Assembly (NCBI GenBank): GCA_965112155.1
Contig: OZ218109.1
DNA: 64,000 bases
Strand: one strand, 5' to 3'
DNA from: Podarcis liolepis
Lineage: Eukaryota
The notes below the pieces were generated by a model, which saw only the letters and a program-made list of their open reading frames with translations, did no database searches and had not been told where the DNA came from. Positions within the stretch are counted from its first letter, which is position 1. Each line of letters starts with the position of its first letter. This document shows, one piece after another, positions 1 to 64,000 of the stretch. The position numbers and the translations under genes were made by a program.

Positions 1-744
1 ATATTGTACTTCTGTATGGATTTTAGTTGTAGGCCACCTTGGGGCCCAATCTTGGCCAAAAAGTAGGGTGTCAAAACCTGGAAATCGTTAAAAACCCACT
101 TATCAATCTCTCAGACTCGTCCAATATTTACGCACAATGAAACACTGGCTCCCACTAGGCCAATGTCATACTAATCAAATCCTAGCTCGCTTGTTCCTGG
201 GAATAGACTGCATGCAGGCCAACTTTGCCAGCCTATCTCTGTTGACAATATTTGTGCTTCTGGGCATTTTTTCCACCAATTATTTATTTTTCTTTTCTTT
301 TTTTGTTATATTACCATCTTTTCAAAAAGTAATAAATAATTAGCTAGATGATGTTTGTAACCCATTAATGTTACATGTGTATTTAGGCCCTTGGAGGGGA
401 AAAAATATTTTTTATTTCTTTGTTTGCTGTGCGTTTTCTTCAGTTGAATAATCCAATTGATATTCTGTAGTGACAAGAAGAATCTGTTCATCTGCTGGGT
501 AATATGGAAACAAAGGCAGCTTTTTGTTAATTAAAGGGTTTTCTTTTTTTCTTCTTTATTTGCTTCAGGGGGAAAACATGGTTTATGCAGTTGAAGTGGT
601 AAAGGTGGAACTGTATTCTCTTTTGGAGCAGTGATTAAAGAAGGCATGCAGAAGGAGATGTTCTCTTAATGTCTATTCAATGGTATATACTTTAATAAAT
701 AATAAAATACTCAAATTTATCTCTCCAAACAGAATGGAGATATA

Positions 745-1405
745 TATAAAATTTTATTAGCTTTTATAAAAATTTTCAAATGTTATTACATTTTCATAAA
801 ACAATATAATAAACCCTTGGCTATATAAGCCTTAGACTTCCCTCCTCCCCGGCTGATGGTTTTCCAACTTATTCTCTAATACTGCATTTTCTTATGTTTT
901 TATTACTTTTAGATCATAATCTTATATCATTATTTTCTAAATTACACTTAATAATAAAAATGCTTTTAACCTTACAAAGCTTCTTGTAACCCTACTAGCG
1001 ATGTCAATTGTTTACAGTTGTCTTTCAAATATAACATAAATTTGTTCCAGTCTTTCAGGAATATCTACACCTGTTGGTTCTGAAGTTTCCCTGTCAATTT
1101 CACCAATTTGGCATAGTCCAGTAATTTCATCTGCCACTCTTCTTTCGTTGGTAGTTCTTCCTGCTTCCATCTTTGGGCTAATAACATTCTCGCTGCAGTT
1201 GTTGCATATAAAAACAATGTTCTATCTTGCTTATGTATTTCTCTACCTACAATACCTAATAGGAAGCCTTCTGGGGTTTTTTAAATAAAAGTATATTTCA
1301 ACATTTTTAAAAAGTTCATTATATATCATTTCCCAAAAGGCCTTCACTTCCTTACAAACCCACCACATACAATAAAAGGTACCATCGTTTTCTTTACACT
1401 TCCAT
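745..1405 (-). mobile_element. 5'-truncated L1/Tx1-clade LINE, ORF2 C-terminus plus 3' UTR
   Basis: The minus-strand translation WKCKENDGTFYCMWWVCKEVKAFW resembles the ORF2 C-terminal cysteine-rich region. It continues, frameshifted, into ...LFLYATTAARMLLAQRWKQEELPTKEEWQMKL, then an AT-rich UTR with AATAAA near 753-758. Boundaries are approximate. Confidence 0.8.
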
Positions 1406-1684
1406 GTGAAGTGAAAGTCCAAACACGATTTTAAACCAAGAATAATAGCCAATTTATATTGAGCTTGAAATAGTTAACCATACAACATCTTCAGACACCT
1501 ATTGGCTTTCCTTTCCAGCTGAGGTGAGAGAGCTGTGACCTTGGATGTTGTTGGACTCTCATCAGCACCAGTCAGCATGGCCAATAGGCAGGGATGGTAC
1601 AAGCTGAAGTCCAACAACATGTGGAGGACCACAGATTCCCCAATATGATATTGGTTCTCCTATGCCATGAATGTTATCAAAGCA

Positions 1685-1800
1685 ATGCATGGTATTCAGT
1701 CCTACTTAGGGTAGGCCCATTGAAGTTAATGGACATGATTAAAGTATGCTCATTAATTCCATTGAGTTTACTCTGAGCAGGACTTCATTGCCATCAACCC
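1685..1800. repeat. Short degenerate palindromic interspersed repeat (MITE-like)
   Basis: AGTCCTACTTAGGGTAGGCCCATTGAAGTTAATG...CATTAATTCCATTGAGTTTACTCTGAGCAGGACT is an imperfect inverted repeat. A similar sequence lies near 56040-56190. Confidence 0.45.
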
Positions 1801-2014
1801 AATGTTCCTCAGCTTTCCGACAGGGTCTAGTAGTGAACCAGTCATAATGCATGAAACACCCACACATAGATTTTTGACATCTTATGAAGTCAAGGTGTTC
1901 TAAAATTTGGAGCTGTGACCAACTAGTGGGACATGGTGCTTTACTGTCGGAAGTGCTGAGAATTAAAACTGTAAAAAGGACAAGGAATTTTTTGGCACTC
2001 ATTGGCTCTTATAA

Positions 2015-2320
2015 GGGGGAAGAACCTCTGTGGTGGAGCACATGCTTAGCATCAGGAATGGGGAACCTCCAGATGTCATTGGACTACAGCTCCTATCATC
2101 TTTGACTATGGATTGATGGGGACTGGAGTCCAACAATATCTGGAGAGCCATAGGTTCTCCACCGGTGCTTTATATGTTGGGTGTTATAAATTCAACCCCT
2201 GCACCATCAGTATAAGGACCATAGAGGCTGCCTAGGCAGGTGCTGTCAACCAAAGGAGGCAAAATTGGGATTGATAGACCAATTGCCTTGACTCAATACA
2301 ATGCAGCTTCCATATGTTCA
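2015..2320 (+). mobile_element. Degenerate tRNA-derived SINE with CR1-like tail (Squam2-like), interrupted by an old hAT-type MITE at ~2052-2168
   Basis: The tail GATAGACCAATTGCCTTGACTCAATACAATGCAGCTTCCATATGTTC resembles the copy at 35876-36043. The inner segment carries the GGACTACAGCTCC core. Confidence 0.5.
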
Positions 2321-2478
2321 AGTAGAGAAAACAATGGTGGAGTTGATGGCTGCCATCAATTGCACCCATACCGTGCCCTGCTACAGTGATTGATTGACCT
2401 GTTTATTTTCAGATGATATCACTCCATTGCCAAATCATCCCAAACAGGAACAAAGAAGAAATCAAGTACAATCAAGAT

Positions 2479-2730
2479 GAGAAGAAGAAGAAGAGTTTGG
2501 ATTTGATATCCCGCTTTTCACTCCCTTTAAGGAGTCTCAAAGCGGCTAACATTCTCCTTTCCCTTCCTCCCCCACAACAAACACTCTGTGAGGTGAGTGG
2601 GGCTGAGAGACTTCAAAGAAGTGTGACTGGCCCAAGGTCACCCAGCAGCTGCATGTGGAGGAGCGGAGACGCGAACCCGGTTCCCCAGATTAGGAGACTA
2701 CCGCTCTTAACCACTACACCACACTGGCTC
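2479..2730 (-). mobile_element. tRNA-derived CORE SINE (Squam3/MIR-like), near full length
   Basis: The minus strand has an A-box (TGGTGTAGTGG), a B-box-like GGTTCGCGTCT, the CORE motif TGGGTGACCTTGGGCCAGTCAC and a (TTC)n tail. Confidence 0.85.
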
Positions 2731-3282
2731 TGAGTAGTTTATTATACCTATGACTCTAGGGATTCCGATCAAAGATTTAGTGTGGAATTTAGACCAATAA
2801 TATCTTTGTATTGCTTAATCCCCCCATTTGATGTTAACTGTAAAGTGACTCATATTAAAAGATCTGCAGAATGTTAACAGAAGACATCTCAGTAATAGGT
2901 TGGAAATCTAAAGCAAATGAAGATCAATAATTCAATTAAATCCCTCACCATGGGGAACATGCATCATTTCTGCACTTTGCCTCTATAAATTAATGGTAGT
3001 TATATTAGCCCATGTAAATCAATGTAATGAGAGGGGCTCCTCCTTCCATTATGGTCAACTGGTCCCTGAAGTACCATTGCAAAAATCCCTTTTGGTTAGT
3101 ATTACAAAAGGCACTAGATGTGCAAGAGTGGGAAGAGGAGAATCAGAATGCAATTATGGGGATCAAACTTCCAGGATTACTCCTAACACCAAGAAAAATC
3201 CCCATTTGTTTGTATATTGTGTTTGCAAACATGAACAGGGTGGTTTTAAAAGTGGGGTATATGTCTACAATAATGTACTCTT

Positions 3283-3764
3283 AGCCACCCGGATATTGAT
3301 AGCTCAACATTGGAAAGAAGAACAAATCCCAGCTAAAGAAGATTGGCAACTTAAATTAATGGAATATGGTGAAATAGCTAAATTAACTAGAAGACTAAGA
3401 AATCAAAAAGACAAGAAATATAAAAAAGAATGCAAAATGTTCATTGCATATTTACAAAAGCATTGTAAAGAAGTTAATACAATAGCAGATTTTTAAAAAG
3501 CACACTTGTAATATTAAGGAGAAGGTTTAAAATTGAAAATAATTAAGGATAAAGAAATTATAGACGTGTATAATATAGGATACTATAAAAGAACCAGGGG
3601 AGGAAATGGAGGGGTTTGAGTAATCCCAAAATATGGATTGAATATGGTGTGAAAATATTTTATTTTCCATTTTCTATTTTTATTTTAAATGTATTTGTTT
3701 GTTATGGTTTATATGATGATAATGTTTAAATGTGAAAATTAATAAATTATTTTTTTAAAAAAAC
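3283..3764 (+). mobile_element. 5'-truncated L1-clade LINE 3' end with target-site duplication
   Basis: Encodes ATRILIAQHWKEEQIPAKEDWQLKLMEYGEIAKLT, homologous to the copy at 745-1405. It ends with AATAAA at 3741 and a short A tail. TSD AATGTACTCTT at 3272-3282 and 3765-3775. Confidence 0.85.
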
Positions 3765-4732
3765 AATGTACTCTTTTTTGTGTGGGCCATGCAAAATAAT
3801 TGTACTTTGAAACTGGATAAGGACAAATGTAAGATGGTGATAATGACTGGAACATAGGAAGTTGTCTTGTTTAAGTTCAATTGCGTCTACTTTGACTGAC
3901 AGTGCCTTTGCATAGTTTCAGGTAAAGAGAGGGCTTTTCCAGCTCATAATTGTTCCTTTAAAGGTTGTGGGGAAGCCAAACTGGGGATTCCAGGGATAGA
4001 ATAAAAGAACCTCTGGATACAAAGTAAGTACTGTCATTACCAAAATAAGCTTCCATCTTCATAGAATTGAACTCATTCTGTTTACTACATCCATCACAGA
4101 CAACCACCAGTAAAGGATCCATGGCTGCTCTCCTTATAACCATCAAAAGCAGCCAGGCTACAAAGCAATATCTTTAACTTCAGCTATTAATAATCAGCAG
4201 TGGAAATTTGTATGATGTGTGTGAGAGAGGAAAAAATCTTGATGTTCAGAGCTAAGTAAGCAGACTGTGGTTTACAAAAAAAGAGCAAGTTTTCCCATTT
4301 TAACCAGACTTTTCTCGGGGATGAGATAGCAGAAAAAATACCCGAATCCTTGAAATTGAAATTTAGCATGGTCGTGGGATTTAATGTGCAGCACATTCGT
4401 GTACTAAAATTTGGGAAATTTCAGTGTGAAATTATAAAGTTGTGTCACTTTAGAAGATTTGTAGCAGAAATAAATGTTATCATTTATGCTGACAAAGTTT
4501 TCATTCAAGGAAAGGGAGTTGAACTTTGGTGTTAAACTAAATAGTGTTTGATTCCCTGCGGTATCCTGCTCAAATTGCTGATTGTATTACTTATGTGGTC
4601 ATTAAAAAGAACTAAACAAAAGGAGATTTTAGGGTGCAACCTTATGCTGAAGGGTTATAGCAAGGTTGGAGAACTCTTTTTGGCATAAAATTTAGGCATA
4701 ATCAATGGGAAATTAAACAGAGGTTGGTTGGT

Positions 4733-4735
<3 letters not shown>

Positions 4736-4778
<43 letters not shown>
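4736..4778. repeat. (TAA)n microsatellite
   Basis: Direct inspection. Confidence 0.95.
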
Positions 4779-4779
<1 letters not shown>

Positions 4780-5929
4780 TATGCTGACCATCTGACTGGG
4801 TTGCCCCAGCCATTATGGGCATCTTCCAACACATTATAAAACCACAGCTTAAAAAAACCACAGACTGAAAGCATTAATTACATTGATTTTGCTGTTCCCC
4901 ATTTTTCAGTGATATATTAAATGTGCACTTTATCACTGTTGTGGCTGGTATTTCAAATGTGTCTATAAGTCACCGAATGGATGCCAGATGTAATAAAGCT
5001 AACCCCCAAATGCTTGATGTAAGTGGAGACATTTTATTTTAGATGTATGTATTATCTGGTTTCATTGGCCTTCTATGTTCTTACCAATTTTCTGAGGTTT
5101 GTAAAATGCAATTTACATTTGATAAAGCTTTTCGCATGTACACACACAGAGTGTACTTGCATTTGCTTTTGTACATGGGATTATTTTAATGGCATGGCTA
5201 AATACCCACTTCCCCATGGCACTAGCTTGAATTATTCATTTTGTAGGCAAACTTCACCCCACCTTTAAAAATGAGTGTGTATTCCTGGAGTGTGCCACCT
5301 TACGCAGGCTTTTTGTTTGCTTATTTTGTTTATGTGTCTCCGAGGTAAACTGTTTACATGAGATTTTGCTCGGGGGTGGATTGGAGGTGGTGTTAGCATA
5401 GAACCCATTAGGACGGCCAATTATGGTCCATTACTCATTTTTAGCACATACATTTTCTGACTTTTGAGCACAGAGGGTTTGTAAAAAGAGAATAAAAGCC
5501 TTCTGAATAGGTTCCTTGGTGGTACATTGTAAACTTCAATTATTTGTTCTCAGAAACTTTTCTTCAGTAGAAAGAAATGAAAATCTCTCTTAAATGGAAT
5601 ATGATTCAGACAGAAACCCCGACTAAAAAGGTCTTAAACATTTCCTCATTAATAACAGTAATCTGGGGTCCTAGAGTGCACTGTCACTTTAACATGTAGA
5701 TTTCTTTCTCTTTTCCCCCCCATAGTCCTTCATTAGGCTGAAATTTCACATCTGCAACATACTATCATGAGAAGGAGGAAGAAATCACGCTGCTAACGCA
5801 GAGCTGTTCCTCACAAAACAGCTGGAAAGCAGCCAGGAATTCGGCTGTAATGCTCAACCTTTACAATGCCGGTGGTTTTCAATAGAGATCGTGACCACTT
5901 TTAGCATTCAAAATAGGTGAGACTTGACC

Positions 5930-6030
5930 AAGGGTGAGGAGCTTAAGGCCTGCCAGATGTTGTTGGGCAGCAGCTCCCATCATCCCTGACCATTGCCCAG
6001 GCTGGCTGAGGGCAGACATCCTGCAACATC
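5930..6030. mobile_element. Degenerate hAT-type palindromic MITE
   Basis: CCAGATGTTGTTGGGCAGCAGCTCCCATCATCCCTGACCA core shared with the intact copies at 10757, 30903 and 50283. Similar relics lie at ~1540-1640, ~12095-12185 and ~20430-20550. Confidence 0.6.
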
Positions 6031-6302
6031 TGTCTGATGTACAGAAAGCCATGTTCATCTTAAACATGGCTCAACCGAAGAAGCAGTTGTTCCCACCATG
6101 TTGCATCTGGCTGAACTGCAACTAGCCTAGATCACATTGAACTTTGACTAAGGAGGGAGGGCACCAACAACTCACCCTATTTTGCCTTGTTATTCTGTCC
6201 ACACACAGAGCCAAATCACACTCCTACTAACCACGTTCTTGTAAGCAAGATGCCAAGCAAATTCTGCCCTAAATGGCAATGGCTGATAGGTCCTGGACTC
6301 CT

Positions 6303-7912
6303 TCATAGAAAGCTTTCACAGAATCCTAAAATTGTGGATTGGAAGGGACTCAGAGGACCATCCAGTCCAACCCCCTGCAATGCAGAAATCTCAACTAAAG
6401 CATCAGTGACAGATGGCCATCCAACCTCTGCTTTAAAACCTGCAATGAAAGAAAGTCCACCACCTTCTGAAGGAGTCTGTTCCAATGTCAAACTATTGCG
6501 TGGACAGGCGGAGTCCCCAGATCCTGCATGGTTCCCCCGTCATGTGGAATAACGACTCAAGACAACGTGCTATGGGATTAAATTGGCCACAACTTTATTA
6601 AATTTCAAATGTGGGTAGACCTTGGCTCAGGCATTGGGCATCCTCCCTCCCCGGTCCCCAGCCGGGGACCTAGGGAGCATCAGGGTTATCCAGTGTGTGG
6701 GGGGGGGGGGATGGGCCGGCTCTGGAGAACATATGTTCAAGCAGAGATAGCCGCCCCCGTAACGCTGCCGCCGCAGGAGAGAGCAATGACGACCTTTCGG
6801 TGTACGACCAAAGCCTCCCTTCAGAAAACCCCTTTAACGGGGAACCCTGGTATCGCCGCCGCAAGAGGAAGATGGACGAAAGGATTCCGCCCAAGGCCTG
6901 ATACCACCAAAGTTGTGACGTTTTGCTACGGGAAAGGCGAAACCTGCCAATGCAGGGAAATTCCTTTCCGGCCCTTTAACAGCGACCTTAACGTAGCAGC
7001 GCCCGCATACCTGTGAAGAAAAGTTAACCTGCAAAACCTGTGAAGAAAAGTTAACCTGCAAAATAAGGCATTAACTGAGGGTGGGTAGGGTGGAAGAAGC
7101 TCTGGAGCCAAGTGAGGATTCCTAGGTAAGATCCTCCCTCTATTGTGTGGGCAGGTAATCCCTCCCCTACCTGGCCTGGTCTCCTTGGCAACGCTTCCCC
7201 CAGGTGGGATTGGACAACTGACTGAGGTAGGCGGAGACCTCCAGGTATCCCACCTGAGGGAAGGCAAAGCCAAGCCTATGCTGTTGGAGCCACTCCAGAT
7301 CTAGGGGCTGCACGCGTCCACGCAAAGGGCGCCCCCCGTTTTAAGCGGGGAGCGGTCATTCTTACTGTCATGAAGTTGTTCCTGACGTTTAGTCAGAATC
7401 TCCTTTCTTATAACTTGAATCCATTGGTTCAAGTGCTACCCTCCAGAGCAGGAGAAAACAAGCTTGCTCCTTCTTCCATGTGGCAGCCCTTTAGATATTT
7501 GGCAATGGCCATCATATTTCCTCTCAGTAACCTCTTTTCCAGGCTAAACATATGCAGATCCCTCAACTGTTCTTCATAAGTCTTGGTTTCCGGACCCTTG
7601 ATCATCTCGCATGCCCTCCTCTGCACATATCTCAGCCTGTTGATATCTTTCTTAAATTGTGGTGCCCAGAACTGTTCTGTGGCACCCAGGTGTAGTCTGA
7701 CCAAGGCAGAATAGAGTGGTACTATTACTTCCCTTGATCTGGACGCGATACTTATGTTGATGCAGCCTAGAATAGCATTAGTTGTTTTTTGTTTTGTTTT
7801 TTGCTGCTACTGCTGCTGCATCACACTGTTGACCCATGTTAAGCTTGTGGTCTATTAAGACCCTAGGTCCTTTTCACATGTGCTACAGGTCTCCACCATC
7901 CTATAATTGTGC
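6303..7912 (-). mobile_element. CR1 LINE 3' fragment (RT C-terminus and 3' UTR), split by element A at 6496-7357
   Basis: ORF 7429-7704 reads QFWAPQFKKDINRLRYVQRRACEMIKGPETKTYEEQLRDLHMFSLEKRLLRG, typical of the CR1 ORF2 end. 6303-6495 is the CR1 3' tail, and the two halves join as ...TGTCAAACTATTCTTACTGTC. Confidence 0.9.
6496..7357 (-). mobile_element. Element A: unclassified non-coding structured mobile element, CpG-rich and probably young
   Basis: Inserted cleanly into a CR1. Inverted repeats TTGCGTGGAC (6496-6505) and GTCCACGCAA (7316-7325) are followed by the hairpin CGCCCCCCG-TTTTAAG-CGGGGAGCG. AATAAAGTTGTGGCC lies on the minus strand at 6585-6599. It shares motifs with 45229-46024 and 50908-51719. 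Confidence 0.85.
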
Positions 7913-8424
7913 ATAACAGTTCATTTGCTGTTGATTAATTCAGTGTCAATTTCTCTTGAAATTTCAAGTCAATTATGTTTTTATTATTTTCAATAAATCA
8001 AGTGCACATAAGCTTTATTTCCAGTTATCTTCAGTAGACCAGAGACACTCATCCATCATAGCACATATTTCTCAACCTCTGACTACTTACCTTGTGGTGA
8101 TTTGGGGGGGAAAGTATCCCTTCTTTCTTTTTGCAATCTCAGGAACATTCATTGTCCTCACTACCTTTCATAGGCAATATAGAGGAGAACCAATTAACTA
8201 CAAAGTGGCCAGATTGCAGTATGTTCCAGATTACTCTTTTATTGAGTTAGCTGTTCCAGACAATTCCAGCTACCACACTTTATTAAGCCAAGCCCTTTTT
8301 GCAAAGGAGGGTTGGACTTCCAATGAAGAGCAGCTTTTACATTAGCAGCATAAATGTGGGCAACCACAAAGATTAACTACATGGAGTATATACATGGCTC
8401 TACTTACTCTTCTTGAATCTGCCT

Positions 8425-8560
8425 TAAATCCCAGTTTCAATCTCCAGCACTGCAAAGACTGGGAAAGACTTCCTGTCTGAAACTCCAGGAAACTACTGTC
8501 GATCACTGTATACAATACTAAACTAGAGGAGCGAATGGTCTGACTCAGTATATGTTCCTA
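8425..8560 (+). mobile_element. Partial Squam2-like SINE
   Basis: GGGAAAGACTTCCTGTCTGAAACTCC...ACAATACTAAACTAGAGGAGCGAATGGTCTGACTCAGTATATGTTCCTA matches the tail of the copy at 35876. Confidence 0.65.
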
Positions 8561-9334
8561 ATTGTTTTGTTGACTGAAGGAAGGTCTGAATATTCACTGC
8601 CCGTTTGCTGTCCCTTGTTATCTCAGTTTGCAAAGTCTAATAAACTCTGAGTCGAGGCTAGAAATCTCTGAAGACCTCCGCCATTGTTTTAAATTTAGTC
8701 TTCCAACTCCCCCGCTACTGACTTTGTATATATTTTCACAAGTGGGCGAGCATGCCGTTTTCACTCACCAAAACAGCACAAGGTATCATCGACAAGAAGC
8801 CATCAGGCTGTGAGGCTGACCTTTTCTTATATTCCTGCAATGAAACTATTCATGGCTGAATGTCATTCTAGAGCATCACAGGGACTTCCTTCCATAAAAG
8901 AGTGTGTTGGTCATAAAAAGGCAAGAAAAAGAAAAGTCACAAATACACTCCATGGCCTGCAAGCATTCACAAAATCAACTCCTTACCTAAACCTTTCAAA
9001 AATAATCCCCTACTCCCCTTTTCCACATGAGCTTCAATTTCTGGCTCCAGTGACAACCGGGAGGAAGGGGGAAGGGAGGTAGCAAGGGAGGGGACAGAGG
9101 ACCTGGAACTTCCATTTAAAATGCAGACAAATCTGCCTTTTCTGCTTGATGGTCTGTAACATTTCCATGTAGTGCACTTTGTATGGCAGAATAGCTGCTA
9201 GTAATAGAATTCTCTCTCAGTGGAGGTTAATTACTTCTTGGCTGCAGCAAAATAAATTTGCTGTCAAGATCAGTGACAGGAATATGCCAGTGTCACTATT
9301 TTTACCTGTGGTTTTAATTCACTGTTAATTTCTG

Positions 9335-9369
9335 ACACACACACGTGTGTGTGTGTGTGTGTGTGTGTG
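9335..9369. repeat. (CA)n/(TG)n head-to-head microsatellite
   Basis: ACACACACACGTGTGTGTGT..., an alternating purine-pyrimidine palindrome. Confidence 0.9.
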
Positions 9370-9582
9370 TTTGATGGACTGGTTTCCTAAATAGCCAGCC
9401 CTCCACTCTACCCACTAAAAGAATAGGTCAGATAGACAGTAATGTAGAATGAAGACAGGTGTTAAAAGCACATTTGCCCCTCCCTTTCAAAAAAGATTAA
9501 CAGCAGCAATTTGATATGTGTCTAACCTGAGATGAGTCCCACTGGGTCCAATGGGGCTTATGCCTAAGGAAGTAGGTCTGGG

Positions 9583-9748
9583 GTTTATTTACTTATTTAT
9601 AGCACTTATACTCCTCCTTTAATACCCACAACAACTTTGTAAGGTAGGGTGGGCTGAAGAGGCTGTGACTGACTCAAGGTCACCCCATTAGCTTCATGGC
9701 TTAGTGGGGATTTCAATCCTGGTCTCCCAAGTCCCAGCCTGACACTTT
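9583..9748 (-). mobile_element. Older CORE SINE (MIR/Squam3-like)
   Basis: GTGACTGACTCAAGGTCACCC (CORE, reverse orientation), a B-box-like region and an (AAAT)n tail. Confidence 0.7.
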
Positions 9749-10474
9749 GAATAAGATTCAAAATAAAGTGTAGGAATAAATTGTCAAGTTTCATGTCTGG
9801 GAAAAGCAAACCGCAGAGTTGCCTAAGGAGTCACTAGTTGGGCTCTTCTTATCATTCAGTGTATGTTGTGCTTTCTCCCATAGTATGCCTTCATGTCTGC
9901 TAATCTTTGCTGCCTTGATCTTAGCTAGCAGAGGAGGCCATTCATCACCATATTTCTGATTAAAGCTTGGAAGCCACAGCACTCTGCAGTGTGCCTTGGA
10001 AGTTAGAGCTATGAAGAAAAAGCACTTTCTGCTATTTTCTGGATGCTTGTGGCTAACGTTCAGATAATTACCAGAGGAAGTGCTCTCCATTCTTTGACGG
10101 CCGAGTGCCGTGGTTCTGCTGGAGTTCCGGTCCTTCTCTCTACTCACATGTCACTTGGTCTGACTATGGATAGGCAGCCTTTTGGACCTGGGTTGCTTTG
10201 GCTTTTTAACATTCCATACCATGTCAGGCTTTCCTGGTGGCAATCTAGGCAAAAATCGTGTTCCTAATGAAGATGCATTGTAGGGCAGCTTGTGCCCTGT
10301 AGTGAAAATACACAACAGTAAGATGTGGTTAGCCTCAACTGAAAACACAGCAGCGAGCGTTAAATGCCTCTGTGGACTTCATTCATTGCTATTTCATTGC
10401 AATACTCTTGCATATAATGGCAACCCAAGAAAAATCAGCGCTATGGAGACACAGCCAAGAGACTCTTTTTAGTA

Positions 10475-10715
10475 CAGTGGTACCTTGGTTTATGAACTTA
10501 ATCTGTTCCGGAAGTCCATTCTTAAACCAAAGCATTCTTAAACCAAGGCATGCATTCCCATAGCAGCAGGGGACTCAATTTACACTCAATAGGAAGTGGA
10601 ACACATTCTGCTTCCAAGGCAAAGTTCACAAACCAAAACACCTACTTCCGGGTTTGTAGCGTTCATAATCCAAGTTGCTTATAAACTAAAATGTTCTTAA
10701 ACCAAGGTACCAGTG
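10475..10715. mobile_element. Tc1/mariner-superfamily (pogo/Tigger-like) MITE
   Basis: TIR CAGTGGTACCTTGGTTT...AAACCAAGGTACCAGTG, with TA on the left flank. Confidence 0.85.
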
Positions 10716-10756
10716 TGTGTGTGTGTGTTGTATCGCATGCCTCTGATCCCACAGAG

Positions 10757-10892
10757 CAGAGTTTCCCAAACTTGGGTCTCCAGCTATTTTAGAACTACAG
10801 CTCCCATCTTCCCTAGCTAGCAGGACCAGTGGTCAGGGATTATGGAAACTGTAGTCCAAAAACAGCTGGAGACCCACGTTTGGGAAACTCTG
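10757..10892. mobile_element. hAT-type palindromic MITE
   Basis: TIR CAGAGTTTCCCAAAC; 8-bp TSD CCACAGAG/CCATAGAG. Confidence 0.9.
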
Positions 10893-13239
10893 CCATAGAG
10901 CATCACTGCATCAGGCATCAACATATTTTCTGGTGGTAATAATAGGAAGGAAAGAAAGAAAATGTGAAAGAAGTCCAAACTGTGCCTTAGAGCTTGAGCA
11001 ACAGGAGCACCCCTTCTTCTCCCTGAAGCCCTGAAAAGTGTTGAACACGCACCTGCACAAACCCTCTATCTTCCATCTGGAGCAGTTGTCCACATTCAAG
11101 GACACATTGCATCCAGGCAAAACACCCAAGGAAAGCACAAACTGGGACTACTAATGGCTATGGCCCAAGGAGGAGGAGGAGGAGTGTGGCTGGGAAGGGT
11201 CTGATCTTGGGAGAGTCCTAAGAGACCCCAAAGGCCACATATGGGCTAGAGGCCTCAGGTTCCCCATGTGTACAGTAGAGTTTTGGGGTGCCTTCTGAGC
11301 AGTGAGATAGCCACTGGGCATTGCTGGGAGTGGGGAAGAATGACCCCCAAAGGCACTGTCAGTGAGTTGAGGTCCAGAGTCATACTACTACTCGATTTGG
11401 GGTGATTTACTCCCTCCACTGTAAACCCCCAATTCCCTATCTGGTGCTAGACAGGACGGTCCCCCAACTCCTTGAAGAAGTATTGAAAGGACTCAGAGAA
11501 CTACAGCAGGAGGACAGCATTAGAAAGCCCACTCTTGTGAACCTCATTCCACTCATGGTCCACAGGATCCAAACCACTGTTTTCTTAGAAATCTTACAGA
11601 GTTAGTGCTACAGGCTCTTTAATAATAGACATTATATTGAAGCGGAAATTGTAAAAAAATAGAATTTTAAAAATGGAAAAGGAATGTTGGGCAACTTTAA
11701 ATTCATCTTTCAGTTTTAAGCAGGAGGATCAGACCCTGCATATTGCTGCTCCTTCATGAGGGACGCAAAAGAACAGGATCCTCCTAGTCTTGCATGGTGC
11801 TGCTTCAGGGATCAGGAAGAAGGAAAGATAGTTATCCAGTAGGTCCATTATTTTTGCGGTTTCTGCTTCTTCTGTTTCATGCCTGCCTCGACTTCCTGCC
11901 TTTCACCCCACCCCCTGCCAGACCCAGATGGCTCTGTCCCTGAGCCAGCCAACATGCCCTTTAGCAGTCCAGAGCTGTTTCAACCAGACTTGAACAAGGC
12001 CTAGATCCCTCTAATTAGGTTCAGTTTGGCTTGGGATTTGGGCCTCAGCCGAATCCAGTGCACAGCCTATGTTCTGACATCCCAGTAAGATGGGGTGGGG
12101 AACCTGTAGCCCACCACACATCACTGGACTCTTCATTCCCATCACTTCATTCTGGGATGATGCGGAAGTTGTAGTCCAACATTAGTGTGGGCGCAAGGCA
12201 CTGAACTTGCCACAAATGATCACTTACACATTTGCCAAGGACCAGTTCTAAACCGGACAGTTTTCCAGGAATGTGACACCACTTCTTCTCATGGCATTAG
12301 CTACTGATTGCAACATGTCATCACAACAACGTGCTTTCTGGTTTGGCATAAAGGCGATGAAGGCAATTACATTTTCAAGATGCTGGCATTTTTAGGTAAA
12401 ACACCACCAACACCAAGTGAAGAAGGTAATCAGGATTCTTGTTATAATGTAAAGTGGAAATATAAAGATGGGCTGATTATTTTGTGTTAGGACCAAGCGT
12501 TTCATTCTATCACCTGTCTTTTTTCATCACTTCCACTGTGATATTCTGGAATGGAGTGGCTGACATGTAATAGAAAGCTATGGAGGGAGCATTAATGCAT
12601 TCTTTAGCTCAGGCAGTCCATGTTGTCTCAGAAGTAAATGAAAAGTCTCCCAATCTTTTCATTTACTTTGGAGACAACATGTTCTGAGAGGAAAGATTTT
12701 TGCCAGCTGTTTTAGTTTTAAATTACAGTGCCATGATTGGTTTCATTTCTAGGTCACCCATAGCAACCATAACTTGAAAGCATGAGATCAGTTCTGCTTT
12801 CATTTAGAAATCTTCCCAGTTTCCGCTTCAAACACTGTTTTATAAAGCTTCCCTCTCTGTAGTTCCTGCTTTGCAGTGTTTAGTCATCCGCTTTCCTCCT
12901 TGTATTTTAATAGTCTGTTGAAATTGTGGCTTGTCACAGTGACCTAAAGAAAATATAATACTTGACATCAGGAAATGTATAGCTGTGGGAAATTAAGTAG
13001 TTGGGAAGTTGGCTTGGACCGTTATGCTACATCTGGGCAATCAATGATGAAGAAACATTTTTATTTGTTTGAATTTCCCAAATTCCTGCTGTTGTTATTT
13101 TTGTACACTTTTATGCTGCTGTTTTCCTGACTTTATGTTTTATTTTTTACGGCATTTGTTTTCTTTGCGGCATGCTGCTTTGCGATTTTTTAAAAAATAT
13201 TAAGCAGATTATAGATACAATAAATTATATAAATATATA

Positions 13240-13460
13240 CAATGGTACCTCGGTTTACAGGTGCTTCAGGTTACAGATGCTCCAGGTTACAGACTCTGTT
13301 AACCCGGAAGTATTACCTTGGGTTACGAACTTTACCTCAGGATGAGAACAGAAATCGTGCGGCGGTGGCGCGGTGGCAGCGGGAGGCCCCTTTAGCTAAA
13401 GTGGTACCTCGGGTTAAGAACGGACCTCCAGAACAAATTTTTTAATCCGAGGTACCACTG
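13240..13460. mobile_element. Tc1/mariner (pogo/Tigger-like) MITE
   Basis: CAATGGTACCTCGG...CCGAGGTACCACTG flanked by TA; the body matches 13729-14319 and 16262-16483. Confidence 0.9.
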
Positions 13461-13728
13461 TAAATAGCAACTAGCTCAATGCACTACTAGTGGAAGCCAA
13501 CATAAGGATTCCTGCTACCATAGCAGGACTCCTTCCCTGTTCTCCCACATGCACCTACTGTGCAAATCCCAAATCTGCTCTGGGGGGTCGGGAGAACATC
13601 AGAACAGCATAAGGGATAAGGAAGAGAGGAAGTTGTTCTATTGGGTAAACAGAAATGCTTGCACAGGTGGAATGATCTCCTCAGTGCCACGGTGGATACA
13701 ACCCTAAATATATAAATAAAACAACATA

Positions 13729-14319
13729 CAGTGGTACTTCGGGTTACATACGCTTCAGGTTACAGACTCCGCTAACCCGGAAATATTACCTCGGGTTAAG
13801 AACTTTGCTTTAGGATGAGAACAGAAATTGTGCTCCGGCGGCGTGGCAGCAGTGGGAGGCCCCATTAGCTAAAGTGATGCTTCAGGTTAAGAACAGTTTC
13901 AGGTTAAGAACAGACCTCCAGAACGAATTAAGTACAGTGGTGCCCCGCAAAACGAATGCCTCGCAAGACGGAAAACCCGCTAGACGAAAGGGTTTTCCAT
14001 TTTTGAGCTGCTTCGCAAGACGATTTTCCCTATGGGCTTGCTTTGCAAGACGAAAACGTCTTGCGAGTGTTCCGATTTTTTTTCGCTTCCCCCCCTTTTT
14101 CTAAGCCGCTAAGCCGCTAATAGCCTTTTAGCCGGTAATCCGCTAAGCCTTTAATAGCCGCTAAGCCTTTAATAGCCGCTAAACCGCTAATAGCGCTAAT
14201 CCGCTAAGCTGCTAATAGGGTTGCTTCGCAAGACGAAAAAACCGCTAGATGAAGAGACTCGCGGAATGGATTATTTTCGTCTTGCGATGCACCACTGGAC
14301 TTAACCCGAGGTACCACTG
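13729..14319. mobile_element. Tc1/mariner MITE hosting a nested MITE
   Basis: TIR CAGTGGTACTTCGGGTTA/TAACCCGAGGTACCACTG with a TA TSD. Confidence 0.9.
13935..14297. mobile_element. Nested Tc1/mariner MITE (second subfamily) with internal GCCGCTAA tandem repeats
   Basis: TIR CAGTGGTGCCCCGCAA/TTGCGATGCACCACTG inserted at a TA of the host MITE. Repeated CGCAAGACG motifs and a GCCGCTAA array at ~14102-14216. Confidence 0.85.
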
Positions 14320-15533
14320 TACACAGAATTTGTAACTGTTTTGTTTCACCATTTGCCCTCTGTCAGTTAAGGGTAGGAGAGAGATTCTATCCATTTTAAT
14401 GTGGACCCACCTAATATCCACTTCATGAAATACATGAACTGAAACACAGCTGTCCTTCAAAATCTGCATTTTGCTCAACCCCCAACCCCCTGCCAGTTGA
14501 AGCTGAGTAGTCAATCTGGAGTGGGGAAGAAGGGCTTTGCCTGCATAGAACAAATGAGCTCTCATTACTATTATAGCACCTTTACCAGTGGGCAAAGGGT
14601 TATATTCTTATTTAATTTATCAGTGCTTTTTACAGATGGGAATCTAAAACTGGGAGCATAGCATGTTTCTTACCCAGTGAACTACCAACAAACATGCAGG
14701 ATTCAGGAAGCAAACTTAATCATTTATCAATTAGTACAAAGGGATGCAGTGATCCAATATGCAAATACCCATATTTAAAAAAAACAAAATACCCCAGTAC
14801 TGCTTTTATAAATCTAAGTTGAACCAGTCTTTACCAGTGAATAGTTCTGGGCAGGCAACAAAATCCCGGAACAGAGATTACTGCTGGCTGAAATTTTAGA
14901 ATTATCCATTGCCTACTCTATAATTATGTTTGCTTTACTTTGGTATTACTTTGCATATACACTGAGAGCACTCACATCTCTAAACGGCATTTATTATTTC
15001 ACACACACACACAAAAGCATTTTTTTCTGTTGAAGTTTCCATTGTTCTTAACAATGTGTTCCAAATGCTTGAAACGTTTTCCAAAGTGTTTGCTGTGCAA
15101 AACTCTGCATGTGTTCTCTGAACGCTCCCAACTGGCTATGAATTTCCACGGTGTGACTGAACATGTCAAGGTCAGTGTCTGTCAAGTATAATTTGTTTCT
15201 TTATTGGAAACTTGAATGTGAGCTTCACTTTAATTGAGGATGTGCATTTCATGCAGCCTCCCCATCCAACAGGATGTAAAGCCGCTGTCACTTTGAGCCA
15301 AAGCAAGGAAGGTCTTCACAATAACATAAAACGGCCAATGCTCAACCGACTTCGACATAGCATTCACCATCACATCAGCCGCCGTAATAATACACTAAAT
15401 CTTTTGAAAAAGCCTGTGTTGGCAATTACAACCATGCATACCACAGTTCTGTTGGTACTGTAAGAAGGCAGGAGGTCAGAAAACTTTAATATCATATATA
15501 GTGTGTGGTACATGTGTGATTTTATGTCTGTAT

Positions 15534-15534
<1 letters not shown>

Positions 15535-15564
<30 letters not shown>
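15535..15564. repeat. (CA)n microsatellite
   Basis: Direct inspection. Confidence 0.95.
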
Positions 15565-15565
<1 letters not shown>

Positions 15566-15789
15566 CAAAGGAATATAAATCAGACATCAGACCTACACTT
15601 CTATACATGTTGGTTAATTTATTTTGTCTTGTATTAGTGCTTTCAATATTAACCCTACTTCAAGAGCTGGTCTAGACACATTTAAATCCCATTGAACTCA
15701 CTGTTTGGAATGAAGCGGCCATGGACACCTTCCAGAGAGCAGTACAGCCCCATCACTCCATGTGCACAGTCTATCTGAGCTTCCTGGAC

Positions 15790-15975
15790 CTACACAGGAA
15801 GTTGCCTTATATTGAGTGATAATATTGGTCCATCTAGCTTTAGTATTGACTATGCTGTGATTCTACATGGTTTCAGATTTTGGGGACATTCCCAGTCCTA
15901 CCTGGAGATGCCAGGGATCAAACCTAAGACCTTCTACATGAGAAGGATGTGCTCTTCACAACTCAGCTGTAGCCT
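15790..15975 (-). mobile_element. Squam2-like tRNA-derived SINE (degenerate)
   Basis: The reverse strand begins GGCTACAGCTGAGTTG, has a B-box-like GGTTTGATCCC and ends ...CTAGATGGACCAAT...ATAAGGCAACTTCCT. Confidence 0.65.
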
Positions 15976-16104
15976 TTTCCAGGCTTGGCATGATCTCTCC
16001 CCCCTCCCCAGTCAGTTCCAACTCCTACACTTTCCTTTCCACACTGCTTAAGAAGATGCCTTTGGGGTGTTTCCAATTCTCATATGAACAAGCTGTTCAC
16101 ATTT

Positions 16105-16700
16105 GGGTACCTGGCAGGATGGAAAGAACTGAAAGGGGTTCAGAAGAGGGCAGCAAAGATGGCTGGGGAGGGGGGAAGAAGTCTTATGAGGAAAGGCAGA
16201 AGGAACTCAATATGTTTCTCCTGAAGAGGACGAGGTAGGGCATGGCAGCACTCTTCAAATACAGTGGTACCTTGGGTTAAGTACTTAATTCATTCTGGAG
16301 GTCCGTTCTTAACCTGAAACTGTTCTTCACCTGAAGCACCACTTTAGCTAATGGGGCCTCCTGCTGCTGCCGCACCAAGCACGATTTCTGTTTTCATCCT
16401 GAAGCAAAGTTCTTAACCCAAGGAACTATTTCTGGGTTAGCGGAGTCTGTAACCTGAAGCATATGTAACCCGAGGTACCACTTTACCTGAAGGACCCATC
16501 ACATAAAAAAGGACAAAGACTTGTATTCTCTGCTGCCATGGACTGGATCTGATAGCCTTAAATTTTGTTGAACTTTAGGAGAAACTTCTTAATGGTAAGA
16601 GCTGTTTGACAATAGAACCAATTGCCTAAGAAGGTGGGCTTTCCCTCATTGGAAGTCTTTGAGAATGTACTAGTTCTAGATTGCCTACATAAAACACAGG
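16105..16700 (+). mobile_element. Old CR1 LINE 3' fragment split by a MITE at 16262-16483
   Basis: Contains GTTCAGAAGAGGGCAGCAAAGATG (VQKRAAKM), TCTTATGAGGAAAGG (SYEER), CTCTTCAAATA|CCTGAAGG and AGGAGAAACTTCTTAATGGTAAGAGCTGTT. Confidence 0.75.
16262..16483. mobile_element. Tc1/mariner (pogo/Tigger-like) MITE, opposite orientation to the copies at 13240 and 13729
   Basis: TIR CAGTGGTACCTTGGGTTA...TAACCCGAGGTACCACTT with a TA TSD. Confidence 0.9.
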
Positions 16701-18203
16701 TTACTCTGTATTGCCAATTATGATGTCAGGTGACAGGTGGCCCATGGAAGGGGGAAAGATAAGGGTCTGGCCCACCACCCAGAACCAGTTCTCCACCTAA
16801 CCTATGGCCTACAATGACTTCTCTTACCCTGTGATTTCATATGGTGAATGACATTCTCATGGCACTCTAGCGGATGGACATTCGTGACCATCAAGCAGAA
16901 TGAAGGTTTTATTAGAATCAAGTGAAATAAATAAATCTTGTGAAATAAATAAGACATAATCCATTACACTTCCTATAAAAATAGAAGATCCTTGGACAAC
17001 CATCAACCCTTGCTTGCTAAATATAAATATGACCAGATTTGCACATTTTACTACATTGAACAAGTTATGTGCAAAAGGTGTTCTTCCTAACAGCTTGTTT
17101 GAGAGCGTGAGTTCTCTGACTGAATCATTTCATTCTGTCGTTTTTCCTCTTAAGTTCAATTGGAGGCCATTTACCCCATAAGGGAGGTTGAAATACGCAC
17201 CTTGAGAAGAGATATTCTAATTAAAGCAATGGGAAGATCAAAACGGAATCTGTGGCTTATGTGCCTATTTAATATTTAGTAGCTATGGCCACACATTTTC
17301 CCATTCTCCTCATAGCATTCGGCACCGAGAAATGAAACATGAAGCTTTTAAATGCAATTTGAGTTTTTGCACAAAAGTAGCAGAATGGAAGAAACTCAAA
17401 GATGAGGCTGGCGTGCCATTGCATGCTCATACAAATGCGGTTTTTCGTTTCTTTTCTTTTCCCTTTTTAAAAAATGACTTCTGAGCAGCACAAGCGCTAG
17501 CTGTAATTCATTGCCCATTGCCACTTTGTGTCACAACATTAAAGTCATTCCACTGTAGTTTCTCGGGCCCACAATGATTTTTCCGGCAACTTTGCATACG
17601 AAAAAGTATAACAAATCTGACAGGACATTTTGAAGACAAATGACTGCTTTGAACAGTTAAAAGAAAGTGAAAGAGCCTTATGCAAGGAAGCTATTCACAG
17701 CAAGTGAAGTAGTGGAATTTAAACTACTACAGGCTATTGAATCATTATAATGATGGATTGTCTGCTCTGCCTACCAATAATATAACAATCTTCCTACCCA
17801 AAATAGTGTGCTTGCTATATTTAATCTATAGCTCTGACCAATGCCAATTATGAGCTCAGTTTAATTAATAGTAACGATCGACACCTCTTCTTGCCCAAAC
17901 AAGAAATTAAAACCGGACGTCATTTAAACAGTTTAAATCCTGGCCCTCTGCAAACATTTCAGATGATGCAGACATTGAGCATATAATAGTGTCTATGACC
18001 TTCAAGCATTGATCAGCTCTGTGAGAACAAAATGTGTGTTCATACATGTTGCGTGCATGTAAGGTCTCTCAGTCCCAGCACAACTGAAAAGACTTTCTGC
18101 AGGGTCTGCAATCATGCGTATGGAGCCTTTGCATATGTGATATGTGTAAGTGCAGGAATGAAGCAAAACCGTAGTTTGTCAAAGCCAGAAATTGATTAAC
18201 ATC

Positions 18204-18243
<40 letters not shown>

Positions 18244-18602
18244 TTATTTAAACTAAGGTTACGAGATGTCCCTGTTCTCCAGGGACAGTCCCCGGATTTA
18301 CAAATCAGTCCCCTGACAAAATCCATCCTCTTCAACTGAAGTTAAAAAGTGTCCCTGGATTCATTGGAAAAAATTTGGTAACCTTAATTTATACCCCACC
18401 CAGCTGGCTGGGTTTCCCCAGCTACTCTGGGCGGTTCCCAACAGAAAATTAAAAGCACAATAAAACGTCAAACATTAAAAACTTCCCTAAACAGGGCTGC
18501 CTTCAGATGTCTTCTGTAAGTCAGATAGTTGTTTATTTCCTTGACATTTGAAGGGAGGGCATTCCACAGGGTGGGCGTGACTACTGAGAAGGCCCTCTGC
18601 CT
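18204..18602 (-). mobile_element. L2 LINE 3' end with a TAA-repeat tail, interrupted by a hAT MITE
   Basis: Shares AAACAGGGCTGCCTTCAGATGTCTTCT...GGGAGGGCATTCCACAGGG with the copies at 33881, 42372, 47660 and 58203. Confidence 0.8.
18254..18386. mobile_element. hAT-type MITE
   Basis: TIR TAAGGTTAC/GTAACCTTA; 8-bp TSD ATTTAAAC/ATTTATAC. Confidence 0.85.
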
Positions 18603-18649
18603 AATTAAGATAATACTTAAAGCATTTTAAAGAAGTATATCAAGAACCC

Positions 18650-19450
18650 AGGCGCTATTCTGGAGGCTTTCTGTCCTTTTATTCAAGAGGCACTTAAAAG
18701 AGGCCTCAGTGCCAAGCTCTTTTGCACCCTAGGCAAAGGCTAACTACTTGCACCAAAAAGAACATCACTAACTCTAATTTTCAAAAACAGATGCCTTGAA
18801 GAAGAAAAAATGAAAAGCACAAAACTTGATACTGCTAAATTTGTTTTAAATTGCAAAACTAAGTAGTACAACGATTTTTGATTACCTTTCTCAAATACAG
18901 AAGAAAATGTTTTAGCACACAAATCATTTTGAATAATGTTGTGAATTGTGATGTTAAAATTTAAGTCTTTCCAGAGTTTCAATTCCAGGCACATGAACAT
19001 CTCACTTTGTGTACCTTTTCCTTTGCAAATTTTGTCACCAATCCCTTCAGGTCCAGTGCAGTTGCTTCAGCATGCTCAATTGATATAGTTGCCAAGCCAA
19101 CTGGTCTCTTCTGCAACATTGTTGAGTGTTTTTATATGTTTGAAATTTAAGGACCTACATTCACCACGTGCCACTGACACTGGAATTATGAGAAGGATCC
19201 TTAGAGCAACAACATTAGCCACATTCTCCAGGAGTTTTTGTTGTAGTAAGAAGAGAAGTACTCCTTGTGGCGACATAGACTTTGGAAGTCTTCAGGATAT
19301 TGCTATAAGTTCACAGCACGGATCTTCAGCATCAATATCTTTGTTTCCATTGTGTATCAATGATTTTTAAAAAATATATATATTCTTGCAGGCACATCTT
19401 AAGTACATCTTGAGTAGATTTTTTTGTTGATACTACACATATCATACAGG
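18650..19450 (-). pseudogene. Degraded hAT transposase C-terminus (dimerisation domain) plus a probable terminal region
   Basis: ORF 19076-19276 reads NVVALRILLIIPVSVARGECRSLNFKHIKT, matching the hAT motif (N...LRILLT.PV..A..ERSFS.LK.IKT). The frameshifted continuation gives PVGLATISIEH. Confidence 0.75.
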
Positions 19451-20899
19451 AAGCCAAATAAGGAATTATATTATTGTAGCTGTTGGAATCTCTCTTCAAC
19501 AAATTGTATGGTCATATCTAAGACAGCATAGTGGAAACCTACTTTGAATTTGGGTTGTTTTTGTTTTGGATCCTGGCCTACAGTTCAGCTGTGCATCATT
19601 ATGTCCTTGATTTGAAACAAGCATTAAAGTAGATCAGAATGGACTTTGCAATCTTAGCATTCAGTCCACAAGGGGCAGAGTGGCTTCTGAATAAGGAGGG
19701 GGAAGTGCTATAAGTATGAGGATTTTTATAAAAGCGAAGATCTTCCCTTCCCATGCTCTGAGCAAATGATTTCTTTGTTTCCGAGACTACCAAGATCAGT
19801 GGAATGATACACTTCTTATCTTGTAATGAATTCTAAGGAAGAACAGTCTCTGGCACCTAAGGCAGACTTACCACTGTCAACATAGACTGCTTCTTTTGAC
19901 AAGAACAAAATGATGAGCTCTTAAATGCAGAACTGTTCTCACTGAGGAACCTTTTTATGCATACTTAGACAACCTTCAAGGGCAGGAGGGGAGCCATATA
20001 CCATAGCTAACCAGCGATACTGACATCTGTCTTTCACAGAGAGCCAAGGGAGTCTTGAAAAGATCACAGTTGGCAAAAGTAACTGATTAAGATAAATCTA
20101 TAAATTATATTGCTCGGTGTGTAAGCTTTCCTAAGATATACATCGCACACCATGTGCTTGGGCAAGAAAATTAAAATAGCATGGGAAAGAAAGGAAATGT
20201 GTACCTTTTAGGGAGGAACCCCCAGGTCTAAAACAAGACAAAGCATAGCTGTTTGATTAAAACGGAACAGTTTCCTTTGTAATAACATTTTTGGCAATTA
20301 AAGTAAAATATATGTGGTGCATATTTATGATGGAATGGGTCATTTCACTATTCATAATCTGGTGGTCACCTTAAGTTTCAACATACTGGTACCGCCATGA
20401 ATTTTTCACTTTGCAATAGAGTAGAGATGAGGAATCTTTGGCCCTCCAGATGTTGTTGGACTACAGCTCCCATTATTCCTGATCACTGGCCATGCTGACT
20501 GGGGCTGATGGGAGTCAGTGTCCAACCGCATATGGGGGCCTGCATTTACCTGACACAGAGAAATGCAAGGACTTTAAGAAAGGACAGGATAGAACACAGA
20601 CTATTGATGTTATAAGCCTTGGCACATAGGATCTAGTGATGACTGATACCCTCATTTGTTCCTTTGCCTTTTTAGCTTCACCTGCTGACACATATATTTT
20701 ATCTGGAAACAAGAAAAGGGTTTTGAATTTCTGGGAGCATGCCTCTGCAAAATCAACCCTCAAATCTATATGTGAAGCAGCTGTATTCAGACCAGGGCTG
20801 ACTCTGGTGACACACACATCTGTGGTAGGTATGGGTACATCTATCAACTTCAGTTTCTTGCCATTTCCAATTCTACTGAGCTTATTTCTCCACATTTGC

Positions 20900-21595
20900 A
20901 CACCAGTTTTGTCTTGTTTTGTTTTTTAAAAAGGCCTCAAAAATTTCCATATCATTTGAATGCGAATTTCCCCAATATGCACATTTTTGTATGCAACTTT
21001 GCCTAATCTACACATGTTTTCATGCATTTCCTCAGATATAACGTATTTAAATGTTATTTTCAGTACTATCTTTATGTTCCCCTAAAATATTCATTTTTTT
21101 CCTGTTGTTGTTGTTGAAATGCATTTGCAAAATTCAAAGAACAAATTTTGAAGGATAGCCATGATTCCATTGTTTCAGGATCTATGAATTAGGTAAAAAG
21201 ATAAAGATACCCCTGACCGTTAGGTCCAGTCACGGACAACCCTGGGGTTGTGCGCTCATCTCACTCTATAGGCCAAGGGAGTCAGCATTTGTCCACAGAC
21301 AGCTTCTGGGTCATGTAGCCAGCATGACTAAGCCGCTTCTGGCGAATCAGAGCAGCGCACGGAAACACCGTTTACCTTCCCACCAGAGCGGTACCTATTT
21401 ATCTACTTGCATTTGATGTGCTTTCAAACTGCTAGGTTGGCAGGAGTAGGGACCGAACAATAGGAGCTCACCCTGTCACGGGGATTCGAACCGCTGACCA
21501 TCCGATCAGCAAGCCCAAGTCTCAGTGGTTTAGACCACAGCACCACCCACGTCCCGTAGGTTAAACTGTATGAATTTCCCCTCCCATTCCCAAAT
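20900..21595. repeat. Old unclassified interspersed repeat, here split by a Sauria SINE
   Basis: The motifs AATATGCACATTTTTG...GCAAAATTCA...TTTGAAGGAT recur at ~31370-31720, ~34420-34690, ~49640-49970 and ~61985-62430. Confidence 0.55.
21191..21555 (-). mobile_element. Sauria SINE (Squam1)
   Basis: The reverse strand starts GGGACGTGGGTGGTGCTGTGG, has the B-box GGTTCGAATCC and a degenerate (ACCTTT)n-like tail. Confidence 0.9.
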
Positions 21596-21605
21596 TGTGA
21601 GCCAT

Positions 21606-21915
21606 GGGCCGCATTTCAAGCAGCATGATATCGCTTTAAAAAGTCATGGTTTCCTCCAAAGAATTCTGGGAGCTGTAGTTCATGAAAGCTGCTGCAAATT
21701 GTCAGGAGACCACTATTTTCCTCCTAGAGCAACAATTTGCAGAGTGGTTTAACACAGTGAACTCTAAGAATTGCAGGTCTTGAAGGGGTATAGGGAATCT
21801 CTTAACAACTCTCAGCACCCTTGGCAAACAACAGCTCCCAGAATTATTTGGGAGAAGCTACAACTGTTCAAATTGGTATCACGGTGCTTTAAATGTGTGG
21901 TGTGAACATGGCCCT
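21606..21915. mobile_element. Palindromic non-autonomous DNA element (possibly PIF/Harbinger-like)
   Basis: Ends GGGCC...GGCCC; internal inverted CTGGGAGCTGTAGTT / AACAACAGCTCCCAG. Confidence 0.5.
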
Positions 21916-23304
21916 GGTGTGCTTCCCTGTGATGGTGGCAGGGTTCCAAGCAGTACCAGCAGGCTGAATCTACCCACCATTTTAATTTCCCACATTGCTT
22001 CAGAGTGAAATGCTAGTTAGGTCTTGTTCCCAGAGTGCTGCATCAGGGGAGAAGAAACCAAGGACCCCCCACTGTCTGCACCAGCTGTGGACCCTACCAA
22101 GGTACTGCAGTCATGGGAACTGTCCAAGGATGGCAGGTACTGATCCCAGCCTTAAGCAGACAATACTTGAATGTGATTTTCAACAACATGTTGATGCTCA
22201 CAGGTTGCTTGTTCCTGCAAAGCAAACACTGTGCTGCTAATAGAATCATCCAGCTGAAGTGGTTTTAATTATATATTCTGCTGGAAATGTAGGGTACAGT
22301 GGGAGATTGTGTGTACAAACTTGTTTGCTGTTACGATTCTGCCTCCTGTATAATAATAAAACAACGATAACCATTAGCCTGCATGAATCATCGGGTGCAT
22401 TGTGTTCTATAATAGCCTGCACTCCCTGGCGCAATTAATAAGTGTGGTGGCTCAAACAGCAGATAAATAAACAGCAAGACTAAGATATTTCCATTTGTTT
22501 TGACTAAAGCAAAGAGTGTCTTCATTCATTTAATGCGGAACGTCTTTGCTTTGGGCGGGGGAGGTAGGCCACTGCAAAAGCTGGGGAAAGGACAAATAAA
22601 GTGCAGCACATGCTCTTCACAGGAAAGTTACAATGGATTCACCTAGACCCACTTTCCAGAGAAAATCAAAGGTATACACAATCGTCACTCAGGAAAGCAG
22701 CAGTGAGAGGGATTAAAAACGCTCGCTGTTGTGGTGTATCTATTGCCATTGTCTATCAACTACTCTGTGACAGTTAAATATTTCTCAACAAACTAAAGAT
22801 TAATGGTGTGATGTTGCCTGCATTGAAGTCAATGGTGTTGATTTCCCTGGGCTGATACCTGCCATCAGCGCAGCTGAGGCTGATATTGCACAGAAGGTCA
22901 AAAGATAATAAACATTAACTTCTTCACAATAATGTGAGTTGAGTTGCTCCATCCTCCAGCTCACTTTCTCACAAAAGGCTCATTCAAATGACTCTTGAGT
23001 GACTGTGCCAATTACTATTGTTTTCTTACCTGGATTTTCTGGTTCATCCATTGCAAAGCAATCACCTGAGTGCTCCATCAGAGACAACAGTGCTGGCCCA
23101 GTTCATACATGTTTCCAGTGCAAGTGGCCATTCGTAATGCCATTTGTAACCTTGGAGCTGTTCCACATGATCTGTAGCTTCTCCTCTTGCCAGTGTTTTT
23201 CCTGGAGGGTCTGGTTTGCCTGCATGCCCAAGAATCCAGCATACAGATTGGGCTGCTTAACCCATTGCAACCAATGAAATTAACTCTAGCTAATTCTGCA
23301 CTGA

Positions 23305-23661
23305 GGGACGCGGGTGGCGCTGTGGGTTAAACCACAGAGCCTAGGACTTGCCGATCAGAAGGTTGGCAGTTCGAATCCCTGCGACGGGGTGAGCTTCCGT
23401 TGCTCAGTCCCTGCTCCTGCCCACCTAGCAGTTCAAAAGCACGTCAAAGTGCAAGTAGATAAATAGGTACCACTCTGGCAGGAAGGTAAACGGCGCTTCC
23501 ATGTGCTGCTCTGGTTCGTCAGAAGCGGCTTAGTCATGCTGGCCACATGACCCGGAAGCTATACGCCGGCTCCCTTGGCCAGTAAAGCGAGATGAGCACC
23601 GCAACCCCAGAGTTGGTCATGACTGGACCTAATGGTCAGGGGTCCCTTTACCTTTACCTTT
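23305..23661 (+). mobile_element. Full-length Sauria SINE (Squam1)
   Basis: GGGACGCGGGTGGCGCTGTGG head, GTTCGAATCC B-box and (TTTACC)n tail. 13-bp TSD CTAATTCTGCACT at 23290-23302 and 23664-23676. Confidence 0.95.
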
Positions 23662-24946
23662 CCCTAATTCTGCACTAGATTGCAGTATATTTCCAGTTCA
23701 TTTTCAGTTCCTGCCATGCATCTGTTTATCTAAAAATGTGTATGTAGTGACTATTATTGAAAATACCTCAAGGCACAATAAAATCCATTAATAATGCAGC
23801 ATTGACAGTATGTATAAGATTTAATTTGAAAACTTGTTACCAGTGGCTGGCATCAGTAGCCAGCAGAAGCCAAGCCCCTAGCATGGCCAATCTGTGCTAT
23901 GCCACATCCTGCAGCCATCATTCTGTGACTCGTGCCCATGGCACTCCCTCAAAAATTCTAAATATGCCCACTGGCCCCAAAGTTTGGCAGTCTCGGGACC
24001 AGACTCTGCTATGTTTTGTAAATAATAAAAGCATTGAGAATAAACATTGCTTTGTTGCTTCCAAATTAAAATCTGACTAGGTATTCTGGAATCTGTGGAT
24101 CTCAGAACACTTTGTGCTATTTCTTTCTGGATTCTCCTTCCATCATCTAAGAGCAAAGTTCTCTTGCTACTAAACCTCCACCTGTTGCAACACTGCCTTC
24201 CTTCTTGCCCATTTAAATCCAGTTCAATCAGTTTATTGCTGCTCTTAAATAATTACATCATCAGTCTGCAGGGAGGGAGGAGAATGGAGAGATGGTGAAG
24301 CTTTACAGAGATGATCCCCGAAAGCAAAATGTTGTAGATGCATCTTGGTAAAGAGCTGAGGAGTTCAGATAAACAATCAAGGCACATTTAGACTTTGAAG
24401 CTAATATGTGCTCATAAAGACTTTGCTGCCGTAGTCACCCAAACCTTAATCACATTCCTTCATTCTTCAGTGTGTCCCATGAATTGGCTAATTATTTGAA
24501 TTTTTACTCTATTCAAAGCAGTTATAGTTTCTGTAAAGTAAGGCTGAAGAGTTCACTTAATACCTGGGAGTGGGGAGACCAGCTCTTTAAAAGAACGAAG
24601 GGCCATTATATGTTGTGGAGGGAAATTATAGACTCATTTGCATGCATTCCAAACAGGCACACTAATCACATTTTGAAGAGCATTTTAGCATGGGCTACTA
24701 AGACATGACTCTAGCATGTGAAGGAAAGGGTAACAATGGACAATTTCCCACTGTTGGCCATTCCAATCAATGGCTTCTTTAATTAATCCTCTCATATCAC
24801 AAGTGATTTTAAATTGCTGCAACTGTAACGCTGGCGGTTCTGGCTGCCTAAGTGGAATAAAGTGGAAGAGCTTCCTGAAAATGAGCAACAGTGCAGACCA
24901 TGACGAGAGCATGTTTATGCACATGCTCTAATTATGTTGCAGGGTT

Positions 24947-25142
24947 GGGGTGTAGTGGTTAGAGTTTTGGACCAGGACCTGGGGGACTGGGGTTCAAATC
25001 CTTGCTTGCCATGAAGCTCACAAGGTGACCATGGGCCAGTCACTGCCCCCAGCCTAACCTACTTCACAGCATCATCATTGTGGGGATTAAACAAAGAGGG
25101 GCAAACTATGTATGCCCCCCCTGAGTTCTTTGAAGTACAAGG
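24947..25142 (+). mobile_element. CORE SINE (MIR/Squam3-like)
   Basis: GGTGTAGTGG A-box, GGTTCAAATCC B-box and GGTGACCATGGGCCAGTCAC CORE motif. Confidence 0.75.
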
Positions 25143-25264
25143 TGTGGTACTACCACAAGTAGTGGTAGTAAATGTCACAGGAAGCAACTATGTATAGAGG
25201 AGGCTCCCTGCTTCAAACTTCCATAGCGGTTGCTGTGTTTATGATGACTAATTTTTTCCTTCAC

Positions 25265-26050
25265 TGTGTGAGACAGTACTTCAGAAGCAAGCCAGCAGTA
25301 AATCACACTGTGCAAGCCGGAGTTAACTCTTTATTAGCCAAAGCATGATCAGCACAAGTTTGGCAGAGTGCCTGGCATAACAAGCACAGCAGCTCATCTC
25401 TGGTAGGTCTCCCCACTCCCATGAAGCAGTTGCAGAAACTGAAGGTCTCCCACCTTCCCACAGCTGCCCAAGTCCCCTCCTGGATTTTCCCCAAGCAGTC
25501 GGAGACTATACCTGCATGCTTGTCTTTGCTCCATCTGTTTCATGCCTCTTCTGGTTCTGGGAGACCGGGGTGGGGAGCTTCTCATAGGAGGAGAGGGGAG
25601 ATACCCCTGACTTCACCAGCCTGACTCATCTCTGCCTCTTGGCCTCCATTTCAGCTTCTGCCTCTGGTTCTGGTCTGCTCTCTGCCATAGACTCTGCCAG
25701 CTCACTAAGCCCTGTTAACCCTTCAGCTTCTGACATCTCCTCTTCCTTGTCTTCTCTCCCTTCTCCCTCTAGCCACTCATCATTTTGCTACCACCACTCT
25801 CCAGGCTCTGAGCCTTCTTCCCTTGGTAGTTCCCCAACTGGTTCCTCCCGCTACTCCTCTGCGTCCAACCAGGCCATGGCAATATGCCTCTGAATACCAG
25901 TTGCTCTGCATCCCAGGTGAGGAGAGTGGTGTTGCACTCAAGCTCTGCATGTGGGTTTCCCATGGGCATCTTTTTTGTCGCTGTAGGAACAAGATGCTGA
26001 ACTGGTGGGGCTTTGGCCTGATCTCACAAGGGTATTGTGTTCTTAGGGTT

Positions 26051-26056
<6 letters not shown>
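25265..26056 (-). mobile_element. Probable solo LTR (Gypsy-like)
   Basis: TG...CA ends (minus strand TGTTACA...TCTCACA), a minus-strand AATAAA at ~25330-25335 and a purine-rich low-complexity interior. The TSD is not clean. Confidence 0.5.

Positions 26057-26083
<27 letters not shown>
26054..26083. repeat. (CA)n microsatellite
   Basis: Direct inspection. Confidence 0.95.
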
Positions 26084-26085
<2 letters not shown>

Positions 26086-27914
26086 AAATGTGATGTGCTG
26101 AGGAGGCAGGGCTTGGCAGCATGCCTCTACTTCTTCTCTCATGTTTGTAATTCTACGTATGCATAGAATAAATAGGGCTAAACCTAAATAGGGCTAAAGT
26201 GTAGACTGCCAGAAATTAAACATTCCCATGTGTTTCTTGGAAAGACAAACTAAATGTACATGAGACACACACCTTTTTATTAACCCACCAAAAGCTGTGA
26301 CACCCCCACTTTGATGATTTCCAAAGGCCCCCACACTTTCCTGCTATTACCTTCAGATAATCCCTAGTAGTTATCGCCAGCCTCCCTAGTAATTATCACC
26401 AGTCTTAATACCCATCACTGTTCATGCAAATGCTTGAGAACAATTTACATGACGACATGCAAAATCTCTTCACTGGCTTTCATATTAACACTGAATGAGA
26501 ATGAGGAATAAAGAGAACTGTTTTCAAGGTTCCCATGCTATCAGACCCTAAATGCAGCTACATAAAACAGGCGTTGGGGTTTCCTCCCACAGAACAGATT
26601 TATAGCTGCACATTAATGGAGCAAAAAATAACCAAAGTGGGCAGTGTCGCCCTCGCAATCTCACTTGGGAGGCACACCATCTGTTGGAAATCACTTTTGC
26701 CCTGTAGAAAGGAGGTACTATATAATAACTTTGTTGCTTTGTAAATGGAAATATGCTACAGTGGAGTACTGGGATGAGCATTGCTCTCATTTGTCTTGGG
26801 TGACTGCAAGACGCGTATAGATGTAGTCCCGTTTTAAATGCATTTGGATTCCAGGAATATGCATCAATTTATTCCTATCACGATTAAATATATGTTATTT
26901 GTACTGCTGTTCATTCAGCTAAGCTGTAGACATTGGCCAATTGATCAAGAGACTTTCAAGTGAATACCTGCCTTTCACTCCTGAAAGCAGGGGTAGGGAA
27001 ATCAAGGGGACTGAAAGTATAATGTCACAATTTTGCAAGAAATTAAGTGAAAGGAATTGCTTACCCTTGCATACTGAGCCAGTATTATCATTGGTAACAG
27101 GACCAATAAAACATATTTGAACAGTGGACCATAATTCCTGAGCGTTGATTTCTATAAACAAATTCTCTATAATGTTTTAATTCCTCTAAATGTCCCCCCC
27201 CCCCAATTATTCGAGGCTGGAAACTAATTTTGATTCCTATACTGCGCAGGAAGGAGTGACTCTTCCTGAGAAATTAGAAGGATGGTCCTTAGATCACCAA
27301 CAAGCTCTTCATTTCCCTCTTGCAATGCCAGCAAAATGCCAGCTGCAAAGGCTATTTTGAATCTAGTTGCAATTTTGGAATTAAATGCAGCGTAATTGGT
27401 TCCTTTTCCATGTCTGGTAATCCTGTTAAGACAACTCATTAGGTGCCATGGCAATTGGAAATTAGTAGGTTTCAGAACATGTACATCTCCTTTATTTACA
27501 CCAATTATTTTCAAATGAGGAAGTTATTCTTTAAATGGAAAAGTAACTTCTGAGAAGTTTTTTTTTGTCATGACTCTAAAATATCCTGAGATTTTAAATA
27601 TCTGAACTTCCTTTAGAAAACAGCCAGCCGGAAAGCATTTGAAGGTATGGAGCTGATTCACACTTGAGTTAATCGTATCCATAGGGCCATCTTTCCCATC
27701 CGTGTCTTCCCTGTATGGTTGTAGCTTTACAAACTTTAATGAGTGAGCCTTTCCTGGCCTGCAACCAAACCCCATTTTAATTGGAGACGTCAGTGAATGA
27801 ACCATAGATTTCTTGTGTGCAACGCGTGTTCTCTGCCAGTGAGTTATATGCCCTTCATATATTGTGCTACAAAATCTCTGTCTTCCTCTGCAGGACACAG
27901 GATGTAAACCTGAA

Positions 27915-28180
27915 GGCTTTAAATGCAGCAGTTTAGGTCCAGGCCACTTAAAAGACCACCAATGGCCATATGAATCTGCCAGGGATTTGAGATCACCTGT
28001 ACTGTATCCTTGTTCATAGGCCCACCAGGAAGGGACATCAGCCTGGCAGGTACAAGGGATGGCACATTTTCTGTGGTGGCCCCAGAGCTTTGTAACTTCC
28101 TCCTCTGGAATATACAATCAGCCCTCTCCTTTGTAGAGATCAGGGGCTCTAAAATGTTTTCGCTTAGGATGGCTTTTAAT
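27915..28180 (+). mobile_element. Old L2 LINE 3' fragment
   Basis: GGCACATTTTCTGTGGTGGCCCCAGAGCTTTGTAACTTCCTCC (cf. the L2 motif RAFSVVAP.LWN.LP). Confidence 0.55.
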
Positions 28181-29429
28181 GTGGAGGGGGCCCATTGGCA
28201 GTAGTCTCTGTTTTTAGTTCTTCAGTGCTTCACAGGGAGACCATCTCACTTGTTGAAAAGGCCAATGGACCTTGAGAAACATAAGTGTATATGAAATGCA
28301 GCATAGCAAAGCACAGAAACAGGGCAACACAAAGCATTGTGATCTGACTTGGAGGGACTTGATCTGACTTGGAGGGAGAGTCATGATTTGACTTGGGAGT
28401 GGCCAATTTTACTCCTCCTTCAGCCCCTATGTAGAACCAATGTACACTCTTGTAAGAAAAATGTTAAGTGGGGTCTGGAAAAACAAACTGTTATGTTAAA
28501 CAGACTCCTACACCTTTGTTTGCAAAGTTCATTAGCTTTGGAAAATGGGAGTTTGCTGACCACTGTACCTTGGTCTAGAACCTAGAAGTGGTCAGTAACA
28601 TAAAATATTCCTAGAAGGAAGAGAGGAAGAATCACCAGAAGAGTTTCAGATTTGGCCGTTCCTCTGTTTTAGAGTCTCCCTCCCCTTTTCCCTTTGGTTT
28701 GCTCTGCCTTTTATTTGCTTTGGAATATTTCCCTTCACTGCACTACTCTGGTAATTGTAACACATTAGGGGCAGGGGGCATAACATATTTACCTATCTCC
28801 GCAGTTCCCTTTTCTTCTGACTTTCTGCACACAAACTGAGCACAGCAACAATTGTGTTGTGAGGACAACAGAACACCCTGGGACGCTCCTGTGTTTAACC
28901 AAGCAGGAACAACTTATTTGACATCAGCAATCAAAAACATCCAGAGCCCTGCTAGGCCCATAAGAGCCGGCTGTGTTATTTTATATTCCATGCCCCTTCA
29001 AAACATTGCATGAGAAAAGGAAAGGGGCTAAGTCGAAGAGCTCTTTTTAGTTAATGAACAGACTTCGCTCTGAAAATAAGAAAGAAATGGTGCGTGTATT
29101 TGTTTAGAGGAATGATAATGGAATCGGTGTCTCATGACATGTTTACTTCTGTTCTTTAAGAGGTCCTTAAGGTATCTGGCCCATCCTCATGCACTTAACA
29201 TTATTTGCATAAACTCAAATCACATCAAGGGCTGTGTGCTTGGTAACAGTTTCTTTCGACCCATTAATTTTTCTTAGAAGAACCCTGGCTTTTCTTAGCA
29301 TCCATGTTAGGAACACAACAGAATTTCCTCATCCAGAAAGTTGTGTGGATTTTCTACCCATGACTCACCCATGAAACACTAAGGGAGGCTACTAGTGTGC
29401 AAAGCTAAGGTAGCTGGACACAATACCGC

Positions 29430-29830
29430 TCTCCCACTTCTGATCTCCATCAATGGGCATTCAGAGACATACTGCCTCTGCTCAAAGAAGGAATATAGCA
29501 ATCACAATCAATGAGTATTAGCCATGATGACTATATTACTCCACTGTCAGATCCCTGGGGAGCAACAGTAGGAGAGGGCTACAGCTGCCGTGTCCTCCTT
29601 GTGTCTTACAGCCTCCATAGACATATGGTTGGCCATGTTGAGAAGAGAATGCTAGACTAGATAGGCCTATGTGGTTCCATATCTTTGTTAGAAGATCAGC
29701 AATTTCACAGTTGAATTCTTTGAGAAAGCTCATGTGAATGTCGTCCGGTGATTTGTCAGTTTTTATTTTGTCTATTAGGCCTAGAACTTTGTCTCTCATC
29801 ATCACTGTTTCTGTTCCATCAGTTCCTCAG
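29430..29830 (-). mobile_element. Rearranged CR1 remnants (an ORF2 piece and 3' UTR pieces in both orientations)
   Basis: The minus-strand peptide VLGLIDKIKTDKSPDDIHMSFLKEFNCEIADLLTKI resembles CR1 KSPGPDGIHPRVLKEL..EI. It abuts a plus-strand CR1 tail, GAATGCTAGACTAGATAGGCC. Confidence 0.65.
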
Positions 29831-30902
29831 AATACCTTCCTACAATAGCTAATTCAGATAGTGGTATTCTGTAGGACCCTGCAGTGTGTCTATTTGAAAA
29901 CAGATGGAAAGATATGGCTGCAACGACAATGGAGGTTCAGGCAGGGTTGGCATATACCAAGATCGCAATTACCACTTCCTTCTTCATTCACCTGGGGCAT
30001 GTGCAGGTGGAAAAGGCAAGGACAACCTAGTCAAGGAGAGAGCCCACAATAAAACTTGGCCCACAAGACTGAACACGCCGTTCCTGCCGCATATGAGCCA
30101 CTGAGAACCACTAACAGTAACTCCTTCAAAGACGGTATCCTAGACCCAGCTTGTTAGACCCATGAAGGCACATCACATGATCCCAGAAATGGAAGGACCA
30201 CATGTGCACATGTATCATTCTGCAGGAAACCCAGTTCCTATTTATAGAAAGCAAGGCCATTTAGTTCAAGTAGTCGCTTTTGTATTCTTAACTTTCTTAA
30301 ATGTGGGACAAAGCCATATGAAGCTGTAGATAAAATTGGGGGGGGGGGGACGACGACACCATACTGATGCAACTTCTCTAGAGGGCTAATGCATTGAAGA
30401 TATTGATTGCCTTACTGATTTATTTAGTTGACAGACTATAGAATGAGATTCATCTATCATTATCCCCAAATCATCCATCAGCTGTTTCCTTCTCTAGGCA
30501 ATGAGGAGCGATATTATCAACAATTTTATTTGCTTTGTAGGTATTCAGATTAGCAGATGAGGCAGATATGACCTATTGAGCAGCCACTTGCAAGAGAAAC
30601 TTGAAATATTTCTGAAAAAGCAATGGTTCATTTTCTTGTTCTTATTTGATACAGTGTGGCTTCCCTTTGACTAATTCTGTTGCCGTATGATGTCACTACT
30701 ATATCTGTAATTACTATATCTGTAATGAAAAACAAGTAGTGAAACTGAGTGCCGCCGCCCCAGTCATTATGGCCATTCAGACAGCTGACCTGCTGCCTCT
30801 ATAGATCATTGTCTCTGTCCAGTCTGACACTCCAATCTAAAGATGGAGAACCTTAGGCCAAAGGACCAGTTGTGACCTACCAAGGATCTCTGTCCTTTAG
30901 GA

Positions 30903-31038
30903 CAGTGTTCCCCAACCTTGGGCCTCCAGCTGTTTTTGGACTACAACTCCCATCATCCTTGACCACTGGTCTTGCTAGCGAGGGATGATGGGAGTTGTAG
31001 TCCAAAAACAGCTGGAGGCCCAAGGTTGGGGAACACTG
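30903..31038. mobile_element. Young hAT-type palindromic MITE
   Basis: Long, near-perfect TIRs starting CAGTGTTCCCCAACCTTGGG; perfect 8-bp TSD CTTTAGGA at 30895-30902 and 31039-31046. Confidence 0.95.
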
Positions 31039-31072
31039 CTTTAGGACTCTCCCCTACAGAGGGGGGAAAAAT

Positions 31073-31358
31073 TTATTATATTTATTTTGCATTAATTTAT
31101 TGACTTAATTCATTTATTAAAATTATATACTGCCCTTCATCTGGAAGTCTCAGGGTGGTTCACAAGATAAAAATACAGGATAAAAGCACAAATAAATATT
31201 TATTATAAAGCAAAACAAAACAATAGCCCCCCTCCCCCCCCCCATTTAATAACCAAAGGCCTGGTTGAAGAGAAACGTTTTCACCTGGCATCTAAAGATG
31301 TATAATGAAGGTGCCAGACAAACCTCCCTAGGGGGAGCATTCCACAAATGGGGAGCTA
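31073..31358 (-). mobile_element. L2 LINE 3' end
   Basis: The minus-strand peptide APHLWNAPPREVCLAPSLYIFRCQVKTFLFNQAF is a typical L2 ORF2 end, followed by an AT-rich tail. Confidence 0.75.
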
Positions 31359-31668
31359 CATTCACATTTAAAGGTGATATTACCGTATTTGCCCTATGCA
31401 AACAGAAACACAACATCCCTTTGAATTCACTTTTCTGAATTTTGCCATTCAAATCTCCAGTCAAGCAATGTGTTCAAATGCATATATAGAATATGCACAA
31501 CTGTACATATTAGGCTAAAGTGTGCGTGTAAGTGCATATGTTTGTGAAAATAAGAAACAAAAATGCACTATATGAGGGGGAAAGTGCTTGCAAAAATGTG
31601 CATATTTGTTAAAACGACATACAAAATGTGTTTATTAGAAGAAATTTGAACTAAAACACTGAAGATGT

Positions 31669-31672
<4 letters not shown>

Positions 31673-31708
<36 letters not shown>
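31673..31708. repeat. (CAT)n microsatellite
   Basis: Direct inspection; it is the source of the spurious poly-His and poly-Asp ORFs. Confidence 0.95.
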
Positions 31709-31709
<1 letters not shown>

Positions 31710-33880
31710 AATTCACAAACTGTGGCAAAAATATGCTTTCCTCACAGCATAACCCAACCTCAGATTCCCCCTGCTTTGCATCCTCCTTTAGTGTTTTTGC
31801 CTGGCTGGAATGTGCCCTCAAATTCTGATCATGCCTCTTGCTTTGCATGGTTACAGGCTGGGGGTGGGGGACAGTGCTAGTGTATGCAGAAACTAGCCTG
31901 CTGCACAAAGGTAACATTTCCATTTATCATTCTTCCCACTCTTTCTTCTGACCTCACCCAGCACTGATGATTCCCCACTCCTCTGAATGTTTGCTCAGAA
32001 GGAAGTGTGGTCCTCTAGTTGAAAATGGCCCTGCATTGCCGCTCTAAACCACATACTATGGTGGCTGGTTGGGAAATGGAAGCATCGTTTATTTAACTGA
32101 TTTAAAATGAGTCTCACTCCGACAAGAAAGAAATTGGTGCAAATTCGGCATTTGAGGGTGCACTTCTCTTACCAATTGCTAACTCTACCTTTCTGTTTTA
32201 TGTTGAAATATGTTTTTGCACTCGTACTTACCTTCAATGTCATAAGATACCACAGATGGACTGAATTCCTTTCAGTGCTATCCTGAGCATAGCATGAAAT
32301 ATTCTGGTGCCCACAAGAATGGAAAACACATCACTGGCTGAATAAATCAGCTCGCATTGAGGCTACAGCAAAAAATAATGGCTCTGAAAATTAAAAAACG
32401 AGTCTTGAATTTGCTGATAATTTGGGGAAAACATCAGGAGCCAGCTTGTATGCAGCTTTATCCAACATGCTTCACTGGTTTTTAATATGTACTGATTTTT
32501 CATTTGCCCCAAACTCAGAAATTATCTTCTGTTGCCTTGACTGAAACCACCTACTCAATATAGAAACAGATTTAATGAAATAATAAGCATGTTGCTTATA
32601 AATTGAGAGGAACAAAGCGCAGACTAAACATGCTTAATATGTATCTTCTGGACTTGTAGCAGAGACCTGAAATACCCATTGGTGGTATTAAATGAGCTTG
32701 TAAGGCTAAACAATCTGTAATATAATTAATAAACATTTAATGGCATTGATTTTTATAGGCTGGCTTATTGAACCCCTTATCAGTACAGAGCAGATGGGGC
32801 ATAACTATGAGAAATTATATTTTAAACATGATTACTGTACTTGAATTATATTTGAAAAATTCTGTTCAGTGGAGCATTTATAAATACAATTTAACTTGCA
32901 GACCACCCTCTCCAACTTAAGGTATTTCCCCCCGTCTTTTAGTATAATAATATTTAAATGATGCCTGTAAAGCAAATTATACAATGCTTCTTAAAAAGTG
33001 ACATAAAACAAATCCTCTAGAAAACACTGCACATTATGTCATTTTGCAATACTTATGTCGTCTGATCAACACCATATTCAGCAACCAGCAAAAATGGTTA
33101 AAAATAAATAAATCCTAAAATCAGCCTTAAGAGGGTTGTAAGAAAGATTTTCTTTTCCTACTGAAATGTAGGATTACACGAGCTTTTTGTCCATTGAAAT
33201 ATAGTCACTGGTGCATAATCTTCTAAAATGAAATATTATTGTACGGATTCTGTAAAATCAAGTTGTTGAGAGATGGTTTTGTCATATAATCTACCAGCAC
33301 TGTCGGGCAAAGGTGTCCCATGTTTATTGGGCATGGAACGGGGCTTATGAAACAATGAACTTCTGAAATTTGTAATAATCACTTCCATGTAATATAATTA
33401 CAACTGCTAAACAAATTTATACTCTTGATCAAGTGGATTTATTAACTGAATAGTACAATGCACACAAATGCACATAGTTTGTTCTGTACGGAGGATGAAA
33501 TTATGAGGTAAATTCAAATAATTGGGGGACTTCCACCCCTTCTGAGTTGAAATGTAATATCAATACCCACCCAAGTTGAATCAGGGACTCCACAAATTCT
33601 CATCTCATTCTGTCAGGGGTTTTCAGCTTTTCCATTCTACTTAACTGAACAGAATAGCTCTATATTTTTGTATGTCTCTGAGTTTCTTTAGTTCTGTGGT
33701 CTTTCAAGAAGTGAGACTATCCTAAATGTTGTCTGTGCGGTCCTGAAGAACCCTGGATTATTATTTTTTATTAGAGCATAGCAGCAAATTATTATTTTTA
33801 AGTGAAAAGCTTAATTTTGTGTTTTTGATGTGTGCTTTTTTTATTTAAAAAATGCTTTAACGAAAACTGAACTCTTTAGA

Positions 33881-34230
33881 ATAATAATTATAATAATTTA
33901 TTTATTTATACCCCACCCATCTGGCTGGGCTTTCCCAGCCACTCTGGGCGGCTTCCGACAAAATATTAAAATACATTAATGCATCAAACATTAAATGCTT
34001 CCCTAAACAGGGCTGCCTTCAGATGTCTTCTAAAAGTCTGGTAGCTGTTGTTCTCTTTGACATCTGGTGGGAGGGCATTCCACAGGGTGGGTCCCACTAC
34101 CGAGAAGGCCCTCTGCCTTGTTCCCTATAACTTGGCTTCTCGCAGTGAGGGAACCGCCAGAAGGCCCTCGACGCTGGACCTCAGTGTTCAGGTAGAACAA
34201 TGGGGGTGGAGACACTCCTTCAGATATAGA
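33881..34230 (-). mobile_element. L2 LINE 3' end
   Basis: Closely similar to 42372-42800 in reverse orientation, with a TAA/TAAA-repeat tail. Confidence 0.85.
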
Positions 34231-34789
34231 ACTCCACAGAACTCTAGACAGACTCATATTGTAAAGGTTATTAGAGGACCAGTAAGGCTTTTTACTGGAG
34301 TACCAAAATGTCTGCCTTAGAGGATACAAACAAGCACTGGATTTATTTTATTATTTATTATTTTATTTTATTATTTATTATTTTATTTATAAATGTTCAA
34401 GCAAGAATATATACCACCTGCCCATCTGCTGGAAAAATTTTTTGCAAAGCAAGTTTTCTTAGTATAATACATGACTGTGTTATCTTCTATGATACATGCA
34501 TTTCTATGCATGTGTCATGCATGCATTTCTGCACGCGTTGCTTGGCCGGGGACCTGCATTGCAAAATTCAGGGAAGTGTGAATTTTGAAGGATGGCTATA
34601 TTTAAGCCATCACACATTGCTTCAGAAAGTGCAGATTAGGTATGTTCACCTTTAAATGCAAAGTGAAGCAAGTTTCTCCCCTGTCACTACCATGGTCTAT
34701 GTTGTGTATTCCATGGAATGACTGTGACACCTGAGGCTGAGAAAAGCTTGGCCTTACTGTAGCTTAAACTATGGAATTCTCTCCCACAA

Positions 34790-35065
34790 CATGCAGCGAT
34801 GGCCACCAAGTTGGATGCCTTTAAATGAGGATTAGACAGATTCATGGAGGATAAGGCTATCAGTGGCTACTAATCCTGATGGATATGTTCCAGCTCCACT
34901 GTCAAAGGCAGCAGGGTCTGAATTCCACTTCCTATGAAACCACAAGCAGAGAGTGTGCTGTTGGACTCAAATTTTCCTTGCATCCATAGGCATCCATTTG
35001 GCCACTCTGAAAACAGATTACTGGATGGGATGGGCCACTGGTATTATCTAGCAGGCTCTTTCTGT
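34790..35065 (+). mobile_element. CR1 LINE 3' end
   Basis: TTGGATGCCTTTAAATGAGGATTAGACAGATTCATGGAGGATAAGGCTATCAGTGGCTAC (cf. FKRGLDKFMED), followed by UTR. Confidence 0.75.
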
Positions 35066-35875
35066 ATGGCTGATTTTGACTGAACCATGCATTAGAATTC
35101 CACTAGAACTTCATTTCAACCAATTCAGAGACTTCATAAAAAACCCCACCTTCCTTCCAATTGTATTTCATGTATTATGCCAGACACTATTAAGCGAGAT
35201 TAAAATGTATTTATTGTTGCCATAAAGCACTTATTATTGAATCTGAAAGAGGTTTTGCAAACTGGAGCTATATTTTAACAAGCCACTCGATAACGTCTTT
35301 ATGCTTTTGTCTCAGTCAGCCCTGCTTAAAGCCTAATGCTTTGCCAAGTGTCACAGAACCAGTGAGTGTTTGAAACCGGCAGCTTTTAAAGAGCCCTGAT
35401 GCAACAGAATAAATTCAGAAAGGGCGCTTATGTGCCTGCCTAAATTTCGACCATTCTGTATTTACCCAGGCAGAAGACACTACCTTTGAAAGTCAATGGC
35501 TGAAAATCCAGAACTTTCCAAGGCCCACATCACATTGCCAAGAAACAGCTTGTTGACAAAAAGGAAATATTCACACAAGTCCAGCAGTACAAATCATTTA
35601 AATATTCAAAATTTTAACATGCACATTATCTGGAATCTAATGTCTCTCGATTTACCCCTCAGTTTAGAACTTACCGTAGTTAAGGTGAGGATATTATAAT
35701 TAAATAGCTGAGCTTTCGTATCTGTAGTTTCCTCCATGGTACTGAATATCACAGAACAGGATTTCAAAGAACCCCACATCCAAAATTCACCACCAAATCT
35801 GCCCAAATTCAGATATATTGCTGAACATTCTGAACTGTTCCTCTGAGTATCAGCATTTCGCCATCATTTATGGGG

Positions 35876-36043
35876 GAGGGCCATAGCTCAATGATAGAGA
35901 ATCTGCCTCGCACACAGAAGTTCCCAGGTTCAATTCCTGGCATCTCTAGTTAGGGCTGAGAGACCCCATTTGAAATCCTGCCAATCAGTGCAGACAATAC
36001 TGAGCTAGATGGACCAATGGCCTGATGCGGTATAAGGAAGCTT
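35876..36043 (+). mobile_element. Squam2-like tRNA-derived SINE; its tail resumes at 36646
   Basis: TAGCTCAATGAT A-box, GGTTCAATTCC B-box and CR1-like tail GAGCTAGATGGACCAATGG...TATAAGGAAGCTT|CCTATATTC. Confidence 0.8.
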
Positions 36044-36584
36044 GCCAGGGCTTTGGCAGGGTGCCAGGCTACTCCCTTTCCTAGATCGGGAAGAAATGGC
36101 AAAGAGCAGGGACAGAGTTTTGCAGCTACAGCCAGAGGCTGAAAACAAAGGAAGAGAGATTTCTTTAGAATGAGGACATCGAGATAACAGTGCCGTGAGG
36201 CATGATGGGATCAGGAATAACCAAGATAGACAAAATATTTACCCAAGACAATAAGGAACAATATGGTTAAAATAAATACCACACCTAGGAAGAAGAAAAG
36301 AGAACTTCACTTGCACACCATAAATGATTAAATGTATTATCACGAATTGAAGTTAAAAAATATTTGTAGCTGTTGTATAAGGAATTATTATTAAAATTGG
36401 ATTGTAATTGGATTGAATAACACTTTGGAAGCAGTATTTAAAGGGAACTATTAAACCTTGAAATCTAGAATGCGGCAGGTCACCTAAATTATGTAATTGG
36501 CTATATGATTGATAGGTATTTGAAATGGTATTGTAATTTGGTATTGCTATAATAAGGCTTACATTGGATTTTTGTAATTGAAAA

Positions 36585-36630
<46 letters not shown>

Positions 36631-36635
36631 TAAAA
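36044..36635 (+). mobile_element. Unclassified retroposed insertion with a 10-bp TSD and a (TTA)n/A tail
   Basis: TSD AAGGAAGCTT at 36034-36043 and 36636-36645; it splits a SINE tail. Confidence 0.7.
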
Positions 36636-38616
36636 AAGGAAGCTTCCTATATTCATATATCTAGCCCTATTCAAACATTCTTCCCTCAGGTGATTACAAT
36701 CAGCAGCCTGTAATCAGGAAGACTCTGTCCACACTTTTGGAAATAGTGTCCAAATCAGGGTCTTCCTGATCATGTAGCCAAGATATGTGCAACTTGAACA
36801 CATGTACAGAGACAGATTTAGGGAAGCACAACTGGTTCAGTTGCACTGGGTGCAGTGCTTCAGGGCCGCATCAGGGGGCACTGCAACTGCAATGCAGAAT
36901 GGAAAGCGAATGGTGAGGGCGCCAAATTTATCACATAGGGCACTGCTGGAATTTGAGGCCCCAAGGCCCGCAATAGACATCTGTTCAAAGAATTGTAATC
37001 TTTTTGTGTTCCTGACTATTGTAAGACTGATGCGGCTTCCATCTATGGCCTTGTTTCATTCACTTTTATTCACTGACCTAGCTACTTGTAGAACACATTT
37101 TGTGCTCTGTCAGTGTTTAGTGAGATTTGTGTCAAAGATAGCATGATACTTAACATATTATCTTTTATTGTTTTAAAGTGCTAATTTAAATACATTGTTC
37201 CTTGTCTACTGTTCCCGGCAGCGTAACTTGCTGTTCTATAGTATCTGTCATTGTTCTAATTAGCAAAGCCCTAAAGCCTTTTCTATACAATTGCTTCGTA
37301 ACACATCTTATGCTATAACAAGACACATTTGATGTGTTTCAGTGATAACATGTAAGATAGCATCATCTTGGTTGGGTTTTTTTTAAAGAAACTTACAAAG
37401 ATTCATATTGTTCTGTGGTTGAGAGTGATGAGCGAAATCATGCATTTTGAAGGGTCTGCCCTAGAGGCCTTGCACATAGAGATTAACTAAATGTTCCATT
37501 ATATTGTAGCTCGGGATGCAATCCCTAACACAGCACAAGATCTGTTTTATGGGAAGGTGGGAACCTTTCTTCAGCCCAAGAGACTCATCCCCTTGTGGGT
37601 AGCCTTCCAGGGGTCACATGCCACAACTGTGGGCGAGGCAACACCTGGCACTTTCTTTATGAATTGGCTACACTCTTATCATGCAAAAATCAGTCTTATG
37701 AGCATGTAGATACACGTACATATATGCACATGCACACACGACCATTCGGGCAAGCAAGAGGCACAATCACTGTTCAAGGACACCTTCCAGGCAAACTAAA
37801 GCACTTGAGAAAAGCATGGAACAGGCACATTTGGGAAAGAGCATGGCCTGGACAGAGTCTCGGGGGCCTGATGGAAAGGCTGCAAGGGCCACATTCAGGC
37901 CTCCAGGCTTCAGGTTCCCCATCCCTGTGTTAGAGAACCAACACCCTGACTTGAGGAAGCATTGTAGAAATGTTATATGTGTTTTATAAACAGTCACATA
38001 GCAGAGGTGTTTACGACATCCCCTTCAGTGCATGCAGTCAGTGTGGGGAGAGGGCAGTGGGCTCAGCATCCAATTCCTAGAGGGATAGAAACAAATAACG
38101 GCGCTTAGGGAAGGAAAGGGCAGCCTGTGTTTTATCTCAAAATTGGTTGCAAATAAGCGAGAGCCAAGAGTGAGCTTGTGTAGATGAGTTTGTATTTGTG
38201 TGCCTATCCAATGAACTCAAAGTGCTAGCTAAGTAGCTCCTAATGTAGACAAAGTGCAGCTGTTGAGCTGTAAATTGTTGAGAGTGCATCTCTGAAAGTT
38301 TGCCTAACAAGGAGAAAGGAAATCCCTTTCTTTAACTTGTTCATTTCTTAAGATCCTTTTTAAGTTCATTCCAGTCCTGACATTCTGAGCATTGTTTCAC
38401 ACCACAGATTTAAATCAATCCATCTAGACACAGAATTTTGAATCATGTTGATAGAATGTGTGTGTACACAGAGGCATGACTCTTTTGGGGGGGCTGGAGG
38501 TGGGCAGTATCCTATGCCAGTTTCTGGGAATCAGATGGCAAGAGTGCTGTGACTCTTGTGGCCTTCTGGAGGCTTCTCAGAAGCATCTGGTGGCATCTGG
38601 AGGTTGCCATGGTGGG

Positions 38617-39062
38617 TGTGGCGTTCGTACGGAGCCACCGGTCATTTCACAAACTATTGACCCGTACACCACCAATCTGCTGCCACCAACCAGCTTCTCC
38701 CCAGTAAAACACTTAGTCTCAGTCGGGTCCTCAAGTTAACAACGAAGATTGTAGTTTATTGCAAACACAAATAAACTTTAAATGCATTCGGAACACTGTT
38801 ACCCTTTACCCTCTCGGTCTTATTTTATCCTGTCTCTAACTCTTCTACCTCCCCTCACACAAGAACCACCTGTACTAACTGTCTCACTATTTCCATCTCT
38901 CTTCCAACTGCTTTCCTAACTGCTTTTCCCCCAACTGCTAAACCTCTGGCTAAGCCTTTTAAAAACATGTAGGCTCCGCCTCTGGGCTTTTCTATTGGTC
39001 TACCCATTAACCCTTTCTCTCCCCCTGTACAGACATTTCCAAAGGAACGGGCAAATGCCACA
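38617..39062 (-). mobile_element. Probable solo LTR
   Basis: Ends TGTGGC...GCCACA. The minus strand shows CCAAT, a GC box and TTTTTAAA, then AATAAA at ~38755-38760. Imperfect 4-bp TSD TGGG/TCGG. Confidence 0.65.
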
Positions 39063-40854
39063 TCGGGTGACCGAAGAGGCAGTGCACAGAGGTGGAGGCC
39101 TCGGTCCAGTCACCACTATGGGGCTGGAGCTGTTCCGTCATGGTAGTGTGACACCATGATGGCGTGACATGGTGCGCGCTAGCATTGGGTACCCATAGCA
39201 TGAAGCCCAGGTCGGTGCCCCTGTCTGGACACATTTCAGTAGCCAACATGTGCCCTCTCTGACCACTGTCATTGATGGCTACAACTGATGGGAGTTGTAG
39301 GCCACAACATTGAGGAGGTACCACATTGCCTATGCTCCACTAGGTACCAGCAGCCCTGTAAACTATATATTGCAACAACAACGAAGCCTTGGAGTATGTT
39401 GTTTCCAAGGCACCTCACATCCATAAGGCCTCACTGTTGACCTGTGTATACTGAGTTGAGTTTGCATTCCAAGTCAGAGAAAGACTTCTGTTTGCCACCT
39501 TCTCCTTGCTATTCCATCCCTAGTTTCTAAAAAGTGACAATTTTCCTGTAACCTACATCATCGCTAAGCATCACCTTGGCAACCTCCGTTGGCACACACC
39601 CAACAATTGCCCTGTGAACATCTTTTGTCCTGCTTAATGGCTTTTATTCCAGGTTTAGCCTGCACAGACCCCACCACCCTGGCATCGTCCCTTCTATACT
39701 GAAAAAAAAATAGATAAACCCTACCCTTTTATAAATTTCTAAGATTCACTGACTCTAGTAGTTATGGATACCCTTGAACCCTCAAACTCTGTTGAAAAAC
39801 CAGGAATAAAATCAATTGCGCCAAGCAATAGACAATATGTGGCTTCTTTTATTTTTTAAAAAATAAATACTAATTGTATTTTTCTTTAAAGTACCATTTT
39901 CAAAATACGTGCATTCACTGAAATCAAAATCAAATTATCTTCTAGGATTTTTGTGCCATATTATATCTCAGAGCATTTAGTGAAAGGAAACCTTCAAGTA
40001 AGGCTTCTTTCCTTAGCCAGTCCAACAGCAGTTCTGGGGATTGCATATCTGTGGGAAGATATTTCCTTCTTATAACAAGTGGTGTTTAAAATTGAGATCC
40101 CTTTCACCTACCAAAATGACTTTTCAAAACAGTTGACTTGCGGTCTCATCTAAAGCCTTGATACCAGGACAGGAAGAAATTCTGTTGATTAAAAAACACT
40201 TACAATGTCTTCCAGAAAACTATAGGGTAGTATTCTCCAAGTTATTAGTTTTGCCAGGAAAGATTCAGTGACATTGTTGGAAAACAGATAAAAGCCTGTG
40301 ATTTCAGGGTTGTTTTTTTAAGGTTTCTTTTCTAAACTGTCTTCTTTACTTTGCCATTCTGAAGTTATTAACCAGTTATCCTTGGGGACCAGGAGACGGA
40401 ATAATCCAATTTCCAAAAACGAGCTGTAATCACTAATGATTTCTTTTTTTAATATTCTTCCCAAAAGAGTCTGAGATCTTAGCAGAAAGAAAATGGGGGG
40501 GGGGTTTGCTGGGTCATCAGCCTCAAGGAGGAAGAACCTCAAACACGTTACATGACAAAGACAAACGAGGTGCGGAGGAGGATGCATCATTTGGTTCTAT
40601 TGAGCTGATACCTTCTAGGCAAAATGGCTTTTATCGCTAAAGGAAGGGTTTTGCACTCTCAGTTGCAGCCATTTGATGTATGTTGTACGGATTTCCGAAA
40701 TGTAAAATGGGATTCAGGTCTCCTTCTATGTCTTAAAGGCCAGGAAGCAAGTTGAAAAGACTTCTTGTTCAGATTATGATAGAGAGAGTGCTTATTCCGG
40801 GGAGGGTTGCTAAAGGACTTTACTCCAACAAGTAAGTCCTGAATGATTATCTTG

Positions 40855-40960
40855 TCTGCGATCCCCAGCAATTGGTATTCAAAGGCACAGAGCCTCTGAA
40901 GCTGCAGGTAATATATAGCCATCATGACTAGCAGCCACTGATAGCTTTATTCTCCATGAA
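40855..40960 (-). mobile_element. CR1 3' UTR relic
   Basis: ATAGCCATCATGACTAGCAGCCACTGATAGCTTTATTCTCCATGAA is the reverse of the 34790 copy. Related relics lie at ~42800-43075 (minus) and ~59850-59987 (plus). Confidence 0.6.
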
Positions 40961-41747
40961 AAACTAAGTTGACTTAGACTAATTGACAAGATTAACAAAA
41001 ATGCCTTTCCTATTTCCAGGAATTTATTTCCTCCCATCCAAAAGACAAAAAAAAAGTGCAACGGAAGAATACATTTCCCTGTCCTGAAGAAAAAAATAAA
41101 ACTAGCATTATACTGGCTGAGTGTATTATCTATGTTTTTCCATCTCAAGATGTTGTGCAGCTTCTTATTGCCACAATGCTAATTTAATTTAATTGGTAGT
41201 CGGGACGGACTGAAATGTTTTCTCCTACTGGAGAGACAACTTGTTTAGCAATATGTAAAAGCTGCACTGTCGGTGATGCGGCTCTGCCTAACCTCCTGCT
41301 CCAAATGTAGAGTAAGGATTTCAATAACCTAGTGCCACCTTTTGTTCACGGTATAGGGATCCTGTAAGTCCATGTGCCAGGTGTCATCAGCACATTAAGG
41401 TGCCCAAGCACAGGAATTGCTTTCTTCAAATAAGTCACTTAAATGTACTTCACATTTAGTAAGCTGTGCATTTGGAGAACTGCACCAGCAAATGGATTTA
41501 GGCAGGAATGACACAGCTGAACCACTATCTAGCAGTTCAGTGAAGTGTGGCTGCCCTCCAGGGGAGCATATGTCAACAATGCAGAGCAGCTCATGAACAG
41601 GGTGACATGAACTGCAATTACCCACACAATGGACATTACCATCAGGGACAATGACTTAATGTATGTGATTTCTGGAGTAAGCACTGGCTGAAGGAGTTTT
41701 CATTGAATGTTCATCCTTTCTCTTACATACTAATGATACTGGGGAGC

Positions 41748-41749
<2 letters not shown>

Positions 41750-41783
<34 letters not shown>
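41750..41783. repeat. (TC)n microsatellite
   Basis: Direct inspection. Confidence 0.95.
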
Positions 41784-41786
<3 letters not shown>

Positions 41787-42371
41787 AACACAGTGGGAAG
41801 TTGAGGTTTGGTCTGGTGACTGGCCTCTTTGGCCTCCTACTGAAACCAAAATTTCTGCAGATTACAGGCATGCTGAAATACAGTCTGCTTATAGCTCTAT
41901 AAATGGGCAACTTTCCCCCCAGCTGCTGTGATAACTATATTGCTGCGGTCCACAAGCATGTGTTTGTAAACTGGGCTCTTTTCAAGCTTCATTGGAAACT
42001 AGCATCCATTTTCTTTTTGTAGGCATTAGGGAGGCTCGCCTCCTACTCAAATGCATGTAAGAGCAGAAAGGGCAAGTCAGATGTCATGTATGTATGTTCA
42101 GTGCCATTTTTCTAGAGTAAGAGGTGCCAGAACCTACCACAAACACCTCCCTTGTTCTCTTAGAATGGCAATGGCACCCACCTGAGAGGGGCCAGAACCG
42201 AATTCCTGTGAGTTCACCCTGAAAAAAAAAGCATATGTATGTTTCAAGTCTGGTAAAATTAAAGGCGGGCATTTTAACTGGATTGTGGTGGTCATGCACA
42301 TCTCTGGTGCTGCCTCCACCTTTTCTGGGTGTGTAGCATGAAGTGAACATTAAGGACATGAGAGGACCTAC

Positions 42372-42800
42372 ATTGGCTCCCAGTACGTTTCCGAGCACAA
42401 TTCAAAGTGTTGGTGCTGACCTTTAAAGCCCTAAATGGCCTCAGCCCAGTATACCTGAAGGAGCGTCTCAACCCCCATCATTCAGCCATCATCCACTGAG
42501 GTCCAACTCCAAGGGCCTTCTGGCGGTTCCCTCACTGAGAGAAGTGAGGTTACAGGGAACCAGGCAGAGGGGCTTCTCGGTAATGGCGCCCACCCTGTGG
42601 AAGGCCCTCCCATTAGATGTCAAGGAAATAAACAACTATCTGACTTTTAGAAGACATCTGAAGGCAGCCCTGAAGGCAGGGAAGTTTTTAATGTTTGATG
42701 TTTTATTGTGTTTTTAATATTCTGTTGGGAGCCACCCAGAGTGACTGGGAAAACCCAACCAGATGGGCAGGGCATAAATAATAAGTTATTATTATTATTA
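42372..42800 (+). mobile_element. L2 LINE 3' end
   Basis: Translates to HWLPVRFRAQFKVLVLTFKALNGLSPVYLKERL, the canonical L2 ORF2 end, followed by UTR and an AT-repeat tail. Confidence 0.9.
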
Positions 42801-45228
42801 GATGAGACCAGAAGCCCATCTTATCCAGCATCCTGTTTTGTACAGTGGCCCATCACATTCAAGGAGGCCTACCAGCTGGGTGTCAGCAGTTCCTTTGGCT
42901 CATCTAGTCCAACATTCTGTTCTCACAGTGACCAACCAGAGACCTGTGAGAAGTCCACAAGCAAGACCTGACTGCAACACCACTCAATCTCCCCTCCAGC
43001 AGTTTTCAGTGGCTGTTATTCACAAACACACTGTCTCCAAGAGTGGAGGTATCAGGGTTAGTAGCCATCAAGAAATAGCACTCCAACTCCAAACCAAAAC
43101 ATTGTAATCTGACGTGAGCTTTACTCTACAGAGCAAGGAAAATTGAAATCAAACTTCCTGCACCTCCAGTTGAACCTTGAGCCCAAGCTGTTTGCAGCCT
43201 AATTATCCTAAAGGAATATTTCCTTTTAATTTTAAGCAGCTGCTCCTCTCCTATTTCGTCCCCAATGAAACATGAGGGTTTTATGCAAAACCTCCACTGA
43301 GCATGTGCAAGTGTGCGTTTTCTTTCTCCGCATATGAATTTCTTCTAATATCTGTAACTGGCCACAGTGGAATCCCTGCACATCTTTCTCCCGGACCTGT
43401 TTAATGAAATCTGCAGTTCCCCACTCAGATTCATTTTGGATACCCCCTATGTTTCTTCTTTAAATACCAGTGATCTAGACACTAAATGTGCAGAAGTGGT
43501 CTCCCATAACGTTAATGCATATCTCTATTCCTTTAGTTATCACATGGGTGGCCTCATGAGTGGCATAATATGTTGGAGCACTCTCTCTCTCCTGCTGTCC
43601 TGATGAAAGTATTCGGCTCACAATGAAAATTGAGGCAATAGGCAACATTACAGCATGCTTGGCTCAGCTTGTTGGCAGTGACGATGAAGCATTCATTGCC
43701 ACTATGGAACAGATGAAATCAAAAGCACAGGCTATTAAACTATACACTACCATTGGGGGCTGTAAGTCTTTTCTGCAAATGACACCTTTGTTATTTTCCT
43801 AAACGAGTTCATCAACGTATAGCATTCGAATGCACTAAATCACAGAGGCATTTAGGAATGGATAAACAGATGGACAAATAACAGATTTATTTTATTTTCT
43901 TCCCCTTCTCCTTTAAATATCTTCCTTCCTCCTACTCCACAAAAGGGACATGATCCAATTCAAGAGAATCATAGTATTTCTTGTTGGTGATACTTCTCAT
44001 CATATATATATTTCTGTTTAGTTTTGTTTTGTGTTTTGCATCGCCCCAATTTATCACTATTGTTTGACAATAGTATGTTCCAGCTAATCATTCTGTCGCT
44101 TGTCTTTCACTTTCACCCATCCATCTGCAGATTTTAAAAGTACACATTTCCTCTGGTATTCTTCCCTCTGATTTTTAAAATACTGTTTTTCTACAAATTT
44201 CCTGACAATGCTTAAAAAAAAGAACATCTGAATTTCTGTCACTCAGCATGATCTTTATTTTCTTGCTCTCCACTATTATTTGTTTCAAATGACTAACATT
44301 TAGGGTGAAATACTGAACTAATCACTATCCAAAAGCTGTAATAAACTCTCCAGTGGAAGTGAGTCCAGTTGTTGCCTGGTCAGCGGAAGGGTGCCTTTCT
44401 TACATCTGCTGCAGTTAGCCTTAAAACGGCAGCTTGCCATTTGCAGAACATCCTCTGTAGGTATTTTTTGCATTGCTCTTTGTTAATCAAGCCCAGTTCC
44501 ATTGCTGTAGCTTACCAAAGCTGCTGACCTGTTCTTTTCCCCCATAGTTAATTTTCCAGCATCAGTTACACCAATAAATCTTAACTAATGTACATTTAAT
44601 AGAATATATTGCATGAAAGATGGGGAAGGAAAGAAGGCACTTTAGGGGATTCTTGGTGTAATTAAAGGCCTTTTAAAGAATTAATTGAGGAGCTAATTTA
44701 GGGAGGAATGTTCAGATGAAAAGGGTCTTGAATCCGTAATTTTGGATGCAGCATTATGCCTGAATTATGGTGGTATTAGCAGTGAACAGGGCACAGCACT
44801 GACTTTGCTAATCTCCCACCTAGTGTTTATTCCTGTACTTAAATCACCCTAGTGATGAGAATCAATGCACAAGCACCAAATGTAAGCCAGTAGTGTGTTT
44901 TAGCCATTGTGTGATACTTCTGCAAGTGACCAGAAGCCATTACGCAATATCTCATGTGTATATAATGGAGAGATAGCCTTAGGCTGTTCATCAGACAGAG
45001 GAGCTGATCGTCATTCTATACTTGCCCCTTTTGGAAAAGCAAGCAACCAACAGCATGGCTAGACATGCAGGCATCTCCCATAGAGGGCTGAGACAGCAGA
45101 GAAGTACACAGCCTCCAAACAATCAAAGACAAAGCATCATGAAATAAATCAAGACAAAAAAGTGTTTTGCTGCAAGTGTGTGTTTCCATGCAGGAGCTAT
45201 ACAGTAGGAGATCACACAGCCTGTAAGA

Positions 45229-46024
45229 AAGCGTGTCCTCCCTAAAAAAGGGCATGTGTTGTGGTGAGACCTGGAGACTGACCTCCTGATTGTGGGTGGG
45301 TATATTGGACAGCCACAACACCCGACTGGTAGGTCCCTTGTTGCTGGGTTTAATCTGGCCAATGGGGAGCTGTTTAAATGGACTGAGGGACCTATATATA
45401 CCTATGCATGTGACCCAGAGCTTCCTCTTTTGGCTTGTGCATCGGAACACCCGCCCACCTCTCCCTATATTTAGGGCTTGTTGCGCTTGACCTTGCTATG
45501 CCGTCATGTGTCATCTGTCGTTGGGACAGGGGCACAGCAGGAATTTTCCCCACTTGGCTGATTGGTTGTTGCCATTTGGGTTTCGCCTGCTGCGTAGCAA
45601 ATCGTCACAACTTGTAAGGTTGTGGATAGGCACTGGTTCAGGTGATAGGGATGGGAGAACGGTCTCACCATCCCTATGTGAAGGGTATTCCGTTAAAGGA
45701 ATCCAGGGACTCAACTTGGTTTGGTCAACCCTTGAGAGGGGGTTGTGCCCGTGCCTGAGTCCAGGAGAGCATCTGGGGAGCGTACATAGTCCATTCCTGG
45801 GCTTTCCACCTACCTCAGGTGTTCACCCTTGGCTGACCTATGATAGAGCTCTGGGTCAGCACTACCTGCAAGGGTGCAGGGAGCTAGTCGAACCAGAGCC
45901 TATGCAACCACTCACTTTCTGTAATCAATAAAGTTGAGGCCTAAATTCTGCCAAAAACCAAAACTAAAATTTGAGTCAAATGTGTTTTTATTTAGGGGGG
46001 AAGTCTGTGGGTCTGAACACACAA
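45229..46024 (+). mobile_element. Element B: unclassified non-coding structured mobile element (A/B/C family)
   Basis: 5' hairpin GCGTGTCCT...AGGGCATGT, imperfect inverted repeats TTGTGGTGAGACC / GGTCTGAACACACAA and AATAAAGTTGAGGCC at 45927-45941. The block 45425-45640 aligns with 51098-51310. Confidence 0.8.
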
Positions 46025-47659
46025 ATAAATGCCTTTTGAAAGGGGAAATCATTGCAAGGGGAGTTGTGTTGCTGTCCCTGATTATGTCACAAACAATATC
46101 CAATCAGTGCTTTTGCCATTCAGTCTACCGGATTCCATTCAGCATTCACAAGAGCAACAAATGTGATGCAGTGGACTTACAGGGTACTTTATGCAATATG
46201 AACAAAGTACCGAGTTTTGGATATTCAAAAAATGTGATGCCCAACCCTCAACAAAAAGGCAGGATGTGTGGAGTGCATGCGACATACGTCATGCGGATGT
46301 GCAGGTTGGGAGGTTGTTGTGTCTGGGAGTGACCTCTGCACAGCTCCCTGGGTGGTCCAACCGGGCTCAGTGTTAGGAGGGGGCTGTGGAGTGACACAGC
46401 GATGTCCCAACTCTTGCACCACTTCCTACAGCACTACAAAGAGCCATGTTTGGGCATGCAGTCTGGGAGACACACAGCACAGTGGAGTAAATAATCCATT
46501 TCCCAAAGTTATTTGTCTTGACTCTTCTTTGGCATATTACTAGCTTCTGTATCAGGTGCTCTGGAACTTTGGGAGCTGAGACTTTCATAAGGGATAAGTC
46601 CTGTAAGTACAAACATGACAACATTGGGATGACAGCGAGTACCCTTGCAAACAGCATCATAATGATCAACCACAGAGACTTAAGTGTGAAGATCTCGGTT
46701 GCTATGAATAGATGTTCTTCTGCATTTCTCCACAAATTATGAAGAGTTGAAATGGCAACTTCTCAGCAGTACATTCACCCTGGAAGTAGAATATTTATAA
46801 GGCAGCTGTGCTCTCTAGCTAACCAAGAACATTATGTCTGGAAACATCTGGTTCAGAGCTACACTTGAGGGATGACCCGGGAAGATTTCATTGTAGACAA
46901 ACTTTTATATTTGCAATAAAATATATTTGAACAGCATAGCCCAAACACTGATAATCTATGATCTCACTCCACTGTTTTTGCCACCGATCAAGGGGTTTAG
47001 CTGGGTAGCTAATTATGAGTTTCTTGCAAAGTCTAATCCATCCTCAGAACAGATGCAATTCATGTGCATTGCTTATCTACTTTCCTGATTGCAACATTTA
47101 ATATTGCACAGCAACATGTAATAATTGGTAGCTGCCAGTGGATGCATACTCCATGATGTTCATTAGATTACAGCATGTATTGCAGGCAATGTGTTAGGAT
47201 GGTTGAACAATGGATGAAAACCACCATTTCCAGAAAGGTATGTTAAAGTAAAGTCTTCTGTAATCCATAGTGCATTGTAAAATTGCATGACAAAAACACA
47301 GATGAAAAGTGAAATAACAGAATTTGACATATCCTGGCAGAGCCACTGGTTCCTGATGACACACTCTTTCTTCCATTTAGATGCTGACAGTATCTCAACA
47401 GAAATCTATTTGACAATAATGCCCTACAGAAAACTTAACTATGTAAACACTATAAAAAAATGCAACTATCCAAAACCGTCTGAGATGTCTTAACCTGCAT
47501 TTATCTGGCTCACAGCAAAAAATAAATAAAAAATGGATAAACCACCCTCCGTCTATGGGCTTTGACTAAGATTTATCTGAAATCATTGGCAACCACAGTG
47601 AAAGCCCACATGATATTTTGTATCACTTTGGTTGACTTCATTATTCATACATACGGTAC

Positions 47660-47852
47660 ATACATACATACATACCCTGTCTATCTAGCTGGGTTTCCCC
47701 AGCCGCTCTGGATGGCTCCCAACAGAAAATTAAAAGCACAATAAAACATCAAACATTAAAAACTTCACTAAATACGGCTGCCTTCAGATGTCTTCTAAAA
47801 GTCAGAGAGTTGTTTATTTCTTTGACATCTGGTGGGAGAGTGTACCACAGGT
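47660..47852 (-). mobile_element. L2 LINE 3' end
   Basis: Same family as 18387-18602 and 33881-34230. Confidence 0.8.
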
Positions 47853-50282
47853 CAACAATATTGTGCTAACACACAATTTGTATGATTTTTGTATGGCTTG
47901 GGAAATACAAGTTTTTCTTTTTCCAAATATGGAGTACCAACCATTGTATGCTTCTCCTTTCAAGCTGCCCTGGGTGCAACCTGAAACCTGCAAAGCATCT
48001 AACAGGCCCTGTACAATCTCCTCTGCCATTTTATCAGAAAACTTCGATAAAATGCAAATTCCAACCATAGCTTCAGCATTAGCCAATCCCCACTCCCTGT
48101 TGTTTTTTTTAACCATCTATCCTAATGAAGAGTTCTGAATTCTTGCACTCTATTTTGTCAATATTGTGGTTGGCATAAAAAAAGTATTGCCCTAATGTGA
48201 ATTTTGGGGAGGGGTCCCCCCCTTAATGGGCTATCATGACTACCTTTGCTTGTTGCTTCTTTTTTTAGTTAAAGGTCAGTGTCTCCTTTCCTAGAGATTT
48301 AAAGTACCTGCTACACTTCACTGAATGTTACTGAATGGAGTAGGTAAAAATAGAAAAAAAGAATTTTAGCATGCATGATTTAAGAAAGGGACCATTTAGG
48401 TATCCTGTTACTTCCAAGATGTTTGGCAATTAGCAATTCAATTCAGGATTTTGCAAAATTATTTTTATCTTGATATGCTCAAGGAGTAGGACTGTATCAG
48501 AATGCATTCATTGCAACAGCTGGACATGTTATCAACACTCCCCCCTTGTTATTCTGAATGAAAAATTGGAAAGAGTGCTTCCATTTATATCCCATAAGTA
48601 ATGTTGCATATAGAAAGACACACACGCGCACACACCCCGCAATCTTTGCAACTCACCCACATCTAAGCTAAAAATACTCTGAAGTCATGCTGCTCTTTTA
48701 AATCATACTGCGAAACTGGATGACCTCCTATGGAGATTTCTCTTTAACACAAGTAATTATAGTCTTCCAGCTGCCCTTTGACTCTCAGTGGACCAAGGGC
48801 AGTCCTTCTTGGAAATGAGCTTAATTAATTCTCCGCAATTGGTATATATTCTTTCAGCCATGAGGTGGCAGCTTGTTTCCACAGGAATTTACTCCTGAGC
48901 TTTGAGTTGATCTGCTTCTATTGCCCAGGTTGCTCCTGTTTCAGAAGCCTGAGCCCACTGAGCCACACGGGCGAAATGTGGCAAGAGGCAGGAGCTGCAA
49001 CAAAATGTTGTAGTGGACAATATGTTCCTGTTTGGGGTTCCAGCCATTCCATTCCATTCCCCTCTCCACGTTTTTCCATTTCCCCCATCACAACAGCCAA
49101 TCAGCATTCCATGCGCACTGAGCTTGCTCAGTACCCATGAGAATGTTTGGAGAGATGGCTGTATCCCCATAGCCCAAGGATACATCCCCCTTGTATGTGG
49201 GTGATGCTCTTTTGGCTCTCCACATGGATCAGCCATAAGAGAACTGAGGGGGGAAAACAGCATATATGAGTTTGACAACATGTGAGCTTTCTTATTGGAA
49301 ACTTACACAAATGTCTAACAATATAAGAAGTGAAGTTTACAGAGGCATGGTCCGTATTGCTGAATATCCTGTATACAGGACGACCCGATACAGTTATATG
49401 GGGTGGGGGAATGGAAGCAGCTAATAACACTCTCACCAGCAGGAAATGAGAACCTTCATGGATGAGGAGCAAGCAGATGGCCCAGTTGAAGGAAGCCCTC
49501 AATGATGAAGCAGTTCATACACAATCACAGCAGCATAGTTTCAAGCATCACACAGGCTTTGCTTTGTGTAGGGAAACCTGTCAATGTCAATTTGTCGTTT
49601 CTCCATGGTTAACGTCTCCACATTTCAGCATCACTTCAATAATGTCTTTTCAAAGTCTGCAAGGAAATTTGTGAGCATTTTGGTACAAAAATGCGTAGCT
49701 TTGTATGCAACCTTGCCCAATATGCACATTTTTGCAAAGCCATTTTCCTGAATGTAAAGCATGTTGGTATGTTATCTTCCCTAACATATGCATTTGTAGA
49801 CACAGTTTATCTCACAATATGCATCTTTGTACGTATTACTTGGTACAGATTAATTGCCGAATCTAAAGAAGAGCACATTTCAAAGGATGTCTGTGTTTCG
49901 GTTCATGTATTGATTCAGGAAGTGCAAATTAACCTTTAATGTGAACTGCATCAAATTTTCCTCCCGTCCCTGGCTGTGTTGCTGGTGTTTTGCATTAAGG
50001 ATCAACAACATGGTTTAGGTCAACAGTAAGCTGGGAAGGAGAGACCCTGTTGCAGCAGACCAATAAAGATCAACAGCTTGCCTTGCTTTCTTGGTAGCCT
50101 CCATTTGTATCTCTAACAGATAGTGGACCTCAAGGGATCCTAAGGACTCAGCTACATTGGCAGCCAAAAAGCCCTTTATATGTGTTGTTTATGCATTCTA
50201 ACACTGTGGCACCAGATGGCACTGTGGAGTTCTGTTTTTTGCTAACCCGATTTCTCATACAAGGTTTGTGATGCATTTAACT

Positions 50283-50418
50283 CGGGCTTCCTCAAACTCG
50301 GCCCTCCAGATGTTTTGAGACTACAGTTCCCATCATCCCTGACCACTGGTCCTGCTAGCTAGGGATCATGGGAGTTGTAGGCCAAAAACATCTGGAGGGC
50401 AGAGTTTGAGGAAGCCTG
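50283..50418. mobile_element. hAT-type palindromic MITE
   Basis: TIR CGGGCTTCCTCAAACTC/GAGTTTGAGGAAGCCTG with an ACTACAGTTCCCATCATCC core; the TSD is degenerate. Confidence 0.85.
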
Positions 50419-50711
50419 GTTTAAACAAAACACTTCTTTGATTTGTCTAGATCCAGCCTACGTCCACCAGCTTCGACTGAACACAGTGTAAATTCCCCTT
50501 TTAGAAATACACATGAAGGTTGGAAGAGGAGTGGGTGGCATTCACCAGAAATGGGGAGGGGGACTAAGACCTGCGAGACCAGGGTTCAAATTTCCACTCA
50601 ACCACAAAGTTTACTGGGTGACCTTGGGCCAGTCACTGCTTCTCAGCCTAGCCTACCTCACAGAGTTGTTGTGGGGAATAAATGGTGGAGAGAGTGGACA
50701 CCAGGTAAAGC

Positions 50712-50893
50712 ATAGATTGGTGCCCAAATTGTTAGACCTGGGACTTCCACCATGTTTGTGCAGTGTTGAGCATGTAGTTTTTATGTAGTTTTATGTAGTT
50801 TTGTGGTAGTTTTATGTAGTTTTTATGTAGTTTTATGTAGTTTTTCAATTTCATTGTTCCACAAGGGACAATGACAATAAAGATATCGTATAT
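50712..50893 (+). mobile_element. Internally deleted Rex1/Babar LINE fragment with an (ATGTAGTTTT)n minisatellite
   Basis: The peptide LVPKLLDLGLPPCLC (Rex1-type RT motif KL..LGL...LC) is joined to the Rex1-like 3' end CAATTTCATTG...ACAATGACAATAAAG. Tandem repeat at 50771-50845. Confidence 0.6.
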
Positions 50894-50907
50894 CGGGGGG
50901 GGGGGGG

Positions 50908-51719
50908 AGCGTGTTCTCTTTCATAGAGAGCACGTGTTGCGGTGGGGTCTGACAGGCCACCCCACTGTTGCTGGGCGGGTTAGTATGGATGACCATCCAC
51001 AGTGATTGGACGGTTGGGTTACTGGGCAAATTTTGGTGTTGCCATTTAGGGGGAGGGACCAAAGGTTATAAAATCAAGTCACGCAGCACTGACTGGGCTC
51101 TTTTGCTGCGTGCATCGGATCACCCACCCACCCTCCCTCATCTAGGGCTATTGCGTTGACCTTGCTATGCCTGTCATGGGGTCGTCTGCTTTTGGGGCAG
51201 GGGCCTGGTAGGAATTTTGTCCATATGGCTGATTGGCTGGTGCTATTTGGTTTTTGCCTACTGCGTAGCAAATCGCCACAACTTGTAAGGTTGCGGTTAG
51301 GCATTGGTTAAAAAATTGGTTGGTGGAGGGGTAAGGACTGGCGGTGCCTGCCCCTCCAATGCTGCTGCAGCAAGGGAATTCCATTAAAGGAATCCAGGGG
51401 CTTGCCATTCTTTCGTCCATACCCCTGAATGGGGCTTAGGGCCACGCAAGCCCCTGGGAGCATGAAGGGGGGGGTGAGGGTCTGGTGCCGGCTCCATGCT
51501 CTCCCCAATATTGTTTTCCCTTACTGGCTTTCGCTGGAATCCGGAAGTCAGTTCTGTCCCTGGGCGTGGGGACAGATAGTTGGAACCAATGCCTAAACAA
51601 TCACTCACATTTATGTATTTTAATAAAGTTGTGGCCAAAGTTATGCCAAAAACCTTAAACAAAAATTATATGTGAATTGTGAATTATTTAGGGGTGGCTT
51701 GGGGGACCTCAACACGCAA
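50908..51719 (+). mobile_element. Element C: unclassified non-coding structured mobile element (A/B/C family)
   Basis: 5' hairpin GCGTGTTCTCT-TTCAT-AGAGAGCACGT, imperfect inverted repeats TTGCGGTGGGGTC / GACCTCAACACGCAA, TATAAAA at 51067-51073 and AATAAAGTTGTGGCC at 51622-51636. Confidence 0.85.
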
Positions 51720-53557
51720 ACCACCTTGAGTTCTTTGAAGAAAAAGAAGGGATATAGAAGCAATGAATAAATAAAAATACTGATCAGGATTTTAGTAGTA
51801 CATTTAGCCTAGGAAACTTCACTTAAAAACAAACAAACCAGGAATTTTTATGATGGCTAAATAGCAGCTAAGCTTCCTGGAGTGGGTACTTGCCTGATCC
51901 TCAGTTAGGTGGTGGCTGTAATCAGACTTCTGCTCCCATGCAGAATAATTAACGGAACAGAGAGCCAAAAAAAAAAAAAAAAAAAAGAAAAGAAAGGAAA
52001 ATGTCCCCAGCCCTATTAAATTTCCACTGAATTAGCCCCTCAGAAAGGAAGCTGTCTTGCAAAATGACTGCCTTTTACAGATTAAAAAAAGCAACTGGCT
52101 ATGTCAAGGACAGTGGAAAGGAAGCAGGGTTCAGTAACAAGAATTCCAACTCAAAAGGGGTTATCGTGTGCCAGTTCTCTGATGGAGAATTTATCCACGC
52201 AAAGGTCAGGCACTCATTAAACCTTATCTGATGCCAAAGTTATATATTATGGTTTATTGCCTCGAGTACCAATTAATAAAGAATTAAAGAAATGAAGAAA
52301 CCAGTGATTCATACCTTTTGTGTGGGGGGGGAAGCTCATGGTTCAGCATAATGCTAAAATATTAATAGTAATTTTAGTCGTGTAGTATTTTATTAGGCAC
52401 TTAACTCTGTAGGTTTTATCGAAAGATATATGGGATTCATTTTTAACAAAATGCAGAAATTTGGGGGAAGGGAGGTACATTGACTCAAAATCTAATAAGA
52501 GGAGATTCCAGAGATATTTTGAAAGGGGGGGAGCTTAAACATTACCATTGATTATTAATAAAGAATTACTTAATAATAATAATGGGCTTAAGAAGGGACC
52601 GTTACAAAGGGCTGGAAAATTCCACAATGATTTTTCCACAGTGTTCTTAGAAGGAAGCTCACAGCTCTAGGAGTCATATACACTGGTACTACAAAAAAAC
52701 TATTGTATACCACATATCTGGTGTAAGGTAATTTACTGTACAACTTTCAAACATTTCTGCTTTGCTTTCAGGTGATTTCAAGTGATAGCAAAGTCCCGTC
52801 TGTGGTGACTGATCTGTAAAAGCTCATTTCCATGGGCAAGTAATAACTTGCCATTGCAGCCACAAAGTGATAAACCTGCGTGTGTGAAAGCTCACCTTTA
52901 TAGACACTCATATTCTTCTCGGATGTTCGCTGTCAATAGCATGTGCTGCAAGCCACAACCTTACAGTCTGAACTACTGTCTGGTAAAATATATATATATT
53001 GTAGTGCTAGCAGGCACTAGATGGTTGGCTTTATTTTAGTATTTGCTAAGCTTCCCCCCTGAGTCCAGTTGGTTTGTGGCTGTGGAAGGCTCTATGGGGG
53101 AGGGGAATTGGGGGTCGAGGAGGGTCATTGGGGGGGGGAGTGAGAAATGTTCCTATTCTCATCTAATGGAATGTTAGAGGGTATGTTACCATAATGCCAC
53201 AGTTGGTGGTAGGAGAAGGTAGAAGCAACACCAGAGCAGGGAGCAGCCAATGTCTGATTTTGTCAGATAGAGAGACCAGCATTGGGAAGTCCATAAAAGT
53301 GCGTATTTCAAACGCTGGCTGTGTTCTGATTTGAATTGTTTTGGAAAATTTGAATTCTGTAGGCTCGCCTTTAAATGCAAAGTAAATTGAATTTCTCCCC
53401 CCATGGCTAGAAGTGGATCAGTAAGGGCTTCCGACAACCAATTATTTGAGAATAGCAATAACTAAAAGGCTTCCCCTCCCTTGAAATTAGGCTGCTGAAA
53501 TGACCAACATTGGAGGGGGACCAGGAGGGAGAAAATAGGAGGACTGTGAATCAGTAC

Positions 53558-53705
53558 CAGTGGCGTAGCGTGGGGGGGTGCAGGGGGGGCCGGCCGCACC
53601 GGGCGCAACATCTGGGGGTTAGGGTTAGGGGGCGCAAATCCACGGGTTAGGGGGCGCAAATTACTTGCCTTGCCCCAGGTGCTGACAGCCCACGCTACGC
53701 CACTG
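53558..53705. mobile_element. Young GC-rich hAT-type MITE
   Basis: Perfect 17-bp TIR CAGTGGCGTAGCGTGGG; perfect 8-bp TSD ATCAGTAC at 53550-53557 and 53706-53713. Confidence 0.95.
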
Positions 53706-56399
53706 ATCAGTACTGGTACTTAAAACAAATTCCTGGGCTGAGTAGGTGTTCAGCCTCAGAGGCACCCAGTTACTTAATTCCTTAATAAATATCTCGCTTC
53801 CCTGAACCATTATTTTGAACCTGGTTCTGGTTGGTGGACCTTGGGGTTCAAAGTAGATCCCGGAAGCCTGAAGTCAGCCCATCAGTGATGGTGCTTTACA
53901 GAACCATTTCTTTCAAGTAATGATAAGCTCACTATCTGTAAACAACAAAAGGTTGCTTGAGATCAGAGTTTACTACACATGATCATTGACTGAAATCACA
54001 GGGTCAGATCTCTAGTGGCTCTGAGGACAGTATCCCAGCCTCTACTCTGTTGGAGTAAAAGCCAGAATGTGCTCTCTTCCTTTCATCATGATTCTAAACA
54101 CATCTACTTGAACTCTAGCTCTGGAGACGTCAGGGAGAATTAGGGTCAATTCAAATATGCTTAAATCAATGGGACTTAGAAGTGCTTAACCCGTGCCCCA
54201 GGTTTGCATTTAATTGGATGTATATATTTATTATTTAAATCTTATTTATTCCACCTTATCACTGTGCTGGAGGTGGCAAAAGGATTTAGCCAAATCTACC
54301 CACCGGGAAATAATTTCCAGAAGGAGAGCTGACAGTGAGCTCTACACTTTCATGAATGCTTGGGCCGCAACACATTTGTTTGTATTTTAAGATGCCAGGG
54401 CACTTGATCCTTTTATTATTATTATTATTTGCAGGGGACAAATGCATTTTAAAGGGAAGAACTTGTTAAATGCTAGCCTCTGAAAAAAGTGAAAGCCACC
54501 ACTCGCTTTCCATTTCCACCATGAGTGTGCTATTTAATGAGGTCTAGCAGATTGTCGAACACTTCCTCCATCTGTAGGAGGAAAATACACAGAAGCATCT
54601 GCCAGGCTTTAAACTCCCTTCAAATGCTAGAGCCGAACCAATGTCAAATCAAATCTCTCACACAAACAGAAGCATAGCTGGGGGTGTTGTGTTTGGCAGA
54701 GCCCTTCTGCTGCTGATCTTTTCGTTTCGTTTTAGTTTCTGTGTCCCTATGTTCACCTGGCATCCTTAGAAATAATTAGCAGGAAGATTCTTCCCAACAG
54801 ATTGTGGCAGCATGTGTCTGTGTCTGCGTGCGTCCTTGCATGTTTGTGTACAACTTTTAGGCATTGCACTTGAGCTTCTTTGTGTAGTGATCACTGCACC
54901 ACTAGTCTCAGGAAGGAAAATAAGGAGCGAAACATGCAGCAATTTATTGCAGACATGGTCCAATGAGGGTTTCAGAAGGAACAAGGCTGCAAGCTGGTCA
55001 TCAAGGCAAGCTTCACCTCGCATGCTTTTAAAAATTATTTCCAGAGTCTGGCCTCTTTTAGGGGACCAATTGGAATTTTCCTTCCTTTGGCTGTTACAAA
55101 AAAAAAGCTAGTTTTATCCCCGCATTGTTTAAAGAAGCCAATCCAATAAATGTCACCACCATCACTGCTGTCCCCTTCTATAGCTTCGAGCTAATCTATA
55201 AAGTGATGTGCTTTATCTGCCTTACTAAACCAGAAACCTGTGGAGCTGAAAACAGCTAAGTCCAGATCAGTTTACTTTCTGGACTTCAGAGATTAAGACT
55301 CTGAATGGAGGGAGCTGGTAAATGCTGTGTGTGTGTGTGTGTGTGTTTTCCATGTACACCTCCCTCCCCACCTTTCAAGACAAAACAAGAGTCCTCCAGT
55401 AGCTCAGACTAACCTAGGGTGTTGAGCCCCACGCGGTTGTGAAAGCAGCGACCGGATTTTTGTTCTTGTCCCTCGTTCGGATATAATTCCCTGCGCATTC
55501 AGAGGATTACATACTGTTTATGCATCCGGCAGTCTCACTGAGTCCTGTTTCTTTACAGTACTTACTCCTGCTGCTCAAAGGAAAATAGGCTCTAACAATC
55601 CTCTGTCGGTGCCAAAGCTGCTGCACTGAATGAACACATCCTGCCCGCAGTCCTCTGATTGATCCCTGTGATCCCTCTATCCAACTGGAGTTCAAAAGAA
55701 TTCTACAGCTCAAAGGACTAAAAATTGGTATTCGTTTAAGATTTGCTGGCAAACCAAAGCTTCCTTATGTATCCGCAGATGCTATCCTGCCTTTCAAGGC
55801 TGACAGGGAATGAACTCAAACTTTGGGTCACTTTTTTTAAAAGTGGCAGTAATAATGATTTTCTTATTATTATTATTGAAGAAATGCCCGTTTGTTTCTC
55901 TTTCTCCCTACAATTCTTTTGTTTCTTAAATCTGGCTCATCCAAAATAAACTAAAAACATGAGATAAAAAAAGACGGAGAGAAAATGGGGCATGAAAATA
56001 TTCAATCAACTAGTCTACATTCAAAGTGAGCGAAGGAATACTGGGTTGTATTTAACTAACTCCTACTGAAATTAATGAACCTAAAATAGTCATATCTAGT
56101 CTTATTATTAAAGTATTATTGATTAAAGTTATTAGTCACTAGGCATAAATAGGTCTATTCTGAGTTGGACTAGGGTTGACTATAACCCAAGATGATATTT
56201 GGTGTTCAAAGCAAAAAATGGAGTTGGTATTTGGGGGGGGGGCAGGGAGATTGTGATTCATTTTAAATCAGCAGAAGGAGAAGCGGGAAGGGCTGAAAAC
56301 ATTGTATTAAAAGAATTACAAAGATCTTCAAGGTTGGGTTACTGCAATGCACTTTTCGCTTGTTCCTGATCTGGAAGCTGCTTATAACAGAGATCTCTA

Positions 56400-56769
56400 A
56401 AAAGGTAAAGGTAAAGGTACCCCTGCCCGTACGGGCCAGTCTTGACAGACTCTAGGGTTGTGCGCTCATCTCACTCTAGGGGCCGTGAGCCGGCGCCGTC
56501 CGCAGACACTTCCGGGTCACGTGGCCAGTGTGACATCGCTGCTCTGGCGAGCCAGCACCAGCGCAGCACACGGAACACCGTTTACCTTTCCGCTATAAAG
56601 CGGTACCTATTTATCAACTTGCACTTTAAAGGTGCTTTCGAACTGCTAGGTGGGCAGGAGCTGGGACCGAAAGATGGGAGCTCACCCCGCCGCGGGGATT
56701 CGAACCGCCGACCATACAATCGGCAAGTCCTAGGCACTGTGGTTTTACCCACAGCGCCACCCGCGTCCC
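56400..56769 (-). mobile_element. Full-length young Sauria SINE (Squam1)
   Basis: Reverse-strand head GGGACGCGGGTGGCGCTGTGGG, B-box GGTTCGAATCC and (ACCTTT)n tail. TSD CAGAGATCTCTA at 56388-56399 and 56778-56789. Confidence 0.95.
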
Positions 56770-56859
56770 TACTGGTTCAGAGATCTCTACTGCTTGCCTA
56801 TTTTCTTCTGGGTCATGTTCAAGGTGTTTCTATTAGTTTACAAAGCCTGTAATGACTTG

Positions 56860-57230
56860 GGATCCATTTTCTTGAGAGATCACCTTACTTGAAAGATCAC
56901 CTTGCATATGCGCATCTTTTGTCTGTGGAACTGGTGCTGTTGCAGGTGCCACATAATACGCATTCCACACATGTAGGAAGCAAGTCTTTTAGTGTTGCGT
57001 CATCCAGGCACTGTGCAACTCCCTGCCTATTGACATCAGGCAGGCTGTCTTTTCAGCGCCTTCTTAAAACGTGTTTCTTTAGGCAAGTCTTCCTAGGCAT
57101 GTAAAAGTATGCATGGGTTGCTTTCTTCCGCTACTGTTGATTTTTAACCCTTGTTCGAATAAGCTCAATACCTTTTAAAAACTTTTCTAAAATTTAGAAT
57201 GTTAGTTTTCTTTTACAGTGTTTTAAACTA
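56860..57230 (+). mobile_element. Old L2 3' fragment whose tail hosts the BovB insertion
   Basis: The peptides KSFSVAS and LSFQRLLKTCFFRQVF resemble the L2 ORF2 end. Confidence 0.55.
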
Positions 57231-57234
57231 CTTC

Positions 57235-58082
57235 GTTGTTGTTGTTCAGTCGTTTAGTCGTGTCCGACTCTTCGTGACCCCATGGACCAGAGAACGCCAG
57301 GCACTCCTGTCTTCCACTGCCTACCGCAGTTTGGTCAAACTCAGGCTGGTAGCTTCGAGAACACTGTCCAACCATCTCGTCCTCTGTCGTCCCCTTCTCC
57401 TTGTGCCCTCCATCTTTCCCAACATCAGGGTCTTTTGCAGGGAGTCTTATCTTCTCATGAGGTGGCCAAAGTATTGGAGCCTCAGCTTCAGGATCTGTCC
57501 TTCCAGTGAGCACTCAGGGCTGATTTCCTTAAGAATGGATAGGTTTGATCTTCTTGCAGTCCATGGGACTCTCAAGAGTCTCTTCCATCACCATAATTCA
57601 AAAGCATCAATTCTTCAGCGATCGGCCTTCTTTATGGTCCAGCTCTCACTTCCATACATCACTACTGGGGAAACCATGGCTTTAACTATATAGGTCTTTG
57701 TTGGCAAGGTGATGTCTCTGCTTTTTAAGATGCTGTCTAGGTTTGTCATTGCTTTTCTCCCAAGAAGCAGGGGTCTTTTAATTTCGTGACTGCTGTCACC
57801 ATCTGCAGTGATCATGGAGCCCAAGAAAGTAAAATCTCTCATTGCCTCCATTTCTTCCCCTTCTATTTGCCAGGAGGTGATGGGCCCAGTGGCCATGATC
57901 TTAGTTTTTTTGATGTTGAGCTTCAGACCATATTTTGCGCTTTCCTCTTTCACCCTCATTAAAAGGTTCTTTAATTCCTCCTCACTTTCTGCCATCAAGG
58001 TTGTGTCATCTGCATATCTGAGGTTGTTGATATTTCTTCTGGCAATCTTAATTCCGGCTTGGGATTCATCCAGCCCAGCCTT
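57235..58082 (-). mobile_element. 5'-truncated RTE-BovB LINE (RT domain to 3' end)
   Basis: ORF 57615-58094 reads AGIKIARRNINNLRYADDTTLMAESEEELKNLLMRVKEESAKYGLKLNIKKTKIM (YADD RT motif). The 3' end is GGGGTCACGAAGAGTCGGACACGACT followed by (CAA)n. Confidence 0.97.
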
Positions 58083-58202
58083 AAAAGCAGTCATTAAATA
58101 TATAAATTAGATAAAGGATATTGCTGTCAAAGTCATATCATTTAAATATTTATATTATTGTTACTAAGGGCATCAGGTCTACTTCCTCTGGAAGTGAGTA
58201 GT

Positions 58203-58411
58203 ATTTATTGTTGTTGTTGTTGTATTTAAACCCCGTCCATCTGGGGAAAGCTTACAGTACATATAAAAACATAGTAAAACTTCAAACATTAAAAGCCTCC
58301 TGATACAGGGTTGCCTTCAGATGTTTTCTAAAAATCAGATAGTTGATCATTTCCTTAACATCTGATGGGAGGGCATTCCACAGAGAGGGTGCCACTGTTG
58401 ATAAGGCCCTC
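58203..58411 (-). mobile_element. L2 LINE 3' end
   Basis: Minus-strand peptide RALSTVAPSLWNALPSDVKEMINYLIFRKHLKATLYQEAF. Confidence 0.8.
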
Positions 58412-58762
58412 AATGAATGCATACTTTTAAAATATGCTACTGAGTCACAGCCCTTCCCCATACTTGCATGGAAACAGGTAATGCACATATTCCTAGCTGG
58501 AAAGTAAAGGTAACATCTTAGTTGTATTAGTACAAAAGAGCATTATTGCTAACCCAACGGTCCAATGAGAGAGAAACATGGGACTTCCGATACTGCAAGA
58601 TGATCCTTCTGATCTCCAAAGCAACACTCAACATACAAAGGATCTTACGTTTGGGAAATACTCAAAGAACAGTTATATATACCAGGAATATAATATTAAA
58701 ATGAAGATTCAGTGAAAATGAGAAGGTAAGATTAATCCTAGTTCCTGAAGCATACAAAAATT

Positions 58763-59101
58763 AGGTAAGGTAAAGGTAAAGGATCCCTGGATGTTTCAGT
58801 CCAGTCAAAGGCGACTATGGGATTGCGGCGCTCATCTTGCTTTCAGGCCGAGGGAGGTAGCGTTTATCCACAGACAGCTTTCCAGGTCATGTGGCCAGCA
58901 TGACTAAACAGCTTCTGATGCAACGGGACACTGTGATGGAAGCCAGAGAGCATGGAAATGCCGTTTACCTTCCTGCCACAGCAGTACCTATTTATCTATT
59001 TGCACTGTCATGCTTTTGAACTGCAGGAGCTGTGACAGAGCAATGGGAGCTCACTCTGTTGCGGGGAATTGAACCGCCGACCTTCCAATTGGCTAGCCCA
59101 A
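58763..59101 (-). mobile_element. Sauria SINE truncated by the assembly gap
   Basis: AAAGGT-repeat tail and a body matching 21191-21555. Confidence 0.85.
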
Positions 59102-59818
59102 NNNNNNNNNNNNNNNNNNNNNNNNNNNNNNNNNNNNNNNNNNNNNNNNNNNNNNNNNNNNNNNNNNNNNNNNNNNNNNNNNNNNNNNNNNNNNNNNNNN
59201 NNNNNNNNNNNNNNNNNNNNNNNNNNNNNNNNNNNNNNNNNNNNNNNNNNNNNNNNNNNNNNNNNNNNNNNNNNNNNNNNNNNNNNNNNNNNNNNNNNNN
59301 NNNNNNNNNNNNNNNNNNNNNNNNNNNNNNNNNNNNNNNNNNNNNNNNNNNNNNNNNNNNNNNNNNNNNNNNNNNNNNNNNNNNNNNNNNNNNNNNNNNN
59401 NNNNNNNNNNNNNNNNNNNNNNNNNNNNNNNNNNNNNNNNNNNNNNNNNNNNNNNNNNNNNNNNNNNNNNNNNNNNNNNNNNNNNNNNNNNNNNNNNNNN
59501 NNNNNNNNNNNNNNNNNNNNNNNNNNNNNNNNNNNNNNNNNNNNNNNNNNNNNNNNNNNNNNNNNNNNNNNNNNNNNNNNNNNNNNNNNNNNNNNNNNNN
59601 NNNNNNNNNNNNNNNNNNNNNNNNNNNNNNNNNNNNNNNNNNNNNNNNNNNNNNNNNNNNNNNNNNNNNNNNNNNNNNNNNNNNNNNNNNNNNNNNNNNN
59701 NNNNNNNNNNNNNNNNNNNNNNNNNNNNNNNNNNNNNNNNNNNNNNNNNNNNNNNNNNNNNNNNNNNNNNNNNNNNNNNNNNNNNNNNNNNNNNNNNNNN
59801 NNNNNNNNNNNNNNNNNN
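59102..59818. other. Assembly gap (717 N)
   Basis: Run of N. Confidence 1.
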
Positions 59819-60235
59819 TAGTTTAGAAAAAGAAGAAATGTTCAAATTAGTGAGGCAGAATGCCTTTGAATGCTAGTTGCTGGGAACTGCAGGGCTCCAA
59901 TTCATAGCCATTTGCAATGCCACAATGAGAACAGAATGCTAGAGGGGCCATTGGCCTGATCCAGCCCGGCTCTTCTTATGTTCCTAGTGCTATGCCAAGA
60001 TCTATCCTCCTTATTTCTCAAAAAAAGAAATCAGAATTCTGTTTCTCTTTATGACATGTGGAGTGCTTTAGAATTAATTTGGAAATATATATATTTATTA
60101 TTTGGGGAGGGGTGTAGCTTACATGGTCTCTGAAAGGTGACCAAGCAAGTTGTGTTTCTTTCCATTAAACACTCCTCCAGTCCTCTGCAGTCTCCTCAGC
60201 TATGACACATCCTAATCTGAAAAAGCCATATGGGA

Positions 60236-60511
60236 GTAACTTCTTGGCCCGAATCTAAGCCGTACCTGCAAATAAGTCACACCTTTAAAATTCAAAGGGG
60301 GGGGGGGGAGAAGACAATACCCGAATATAAGCTGCTCCCTTAAAATGACGCAGGCACTCACACCCATAAATGGCAAACGCAGAAGAAAATCCTACAGTGA
60401 TATCGTAAAACCCAATTTTTGTAAGGCCACAAATTTAAGCCGCACTTTAACTTTTCATGGTTGGAATTGGGGGGGGGGGGGAGTGCAGCTCATATTCGGG
60501 CTAATACAGTA
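60236..60511. mobile_element. Tc1/mariner (pogo-like) non-autonomous element with a degenerate left end
   Basis: GCCCGAATCTAAGC / GCTCATATTCGGGCTAATACAGTA inverted termini and an internal CCGAATATAAGC repeat. Confidence 0.6.
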
Positions 60512-63500
60512 GTTACCTCATGCTACCTTCCTCTGGGCTTTAATTGGAGTTTGGAGTGCCAGGAATAATGGCAAACAATAATAAGAAGCCCAGTGTTTTT
60601 ATTTTGAATGGAAGCTCTTCCATTTGAATTTCAAAATACACACCAATTTATTTAAAAGTACAAAAGATTACATTTGTATTGGTTGGTTGGTTGGTTTATT
60701 TGTTTGTTCCCCACACTTCACCCTAAGATCCTAGAGCAGGTTACAACATTAAAACACAAACAACAATATTAATAACAATGGACAGGTATTAGGTGCACAA
60801 TCGACAGCCTTCTTGCCTTCTCCTGCTTACAGGGAAAGGCCCAGTCAAGAATGTCATAGGGTTTTAAGAAGGTTCAGGCATTCAGGAAGCATGCAGAATT
60901 CAGATCAAGAGAAGAGTAGGGATGTCGGAGAATCCCAATGGAAATGGAAACAGAAATTGCCAATGTTTGTTTATTTGTCTCATGTCCAGAACAGAAATCA
61001 AGCCAGGGAGCATGATTGGTATTTACTATAATTACATGAATGACATAGTTTCAGCGAGATGAATAACAGCAGAACAGAAACAGCGCTGCATGTGATAAAT
61101 GGAGGGCAGAACAAAAAATGATGCCTTCTTATATTCCTACCAGATATGGCTTGTAGCAAGTAAGAAAGGACACCCACAATGCCTCTCAGCAACCTTAAGA
61201 GTAAAATAAGCCCATCAAAAAAAAAAAAAAACACCACAATTTTTTCTCTCCACTTTTATTTTTCGAATGCATTAACCCCCCCCCCACACACACACACCTC
61301 ATTAATTGATGGGGAATGGTCAGAGATAAAGAAACACAATATAAATGTTTGTCAGAACACTACTTCAAATAGTGTTACGCTTCAGAGTTTTGAAAACCTG
61401 GTTGTAGAGCTGTTTTAAAAATGCACTTTCCAGTCTCTAAAATCAACCTCTCTTTATGTAAATTGTGGAATATTGGAGAATAGCGTCTTTGTTGTAAGGA
61501 TTGATCAATCAAATGAGTTTGCTGTCAATGATCAAGTTCTTTGCCCAAAGCGCATATTCCTAGAGACTAGAACAATGAAATAACTTTGCTTCCTGCATTT
61601 ACAATTTTATTGTTTTTTCAATAATCGGCAAGGAAGCAGCATCTCATGTGCTCTTATGCTGGGTCTCTGGTGCACTTTTTTCTTGATGCTTAGTAATACT
61701 AAGAAAGCATGCCTTTAGAATGCCTGGCAATAACCATAATATTCTGAAATGCTTCCACCTTGTGGTCAGTTGAATACAAGTGGAACAACTGGGGGAATTG
61801 TTTCCGTGTACAACTTTCCCATTTATTATAATTATCAAAATAGTGAGCTCATGTTCTGTAGATAGTCTATATGTCACAAATACATTGCTTAGATTGTCCT
61901 CCAGTCTTAAATACTCCATGCAGCAGTGAGGTTTACTGAGATATACAAGATGTTCTTCCACATCATACAAGTATGGTTGAGGGAAGGGAGGGGTGAATCT
62001 CTCGGCTTTGGTTTCTCTCAATTTCTTATTTTTCCAATCTTAAACTTGGCTCTCCACATTTCCACAGCAGGTTGCAATTTTATTTTATTTTTTATTTTTT
62101 TAAAAAGTCATTGTGGAAATTCACCAGCATTTTAGTGAGAATTTCCCCTAACACAACATTTTATGTAGGCAATTTTGCCTAATCTACACATTGTTGAAAT
62201 GCCATGTTATCTAATAGTTCTTGTATGCTGATGTCAACTCCACTGATATATGCATCTTTATGCACACTTTAATCTATGCATTTTTGTACACATTACTCGG
62301 GTTGAGAAAAGCACAGCAAAAAATGGAGAGGTGTGAATTTCAAAAGATGGTTGTGTTTTGGTTCACGTATCGTTTTGGAAATTGCAAATTTGGCCAATTC
62401 TCCTTCAAACATGAACTGAGTTGAAATTTTCCCCCTTCTCTAGTTGAGGCGCTAACAGTCTCCTGAAAGCCCTGTGACTGCCCTAGGTATGGGGCTTCTG
62501 ACATGAGAATGCACCTGACAGTCAAACTAAGTTAGGAAGCTATGTATATTATGGTGATGATTCCTCATATGTCACACAGTGATTAAGTTAAAAAGAACCA
62601 TCATGCCTGAAGACTTACTATCTAAAGAACATAATAAGAAAAGGGGAAGAACAAAAAGGAGGCAGAGGAAGCAGAGAATCGGGGTCAAAAGAGAGATACA
62701 TTTTCAGAAATGAGATTTAGGTACAGTCAGATCTGGACCAGGTGCAGCAAATGTATGGCCAAATTAGGCCTTTGGCTAATTAAGCAATCTAAGGCCTCTT
62801 AAATTGATGGAGGATATCATTTTTGTTTGTTGATATGTGGTGTTTTTTGTGTTTTTATATTGTGAACCACTCTATGATCCTTGGATGAAGGGCAGTATAG
62901 ACATTAACAACAATAACAACATATTGCCCCCCAGATCATGCTCATTACTGATGGGAGTTGGAGTCCCAGAAGATCTAGGAGATTCATTGTGGCTTACCAT
63001 GAGGGAAATGGGGAGATGTGAAATAGTAGGAGGTCTGTATGGTGCAAACACATCAGCAGAGTCAATCCTTCACCCTCCTGGTAAACCACCTTCCAGGAAG
63101 CTAGTTTAACAGCGCCACTCTATGCGACAAGCCACTTCTGTTTAGGAATATGGCCTCCATTTACTATGGAACTACATCTTTAAAAGAACAGAAGTATTTA
63201 TTTTTCACATCTGTAAAAGCTGGCTATAGATTTACTGGGTTTCCTTTTCTAAAATAAATTTTCTTTGACCACTTCTCTTCCTGAAGAATTCGTTTCATTT
63301 CAAGAAATACAGAAGCTGCTCTTTCCCCCTAATCCTCTACTCTTCGTTGTAGGAAAAGAGTAATTTGGAGACCTAAGAACTGATGGTGTATCAGTGTTTT
63401 TTGGAACAATATCTCCTTTGCTACTGTTTCTTCACTCAGTCTAGCAGATCATTGATTTCTGTACAGGGACCATTGGAGGGGGAAAAATCCAATATTCTAT

Positions 63501-63957
63501 TAGACAAAGAAGGGGAACAGTGAGTCTGCTTCCCAGCTGAATTTGTGAGACAGTGTGTGGAAAAAGGTATTGCATTCCCCTCCCCACCTAGGCTGGGTTT
63601 GCTCTGGAAACAAGCACAAAAATGAGAGAGCCACAGCAAAGAGGAAACCCAGAGAAACACAAAGCAAAAGAACGTCCATGTGTGCACTGCTGTCCATGAG
63701 AGCATTTCTCACTAAGGCAGTAGACGCTCAGTATGTGCAGAAGGTTCCTCAAGGTAAGTGTTGAGGAATAATCAGAAGTGTCTACTTGTATGAAGCTCTG
63801 TATAAAGATCAGTATGTGATCTGTTGCTGCTTGGTCACAGATAAAGTGCTTCTTTCAGGAATATACCAGGAGCTACAAGACTGCAGTGCATCTTCATATT
63901 TTAATTGCATATTACTTTTATTAACATTATTACTACTACTGTTAATAGGCTTCCATA

Positions 63958-64000
63958 GTAAAGGTAAAGGGACCGTTGACCATTAGGTCCAGTCGTGGCC
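63958..64000 (-). mobile_element. Tail of a Sauria SINE at the window edge
   Basis: GTAAAGGTAAAGGGACC...TGACCATTAGGTCCAGTC is the reverse of 23620-23660. Confidence 0.8.

What the first reader, a model, noticed from the sequence alone, without database searches (positions are those of the whole stretch)
6910..6998. Minimal version of the same junction in element A, with compensatory changes
Seen on the minus strand: P1 TGCTACG/CGTAGCA; P2 GGTC-G-CT-GTTAA-AG-GGCC; P3 GGAAAGG/CCTTTCC (versus CAGCAGG/CCTGCTG in B and GGTAGG/CCTACT in C); internal loop AATTTC // TTTCG; cap CCTGC-ATTG-GCAGG; then AAAACGTCACAACTT, which is close to the sequence in B and C. Stems changed in sequence and length while the loop residues (AGGAATTT, ATTG, TTT(C/T)GCCT) were kept. 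This is the pattern expected of a functional RNA motif, and it defines a ~75-nt minimal core.
Basis: seen in the sequence. Interest (0 to 1): 0.75.

Follow-up and report, generated by a model that had tools for sequence, protein, structure and literature searches.

The report
Conserved RNA junction in retrotransposon repeat
Three otherwise very different copies of a repeated element, likely leftover ends of a reptile jumping gene, keep the same predicted three-armed RNA fold through paired letter changes, and the fold is predicted to sit beside the element's poly(A) signal, so it is a likely control signal in a transposon class whose copying is poorly understood.

Summary
Every stem and loop named is at 6910-6998 (minus strand), and units B and C fold alone into the same three-way junction. 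Of 24 core pairs, A and B differ at 8 and keep all 8, seven by changes on both sides. A structure model built from B and C only finds A at 48.5 bits, against 17.9 without structure.

The host unit (7357-6495, 863 nt) is a high-copy, non-coding mobile repeat with one shared triplet at its ends and rare head-to-tail junctions. It is most likely a solo A-B repeat of a Ngaro-like retrotransposon; no coding region was linked, and Helitron2 fits the ends too.

The 75-nt core is not self-contained. Its tail is complementary to the bases beside AATAAA 315-342 nt downstream, and a second long-range helix covaries.

Function is untested. The test on A-like copies was inconclusive, C folds poorly in context, and the conserved ATTG is also a CCAAT box. 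No Rfam family matches.

The parts
6495..7357 (-). Unit A, 863-nt non-coding mobile repeat (likely solo A-B repeat), counted with one copy of the shared AAT triplet; the second AAT is at 7358-7360
   Evidence: depth edges and head-to-tail joint; removing it restores a gap-free match to a paralogue of the host repeat at 16571-16659
6924..6998 (-). Three-way junction core P1/P2/P3 with U-rich internal loop and cap hairpin
6910..6920 (-). Conserved tail; complementary to the bases at and after AATAAA, and alternatively to bases just upstream of P1
6888..6901 (-). 5' strand of long-range helix P4
   Evidence: 13 of 14 cells paired in A; 5 columns with both sides changed among A, B, C; predicted probability 1.00
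6627..6640 (-). 3' strand of P4, ending about 30 nt before AATAAA
6585..6599 (-). Poly(A) signal AATAAA and conserved GTTGTGGCC, partner of the tail
   Evidence: only sense-strand AATAAA in each unit; aligned
6831..6839 (-). Conserved C(G/A)TTAAAGG hairpin motif
7327..7357 (-). 5'-terminal hairpin
7298..7325 (-). Subterminal stretch complementary to the 3' end (6496-6523); with the terminal hairpin it makes the head-to-tail junction a long hairpin
45231..46025 (+). Unit B (junction core 45494-45599, TATA near 45393, AATAAA 45927), AAA on both sides
50909..51720 (+). Unit C (junction core 51163-51270, TATAAA near 51067, AATAAA 51622); right end AAA, left flank a G run

Best explanation
The stretch is predicted to fold, in sense-strand RNA, into a three-way junction kept by compensatory changes in three diverged units of a high-copy non-coding mobile repeat, likely solo A-B repeats of a Ngaro-like tyrosine-recombinase retrotransposon, where it would act as a protein-docking signal beside the poly(A) site. 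Shown: the sequence, the covariation, the unit's ends, its high copy number and the head-to-tail junction. Predicted: the tail pairs with the bases at and after AAUAAA 315-342 nt away, and helix P4 closes the intervening domain, so the junction lies next to the poly(A) signal. Inferred: in an A1-ORFs-B1-A2-B2 element only B2 has an A repeat directly upstream, so a signal in A could license 3'-end formation at B2 but not B1, and mark that RNA end for the element's own Gag or reverse transcriptase. The invariant U-rich internal loop would be the bound surface. The tail has two or three possible partners, so it may work as a switch. Odds by step: fold real and selected 0.85; host is a split-repeat YR retrotransposon 0.6; function tied to 3'-end formation or recognition about 0.5 given those.
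For: Same junction in separate folds of A, B and C. RNAalifold on an unedited alignment recovers P3 with both-sided changes in 4 of 7 columns. A versus B: 16 same, 1 one-sided, 7 both-sided, 0 broken of 24 pairs; neutral simulation P 0.001-0.008. Model from B+C scores A 48.5 bits, E 7e-11, versus 17.9 with no structure and 27.6 with a mis-registered structure. Whole units fold better than shuffles on the sense strand (z about -4.5 to -5.5, 12 shuffles each) and 12-59 kcal/mol better than antisense. P4 has 5 both-sided columns. The tail's best downstream partner is at the poly(A) signal in all three (0, 19 and 0 of 300 shuffles reach it). Sharp ends, 9855 and 6324 contigs laid, head-to-tail joint with 3 shared letters in 2 DNA runs and 2 RNA reads. 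Empty site restored with one triplet. Solo AB repeats of Ngaro are described (PMC8547959, passages), and so are shared junction trinucleotides of DIRS (PMC7192593, passages). Poly(A) control by RNA structure is described for retroviruses (PMC12789967, passages).
Against: Only three sequences, two of them (B, C) close; helices were registered by hand after seeing them; B versus C alone is mostly not significant (P 0.02-0.3; 63 of 500 shuffles). In C the junction has predicted probability only about 0.06-0.11 for P1 and P3 in long context. The tail:poly(A) helix has no both-sided change and probability 0.01 in B. Among A-like copies, 1 of 5 displayed variants in the core breaks a P3 pair with no partner change displayed. 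No YR or RT coding region was linked, and no B1 boundary was shown. RNA reads are few (132 of 12.8 million; 20 of 11.0 million), lie in both directions, mostly run on into other sequence and show no pile-up of ends. A has no TATA match.
Confidence: 0.45

Rival explanations
1. The units are non-autonomous Helitron2/Helentron rolling-circle elements, and the junction is a folded signal or captured UTR piece inside them.
For: Read on the other strand, the ends match the published geometry: one inverted repeat 0-2 bp from one end and its partner about 30 bp from the other, just before a terminal hairpin (PMC3627910, passages). An insertion between two T's gives the same letters as a shared triplet. 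Head-to-tail junctions would also arise from circles (recalled).
Against: The inverted repeats pair over 25-34 positions across the join, longer than the 8-15 bp described. In B and C the strand that folds better (by 21-22 kcal/mol at the junction) is the one with the hairpin at its 5' end. CCAAT and TATA boxes (B, C) and a conserved AATAAA make the units look like retroelement repeats.
Confidence: 0.15
2. The units are solo LTRs of an ordinary Gypsy or endogenous-retrovirus family, and the junction is an R-region leader element (packaging, export or poly(A) control).
For: Promoter-to-poly(A) layout and length of about 800 nt. B and C can be read as TGT...ACA three bases inside the ends chosen here.
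Against: A has no TG...CA ends; the empty site shows a 3-bp, not 4-6-bp, duplication; 47 contigs beyond the 5' end agree only 0.36, so no common purine tract shows; head-to-tail junctions form a long conserved hairpin.
Confidence: 0.12
3. The conserved letters are DNA binding sites for transcription factors (reverse CCAAT box, kB-like site, CRE-like half site) and the fold is incidental to a generally hairpin-rich repeat.
For: ATTGG in the cap is a reverse CCAAT box in all three units, and A and B match a kB-like pattern (consensus patterns recalled). The whole unit is hairpin-rich.
Against: It does not explain four adjacent both-sided changes in P3, the P4 covariation or the gain from structure in the held-out model. 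C lacks the kB-like match.
Confidence: 0.1
4. The junction is an unknown self-cleaving ribozyme and the units replicate like retrozymes through tandem or circular RNA.
For: Three-way junction with invariant loop letters; 2 RNA reads cross the head-to-tail junction; whole units are strongly folded.
Against: No Rfam match over the motif even at E 10; no hammerhead or hairpin core pattern in any unit on either strand; no pile-up of RNA ends (low depth); a conserved poly(A) signal suggests ordinary 3' ends.
Confidence: 0.07
5. The junction is an epsilon-like signal on which the element's reverse transcriptase starts DNA synthesis without a tRNA primer, independent of poly(A) control.
For: The primer of DIRS-order elements is unknown, and a 3' hairpin has been suggested (PMC7192593, passages). 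The motif lies in a part that would be repeated at both RNA ends. The analogy with hepatitis B epsilon is recalled, not from a call.
Against: No test here bears on priming; the fold and loop do not match any Rfam family.
Confidence: 0.1

Closest known systems
Solo AB repeats of Ngaro retrotransposons (PMC8547959) and SIRE, the A2-B2 part of VIPER (PMC6681497)
   Same: Isolated non-coding unit; head-to-tail (B-A type) junction exists; no 4-6-bp duplication.
   Different: At 795-863 nt it is longer than A+B of Xenopus DIRS-53_XT (236+152 bp, PMC9210276). No full-length copy was seen here. The passages read describe no RNA structure in the repeats.
DIRS-like elements with an internal complementary region (PMC7192593)
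   Same: An internal stretch complementary to both extremities; a shared trinucleotide at both ends.
   Different: The complementary stretch lies directly behind the 5'-terminal hairpin; no long inverted terminal repeats around genes.
Helitron2/Helentron non-autonomous elements (PMC3627910)
   Same: Asymmetric inverted repeats next to a terminal hairpin; T-rich insertion point.
   Different: Longer repeats, opposite strand preferred in folding, internal promoter and poly(A) layout, conserved internal RNA helices.
Retroviral R-region structures that control polyadenylation (HIV-1 poly(A) stem-loop; HTLV/BLV long R fold; PMC12789967)
   Same: RNA structure predicted to pair with or approach AAUAAA in a terminal repeat.
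   Different: No sequence or structural homology; here a three-way junction reaches the signal over 315-342 nt; function untested.

Membership tests
Ngaro-like YR retrotransposon | Split direct repeats A1-ORFs-B1-A2-B2 | tested here: inconclusive
   Head-to-tail junction in 2 of 2 DNA runs and 1 of 2 RNA runs; no full-length copy. The loose end at 6615 resembles A's own upstream sequence by eye, so it does not prove a B1 boundary.
Ngaro-like YR retrotransposon | Gag, RT/RNase H and tyrosine recombinase genes | not testable with these tools
   No genome held. 16 of the window's 104 ORFs of 85 aa or more (15 of them, plus one of 78 aa) were scanned; the only Pfam hit is an RT fragment at 57618-58106, outside the units.
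Ngaro-like YR retrotransposon | Isolated AB repeats scattered in the genome | tested here: inconclusive
   Three isolated units in 64 kb and thousands of contigs, but the A/B split was not located.
YR retrotransposons (DIRS order) | Same short triplet at both ends and at the circle junction | tested here: met
   AAT/AAT in A with the empty site restored, AAA/AAA in B, 3 shared letters at the joint. C's left end has only one A after a G run.
DIRS-like elements | Long inverted terminal repeats plus an ICR near the right repeat | tested here: not met
   Only a 25-34-pair complementarity next to the 5' hairpin.
Helitron2/Helentron | Asymmetric terminal inverted repeats beside a terminal hairpin | tested here: met
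   Geometry fits on the opposite strand, though the repeats are longer than 8-15 bp.
Helitron2/Helentron | RepHel-encoding autonomous partner with the same ends | not testable with these tools
   No genome held.
Gypsy/ERV solo LTR | TG...CA ends with a 4-6-bp target duplication | tested here: not met
   B and C have TGT...ACA three bases inside their ends, A does not.
Hammerhead or hairpin ribozyme | Catalytic core sequence | tested here: not met
   Pattern scan of the three units on both strands (patterns recalled) and Rfam.
Any Rfam family | Match at gathering score | tested here: not met
   0 of 4227 families over the motif; the 8 matches up to E 10 in 6400-7450 all lie outside it.

The most novel reading that the evidence does not exclude
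Reptile Ngaro-like retrotransposons carry an undescribed RNA device: a three-way junction with a switchable tail that pairs with the poly(A) signal, picks the distal AAUAAA and docks the reverse transcriptase for tRNA-independent priming, while the head-to-tail junction folds into a long hairpin that presents the recombinase crossover triplet from a single strand. This would supply the missing cis-signals of split-repeat retrotransposons.
Probability: 0.15. Interest if true: 0.8.

Novelty: new variant of a known kind. Interest (0 to 1): 0.48.

Why it matters
How tyrosine-recombinase retrotransposons prime reverse transcription is unknown (PMC7192593, passages), and how split-repeat elements skip their first poly(A) signal was not addressed in the passages I read. 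A covarying RNA junction in the repeated region, short enough to probe, gives a direct handle on both questions and a structural marker for finding diverged families. If it is only a leader element of a selfish repeat, the interest is limited to transposon specialists.

Tried and rejected
Rfam: nothing over the motif.

No own genome is held.

Exact-pattern scans: 0 hits in viral contigs, 0 in genome contigs, 1 in metagenomes (L001) and 11 in viral contigs for a 17-letter pattern. None of these 12 loci holds the motif (best E 0.48-0.79), so they were treated as chance.

Protein search with the antisense frame over the motif: 3 candidates, none significant. Pfam on ORFs in the units: none.

No RNA holder was listed in the run index.

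Model R1 was built on a mis-counted structure string by mistake and kept only as a control. The sequence-only search ran as a filtered HMM, so its bits are not strictly comparable.

The loose end at 6615 was first read as a B1 boundary, then rejected as more likely a sibling subfamily.

The window copy's A-T versus the family's G-C at 6529/7292 looks compensatory, but both are CpG decay sites, so it was not counted.

B's ends were one base off and corrected.

Paper searches showed no description of this motif. I saw listings and abstract starts for most papers; passages for PMC9210276, PMC8547959, PMC6681497, PMC7192593, PMC4350176, PMC4157794, PMC3627910 and PMC12789967; and 0 term hits in PMC3783388. 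No supplements were read. Repbase and Dfam could not be searched, so the repeat family itself may already be catalogued.

Earlier-note searches by sequence found nothing.

Full report
Observation. The minus strand at 6910-6998 reads as described, and ViennaRNA gives that junction as both minimum-energy and centroid structure. Its stability alone is modest: z -1.8 (12 of 200 shuffles as good) for 111 nt and z -2.7 for 95 nt. B and C were located at 45231-46025 and 50909-51720 on the plus strand. Folded alone, their motifs give the same topology, with z -3.5 for B but -0.3 for C. No fourth copy was found in the window (next best E 1.3).

Is it more than chance? RNAalifold on an unedited alignment recovers P3 with both sides changed in 4 of 7 columns, although it mis-aligns P1. 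With hand-registered helices (24 pairs), A versus B has 16 identical, 1 one-sided, 7 both-sided and 0 broken pairs; A versus C has 16/2/5/1; B versus C has 19/2/2/1. A neutral simulation at the same changed columns gives P 0.001-0.008 for A-B, 0.002-0.07 for A-C and 0.02-0.3 for B-C. As a held-out test, a model from B and C only scores A at 48.5 bits (E 7e-11), against 17.9 bits without structure and 27.6 with a mis-registered structure (E-values rough, modes not identical). In whole-unit folds P1, P2 and P3 have probability 0.97-1.00 in A and 0.81-0.99 in B, but P1 and P3 reach only about 0.1 in C; all are lower on the antisense strand.

One search displayed 40 of 102 variant rows. Five lie in the core: three unpaired, one keeping a G-U pair in P1, and one breaking an A-U pair in P3 with no partner change displayed. 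With 50 of 75 positions paired and two of the five at CpG sites, this neither supports nor refutes.

The host element. The window looks like squamate DNA; this rests on recalled repeat types, not on a call. 20 of 24 listed runs, from 14 studies and 9 coded organisms, hold part of A. In two DNA runs 9855 and 6324 contigs lay on it and depth collapses outside 6495-7357. Removing 863 nt, with one of two AAT triplets, restores a gap-free match to a paralogue of the interrupted repeat at 16571-16659. B has AAA on both sides; C's left end is a single A after a G run. A joint from 7357 back to 6495 with three shared letters occurs in 2 contigs of X1, 1 of X2 and 2 reads of X23, and in none of X21. 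B and C have CCAAT and TATA boxes about 160 nt in, A has no TATA match, and each unit has one sense AATAAA. No ORF tested in the units matched Pfam. These features fit a solo A-B repeat of a split-repeat YR retrotransposon (PMC8547959; PMC6681497; trinucleotide junctions in PMC7192593; all passages). No coding region was linked, and the terminal geometry also fits Helitron2 (PMC3627910, passages). Membership is therefore likely, not shown.

The core's context. Whole units fold better than shuffles on the sense strand (z about -4.5, -4.6, -5.5; 12 shuffles each) and 12-59 kcal/mol better than antisense, so the junction is the best-conserved part of a generally folded unit. The tail is complementary to the bases at and after AATAAA, 315, 318 and 342 nt away (12 of 12, 9 of 10 and 10 of 10 cells paired). 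It shows no both-sided change, and its predicted probability is 0.81, 0.01 and 0.77. It can also pair just upstream of P1 and, in B and C, with a local hairpin (seen in the sequence). The next helix, P4, has 13 of 14, 13 of 14 and 13 of 13 cells paired, five both-sided columns and probability 1.00. The head-to-tail junction folds into a long hairpin in all three units (-72, -52, -68 kcal/mol; 400 control joins: mean -30, minimum -54.5, 2 at or below -50.9).

Mechanism. I commit to a cis-acting RNA signal. The junction offers an invariant U-rich internal loop to a protein, and the tail and P4 place it beside AAUAAA. In an A1-ORFs-B1-A2-B2 element only B2 follows an A repeat, so this could select the distal poly(A) site and mark the RNA end for Gag or RT. 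Retroviruses solve the same problem with RNA structure and upstream elements (PMC12789967, passages). All functional steps are inference. The RNA data do not show a discrete transcript: 132 of 12.8 million and 20 of 11.0 million reads, both directions, 66-80% running on into other sequence, no pile-up of ends. The conserved ATTGG is also a reverse CCAAT box, so some loop conservation may be DNA-level. No ribozyme core or Rfam family matches.

Novelty. Nine paper searches showed no description of this motif or of RNA structure in Ngaro repeats. The library lacks most subscription papers, no supplements were read, and Repbase and Dfam were not searchable, so the repeat family may be catalogued already. 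Earlier notes on Ngaro solo repeats in other genomes were leads only. Verdict: a real, apparently undescribed structured element in a mobile repeat; new variant of a known kind; interest 0.48.

Noticed in passing
window 6495-6540 with 7283-7357; B and C ends: The head-to-tail junction of all three units folds into a long hairpin with the shared triplet in its stem, despite largely different sequences; a possible single-strand recombinase substrate or end-joining splint.
   Followed up: partly
window 7010-7063 (minus): Exact 27-nt tandem duplication that looks like a splice acceptor, just before the junction; depth dips there and loose ends at 7071 suggest many family copies lack it. No spliced joint was seen.
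   Followed up: partly
window 6831-6839, 45691-45699, 51382-51390: Second conserved motif, a hairpin with a (G/A)TTAAA loop; the P2 loop region of A also reads GTTAAAG.
   Followed up: no
window 6615: Loose ends in X2 and X23 mark a sibling subfamily (or a B1 boundary) that shares only the last 120 nt closely with A.
   Followed up: partly
window 35877-35948 (+): Rfam tRNA match of 39.5 bits; likely a tRNA-derived SINE head or pseudogene.
   Followed up: no
window 57618-58106 (-): Reverse transcriptase fragment (Pfam RVT_1, E 2e-11), not linked to the units.
   Followed up: no
window 30903-31038 and relatives at 10762, 20428, 50288: Short element with a perfect 56-bp inverted repeat, MITE-like, in several copies.
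   Followed up: no
window 14104-14209: Tandem array of AGCCGCTA-like units of 8-18 nt.
   Followed up: no
window 50860-50908: Left flank of C is the tail of another repeat followed by a G run, which hides C's left triplet.
   Followed up: no

Follow-up and report, generated by a model that had tools for sequence, protein, structure and literature searches.

Three homologous non-coding insertions with NTT ends, a terminal hairpin and a conserved RNA domain: probable solo repeats of a Ngaro-like retrotransposon

The window, the whole 64-kb stretch of DNA analysed here, is repeat-rich animal DNA with a GC content of ~41%, which we take to come from a lizard; that origin and the naming of the host repeats as CR1 and SINE are assumptions that follow the preliminary description. 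Within it lie three insertions of 800-870 bp, termed A, B and C, which together constitute the sequence evidence (Table 1). A blastn search with A as the query identified two weak minus-strand relatives, which were then read and aligned as B and C. Pairwise identity was 67.5% for A-B, 66.1% for A-C and 74.5% for B-C, and the global alignment scores of -55, -50 and 420 compare with maxima of -167 to -183 in 30 shuffles of each pair. Judged by these alignments, the three are homologues, and form a real and well-bounded insertion family. Neither blastn nor a three-copy nhmmer profile (best other match E 4) found a fourth copy or fragment in the window, and all 24 matches of an Rfam scan of the window to E 5 fell outside the elements.

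Table 1. Coordinates of the three elements and their features (positions in the window)
Feature	Position	Strand	Remark
Element A	6495..7360	- (AATAAA, predicted transcript sense)	includes ATT at both ends
Element B	45228..46025	+	includes trinucleotide at both ends
Element C, core and left trinucleotide	50909..51720	+	core 50909-51717
A left trinucleotide ATT	6495..6497	+	exact copy at other end
A right trinucleotide ATT	7358..7360	+	exact copy at other end
B trinucleotides TTT	46025-46023 and 45230-45228	-	both ends
C left trinucleotide TTT	51720-51718	-	element end
C right trinucleotide TTT, displaced	50707..50709	-	SINE-like host resumes after
Later 196-bp insert in C hairpin end	50712..50907	+	flanked GCT/GCT, 3-bp duplication
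A terminal arm of asymmetric inverted repeat	6496..6535	+	first 10 bp perfect
A inner arm of asymmetric inverted repeat	7286..7325	+	complement of left terminus
A terminal hairpin	7330..7354	-	9-bp stem, one G-U pair on minus strand, 7-nt loop
B terminal hairpin	45231-45257	+	fold
C terminal hairpin	50909-50935	+	fold
A AATAAA	6594..6599	-	~100 nt from element end, same place in 3/3
B CCAAT; TATA; AATAAA	45359; 45393-45400; 45927-45932	+	signals
C TATAAA; AATAAA	51067; 51622-51627	+	signals
A helix H1	6963-6969 with 6931-6937 (span 6931..6969)	-	both partners differ among A, B, C in 4/7 pairs
A helix H2	6910-6919 with 6586-6595 (span 6586..6919)	-	covers last two A's of AATAAA
A helix H3	6890-6901 with 6627-6638	-	enclosed by H2
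A hairpin H4	6828-6843	-	enclosed by H2
A perfect 27-bp tandem duplication	7009..7062	+	private to A

The elements are non-coding, with no reading frame common to the three. A Pfam scan of 26 of the 39 window open reading frames (ORFs), each of at least 110 amino acids, identified one LINE-type reverse transcriptase (RT) and no tyrosine recombinase (YR) or RepHel; the other 13 ORFs comprised six over an assembly gap and seven short ones. No RepHel-coding partner with matching ends was present within the window. Protein searches with a stop-free frame of A (6582-7013) returned a single match among 13 candidates, the 54% identical P0001, which is a 192-aa ORF on an 880-bp record and lacks a Pfam domain. 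P0001 is a spurious ORF related to A, in which the segment carrying hairpin H4 is present twice; hence relatives with internal duplications exist elsewhere, and the existence of A relatives elsewhere is all that this match shows. None of 281 longer candidates matched, nor did any of 28 for a second A frame (6929-7300), and a B frame (45491-45928) had one weak match (E 8.7e-4 over 29 aa). These searches with stop-free frames revealed no domain-bearing relative, and so no gene model fusing the repeat to an RT, YR or RepHel. Two features are private to A: the 27-bp tandem duplication, the minus strand of which reads like a splice acceptor, and a strong hairpin at 7184-7274, where B and C carry their putative promoter region.

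The boundaries of the elements are marked by a trinucleotide. The longest exact repeat flanking each core was 3 nt in all three cases (ATT, TTT and TTT), such that NTT is found once in the empty site and at both ends of inserted A, B and C. The chance of a 3-nt match between two random window positions is 1.8%, with the B boundary having been set by homology, and the base before TT was equal at both ends in every copy, including one at a site that is not T-rich. Removing A, with one ATT kept, gave a gap-free alignment across the junction with a paralogue at 16659-16571, the support being this single paralogue, which is ~70% identical and mismatched at three bases directly at the junction. This agrees with the earlier claim that the host is restored, although the ATT then regarded as a microhomology is an exact 3-nt repeat present at both ends. 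The site closes only if the hairpin extension is removed with the rest of A. Excision of C, which had also been said to restore its SINE host, did not do so by itself; once the later 196-bp insert was excised too, the empty site matched a SINE-like paralogue (25141-24969) through the junction, with a one-base gap nearby in a G run. This insert, which is younger than C, resembles a LINE 3' fragment with an AATAAA and a 10-nt microsatellite. For the empty site of B there was no convincing paralogue within the window, and its boundaries therefore follow from homology to A and C. Between them the cores end in GC...TC, GT...GC and GC...GC, and C has 7-bp inverted words on either side of the trinucleotide (7/7), B a less perfect pair (5/7) and A no terminal inverted repeat. 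The host word TTCTTAC is common to the hairpin ends of A (7358-7365, plus strand) and B (45230-45223, minus strand), and absent from that of C; TT is continued in this way at 11 of its 12,099 occurrences in the window (~0.005 when corrected for six comparisons), and the shared word may reflect a target preference.

Inside these boundaries, the left terminus of A is repeated in inverted orientation near the other end, followed by a hairpin. The repeat is perfect over 10 bp (6496-6505 and 7316-7325) and continues imperfectly over 40 bp at 73% complementarity, with the inner copy ending 35 nt from the right end of A, and 30-35 nt inside across the copies. Both the 10-bp repeat and the 9-bp stem (7330-7338 with 7346-7354, one mismatch) were thus as first reported, with the inner arm reaching 7286 rather than ~7298. 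In B and C the inverted repeat spans 28-29 nt and is interrupted. Its score was matched or beaten in 3, 25 and 10 of 5,116 background windows, element ends included, for A, B and C respectively. Conservation is good over the first 13 nt of the left end, and the hairpin stem stops 0-3 nt from the core end. As RNA of the AATAAA strand, the terminal hairpin was significant in all three copies, with 7, 3 and 0 of 300 shuffles folding as well in A, B and C (A has z -2.3, with 5-7/300 shuffles as good); the B hairpin fails on the opposite strand (55/300), and as DNA on both strands. A window-wide scan for the whole layout, using rules drawn from A-C after the fact, gave the top score to A (38), followed by C (26) and, in a tie for third place, B (24), with the best of 12 shuffled windows reaching 30. 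Since B and C lie inside the shuffled range, their support is their position at homologous ends, and only A stands out on layout. They do share the layout of A, as had been proposed, in the sense of being homologues with like arrangements, but with interrupted repeats and unexceptional scores.

Joining the two ends had been expected to give an inverted repeat, a hairpin and a second inverted repeat. The ends do pair up, but are better seen as one rod, formed in register by the hairpin, the inverted repeats and two junction bases out of three. The RNA z scores of this rod on the AATAAA strand are -6.7, -5.7 and -8.5 in A, B and C, with none of 200 shuffles as good in any copy, as RNA or as DNA. 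The opposite strand folds more weakly in B (-30.9 vs -53.5 kcal/mol) and C (-45.3 vs -67.7 kcal/mol), whereas A has no strand preference (RNA -73.8 vs -71.0; DNA -35.0 vs -36.8). Scored without strand bias, the rod contains 18 G-U pairs against 7 A-C mismatches on the AATAAA strand (p 0.043, with B and C not independent). The variable base of NTT stands opposite a mismatch in all three rods, placing the crossover trinucleotide off the rod axis. This geometry, in which one sequence complements both termini about a 3-bp junction, is shared with the internal complementary region (ICR) of DIRS elements (PMC3266345), although the rod is smaller and lies against the terminus. By analogy, the inner arm of A may work like the left ICR of DIRS. 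The likeness to an att site suggested by the preliminary description is a loose one, resting on the 7-bp inverted pair of C and B, which A lacks; canonical recombinase sites have 11-13-bp arms around a 6-8-bp spacer (PMC3212892), which the joined ends do not fit. The circular intermediate it envisaged gains support by inference, as a 3-nt repeat at both ends is the expected residue of recombination between a circle junction and a matching target (PMC3266345), to which the register-matched rod can be added; no circle was observed.

In the interior, each of the three copies has its AATAAA 101-107 nt short of the end of the aligned region, and a TATA box is present at ~position 165 of the AATAAA strand in B and C; the TATA/AATAAA layout reported earlier therefore applies in full to two copies, A being without the TATA box. 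Folding the three sequences with RNAalifold yielded four helices in which 98 of 102 cells are paired (96%) and 10 of 34 pairs have changed on both sides, a result reached in none of 500 shuffles and by none of the slid controls, all of which scored lower; the helices were chosen from the fold of the same sequences, and the covariation count leans in their favour. In helix H2, the final two A's of AATAAA and the 8 nt that follow are paired with a segment ~320 nt upstream; this helix is nearly invariant, without covariation of its own. Across the four internal helices G-U pairs outnumber A-C mismatches by 4 to 0 on the AATAAA strand, a count that, like the covariation, comes from three copies of which B and C are closer kin, and so is not made of independent events. 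Over alignment columns 400-850, z was -9.3 on the AATAAA strand vs -6.7 on the other (0/60 shuffles for both). Identity across the three copies is ~0.6 in the internal blocks vs 0.26-0.29 in the end columns, the latter being lowered by the ends of A lying partly out of register. Selection appears to act on the RNA of the AATAAA strand. Two ribozyme candidates were set aside: the hammerhead core (CTGANGA or TTGANGA) is absent from both strands of all three copies, and the ribozyme-bearing Penelope and retrozyme readings were consequently dropped, while a conserved block that by eye had seemed HDV-like is helix H1.

The class of these elements, which the preliminary description had left between a retroelement and a Helentron, leans towards a tyrosine-recombinase retroelement, because the 5' hairpin of Helitron2 is missing, the terminal hairpin is flush, wobble pairs fall on the AATAAA strand and the internal RNA helices are conserved; the end layout nevertheless also resembles that of Helitron2. 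With a probability of about 0.65, the three insertions represent solo A-B repeats left by a Ngaro-like (split-direct-repeat) tyrosine-recombinase retrotransposon. Zebrafish Ngaro-type library entries have a short hairpin first and then an inverted copy of the far end, and their solo units are catalogued; part of the weight given to the Ngaro-like reading comes from this end layout. Elements of this group encode gag, RT/RNaseH and YR, to which SGNH is added in amphibians. The full-length parent would have the structure A1-ORFs-B1-A2-B2, and would be transcribed on the AATAAA strand from the CCAAT/TATA in the A repeat, ending after the AATAAA in the B repeat. The B-to-A junction, carried inside the RNA as B1-A2, would fold into the rod, from which reverse transcription would lead to a DNA circle with an NTT junction. 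The tyrosine recombinase would then cross the trinucleotide of the circle junction with a host NTT of the same sequence, so that the insertion acquires NTT on each side without any longer duplication. In a last step, the coding part would be lost by recombination of A1 with A2 and a solo A-B repeat would remain, unless the A-B unit was moved in trans. The pre-existence of the joined ends as transcribed B1-A2 would, we infer, explain the RNA-strand bias of the rod, which in a solo copy can arise only once the ends are joined. In this model, the helix over the poly(A) signal would likely favour the B2 signal over that of B1, or bring the RNA ends together.

Several published observations accord with such a parent. 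The three insertions have no integrase-type duplication of 4-6 bp, and the duplicated length is 3 bp in each; NTT stands at both ends of 23 of 28 annotated DIRS1-like elements, mostly as ATT, with recombination at a 3-bp junction (PMC3266345), through which DIRS-type insertion is also described (PMC7192593), and Xenopus DIRS ends are TTT (PMC9210276). Solo AB repeats have been reported for Ngaro (PMC8547959), SIRE corresponds to A2-B2 of VIPER (PMC6681497), and DIRS-order elements are abundant in the Anolis lizard, with 775 copies in 42 families (PMC3266345). The Ngaro-like group occurs in vertebrates. As a solo AB, a split-repeat element would leave behind a non-coding unit that has recombinase-type ends and, on one strand, a promoter in the A repeat and a poly(A) signal in the B repeat; here AATAAA is seen in three copies and TATA in two. 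With the solo AB units of Cafeteria Ngaro (PMC8547959) and Xenopus DIRS-53_XT (PMC9210276), and with SIRE/VIPER (PMC6681497), the elements share a non-coding unit that resembles a solo LTR, has putative promoter and poly(A) signals and is free of a 4-6-bp target site duplication (TSD). They differ in length, 800-870 bp being more than twice the 388 bp of the Xenopus Ngaro A+B (236+152 bp; PMC9210276), with the TATE A+B at 675 bp, and in the junction rod and AATAAA helix, which the accessible portions of PMC8547959, PMC9210276 and PMC6681497 do not describe for Ngaro or VIPER. Against the Ngaro-like reading, neither the 26 scanned ORFs nor the protein searches revealed a coding sequence or parent for the elements, and a solo copy does not show where the A repeat gives way to the B repeat. 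Documentation of the NTT rule comes from DIRS-like elements and concerns their coding strand, while here NTT is opposite the AATAAA strand, and the accessible literature yielded no Ngaro end sequences. Element A has neither the TATA box nor the strand preference of the rod, and the end layout also fits published Helitron2 elements (PMC3627910).

A doubtful extension is that the 0.8-kb unit is itself mobile, as an RNA-borne bridge between DIRS and Ngaro, in which a miniature ICR would splint the ends, the covarying RNA domain would gate polyadenylation, and a borrowed tyrosine recombinase would insert the product at preferred sites. Were this true, such a mobile, self-splinting unit would offer DIRS-order retrotransposition a minimal substrate for its circle-forming step, which is still unsolved. 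Circle formation in this order is still a model, and the circle junction of DIRS-1 could not be amplified (PMC7192593).

It is unlikely that the elements are instead non-autonomous Helentrons or Helitron2 elements of the HINE/DINE type, moved as single-stranded DNA by a rolling-circle RepHel and inserted at TT. Their ends are what attracts this explanation, with a terminal repeat 0-2 nt from one end, its partner ~30 nt inside the other, compared with ~20-30 nt in Helitron2, before a hairpin, TT flanks and no coding sequence, an arrangement of asymmetric inverted repeats shared with DINE-1, HINE and FoHeli (PMC3627910, PMC4067079, PMC5148889). Compensatory changes are likewise seen in Helitron2 repeats (PMC3627910), Helitron2 circles exist (PMC5148889), and the hairpins fold about equally on both strands as DNA. 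However, where Helitron2 has a 5' terminal hairpin or palindromic subTIR, no copy has a significant 5' hairpin (z +0.9 to -1.6 on both strands with both energy sets), 29-250 of 300 shuffles of the first 40 nt folding as well under the same conditions; as some Helitron2 members are without one of the hairpins (PMC5148889), this absence only lowers the probability of the Helitron2 reading. The hairpin stem is 0-3 nt from the core end, vs 8-35 nt in mite HINEs (PMC4067079), the repeats are 30-40 bp and interrupted vs 8-15 bp, and the third base, before TT, is matched at both ends of every copy, including the one at a site that is not T-rich. Furthermore, it is the strand ending 3' in the hairpin that bears the A-C mismatches, and conservation is highest in internal helices associated with an AATAAA on the other strand. 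The literature searched (titles and abstract openings) contained no work on lizard Helentrons.

Improbable, too, is a self-contained non-autonomous mini-DIRS, in which the inner arm, an AAN word and the first hairpin strand would form a miniature ICR splinting the cDNA ends, so that the 0.8-kb unit would circularise and be inserted in trans without ever having been a split repeat. The sequence by the hairpin end is an in-register complement of the joined termini, as in the DIRS ICR, and the 30-40-bp inner arm is of the same size as the Anolis left ICR of 39-40 bp (PMC3266345). With AcDIRS1/2 of Anolis (PMC3266345) and with DIRS-1, whose proteins act in trans (PMC7192593), the elements also share the hallmark NTT, present singly in the target and on either side of the insertion, and an inverted repeat with a right extension of ~26-30 nt. 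Yet DIRS1-like elements have inverted terminal repeats (ITRs) of 66-316 bp, whereas the longest inverted repeat here is 40 bp at 73%; no separate right ITR follows the ICR-like part, the right half of which is only 11-12 nt. Their separate ICR of 85-130 bp lies upstream of the right ITR (PMC3266345), in contrast to the complement of ~45-55 nt that here abuts the terminus as a hairpin. They encode gag, RT/RH/MT and YR, unlike these non-coding units, whose putative promoter and poly(A) signals lie on the strand opposite the DIRS NTT convention. At 66-75% identity, the copies in the window give no sign of a burst of identical short elements. Cryptons resemble the elements as tyrosine-recombinase elements with short direct repeats at their ends and a proposed circle, but differ in having repeats of 4-6 bp and no terminal inverted repeats, as against 3 bp with poly(A) and RNA-structure signals (PMC3212892).

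An ordinary solo LTR (ERV/Gypsy), or a DNA transposon with a 3-bp TSD and ends like those of Harbinger, CACTA or Troyka, is very improbable. The order of CCAAT, TATA and AATAAA is LTR-like, there are TG...CA inverted ends inside A (6497-7324) and formally a 3-bp duplication, and C has a perfect 7-bp terminal inverted repeat, found at 5/7 in B. Nonetheless, among 110 TG...CA boundary pairs lying no more than 45 nt from the ends, not one had an exact 4-6-bp TSD, the combination that the preliminary description had named as the mark of solo LTRs, the empty site closes only with the hairpin extension removed, and A has no terminal inverted repeat; the LTR reading is thereby largely refuted. A, B and C do not have the ends of CACTA or Harbinger elements. 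Troyka requires CG...CG ends, found in none of the three cores, and is not reported from land animals (PMC12440569).

If the Ngaro-like reading is correct, these are solo repeats of a known group of retrotransposons, and the useful part is their anatomy. The rod and the helices around the poly(A) signal, kept by compensatory change at 66-75% identity, point to cis-acting RNA elements, and it is the covarying RNA domain and the junction rod that may interest specialists. Such retroelement remnants can imitate the asymmetric repeat plus hairpin by which non-autonomous Helentrons are recognised. On this reading, lizard repeat libraries probably list the elements already, labelled as DIRS or Ngaro. 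The literature search, which covered mainly open-access papers, turned up neither an account of the present lizard elements nor a rod described for a Ngaro junction, which is weak evidence of novelty; a full-text search with five short motifs returned only unrelated papers.

Elsewhere in the window, a 163-aa stop-free frame at 57618-58106 (minus strand) contains an RT domain (PF00078, E 2.3e-11), and presumably belongs to an RTE/BovB LINE fragment. An N run at 59102-59818 is an assembly gap, which explains the six overlapping apparent ORFs and the low GC content there. A tRNA-like match at 35877-35948 (plus strand) exceeded the Rfam gathering score (39.5 bits) without being called by ARAGORN, and is likely a SINE head or pseudogene. 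Finally, a palindromic, MITE-like family (30903-31038, 10756-10893, 50276-50425 and 20428-20563), with arms of 56-65 nt and a spacer of 20-24 nt, matches Rfam mir-5408 below its gathering score, a similarity suggesting that this miRNA family may derive from the palindromic repeat.

Follow-up and report, generated by a model that had tools for sequence, protein, structure and literature searches.

Known solo terminal units and structured retroelement RNAs

Short, gene-less, interspersed terminal-repeat units have been described as solo A-B repeats of Ngaro elements, documented in Cafeteria burkhardae (PMC8547959), and as SIRE of Trypanosoma cruzi, the counterpart of the A2+B2 part of VIPER (PMC6681497). 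Neither shows an integrase-type target duplication, and in both, promoter-like signals mark one end and termination signals the other. Integration in the DIRS order takes place without target duplication, with one trinucleotide, such as AAA, AAT or AAG, on each side (PMC3266345, table 3; PMC7192593). In a lizard host, the AcDIRS1 and AcDIRS2 elements of Anolis have a 3-bp junction (AAG, AAA), identical trinucleotides on the two sides and no duplication, and Anolis DIRS1-like elements tie their two termini together by complementary segments (PMC3266345). Helentron/Helitron2 (HLE2) rolling-circle elements, including HINE and DINE-1, are defined by short terminal inverted repeats (TIRs), a stem-loop after the right TIR, T-T insertion and T strings at the boundaries (PMC11417382, PMC4067079). 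Structured RNA near the 3' end of a retroelement transcript is exemplified by the ENE of Copia93/Evade, a triple-helix element that clamps poly(A), in which a U-rich internal loop lies between two stems (PMC12501189).

The DNA analysed here, hereafter the window, is a stretch of 64,000 nucleotides, one strand, from the lizard Podarcis liolepis (GCA_965112155.1 OZ218109.1), and it contains three units, A, B and C, that share the traits listed above for Ngaro solo repeats and SIRE. In contrast with these, no parent element was found for the Podarcis units, and they measure ~800 nt against 388 nt for the A+B repeats of Xenopus (PMC9210276). For a large covarying fold such as that of the units, we found no description in the literature on Ngaro solo repeats or SIRE. 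DIRS1-like elements have inverted terminal repeats of 160–170 bp, an internal complementary region and coding genes, whereas the units are gene-less, with inverted arms of 25–40 nt, one of them internal to a terminal hairpin.

Three homologous copies

A, B and C are homologous, colinear copies. B and C are 62.6% identical in an end-to-end alignment; blastn finds only blocks in common between A and B or C, and nhmmer aligns A colinearly with both (E = 7e-12, 1.4e-11 and 1.2e-10). The 20-mer GTAGCAAAWCGYCACAACTT is identical in all three copies, where 0.02 matches are expected by chance, and so is AATAAAGTTGWGGCC. The profile alignment and the shared exact blocks bear out the original prediction, made from sequence alone, of a diverged family of three that includes A, and the boundaries it proposed lie within 1–3 nt of those re-determined here. 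The units, their flanks and their parts, as read directly or predicted by folding, are as follows.

6498–7357, minus: copy A, whole unit, 860 nt, inside the 3' part of a CR1-type LINE
7358–7360 and 6495–6497, minus: AAT flanks of A, in the CR1 LINE host sequence
7330–7354, minus: A, 5' terminal hairpin, CGCUCCCCG/CGGGGGGCG
7297–7325, minus: A, 5' arm of the terminal pairing (with 6496–6524, 26 bp)
6496–6524, minus: A, 3' arm of the terminal pairing
6907–7004, minus: A, three-way junction (U-rich internal loop) with the invariant block CGTAGCAAAACGTCACAACTT at its end
6822–6849, minus: A, GUUAAA-loop hairpin with a CCCC/GGGG stem
6627–6639, minus: A, 3' strand of long-range helix Hb (with 6889–6901), just upstream of AATAAAGTTGTGGCC
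6585–6599, minus: A, AATAAAGTTGTGGCC, poly(A) signal with the attached 3' strand of helix Ha (with 6910–6919)
45231–46022, plus: copy B, whole unit, 792 nt
45228–45230 and 46023–46025, plus: AAA flanks of B
45231–45257, plus: B, 5' terminal hairpin
45260–45289, plus: B, 5' arm of the terminal pairing (with 45992–46021, 25 bp)
45992–46021, plus: B, 3' arm of the terminal pairing
45393–45400, plus: B, candidate TATA box, TATATATA
45447–45465, plus: B, C-rich motif after the candidate TATA box
45488–45616, plus: B, three-way junction and invariant block
45618–45909, plus: B, closed multi-hairpin domain bounded by Hb (45618–45639 with 45890–45909)
45688–45701, plus: B, GUUAAA hairpin inside that domain
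45927–45941, plus: B, AATAAAGTTGAGGCC, followed by CA ~24 nt past the hexamer and the GU-rich tract TGTGTTTTTATTT
50909–51717, plus: copy C, whole unit, 809 nt
50895–50908, plus: run of 13 G and an A before C
51718–51720, plus: AAA after C
50909–50935, plus: C, 5' terminal hairpin, 11 bp
50937–50963, plus: C, 5' arm of the terminal pairing (with 51691–51719)
51691–51719, plus: C, 3' arm of the terminal pairing
51067–51073, plus: C, candidate TATA box, upstream of the junction
51121–51139, plus: C, C-rich motif, upstream of the junction
51157–51287, plus: C, three-way junction and invariant block
51275–51635, plus: C, span of the nested helices Ha and Hb, enclosing the multi-hairpin domain
51275–51284 with 51626–51635, plus: C, helix Ha, 10/10 pairs
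51297–51309 with 51584–51596, plus: C, helix Hb, 13/13 pairs
51378–51393, plus: C, AUUAAA-loop hairpin inside the enclosed domain
51622–51627, plus: C, AATAAA

The description of the units as ORF-less is right in substance, as they hold only chance ORFs of 135–141 aa with neither a Pfam match nor a homologue, and this lack of coding capacity agrees with the proposal of a non-autonomous element or a solo terminal repeat. The 4.9 kb between B and C contain no Pfam domain and no primer-binding site (PBS) or gag-pol remnant. Within the window, no RT or recombinase ORF adjoins any copy or lies between B and C, and no Rep/helicase remnant is present; the sole RT fragment carries a BovB/RTE-like motif recognised by eye. 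Sequence conservation in the three copies is highest in the interior (76–90% in the junction) and lowest at the termini, an interior peak that is expected for a cis-acting RNA.

A shared fold held by compensatory changes

Independent full-length minimum free energy (MFE) folds of A, B and C yield one shared plan, in agreement with the common order of parts in the original prediction: a 5' hairpin, paired termini (25–26 bp), a three-way junction and long-range helices that, in all three copies, are predicted to enclose a ~300-nt multi-hairpin domain next to AATAAA. Terminal pairing has z-scores of -5.5, -5.0 and -3.6 in the three copies, and the fold of the core region scores -5.1 in B, -5.0 in C and -2.3 in A. 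AATAAA, a CA ~24 nt downstream and a GU-rich tract are kept in 3/3 copies; candidate TATA boxes occur in B and C only. The internal loop of the junction, AAUUU(U)Y / UUU(UU)YG with 3–5 U per side, is invariant, and the stems that flank it covary in A, B and C.

Covariation between the copies is real. From B to C, 34 predicted pairs that changed on both sides are kept paired and 14 are broken; a column-shuffle null of 200 shuffles gives 14.0 ± 3.5 kept double changes and never more than 27, and the B/C MFE is -322.5 kcal/mol against -259.8 ± 8.1 kcal/mol in the shuffle control. In the junction alignment of all three copies, 93.8% of cells are paired and 8 pairs have changed on both sides, compared with 3.8 in shuffles and 0 with slid partners. 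Trained on B and C, a covariance model recovers the junction of A over its full length (34.7 bits, E = 5e-8), whereas a sequence-only model reaches 18 bits in a partial match. Stems thus differ between copies while their pairing is kept, and the compensatory changes, together with the recovery of A, support the central proposal that the ancestors were selected for a single-strand fold.

The AATAAA strand is moderately favoured as the one that folds. G-U exceeds A-C by 32 to 16 in B and by 49 to 14 in C, and this strand tolerates one-sided changes better than its complement. The earlier claim that the wobble pairs are G-U on the AATAAA strand holds as a G-U excess, with moderate support; composition-corrected fold z-scores are equal on both strands.

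The fold is not assignable to a catalogued RNA family. A gathering-threshold scan of the window against Rfam gave no match, and searches with A, B and C, in which E values up to 5 were allowed, returned noise only. The hammerhead and HDV-like ribozymes of retrozymes and Penelope-like elements, which are among the Rfam models, have no match in A, B or C, and with no family matched, none of any ENE models in Rfam matched either. The units recall an ENE in their two stems around a U-rich loop, in the invariance of that loop (AAUUUY vs UUUYG) and in the covariation of its stems. A canonical ENE has U-runs of about five U on both strands between its stems and is placed to bind a 3' A-tract; with only 3–5 U per side, the units have fewer. 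In sequence, ~340 nt separate their loop from the poly(A) site downstream, a distance that only the predicted long-range helices would bridge. An AAUAAA partly sequestered in a helix, and a large fold that positions or controls 3'-end signals, also recall the R/U5 region of retroviral LTRs, of which the HIV-1 poly(A) hairpin and the HTLV Rex-responsive element are structured examples, but the units show neither the integrase-type insertion signature nor sequence similarity to them.

Insertion sites and termini

A target duplication of 4–6 bp is absent at A, B and C, whether at TG/CA or at any nearby boundary. When the empty site of A is rebuilt within the CR1 LINE, a single AAT remains, which permits at most three duplicated bases. 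The DIRS-order trait of no duplication and one trinucleotide shared by both ends, of which one comes with the element and the other belongs to the target, fits A and B; C has GGA on its left against AAA on its right, so that the trinucleotide evidence consists of two copies (A, B) and one reconstructed empty site. B and C carry inverted repeats of 7–8 nt at their exact ends, with 3-nt flanks. In C, the 3'-terminal arm, AAA and the 5' hairpin, when joined, form the palindrome AACACGC-AAA-GCGTGTT; a palindromic junction of the termini is likewise obtained for B and not for A.

The single repeated trinucleotide, the lack of a 4–6-bp duplication and the conserved poly(A) signal with its GU-rich tract narrow the class toward a tyrosine-recombinase retroelement. 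We therefore read A, B and C, with a probability of about one half, as solo A-B repeats or deletion derivatives of a retrotransposon of the Ngaro/DIRS order, most likely Ngaro-like. The original prediction had left the choice between a retroelement and a rolling-circle element open; the evidence leans to the former without settling the class. Several observations speak against this reading. No copy is joined to RT or recombinase genes within the window, the solo units display neither split direct repeats nor an internal complementary region but only short terminal complementarity, and a start site set by the TATA box would leave the terminal arms outside the solo unit's RNA. The GGA left of C, the lack of a palindromic junction in A, the presence of TATA boxes in just two copies and the moderate support for the strand weigh on the same side.

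Under the tyrosine-recombinase reading, A, B and C would be three independent, long-diverged insertions of the non-coding terminal unit of one element. Each could be a solo A-B repeat, which remains after recombination between a full element's split direct repeats, or a non-autonomous derivative with an internal deletion that depends on the proteins of a full element for its movement. The AATAAA strand would be transcribed by RNA polymerase II and polyadenylated ~24 nt past AATAAA. Helix Hb and the invariant blocks CACAACUU and AAGUUGUG, which are complementary to each other, would close the ~300-nt multi-hairpin domain, so that the poly(A) signal comes to lie at the base of the three-way junction. 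This RNA domain may work in cis, either in 3'-end formation or stability control or in recognition by the element's Gag/RT. In a circular DNA intermediate, the 3'-terminal arm, an AAW trinucleotide and the 5' hairpin would adjoin, and at that junction the recombinase might carry out strand exchange with an AAW trinucleotide of the target.

Possible role of the fold

The priming, packaging and completion of tyrosine-recombinase retrotransposons are poorly understood, and for DIRS-1 no primer of reverse transcription has yet been identified (PMC7192593). If the units belong to a vertebrate member of this group, a large fold that compensatory changes maintain in its non-coding ends would point out the cis-acting signals and offer a handle for probing, reporter and retrotransposition assays. 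Speculatively, and with the odds well against it, the mobility of autonomously recognisable non-coding retroelements, or terminal modules, of vertebrate tyrosine-recombinase retrotransposons might depend on a new RNA fold of ~500 nt, in which the poly(A) site is clamped by long-range helices to the three-way junction with its invariant U-rich loop, as an ENE-like tail-protecting or an RT-recruiting device, the first in a vertebrate transposon. So far, a plant retrotransposon is where transposon ENEs have been shown to act (PMC12501189), and a junction that truly clamped the poly(A) tail would extend them to vertebrates. If the units are ordinary annotated solo repeats, the finding shrinks to the structural annotation of a known repeat family.

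Competing explanations

The same features have been weighed against three other origins. That the units are solo LTRs left by an LTR retrotransposon or endogenous retrovirus that uses an integrase, with a U3 of ~190 nt, an unusually long structured R of ~520 nt and a U5 of ~75 nt, is very improbable. The size fits, as do the TATA box that B and C carry ~165 nt from their 5' ends, the AATAAA ~95 nt from the 3' end with its CA and GU-rich tract, TG and CA near the ends and short terminal inverted repeats, and structured R regions occur in retroviruses. An integrase, however, would have left the 4–6-bp duplication that A, B and C all lack and that the empty site of A does not permit. B and C share AGCG before TG and AAA after CA, so the unit extends past TG...CA; an LTR element makes no RNA in which a fold that joins the U3 start to the U5 end could act, and the B–C interval offers no PBS or gag-pol remnant. 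It is unlikely, though less remote, that each unit is a stand-alone, unclassified non-autonomous element whose whole length forms an end-paired, closed single-strand RNA or DNA transposition intermediate, moved by a LINE, an unknown nuclease or a DDE transposase with a 3-bp duplication. The fold does run end to end with paired termini, the end repeats and 3-nt flanks of B and C are formally MITE-like, and no partner element was found for the units. Yet the flanks differ from the TWA duplicated by PIF/Harbinger transposons, and we know of no 3-bp-duplicating superfamily with GCGTG termini; MITEs are simple long hairpins that lack strand-biased G-U pairs. LINE-mediated insertion is unlikely because there is neither a poly(A) tail nor a variable duplication, and a retrozyme or viroid-like circle is unlikely given the absence of a ribozyme in the Rfam scans.

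A non-autonomous HLE2-type rolling-circle element, read opposite to the AATAAA strand and folding as its ssDNA intermediate, is a quite improbable origin. Its 5' TIR, the partner near the 3' end followed by a stem-loop, and T-T insertion without duplication fit the published definition on the reverse strand, as in HINE and DINE-1; the inverted arms and terminal hairpin are significant, and the composition-corrected z-scores are no weaker on that strand. Against this, the arms are imperfect and 25–40 nt long, compared with 11–18 nt for HLE2 TIRs, and the window holds no Rep/helicase remnant. In Helitron families the termini are the conserved parts, whereas here the interior is conserved most and the termini least. 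The G-U versus A-C asymmetry favours the AATAAA strand over the strand with the 3' stem-loop, and the invariant AATAAA, downstream CA and GU-rich tract would have no role. That the same termini match the HLE2 layout on the opposite strand counts against a tyrosine-recombinase origin, and the T-rich borders on the reverse strand read ATT...ATT in A, TTT...TTT in B and TTT...TCC in C.

Three related units

Judged by their sequences, the three gene-less mobile-element copies are real and related. Their exact units are as follows.

7357-6498, minus strand: copy A
45231-46022, plus strand: copy B
50909-51717, plus strand: copy C

B and C can be aligned over their full length (62.6% identity, 779 aligned columns), with the highest identity (76-90%) over the three-way junction and the invariant block in which it ends, falling to 40-56% inside the domain enclosed by the long-range helices Ha and Hb. 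Such conservation, interior and not terminal, would fit a cis-acting RNA. Blastn of A against B and C returns just two or three short segments. A profile of B and C (nhmmer) recovers A colinearly at 6976-6573 (E 7e-12), and A as sole nhmmer query recovers C (E 1.4e-11) and B (E 1.2e-10). The 20-mer GTAGCAAAWCGYCACAACTT occurs without mismatch in every copy, against a chance expectation of 0.02 matches, and so does AATAAAGTTGWGGCC. Colinear profile matches and exact shared blocks thus confirm the original prediction that A belongs with B and C.

Pattern and nhmmer searches found no fourth copy within the window, a candidate at 29338-29357 being not significant, and a viral-contig scan with the DNA pattern yielded no further copies. 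Two metagenome contigs (L001, L002) were discarded as chance matches having the 20-mer alone in common with the units. The 141-aa chance ORF of B gave no match in a protein search. Between its C-rich motif and the junction, A carries a perfect 27-bp tandem duplication (7009-7062) that B and C do not have.

A common fold

The full units were each folded separately, and the three independent folds gave an identical series of parts, bearing out the common order first proposed. Described on the AATAAA strand, which has the candidate poly(A) signal, each unit is predicted to begin at its extreme 5' end with a hairpin of 9-11 bp, followed by a predicted pairing of 25-26 bp between positions ~30-60 and the last ~30 nt of the unit. 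The duplex energy of this terminal pairing stands at z -5.5, -5.0 and -3.6 against shuffled arms, and A has an inverted repeat of 40 nt. Next after the terminal-pairing arm comes the C-rich motif, and then the three-way junction, which UGCUAYG/CGUAGCA is predicted to close. Hb pairs TAGGCAYTGG with CCARWGCCTA (12-13 of 13 pairs per copy), and Ha pairs two invariant blocks, CACAACUU with AAGUUGUG, adjoining AAUAAA (9-10 of 10 pairs). The enclosed domain is a chain of hairpins, one of them with a (G/A)UUAAA loop on a stem that reads CCCC/GGGG in A but UUCC/GGAA in the other two copies. Between B and C, the eight helices of the domain match one to one by order and size, despite sequences that are hardly alignable. 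The core folds beat dinucleotide shuffles at z -5.1 (B), -5.0 (C) and -2.3 (A).

In B and C, CACAACUU is alternatively predicted to pair with AGGUUGUG, a few bases downstream (45604-45624; 51275-51295), in competition with AAGUUGUG beside AAUAAA, about 330 nt off; A has no local partner. The choice between local and long-range pairing could act as a conformational switch in these two copies.

Compensatory changes

The structure predicted from B only (270 pairs) was mapped onto C by way of a MAFFT alignment made from sequence alone. Two-sided changes from B to C left 34 pairs canonical and broke 14, and one-sided changes broke 45. Shuffling the columns and refolding kept 14.0 +/- 3.5 double changes, never more than 27 over 200 shuffles, with 74 one-sided breaking changes; the observed MFE is -322.5 kcal/mol, compared with -259.8 +/- 8.1 for the shuffles.

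A junction covariance model trained on B and C only (41 pairs) recovers A along the model's whole length, at 7004-6907 (34.7 bits, E 5e-8), whereas the structure-free version of the same alignment reaches A at 18 bits and as a partial match only. In the three-way junction alignment of A, B and C, which is biased towards structure because it was fitted to the covariance model, 93.8% of cells are paired and eight pairs show two-sided changes, against 3.8 +/- 1.4 in shuffles (8 reached in 4 of 500); with partners slid by 1-3 columns, pairing is 36-50% and double changes are zero. Explicit helix tables are independent of this model-fitted alignment. In junction hairpin b, the lower stem is GGAAAGG/CCUUUCC for copy A, CAGCAGG/CCUGCUG for copy B and UGGUAGG/CCUACUG for copy C, and Hb has double changes at five positions. 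The compensatory signal is consistent in all tests, with three sequences, a number below R-scape-grade statistics; the excess of kept double changes and the recovery of A sustain the covariation claimed at the outset.

The folding strand

The wobble pairs had also been claimed to be G-U on the AATAAA strand. Positions that are G-U there outnumber those that are A-C (hence G-U on the opposite strand) by 32 to 16 in B and 49 to 14 in C, compared with 14 to 3 and 10 to 9 in strand-neutral helices, and one-sided changes keep 34 pairs and break 45 on the AATAAA strand, against 21 and 81 on the opposite strand. However, the composition-corrected fold z-scores are equal for both strands, so that thermodynamics does not discriminate between them. 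That the AATAAA strand is the one that folds is therefore moderately supported by the counts and the one-sided tolerance, but not proven.

Insertion sites and class assignment

Copy A interrupts a CR1-type LINE in its 3' part, and a second copy of this LINE offers a comparison.

7358-7760 and 6330-6494, minus strand: CR1-type LINE, 3' part (ORF2 end and 3' UTR), interrupted by A
16580-16660: second CR1 copy, same segment, diverged

With both flanks aligned to this second copy, the empty site of A reconstructs as ...ACAGTAAG-AAT-AGTTTGACA..., with one AAT and at most 3 repeated bases. B has AAA at its left and right flanks, and C has GGA on the left and AAA on the right; paralogous empty sites of B and C were not found within the window. 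A run of 13 G followed by A (50895-50908) abuts the 5' end of C; at this place AAT stands in copy A and AAA in copy B. The left flanks of A (CAGTAAG-AAT) and B (CTGTAAG-AAA) are alike and nearly identical as CAGTAAGAAT (7358-7367) and CTGTAAGAAA (45221-45230), the former belonging to the host CR1; with n=2, this likeness may reflect a target-site preference. Joining the two ends of C yields a palindrome centred on the trinucleotide, AACACGC-AAA-GCGTGTT; the ends of B are similarly palindromic (6/8), and those of A are not.

DIRS-order elements integrate by a tyrosine recombinase at a 3-bp junction (AAG, AAA, AAT), and the junction trinucleotide stands at both ends without duplication (PMC3266345, PMC7192593). 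Solo A-B repeats of Ngaro, one of the DIRS-order elements, are dispersed in genomes in the fashion of solo LTRs (PMC8547959), and SIRE, a short interspersed element, is the counterpart of the A2+B2 region of VIPER (PMC6681497). By insertion signature and analogy, over three copies, the best fit for A, B and C would be units of a tyrosine-recombinase retroelement of the DIRS order, at a probability of about 0.5. The conserved AATAAA, followed by CA about 24 nt downstream and then a GU-rich tract, and the candidate TATA boxes of B and C would be in keeping with a polymerase II retroelement.

Three points tell against this assignment: within the window, RT and recombinase genes are lacking near A, B and C; solo units would not display split repeats; and, read on the opposite strand, the termini formally fit the Helentron/Helitron2 layout of a TIR, a partner TIR with a stem-loop after it, and T-rich borders (PMC4067079, PMC11417382). 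An unclassified stand-alone element is a distinctly weaker candidate, with perhaps one chance in five, and a Helentron-type rolling-circle element is less probable still. The least probable reading is an integrase-type solo LTR; a 4-6-bp target duplication is found in none of the three copies under any boundary choice. Taking B and C as two repeats of a single element was rejected on their 63% identity and mismatched flanks, and is also contradicted by the 4.9 kb between them, which holds no protein domain.

Proposed mechanism

In the transcript, the two invariant complementary blocks and Hb would close the multi-hairpin domain and so bring AAUAAA to the base of the three-way junction. The internal loop of the junction, AAUUUY opposite UUUYG, is invariant and both flanking stems covary, the pattern expected if a partner reads the loop sequence. 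Candidate partners would be the poly(A) tail, in the manner of an ENE (a poly(A)-clamping triple-helix element), the polyadenylation machinery or proteins of the element itself. Since each side of the U-rich loop carries only 3-5 U, and since no Rfam family matches the units, in line with the original failure to name a family, the units are not assigned to the ENE class. If the intermediate is circular or tandem, its terminal arms and 5' hairpin would combine into a single compound stem-loop surrounding the trinucleotide, plausibly a recombinase site.

Other repeats in the window

The window is repeat-rich vertebrate DNA, with SINEs, palindromic MITE-like units, the CR1 LINE, an RT fragment and one N stretch (59102-59818).

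57615-58094, minus strand: 159-aa ORF, RT C-terminal part (Pfam RVT_1, E 2.9e-11)
30903-31038; 10756-10893; 50276-50425: palindromic MITE-like element, about 135 nt
35877-35948: tRNA match (Rfam 39.5 bits; no ARAGORN call)
18391-18570, 33907-34086, 47672-47851, 58205-58384: SINE copies
21418-21555, 56632-56769: SINE copies

The RT fragment lies near the N gap and was dismissed as a partner of the units, to which it is unrelated; by eye, its motif YADDTTLMAESEEELK looks like that of a BovB/RTE LINE. In one MITE-like copy the 56-nt arms are perfect, which points to recent insertion. The tRNA match is probably the head of a tRNA-derived SINE and not a gene. Several SINE families are present, each with multiple copies that share 66-90% identity and lie in either orientation.

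Follow-up and report, generated by a model that had tools for sequence, protein, structure and literature searches.

A covarying three-way RNA junction in a non-coding, retroelement-like repeat of the lizard Podarcis liolepis

Introduction

Gene-less retroelements keep only what they need in cis, and the modules that they retain tell us which signals the mobilising machinery recognises. In retroviruses, the packaging signals in the leader are junction structures, and the RNAs of stringent LINE/SINE pairs have structured handles in common. Here, we describe a repeat in the lizard Podarcis liolepis that is comparable to retroviral Psi leaders and LINE/SINE handles in that a covarying multi-helix RNA, with exposed invariant loops on variable stems, makes up a non-coding retroelement part that is retained in gene-less derivatives. 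It differs from them in having no sequence homology to them and in being carried by an element without LTR pairs, PBS, poly(A) tail or target-site duplications.

To our knowledge, tyrosine-recombinase retroelements are the least understood of all retrotransposons, and we know of no account of their priming, packaging or RNA requirements. Using the definitions of these elements given in PMC9210276 and PMC7192593, we find that the repeat shares with DIRS-like and Ngaro-like elements the absence of a target-site duplication and, in two of its copies (A and C), imperfect terminal inverted repeats. Unlike them, it has neither reverse-transcriptase or recombinase ORFs nor split direct repeats, and an internal complementary region is not clear.

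Two described RNA modules invite comparison. The ENE of KSHV PAN, with 5+5 U, forms five U-A-U triples plus A-minor contacts (Brown 2020 review, PMC7583470). More than 200 ENEs have been predicted, including some in plant and fungal transposons and in stickleback retroviruses (PMC7583470, PMC12501189), and the study of Evade established that both the U tracts and the flanking G-C pairs are essential (PMC12501189). Like the ENEs of PAN and of Arabidopsis Evade/Copia93, the structure described here contains a stem-loop with U runs on both strands and adjacent G-C pairs, in a retroelement RNA and upstream of a poly(A) signal. However, its U runs are of 3-4 nucleotides in the common form as opposed to at least 5, A, C and G are conserved within the loop, and the loop belongs to one arm of a three-way junction, more than 330 nt away from a poly(A) signal that approaches it only via long-range helices. 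The second module is the MALAT1-like triple helix with its mascRNA, which, as far as the citing article conveys, is duplicated in anole lizard transcripts (Zhang et al. 2017, cited in PMC10869381). On that account, the two systems are alike in being repeated, structured, 3'-end-related RNAs of squamate genomes. In contrast to MALAT1-like modules, the present repeat shows no tRNA-like structure (ARAGORN, 45150-46100), no Rfam mascRNA or MALAT1 match, no long bipartite U-rich motifs and no encoded A-rich tract conserved across copies.

Results

A diverged non-coding repeat that retains discrete modules

The window, i.e. the whole stretch of 64,000 nucleotides analysed here (contig OZ218109.1 of assembly GCA_965112155.1), contains three copies, A, B and C, of a non-coding repeat of ~800 bp:

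6496-7325, minus strand: element A (three-copy alignment)
45231-46024, plus strand: element B, the whole non-coding unit of ~794 bp (three-copy alignment, BLAST blocks)
50909-51719, plus strand: element C (three-copy alignment)
45359-45363, plus strand: CCAAT box of B, in a U3-like region with putative promoter function (read from the sequence)
45393-45400, plus strand: TATA-like box of B, in the same U3-like, putative promoter region (read from the sequence)

Further copies were not found in the window, as nhmmer searches with profiles for the junction and for the entire domain returned A, B and C only. The initial annotation had pointed to a similar motif in the 3' UTRs of some non-avian CR1 LINEs; within the window, this link gained no support, the core GGAATTT...GTTTCGCC and the profile matching A, B and C only. 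ORFs of note and Pfam domains are absent in and beside the three elements, and no relatives were found for a 141-aa ORF in B and a 66-aa open stretch in C, both spurious ORF calls that had been used to harvest copies. Viral, metagenome and prokaryotic genome collections scanned for the invariant 21-mer gave chance matches only: the pattern CGTAGCAAANCGNCACAACTT was seen in 0 viral, 7 metagenome and 2 genome contigs, all nine without junction context. We found no prior account of the element in the literature that we searched; the repeat family may already be catalogued in Repbase or Dfam.

All copies present their modules in the same order. A left end with two direct GCGTG motifs is followed by the CCAAT box, the TATA-like box (B and C only), the junction, an invariant block CGUAGCAAAnCGnCACAACUU, a hairpin with a (G/A)UUAAA hexaloop, an invariant AAUAAAGUUGnGGCC and a GU-rich stretch, and the right end reads CACGCAA, inverted relative to the left end. 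At positions equivalent to the two boxes of B, copy C has GATTGG and TATAAAA, while copy A has CCAAT and no clear TATA. The copies are strongly diverged and retain discrete modules: identity between B and C is 80% in the junction, 87% in the linker and the 5' arms of the long-range helices and 80% in the poly(A)-signal block, as against 59% in the U3-like region, 59% in the interior of the closed domain and 67% in the U5-like region. Since conserved blocks alternate with non-aligning stretches, B and C, which lie 5.7 kb apart, are not the LTR pair of one insertion. The idea that they are the two LTRs of a single 5.7-kb element was thus rejected: divergence is modular rather than uniform, and no retroelement ORFs are present in the interval.

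Some local features are confined to single copies. In B, a perfect 12-nt inverted repeat, TGACCCAGAGCT at 45411-45422 and AGCTCTGGGTCA at 45847-45858, 424 nt apart, joins sequence immediately past the TATA-like box to sequence that precedes the 3' arm of LR1 (see below); no equivalent was found in A or C. Immediately upstream of the junction of copy A is an exact 27-bp tandem duplication (7009-7062), and directly upstream of copy C are a microsatellite of ~10 bp units, (TAGTTTTATG)n, at 50760-50846 and a 13-nt G run at 50896-50908.

Termini and element class

The terminal inverted repeats are imperfect, with 40-nt arms of 73% complementarity in A and 21-nt arms of 76% complementarity in C, the latter copy having in addition a terminal CGTGTTG motif. 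No target-site duplication was seen: the flanking 5 nt are unlike each other in A and C, and agree at 4/5 positions in B. Only A starts with TG (TGCGTG...CACGCA), B and C starting with AGCGTG. A solo LTR of an LTR retrotransposon or ERV was rejected on these grounds, TG...CA termini being limited to A and a 4-6 bp target-site duplication being absent in every copy. A tRNA-like or SINE origin was likewise rejected, with 0 genes reported by ARAGORN in 45150-46100.

The absence of a target-site duplication together with the inverted termini points towards tyrosine-recombinase retroelements. The repeat displays the DIRS-like combination of inverted terminal repeats and no target-site duplication, and a candidate for the DIRS-like internal complementary region is the second direct GCGTG at the left end, which lacks the outermost bases. 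An Ngaro assignment was not borne out: split direct repeats in the layout A1...B1-A2-B2 (PMC9210276) were not found at a length of at least 11 nt in A, B or C.

At the left end (50908-50945, 45230-45266 and 7325-7300 on the minus strand), the two direct copies of the terminal GCGTG motif lie ~19 nt apart in B and C and 3 nt apart in A, forming a hairpin in the case of C, and the right end has a single, inverted copy of the motif. This arrangement resembles recombinase or transposase binding-site arrays.

A three-way junction in each copy

The initial annotation had proposed a three-way junction at 45493-45600. Each of its helices was found where it had been placed, and the fold goes beyond chance. 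The features of the junction in B and its counterparts in C and A are:

45493-45600, plus strand: three-way junction of B, 108 bases (RNA folding, covariation)
45493-45501/45592-45600, plus strand: P1 of B (RNA fold)
45508-45535, plus strand: P2 of B, a bulged hairpin in which 45508-45512 and 45514-45519 pair with 45525-45530 and 45531-45535 (RNA fold)
45536-45591, plus strand: P3 of B (RNA fold)
45535/6-45541 with 45586-45591/2, plus strand: lower stem of P3 (RNA fold)
45542-45548, plus strand: 5' strand of the P3 internal loop, AAUUUU(C) (RNA fold; GGAAUUU invariant in 3/3 copies)
45581-45585, plus strand: 3' strand of the P3 internal loop, UUUCG (RNA fold; GUUU(C/U)GCC conserved in 3/3 copies)
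51162-51271, plus strand: junction of C (independent refolding, -38.2 kcal/mol, z -1.6)
6922-7000, minus strand: junction of A, minimal (independent refolding, -37.4 kcal/mol, z -3.7)

In B, the minimum free energy of the junction is -46.6 kcal/mol against a shuffle mean of -33.1 (z -4.17), and 0/200 shuffles are as stable. The minus strand folds more weakly (-35.9 kcal/mol) and loses P2. Above the internal loop, P3 consists of CCCA/UGGG and UGGC/GCCA enclosing a 12-nt loop with GAUUGG. Because C45535 and G45592 are each claimed by two helices, the helices cannot all be full length together, and the minimum free energy structure has a P1 of 8 bp and a P3 of 6 bp. The junction persists within the 531-nt fold of the presumed transcript of B (z -5.7). 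In the junction of A, the 5' strand of P1 lies closer, P2 is minimal and 5 bp capped by an AUUG loop form the apex of P3.

In copy C, the 3' loop strand GGUUUUUG (51248-51255) is fully complementary to CAAAAACC (51651-51658) in an A-rich tract past the poly(A) signal, and the global minimum free energy structure of this copy adopts that pairing instead of the junction, possibly a copy-specific alternative fold. The same type of pairing comprises just 5 bp in B, and A has no A-rich tract. The apical ATTGG of P3 lies at 45560-45565, 51231-51236 and, on the minus strand, 6951-6947, and its opposite strand amounts to a strong box of CCAAT/NF-Y type (AACCAATCAG in B, AGCCAATCAG in C, GCCAATGCAG in A); it may be constrained separately at the DNA level, perhaps as a promoter element that is internal or antisense.

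Covariation and folding strand

To score the structure, an alignment of the whole domain of the three copies was used, with nine helices defined on copy B. The proposed pairs are standard pairs in 91.4% of cells, compared with 34-45% when partners are slid by 1-3 columns. Double-sided pair changes number 11 as against 0-2 in the slid controls, and 0/500 shuffles reach this count; with three sequences only, these statistics are modest, the slid controls and the double-change count being less dependent on sample size than shuffle P-values. The lower stem of P3 illustrates the pattern: it reads CAGCAGG/CCUGCUG in B, UGGUAGG/CCUACUG in C and GGAAAGG/CCUUUCC in A, and is paired at 100%, half of the pairs being compensatory. 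The two G-C pairs immediately below the internal loop are invariant in 3/3 copies, while the distal pairs of P3 covary.

Across the helices, G·U pairs outnumber A·C mismatches by 16 to 1, which indicates that it is the sense RNA that folds and not the antisense. Together, these results show that the junction is a real structure, maintained by selection in the sense RNA of a non-autonomous repeat of retroelement-like type.

Long-range helices connect the junction to the poly(A) signal

Two long-range helices, LR1 and LR2, a poly(A) signal and a further hairpin lie 3' of the junction:

45626-45639/45890-45903, plus strand: LR1 in B (three pairs with double-sided changes)
51297-51310/51583-51596, plus strand: LR1 in C (alignment)
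6902-6889/6639-6626, minus strand: LR1 in A (alignment)
45604-45613/45931-45940, plus strand: LR2 in B (5' arm GUCACAACUU)
51275-51284/51626-51635, plus strand: LR2 in C (alignment)
6919-6910/6595-6586, minus strand: LR2 in A (alignment)
45927-45932, plus strand: AAUAAA poly(A) signal of B (overlaps the LR2 3' arm, 45931-45940)
45687-45702, plus strand: hairpin of B with a (G/A)UUAAA hexaloop (covarying stem, helix 9, two compensatory pairs)

LR2 is formed by GUCACAACUU, which begins 4 nt past P1, and AAGUUGnGGC, which starts within AAUAAA. It is paired in 96.7% of cells; both arms are invariant, and hence the helix shows no covariation. The poly(A)-signal block contains AATAAAGTTGNGGCC, exact in 3/3 copies. 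In all copies, the junction lies upstream of AATAAA, at a distance of 331-358 nt, and the domain closed by LR2, directly 3' of the junction, measures 327-351 nt. LR2 pairing thereby brings the RNA that follows the poly(A) signal out at the base of P1.

The hexaloop is found at 45692-45697 in B, 51383-51388 in C and 6838-6833 (minus strand) in A, on a 5-bp covarying stem. Through the self-complementary UUAA that it contains, it could mediate dimerisation as a kissing loop; its sequence in copy C, AUUAAA, is a variant poly(A) hexamer.

The family in related lizards

The locus is present in eight related organisms. We mapped one RNA run and three probable RNA assemblies from relatives to 45100-46150 at a likeness of at least 90%. 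Coverage by reads and contigs is restricted to the element (45208-46035), and the unique flanks are never covered. Most of the relatives' reads are 90-95% alike to element B and therefore derive from paralogous copies. Thus, the family is abundant and present in RNA libraries of related lizards.

Read depth is highest over 45496-45640, which corresponds to the junction and the adjoining invariant block. Among the best-supported variants, 45536 A>G (nearly all reads) occurs with 45591 T>C (the majority), converting an A-U pair of P3 to G-C. Internal-loop substitutions number 0 among the best 40 of 87 substitution variants, and the sole listed change inside the loop is a low-frequency T insertion behind 45580, in one run. 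The relatives' reads reveal neither poly(A) ends nor start sites and fall on both strands with a depth that tracks conservation; being paralogue-derived and from both strands, the RNA reads proved uninformative as to transcript ends. Autonomous transcription of the unit, and its boundaries, are therefore inferred.

Discussion

A putative recognition module for mobilisation in trans

A recognition module best explains why a gene-less element would retain a junction that is physically coupled to its 3' end and whose loops are invariant while the stems covary freely. We propose that the junction is a cis-acting module for mobilisation in trans, read by the proteins that package or reverse-transcribe the RNA. 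This reading, which draws on three full copies, is tentative, and we put its probability at about 0.4. The partner may be a tyrosine-recombinase element of Ngaro or DIRS type; the window itself contains no autonomous partner.

According to this proposal, the unit would be transcribed from its own CCAAT/TATA region and would end at its own AAUAAA. The resulting RNA would present a three-way junction at its 5' side, followed by a closed domain of ~330 nt. LR2 and LR1 would close this domain, so that the 3' end, together with the poly(A) signal, would lie at the base of P1, and the P3 arm would display its rigidly conserved loop, GGAAUUU // GUUUCGCC, between invariant G-C pairs. That loop would most likely be recognised by Gag or the reverse transcriptase of the autonomous partner, and the gene-less RNA would thereby be packaged or copied in trans. 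With regard to the ligand of the loop, a host protein or the poly(A) tail would be equally compatible with the conservation pattern. If the family depends on tyrosine-recombinase elements, a junction tied to the poly(A) site would provide a mutable handle in a vertebrate. As a fold without an Rfam family, the junction is also a candidate new RNA family.

Alternative readings of the junction

One alternative is the one put forward in the initial annotation, an ENE-like module of a vertebrate transposon, in which the element's own poly(A) tail would be held in U-A-U triples by the U strands of the P3 loop and would make A-minor contacts with the invariant G-C pairs beneath this loop, slowing deadenylation and decay. 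Parts of that description hold: this is a structured RNA of a lizard element with a U-containing loop and invariant G-C pairs. U runs are present on both loop strands and the loop lies between G-C pairs, GG/CC below, both invariant, and C-G above, where distal P3 covaries. AAUAAA is invariant with a GU-rich region downstream, and via LR2 a tail could reach the loop, which in the presumed geometry is ~15 stacked bp from the exit of the 3' strand. ENEs are, moreover, known in LTR retrotransposons and stickleback retroviruses (PMC7583470, PMC12501189). The U tracts do not support it: contiguous U on the 5'/3' loop strands number 4/3 in B, 3/3 in A and 4/5 in C as against 5/5 in PAN, so that the loop of A, B and C alike falls short of the at least 5 U per strand of ENEs (PMC7583470). 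Conserved non-U residues occupy the loop (AA on the 5' strand, CG on the 3' strand), computed Watson-Crick pairing with A20 comes out unfavourable for B and A, at +0.9 to +1.8 kcal/mol, and no more than weak for C, at -1.0, and the junction is hundreds of nucleotides upstream of AATAAA. Nor does Rfam 15 contain a match to the junction of A, B or C, either at gathering score or at E <= 10, and the relatives' reads show no polyadenylated ends. A Watson-Crick interaction between the loop and the encoded 3' tail was rejected separately, since it reached no significance against shuffles (fractions 0.06-0.94). On balance, we regard an ENE-like clamp as unlikely. A minimal form of it, in which a junction arm would offer a platform of 3-4 U-A-U triples and the tail would be delivered by LR helices docking the polyadenylation site, strikes us as doubtful too. 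If true, it would be the first transposon ENE in an amniote and would have a new architecture, embedded in a junction and served from a distance; should the loop clamp poly(A), transposon ENEs would extend to amniotes and the known triplex minimum would be lowered.

The invariant internal loop on covarying stems would equally suit a platform for a host factor, such as a protein of nuclear export, translation or stability, in a role like that of a retroviral CTE or PCE. The element has a pol II-type promoter and a poly(A) signal, and a non-coding RNA needs export or stabilisation ahead of copying. Against this, there is no sequence or structure match to CTE, RTE, PRE or any other Rfam cis-element and no candidate protein, and we deem such a role improbable. 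The loop might instead be architectural, the U-rich loop acting as a receptor for a tertiary contact that would lock the junction to the closed domain, the GUUAAA hexaloop (45692-45697) being one possible partner. UUU/UUU of the loop and AAA of the hexaloop are invariant, both on covarying stems, and the two modules are tethered by LR1 and LR2; yet with both loops invariant there is no loop-hexaloop covariation, and this speculation from conservation, without 3D support, seems to us a long shot. Constraint could also act on the DNA, the conserved letters being transcription-factor sites of an LTR-like promoter or enhancer and the hairpins incidental. We take ATTGG to be a minus-strand CCAAT/NF-Y box, and GGAATTTCC resembles a kappa-B site; the NF-Y consensus is matched on the minus strand of the P3 apex by AACCAATCAG in B and by AGCCAATCAG in C, and A keeps GCCAAT. 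However, 11 double-sided, pairing-preserving changes and a 16:1 ratio of G·U to A·C are unexpected for protein-binding DNA, and the site is ~135-170 bp downstream of the TATA-like box. As an account of the whole structure, DNA-level signals are thus very unlikely, although they could explain the apical ATTGG alone. Hammerheads occur in Penelope-like elements and in retrozymes, and a three-way junction within a retroelement has the topology of a self-cleaving, hammerhead-like ribozyme that would process the element RNA. This candidate was rejected as extremely improbable: the sole junction strand, J1/2, is unconserved (CGUCAU in B, CUGUCAUG in C, UUAA in A), J2/3 and J3/1 are of zero length, the CUGANGA/GAAA catalytic core is absent, and no Rfam ribozyme family matches at E <= 10.

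Other features of the window

Outside the three elements, the only match in the window at an Rfam gathering score is a tRNA at 35877-35948 (39.5 bits), which may be a genuine tRNA gene or mark the head of a tRNA-derived SINE. The minus strand carries a reverse-transcriptase fragment (Pfam RVT_1, E 2.9e-11) at 57618-58094, and adjoining it, at 58205-58384, is one copy of a four-copy 180-bp repeat, the others being at 18391, 33907 and 47672; fragment and repeat are probably a LINE and a SINE sharing its tail. A short interspersed repeat containing GGGAGTTGTAGTCCAAAAACA, which we take to be a squamate-type SINE, occurs at 5935-6011, 20428-20547, 30908-31044 and 50288-50424.

Follow-up and report, generated by a model that had tools for sequence, protein, structure and literature searches.

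The long-range stem considered here, P1, lies in each of three related repeat units in the window, a stretch of 64,000 nucleotides from Podarcis liolepis (contig OZ218109.1). The window consists of non-coding vertebrate DNA with many short repeats, and it carries a CR1-like reverse transcriptase remnant whose listed relatives are bird proteins. The units, denoted A, B and C, are non-coding, ~860, ~790 and ~810 nt long respectively, and belong to one high-copy family. Unit C (50909..51717, plus strand) is preceded by GGA and followed by AAA (51718-51720), unit B (45231..46022, plus strand) has AAA on both sides, and unit A (6498..7357, minus strand) has AAT on both sides. Each unit holds one AATAAA, always at the same place and on the same strand, starting at 51622 in C (51622..51627), at 45927 in B and at 6599 in A. 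Pattern matching detected a TATA-like box at 51067..51072 in C and at 45393 in B, and no match to it in unit A. Searching the window with a profile built from A, B and C brought up no further copy. The possibility that B and C are the two ends of one element was rejected, as the identity of their interiors is only 57% and the DNA that separates them holds no Pfam domain.

Several other mobile-element traces share the window. A second CR1-like reverse transcriptase 3' remnant is found at about 16000-16660. An RVT_1 fragment at 57618-58106 (minus strand, E 2e-11), unrelated to the units, presumably has the look of an RTE/BovB-type LINE. A tRNA-like Rfam match at gathering score (35877-35948, 39.5 bits) may be a SINE head. 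Palindromic MITE-like repeats with arms of 56-65 nt are present at 30903-31038 and 50276-50425, with several more copies in the window.

Parts of unit C were found in 20 of the 24 listed sequencing runs, which come from several organisms, with a best share of 0.47 and no RNA run listed among them; the contigs of two genomic runs that aligned to C numbered 3876 and 4928. The start of unit C is fixed by 75 contigs of one run (X2) and 62 of the other (X1) that diverge into unrelated flanks just before 50908. Contig depth is highest at 51148-51307 and 51628-51659 and has another peak at 51372-51403; the promoter-like part and much of the interior are thinly covered. Scanning viral contigs for relatives yielded one match to a 19-nt pattern (L001), which sits inside a phage ORF and was dismissed as chance; the other pattern scans gave 0 matches in metagenome contigs, viral contigs and bacterial genomes.

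A few observations concern the surroundings of the units. A short tandem repeat with poly-G, LINE-tail-like in appearance, lies directly upstream of C (50772-50907) and may have changed the left core of C, giving GGA instead of AAA. Units B and A, which are of different subfamilies, both follow GTAAGAA (45223-45229 and, on the minus strand, 7365-7359), which may reflect target preference or chance. Splice-acceptor-like sites, a YAG after a pyrimidine tract, are seen at 51145 in C, at 45474 in B and, tandemly duplicated, at 7038 and 7011 in A, 50-75 nt before a U-rich loop and where contig depth jumps ~25-fold; the chance rate of such sites is 0.6-1.5 per kb.

Borders and class of the repeat units

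Unit A interrupts the C-terminus of the CR1-like reverse transcriptase (6390..7914, minus strand), and by comparison with homologous proteins codons 7362-7360 and 6496-6494 encode adjacent residues, providing an empty site. The insertion added 863 nt (the core plus three bases), and its removal restores the CR1-like frame with a 3-nt AAT ambiguity. Solo LTRs of the integrase type have TG...CA termini and a target duplication of 4-6 bp. No such duplication exists at A, where the overlap is only 3 nt, and neither B nor C begins with TG; A allows a TG...CA reading, but its duplication does not extend beyond 3 nt. The missing 4-6 bp duplication, together with the starts of B and C, argues against an integrase-type solo LTR of the Gypsy or ERV kind.

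Every unit begins with a hairpin, after which come NTT and a stretch complementary to the end of that unit. In C the start hairpin (50909-50919/50925-50935, plus strand) is followed by GTT and by the complement of the 3' end, which runs to 50963 and pairs with 51691-51719. If end and start were joined through AAN, this junction and the internal complement would fold into a hairpin of ~45 bp, with a mismatch at the third core base in A, B and C alike; its parts are 50909-50963 with 51691-51720 in C, 45231-45289 with 45992-46025 in B and 7357-7290 with 6531-6495 in A. This hairpin could serve as a folded recombination site in a circular form of the element or where B1 borders on A2. Three-base AAN/NTT circular junctions are tabulated for DIRS1-like elements (PMC3266345), and solo AB repeats are known for Ngaro (PMC8547959) and VIPER/SIRE (PMC6681497; see also 10.1101/2021.08.05.455354, PMC3783388, PMC4157794).

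From the insertion site and the termini together, we think that the units are probably solo A-B repeats of a split-direct-repeat tyrosine-recombinase retrotransposon. None of the contigs listed for X1 and X2 contained the end-to-start joint expected from the A1-ORFs-B1-A2-B2 layout, and a gap there proves nothing. A recombinase or DIRS-type reverse transcriptase domain was found in 0 of the 46 ORFs of the window, the one reverse transcriptase match (57618-58106) being outside the units. Ngaro, DIRS and Helitron go unnamed in the available text and readable supplements of two lacertid genome papers (PMC10214862, PMC7643610). The repeat family itself has probably been catalogued already under some name.

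Alternatively, the units could be non-autonomous Helentrons (HLE2) or DIRS1-like mini-elements, the folds acting in single-stranded DNA and the AATAAA being coincidental. Read on the other strand, the units display a terminal repeat, a subterminal partner with a hairpin, and TT flanks, as described for HINE/HLE2 (PMC4067079, PMC11417382). Unit A fits a T/T insertion of the Helentron/HLE2 kind in one of four equivalent registers, and B fits too. The NTT termini, the internal AAN junction and an internal region complementary to both ends, as in DIRS1-like elements, are likewise found on the strand opposite AATAAA, imperfectly. The terminal pairing, however, extends over ~30-35 nt and is imperfect, whereas the subterminal inverted repeats that HLE2 elements share with a RepHel-coding partner measure 11-18 nt (A has a core of 10-11 nt, B and C shorter broken blocks) and DIRS1-like inverted terminal repeats measure 66-316 bp, a length absent here.

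The strand itself bears on this alternative. Folding z-scores of the units were -4.3/-5.0/-2.2 for sense and -4.8/-4.0/-1.6 for antisense, and G.U versus A.C counts of 77:52 are close to the ratio in shuffles, so these tests choose no strand, which leaves room for a DNA-level reading. Our strand assignment relies on the single AATAAA at a fixed place, on the TATA-like box upstream of it in B and C, and on the junction hairpin, which is far more stable on the AATAAA strand than on the other in B and C (-50.9 vs -28.5 and -62.8 vs -44.0), with no such excess in A. These same features speak against a Helentron or DIRS1-like origin, which we regard as decidedly improbable. The RNA runs gave 142 and 96 reads on C, mostly partial and from both strands, and among them no position at which many molecules end.

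The long-range stem P1 and the domain it encloses

The initial annotation had proposed a long-range covarying helix in all three copies, and re-reading the letters places P1 exactly there. In unit C the arms 51297..51309 and 51584..51596 (plus strand) form 13 of 13 Watson-Crick pairs; in B, 45626-45639/45890-45903 form 13 of 14, with A.A at pair 7; and in A, on the minus strand, 6901-6889/6639-6627 form 12 of 13, with C.T at pair 7, so that the break in B and A falls in the same column. P1 encloses 274 nt in C, 250 nt in B and 249 nt in A, and its 3' arm is separated from AATAAA by 25, 23 and 27 nt, respectively. Among the 13 columns compared over the three copies, 7 are invariant, 5 (1, 2, 8, 12 and 13) changed on both sides and are still paired, and 1 has lost its pairing in two copies; the five compensated columns hold Watson-Crick pairs throughout.

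Not one of 150 dinucleotide shuffles of C produced a perfect 13-mer stem spanning 150-450 nt. Stems of 13 pairs with one mismatch appeared in 21 of 150 shuffles of B and 13 of 150 of A, and each of these two stems taken alone is unremarkable against chance. Since one-mismatch stems are this common, the case for P1 depends on homology of position and on covariation. RNAalifold recovered P1 unprompted from the three-copy alignment. On that alignment 4 of the 22 counted pairs carry two-sided changes, a number that 12 of 500 shuffles reach, and 95.5% of cells are paired compared with 27-48% when the partners are slid; these figures come from n=3 sequences and a helix chosen after the fact. Folding of whole units gives P1 a predicted pairing probability of 0.74-1.0; in transcript-like segments it reaches 0.99-1.0.

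Contigs of the two genomic runs provide a view of P1 across the family. Among 40 sites listed of the 188 that vary against C, none falls within the arms; variation is seen next to the 3' arm, at 51581-51583 and 51597. The coverage bin holding the 3' arm is much shallower than that holding the 5' arm, and 20 and 36 contigs as well as 22 RNA reads diverge from C directly behind 51309, where the 5' arm ends. P1 extends outward, according to folding and alignment, by P1a (51289..51293 with 51598-51602, plus strand), in which a G.U becomes G-C with the family-majority letter at 51601. As judged from the compared sequences, P1 is a genuine structure-conserved stem of the mobile element's end-repeat.

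The initial annotation had also suggested that the helix might organise a domain, and the predictions bear this out, with P1 closing a multibranch fold that is similar in the three copies. The interior of A is 47-48% identical to the other copies, where shuffles give 46-48%, and the order of helices is kept despite the diverged letters; across the domain 38 of 105 consensus pairs show two-sided changes, an RNAalifold count that depends on the alignment. A predicted four-way junction occupies 51372..51522 (plus strand), and at it a CC-RTTAAA-GG hairpin is present in all three copies (51378-51393 in C, 45687-45702 in B and 6842-6829 in A). This conserved loop holds a self-complementary UUAA and may be a candidate dimerisation or protein-binding loop. 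A contact between the RUUAAA loop and the letters immediately preceding AATAAA was discarded, since C and A could form it but in B it is broken.

The stem could in principle be a functionless inverted repeat at the DNA level, derived from nested-insertion ends or from repair-homogenised arms. The purely Watson-Crick nature of the compensated pairs, the occurrence of one-mismatch 13-mers in 9-14% of shuffles and the comparison of just three sequences fit such an origin; against it, the interiors are homologous by position, with a shared loop and helix order, rather than three unrelated inserts, and two-sided changes recur across the domain. We consider this origin extremely improbable.

A stronger competitor holds that P1 just closes or insulates the structured domain, with its four-way junction and RUUAAA loop, for Gag binding, dimerisation or priming of reverse transcription, the closeness of AATAAA being incidental. 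Interior topology and loop letters that are kept while the stems diverge to shuffle level are consistent with a scaffold of this kind, as are the second depth peak over the junction and loop and the covariation of P1 next to an outer helix, P0, that does not covary. The primer for DIRS-type reverse transcription is moreover described as unknown (PMC7192593). The fixed spacing to AATAAA and the conservation of the P0 arms that flank or overlap it, which exceeds that of the interior, point the other way, and a binding or packaging role is hypothetical here. We judge it rather unlikely that scaffolding is all that P1 does.

The poly(A) signal, the outer helix P0 and the U-rich loop

P1 is nested inside P0, a second predicted helix that is invariant in sequence and shares the final two A's of AATAAA with its 3' arm. 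In C the 5' arm (51275..51284, plus strand) competes with a local hairpin at 51277-51295, and the 3' arm (51626..51635, plus strand) begins with those two A's and lies in the deepest-covered bin of the unit; both arms fall within the deepest-covered blocks in the contigs of the two runs, and the family-majority letter at 51276 keeps or improves the pairing. P0 was located at 45604-45613/45931-45940 in B (plus strand, one A.A mismatch) and, by folding, at 6919-6908/6597-6586 in A (minus strand). The span first annotated, ending at 51636, does reach the 3' arm of P0; P0 itself, which overlaps AATAAA, and the class of the element had gone unnamed. Over the three copies the 10 bp are paired in 29 of 30 cells, with 8 columns invariant, 1 changed on one side, 1 broken and zero changed on both sides. 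Because it lacks two-sided change, P0 could be two conserved motifs rather than a helix.

To relate P0 to P1 and to the poly(A) signal, we compared folding predictions in which one partner was blocked. With the P1 5' arm of C forced to stay unpaired, P0, otherwise at a probability of 0.82 or 0.43, dropped to 0.0, and that of the local hairpin rose to 0.98 or 0.9; truncated folds of C gave the same order, the local hairpin preceding P0. In A, P0 is independent of P1 (0.74 to 0.93, and 0.9 to 0.6, with the P1 arm held unpaired), and in B its probability is just 0.01-0.21, a local hairpin covering the hexamer instead. Blocking P0 in A exposed the last four bases of the hexamer, their unpaired probabilities rising from 0.34/0.16/0.09/0.07 to 0.77/0.83/0.72/0.74; the same block in C hardly altered exposure of the hexamer except at its last base. 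Only two hexamer bases lie inside the 10-bp P0. AAUAAA is thus partly paired in the predictions by way of P0 in A, partly so in C, and in B by way of another, local hairpin. The predictions therefore have AAUAAA partly masked in all three units, and the P1-driven switch is clear in only one of them.

We propose, at a probability of roughly 40%, that P1 anchors a poly(A)-site attenuator in the end-repeat of a likely tyrosine-recombinase retrotransposon, of which unit C would be a solo A-B copy. Following the folding predictions, the P0 5' arm would first sit in the local hairpin; formation of P1 and P1a would then free it to pair over the end of AAUAAA, and P0 placed there would presumably weaken the poly(A) site. 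Such weakness would suit the element because, going by the published layout, a split-direct-repeat RNA would have to read through the AAUAAA of the first B repeat (B1) and end at that of the second (B2). An identical fold in both B repeats cannot alone distinguish them. A role of the P1 stem in 3'-end control is plausible on these models.

A more elaborate version, and a speculative one, would be a strand-displacement RNA module, conserved in structure and of a kind not described before, in squamate split-direct-repeat retrotransposons. Here the long stem would release the arm upstream of it for masking AAUAAA, with the U-rich loop and the four-way junction alongside. The 45-bp hairpin, with its conserved mismatch next to the AA crossover core, would form only where a B end meets an A start; it would mark the read-through copy and, like integron attC and CTX-phage attP, present a recombination site folded from a single strand.

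The initial annotation had linked the helix to an ENE, in that it would shorten the distance from a U-rich loop to the poly(A) tail. The shortening itself was reproduced: counting steps along the predicted structure, a point ~20 nt beyond the hexamer lies 363-391 steps from the U-loop without the helix and 90-93 steps with P1, and P0 brings this down to 31-32. In the corresponding explanation, P1 (with P0) would place the U-rich internal loop beside the new poly(A) tail, where an ENE-type triple helix would protect the RNA. The candidate hairpin (51208..51261 in C, plus strand) has its U-rich internal loop flanked by G-C stems in all three copies, with a lower stem that covaries, and it resembles the ENE that aids the plant LTR element Evade (PMC12501189) in being a G-C-flanked U-rich internal loop upstream of a retroelement poly(A) signal. 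Unlike that ENE, the lizard loop has very short U-tracts, 3-4 U on the 5' strand and 3 U on the 3' strand (5 in C), the latter reading UUUCG in B and A. Rfam returned no match at gathering score in any unit and four sub-threshold matches in C. The hairpin is poorly populated in C (0.05-0.23), no RNA 3' end marks where a tail would begin, and a triplex here is purely hypothetical. The purpose given to the helix by the initial annotation was accordingly not upheld, and we hold tail protection to be improbable.

Comparison with known systems

A full-text search of a largely open-access body of literature found no paper on the RNA structure of Ngaro repeats, in connection with polyadenylation or a hairpin, or on the present motifs. 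Read-through of the first B repeat, priming of reverse transcription and presentation of the junction to the recombinase are largely untested for split-direct-repeat retrotransposons; one experimental study concerns DIRS-1 (PMC7192593). The present family, with many copies in a vertebrate and a fold that covaries around the poly(A) signal, opens the 3'-end question to alignment and reporter assay. Were P1 only part of some generic structured region of the repeat, it would be a tidy if ordinary mobile-element feature.

As mobile elements, the units resemble the solo AB repeats of Cafeteria Ngaro (PMC8547959), the SIRE of VIPER (PMC6681497) and Xenopus DIRS-53_XT (10.1101/2021.08.05.455354) in being non-coding, dispersed, high-copy and sharply bordered, without an integrase-type target duplication. 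The lizard units, at ~800-860 nt, are twice as long as the 388 nt of DIRS-53_XT A+B; in contrast to these systems, the parent A1-ORFs-B1A2B2 element was not seen among the lizard data. The solo AB descriptions, in the portions available, do not include a conserved RNA fold or a junction hairpin. With Helentron/HLE2 elements (PMC4067079, PMC11417382) the units share asymmetric terminal repeats, a terminal hairpin, TT/AA flanks and lack of target modification, but their terminal pairing is longer, imperfect and in register with the end-start junction, and they have a conserved poly(A) motif and a covarying interior.

As a 3'-end structure, the domain enclosed by P1 recalls the HTLV-1 Rex-response element (PMC2645353, PMC3694450), a folded terminal-repeat insert of 250-280 nt with a long-range stem near the 3'-processing signals. 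The HTLV-1 fold, however, lies between AAUAAA and the cleavage site, whereas in the lizard units AATAAA is 3' of the fold, 23-27 nt beyond P1. Bridging of the HTLV-1 type was rejected on this ground, as P1 is not needed to join signal and cleavage site when AATAAA is 3' of it. HIV-1 deals with a comparable problem by masking AAUAAA with a finely balanced hairpin, together with upstream enhancers (PMC2645353). The lizard units are similar to the HIV-1 polyA hairpin in that AAUAAA lies in a terminal repeat, some of its bases being paired, by prediction, in a structure of marginal stability; they differ in that the predicted partner lies 310-340 nt upstream, across a large domain, and that only 2-3 hexamer bases would pair. 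By this analogy we tentatively liken the proposed attenuator more to the masking of HIV-1 than to the bridging of HTLV-1.
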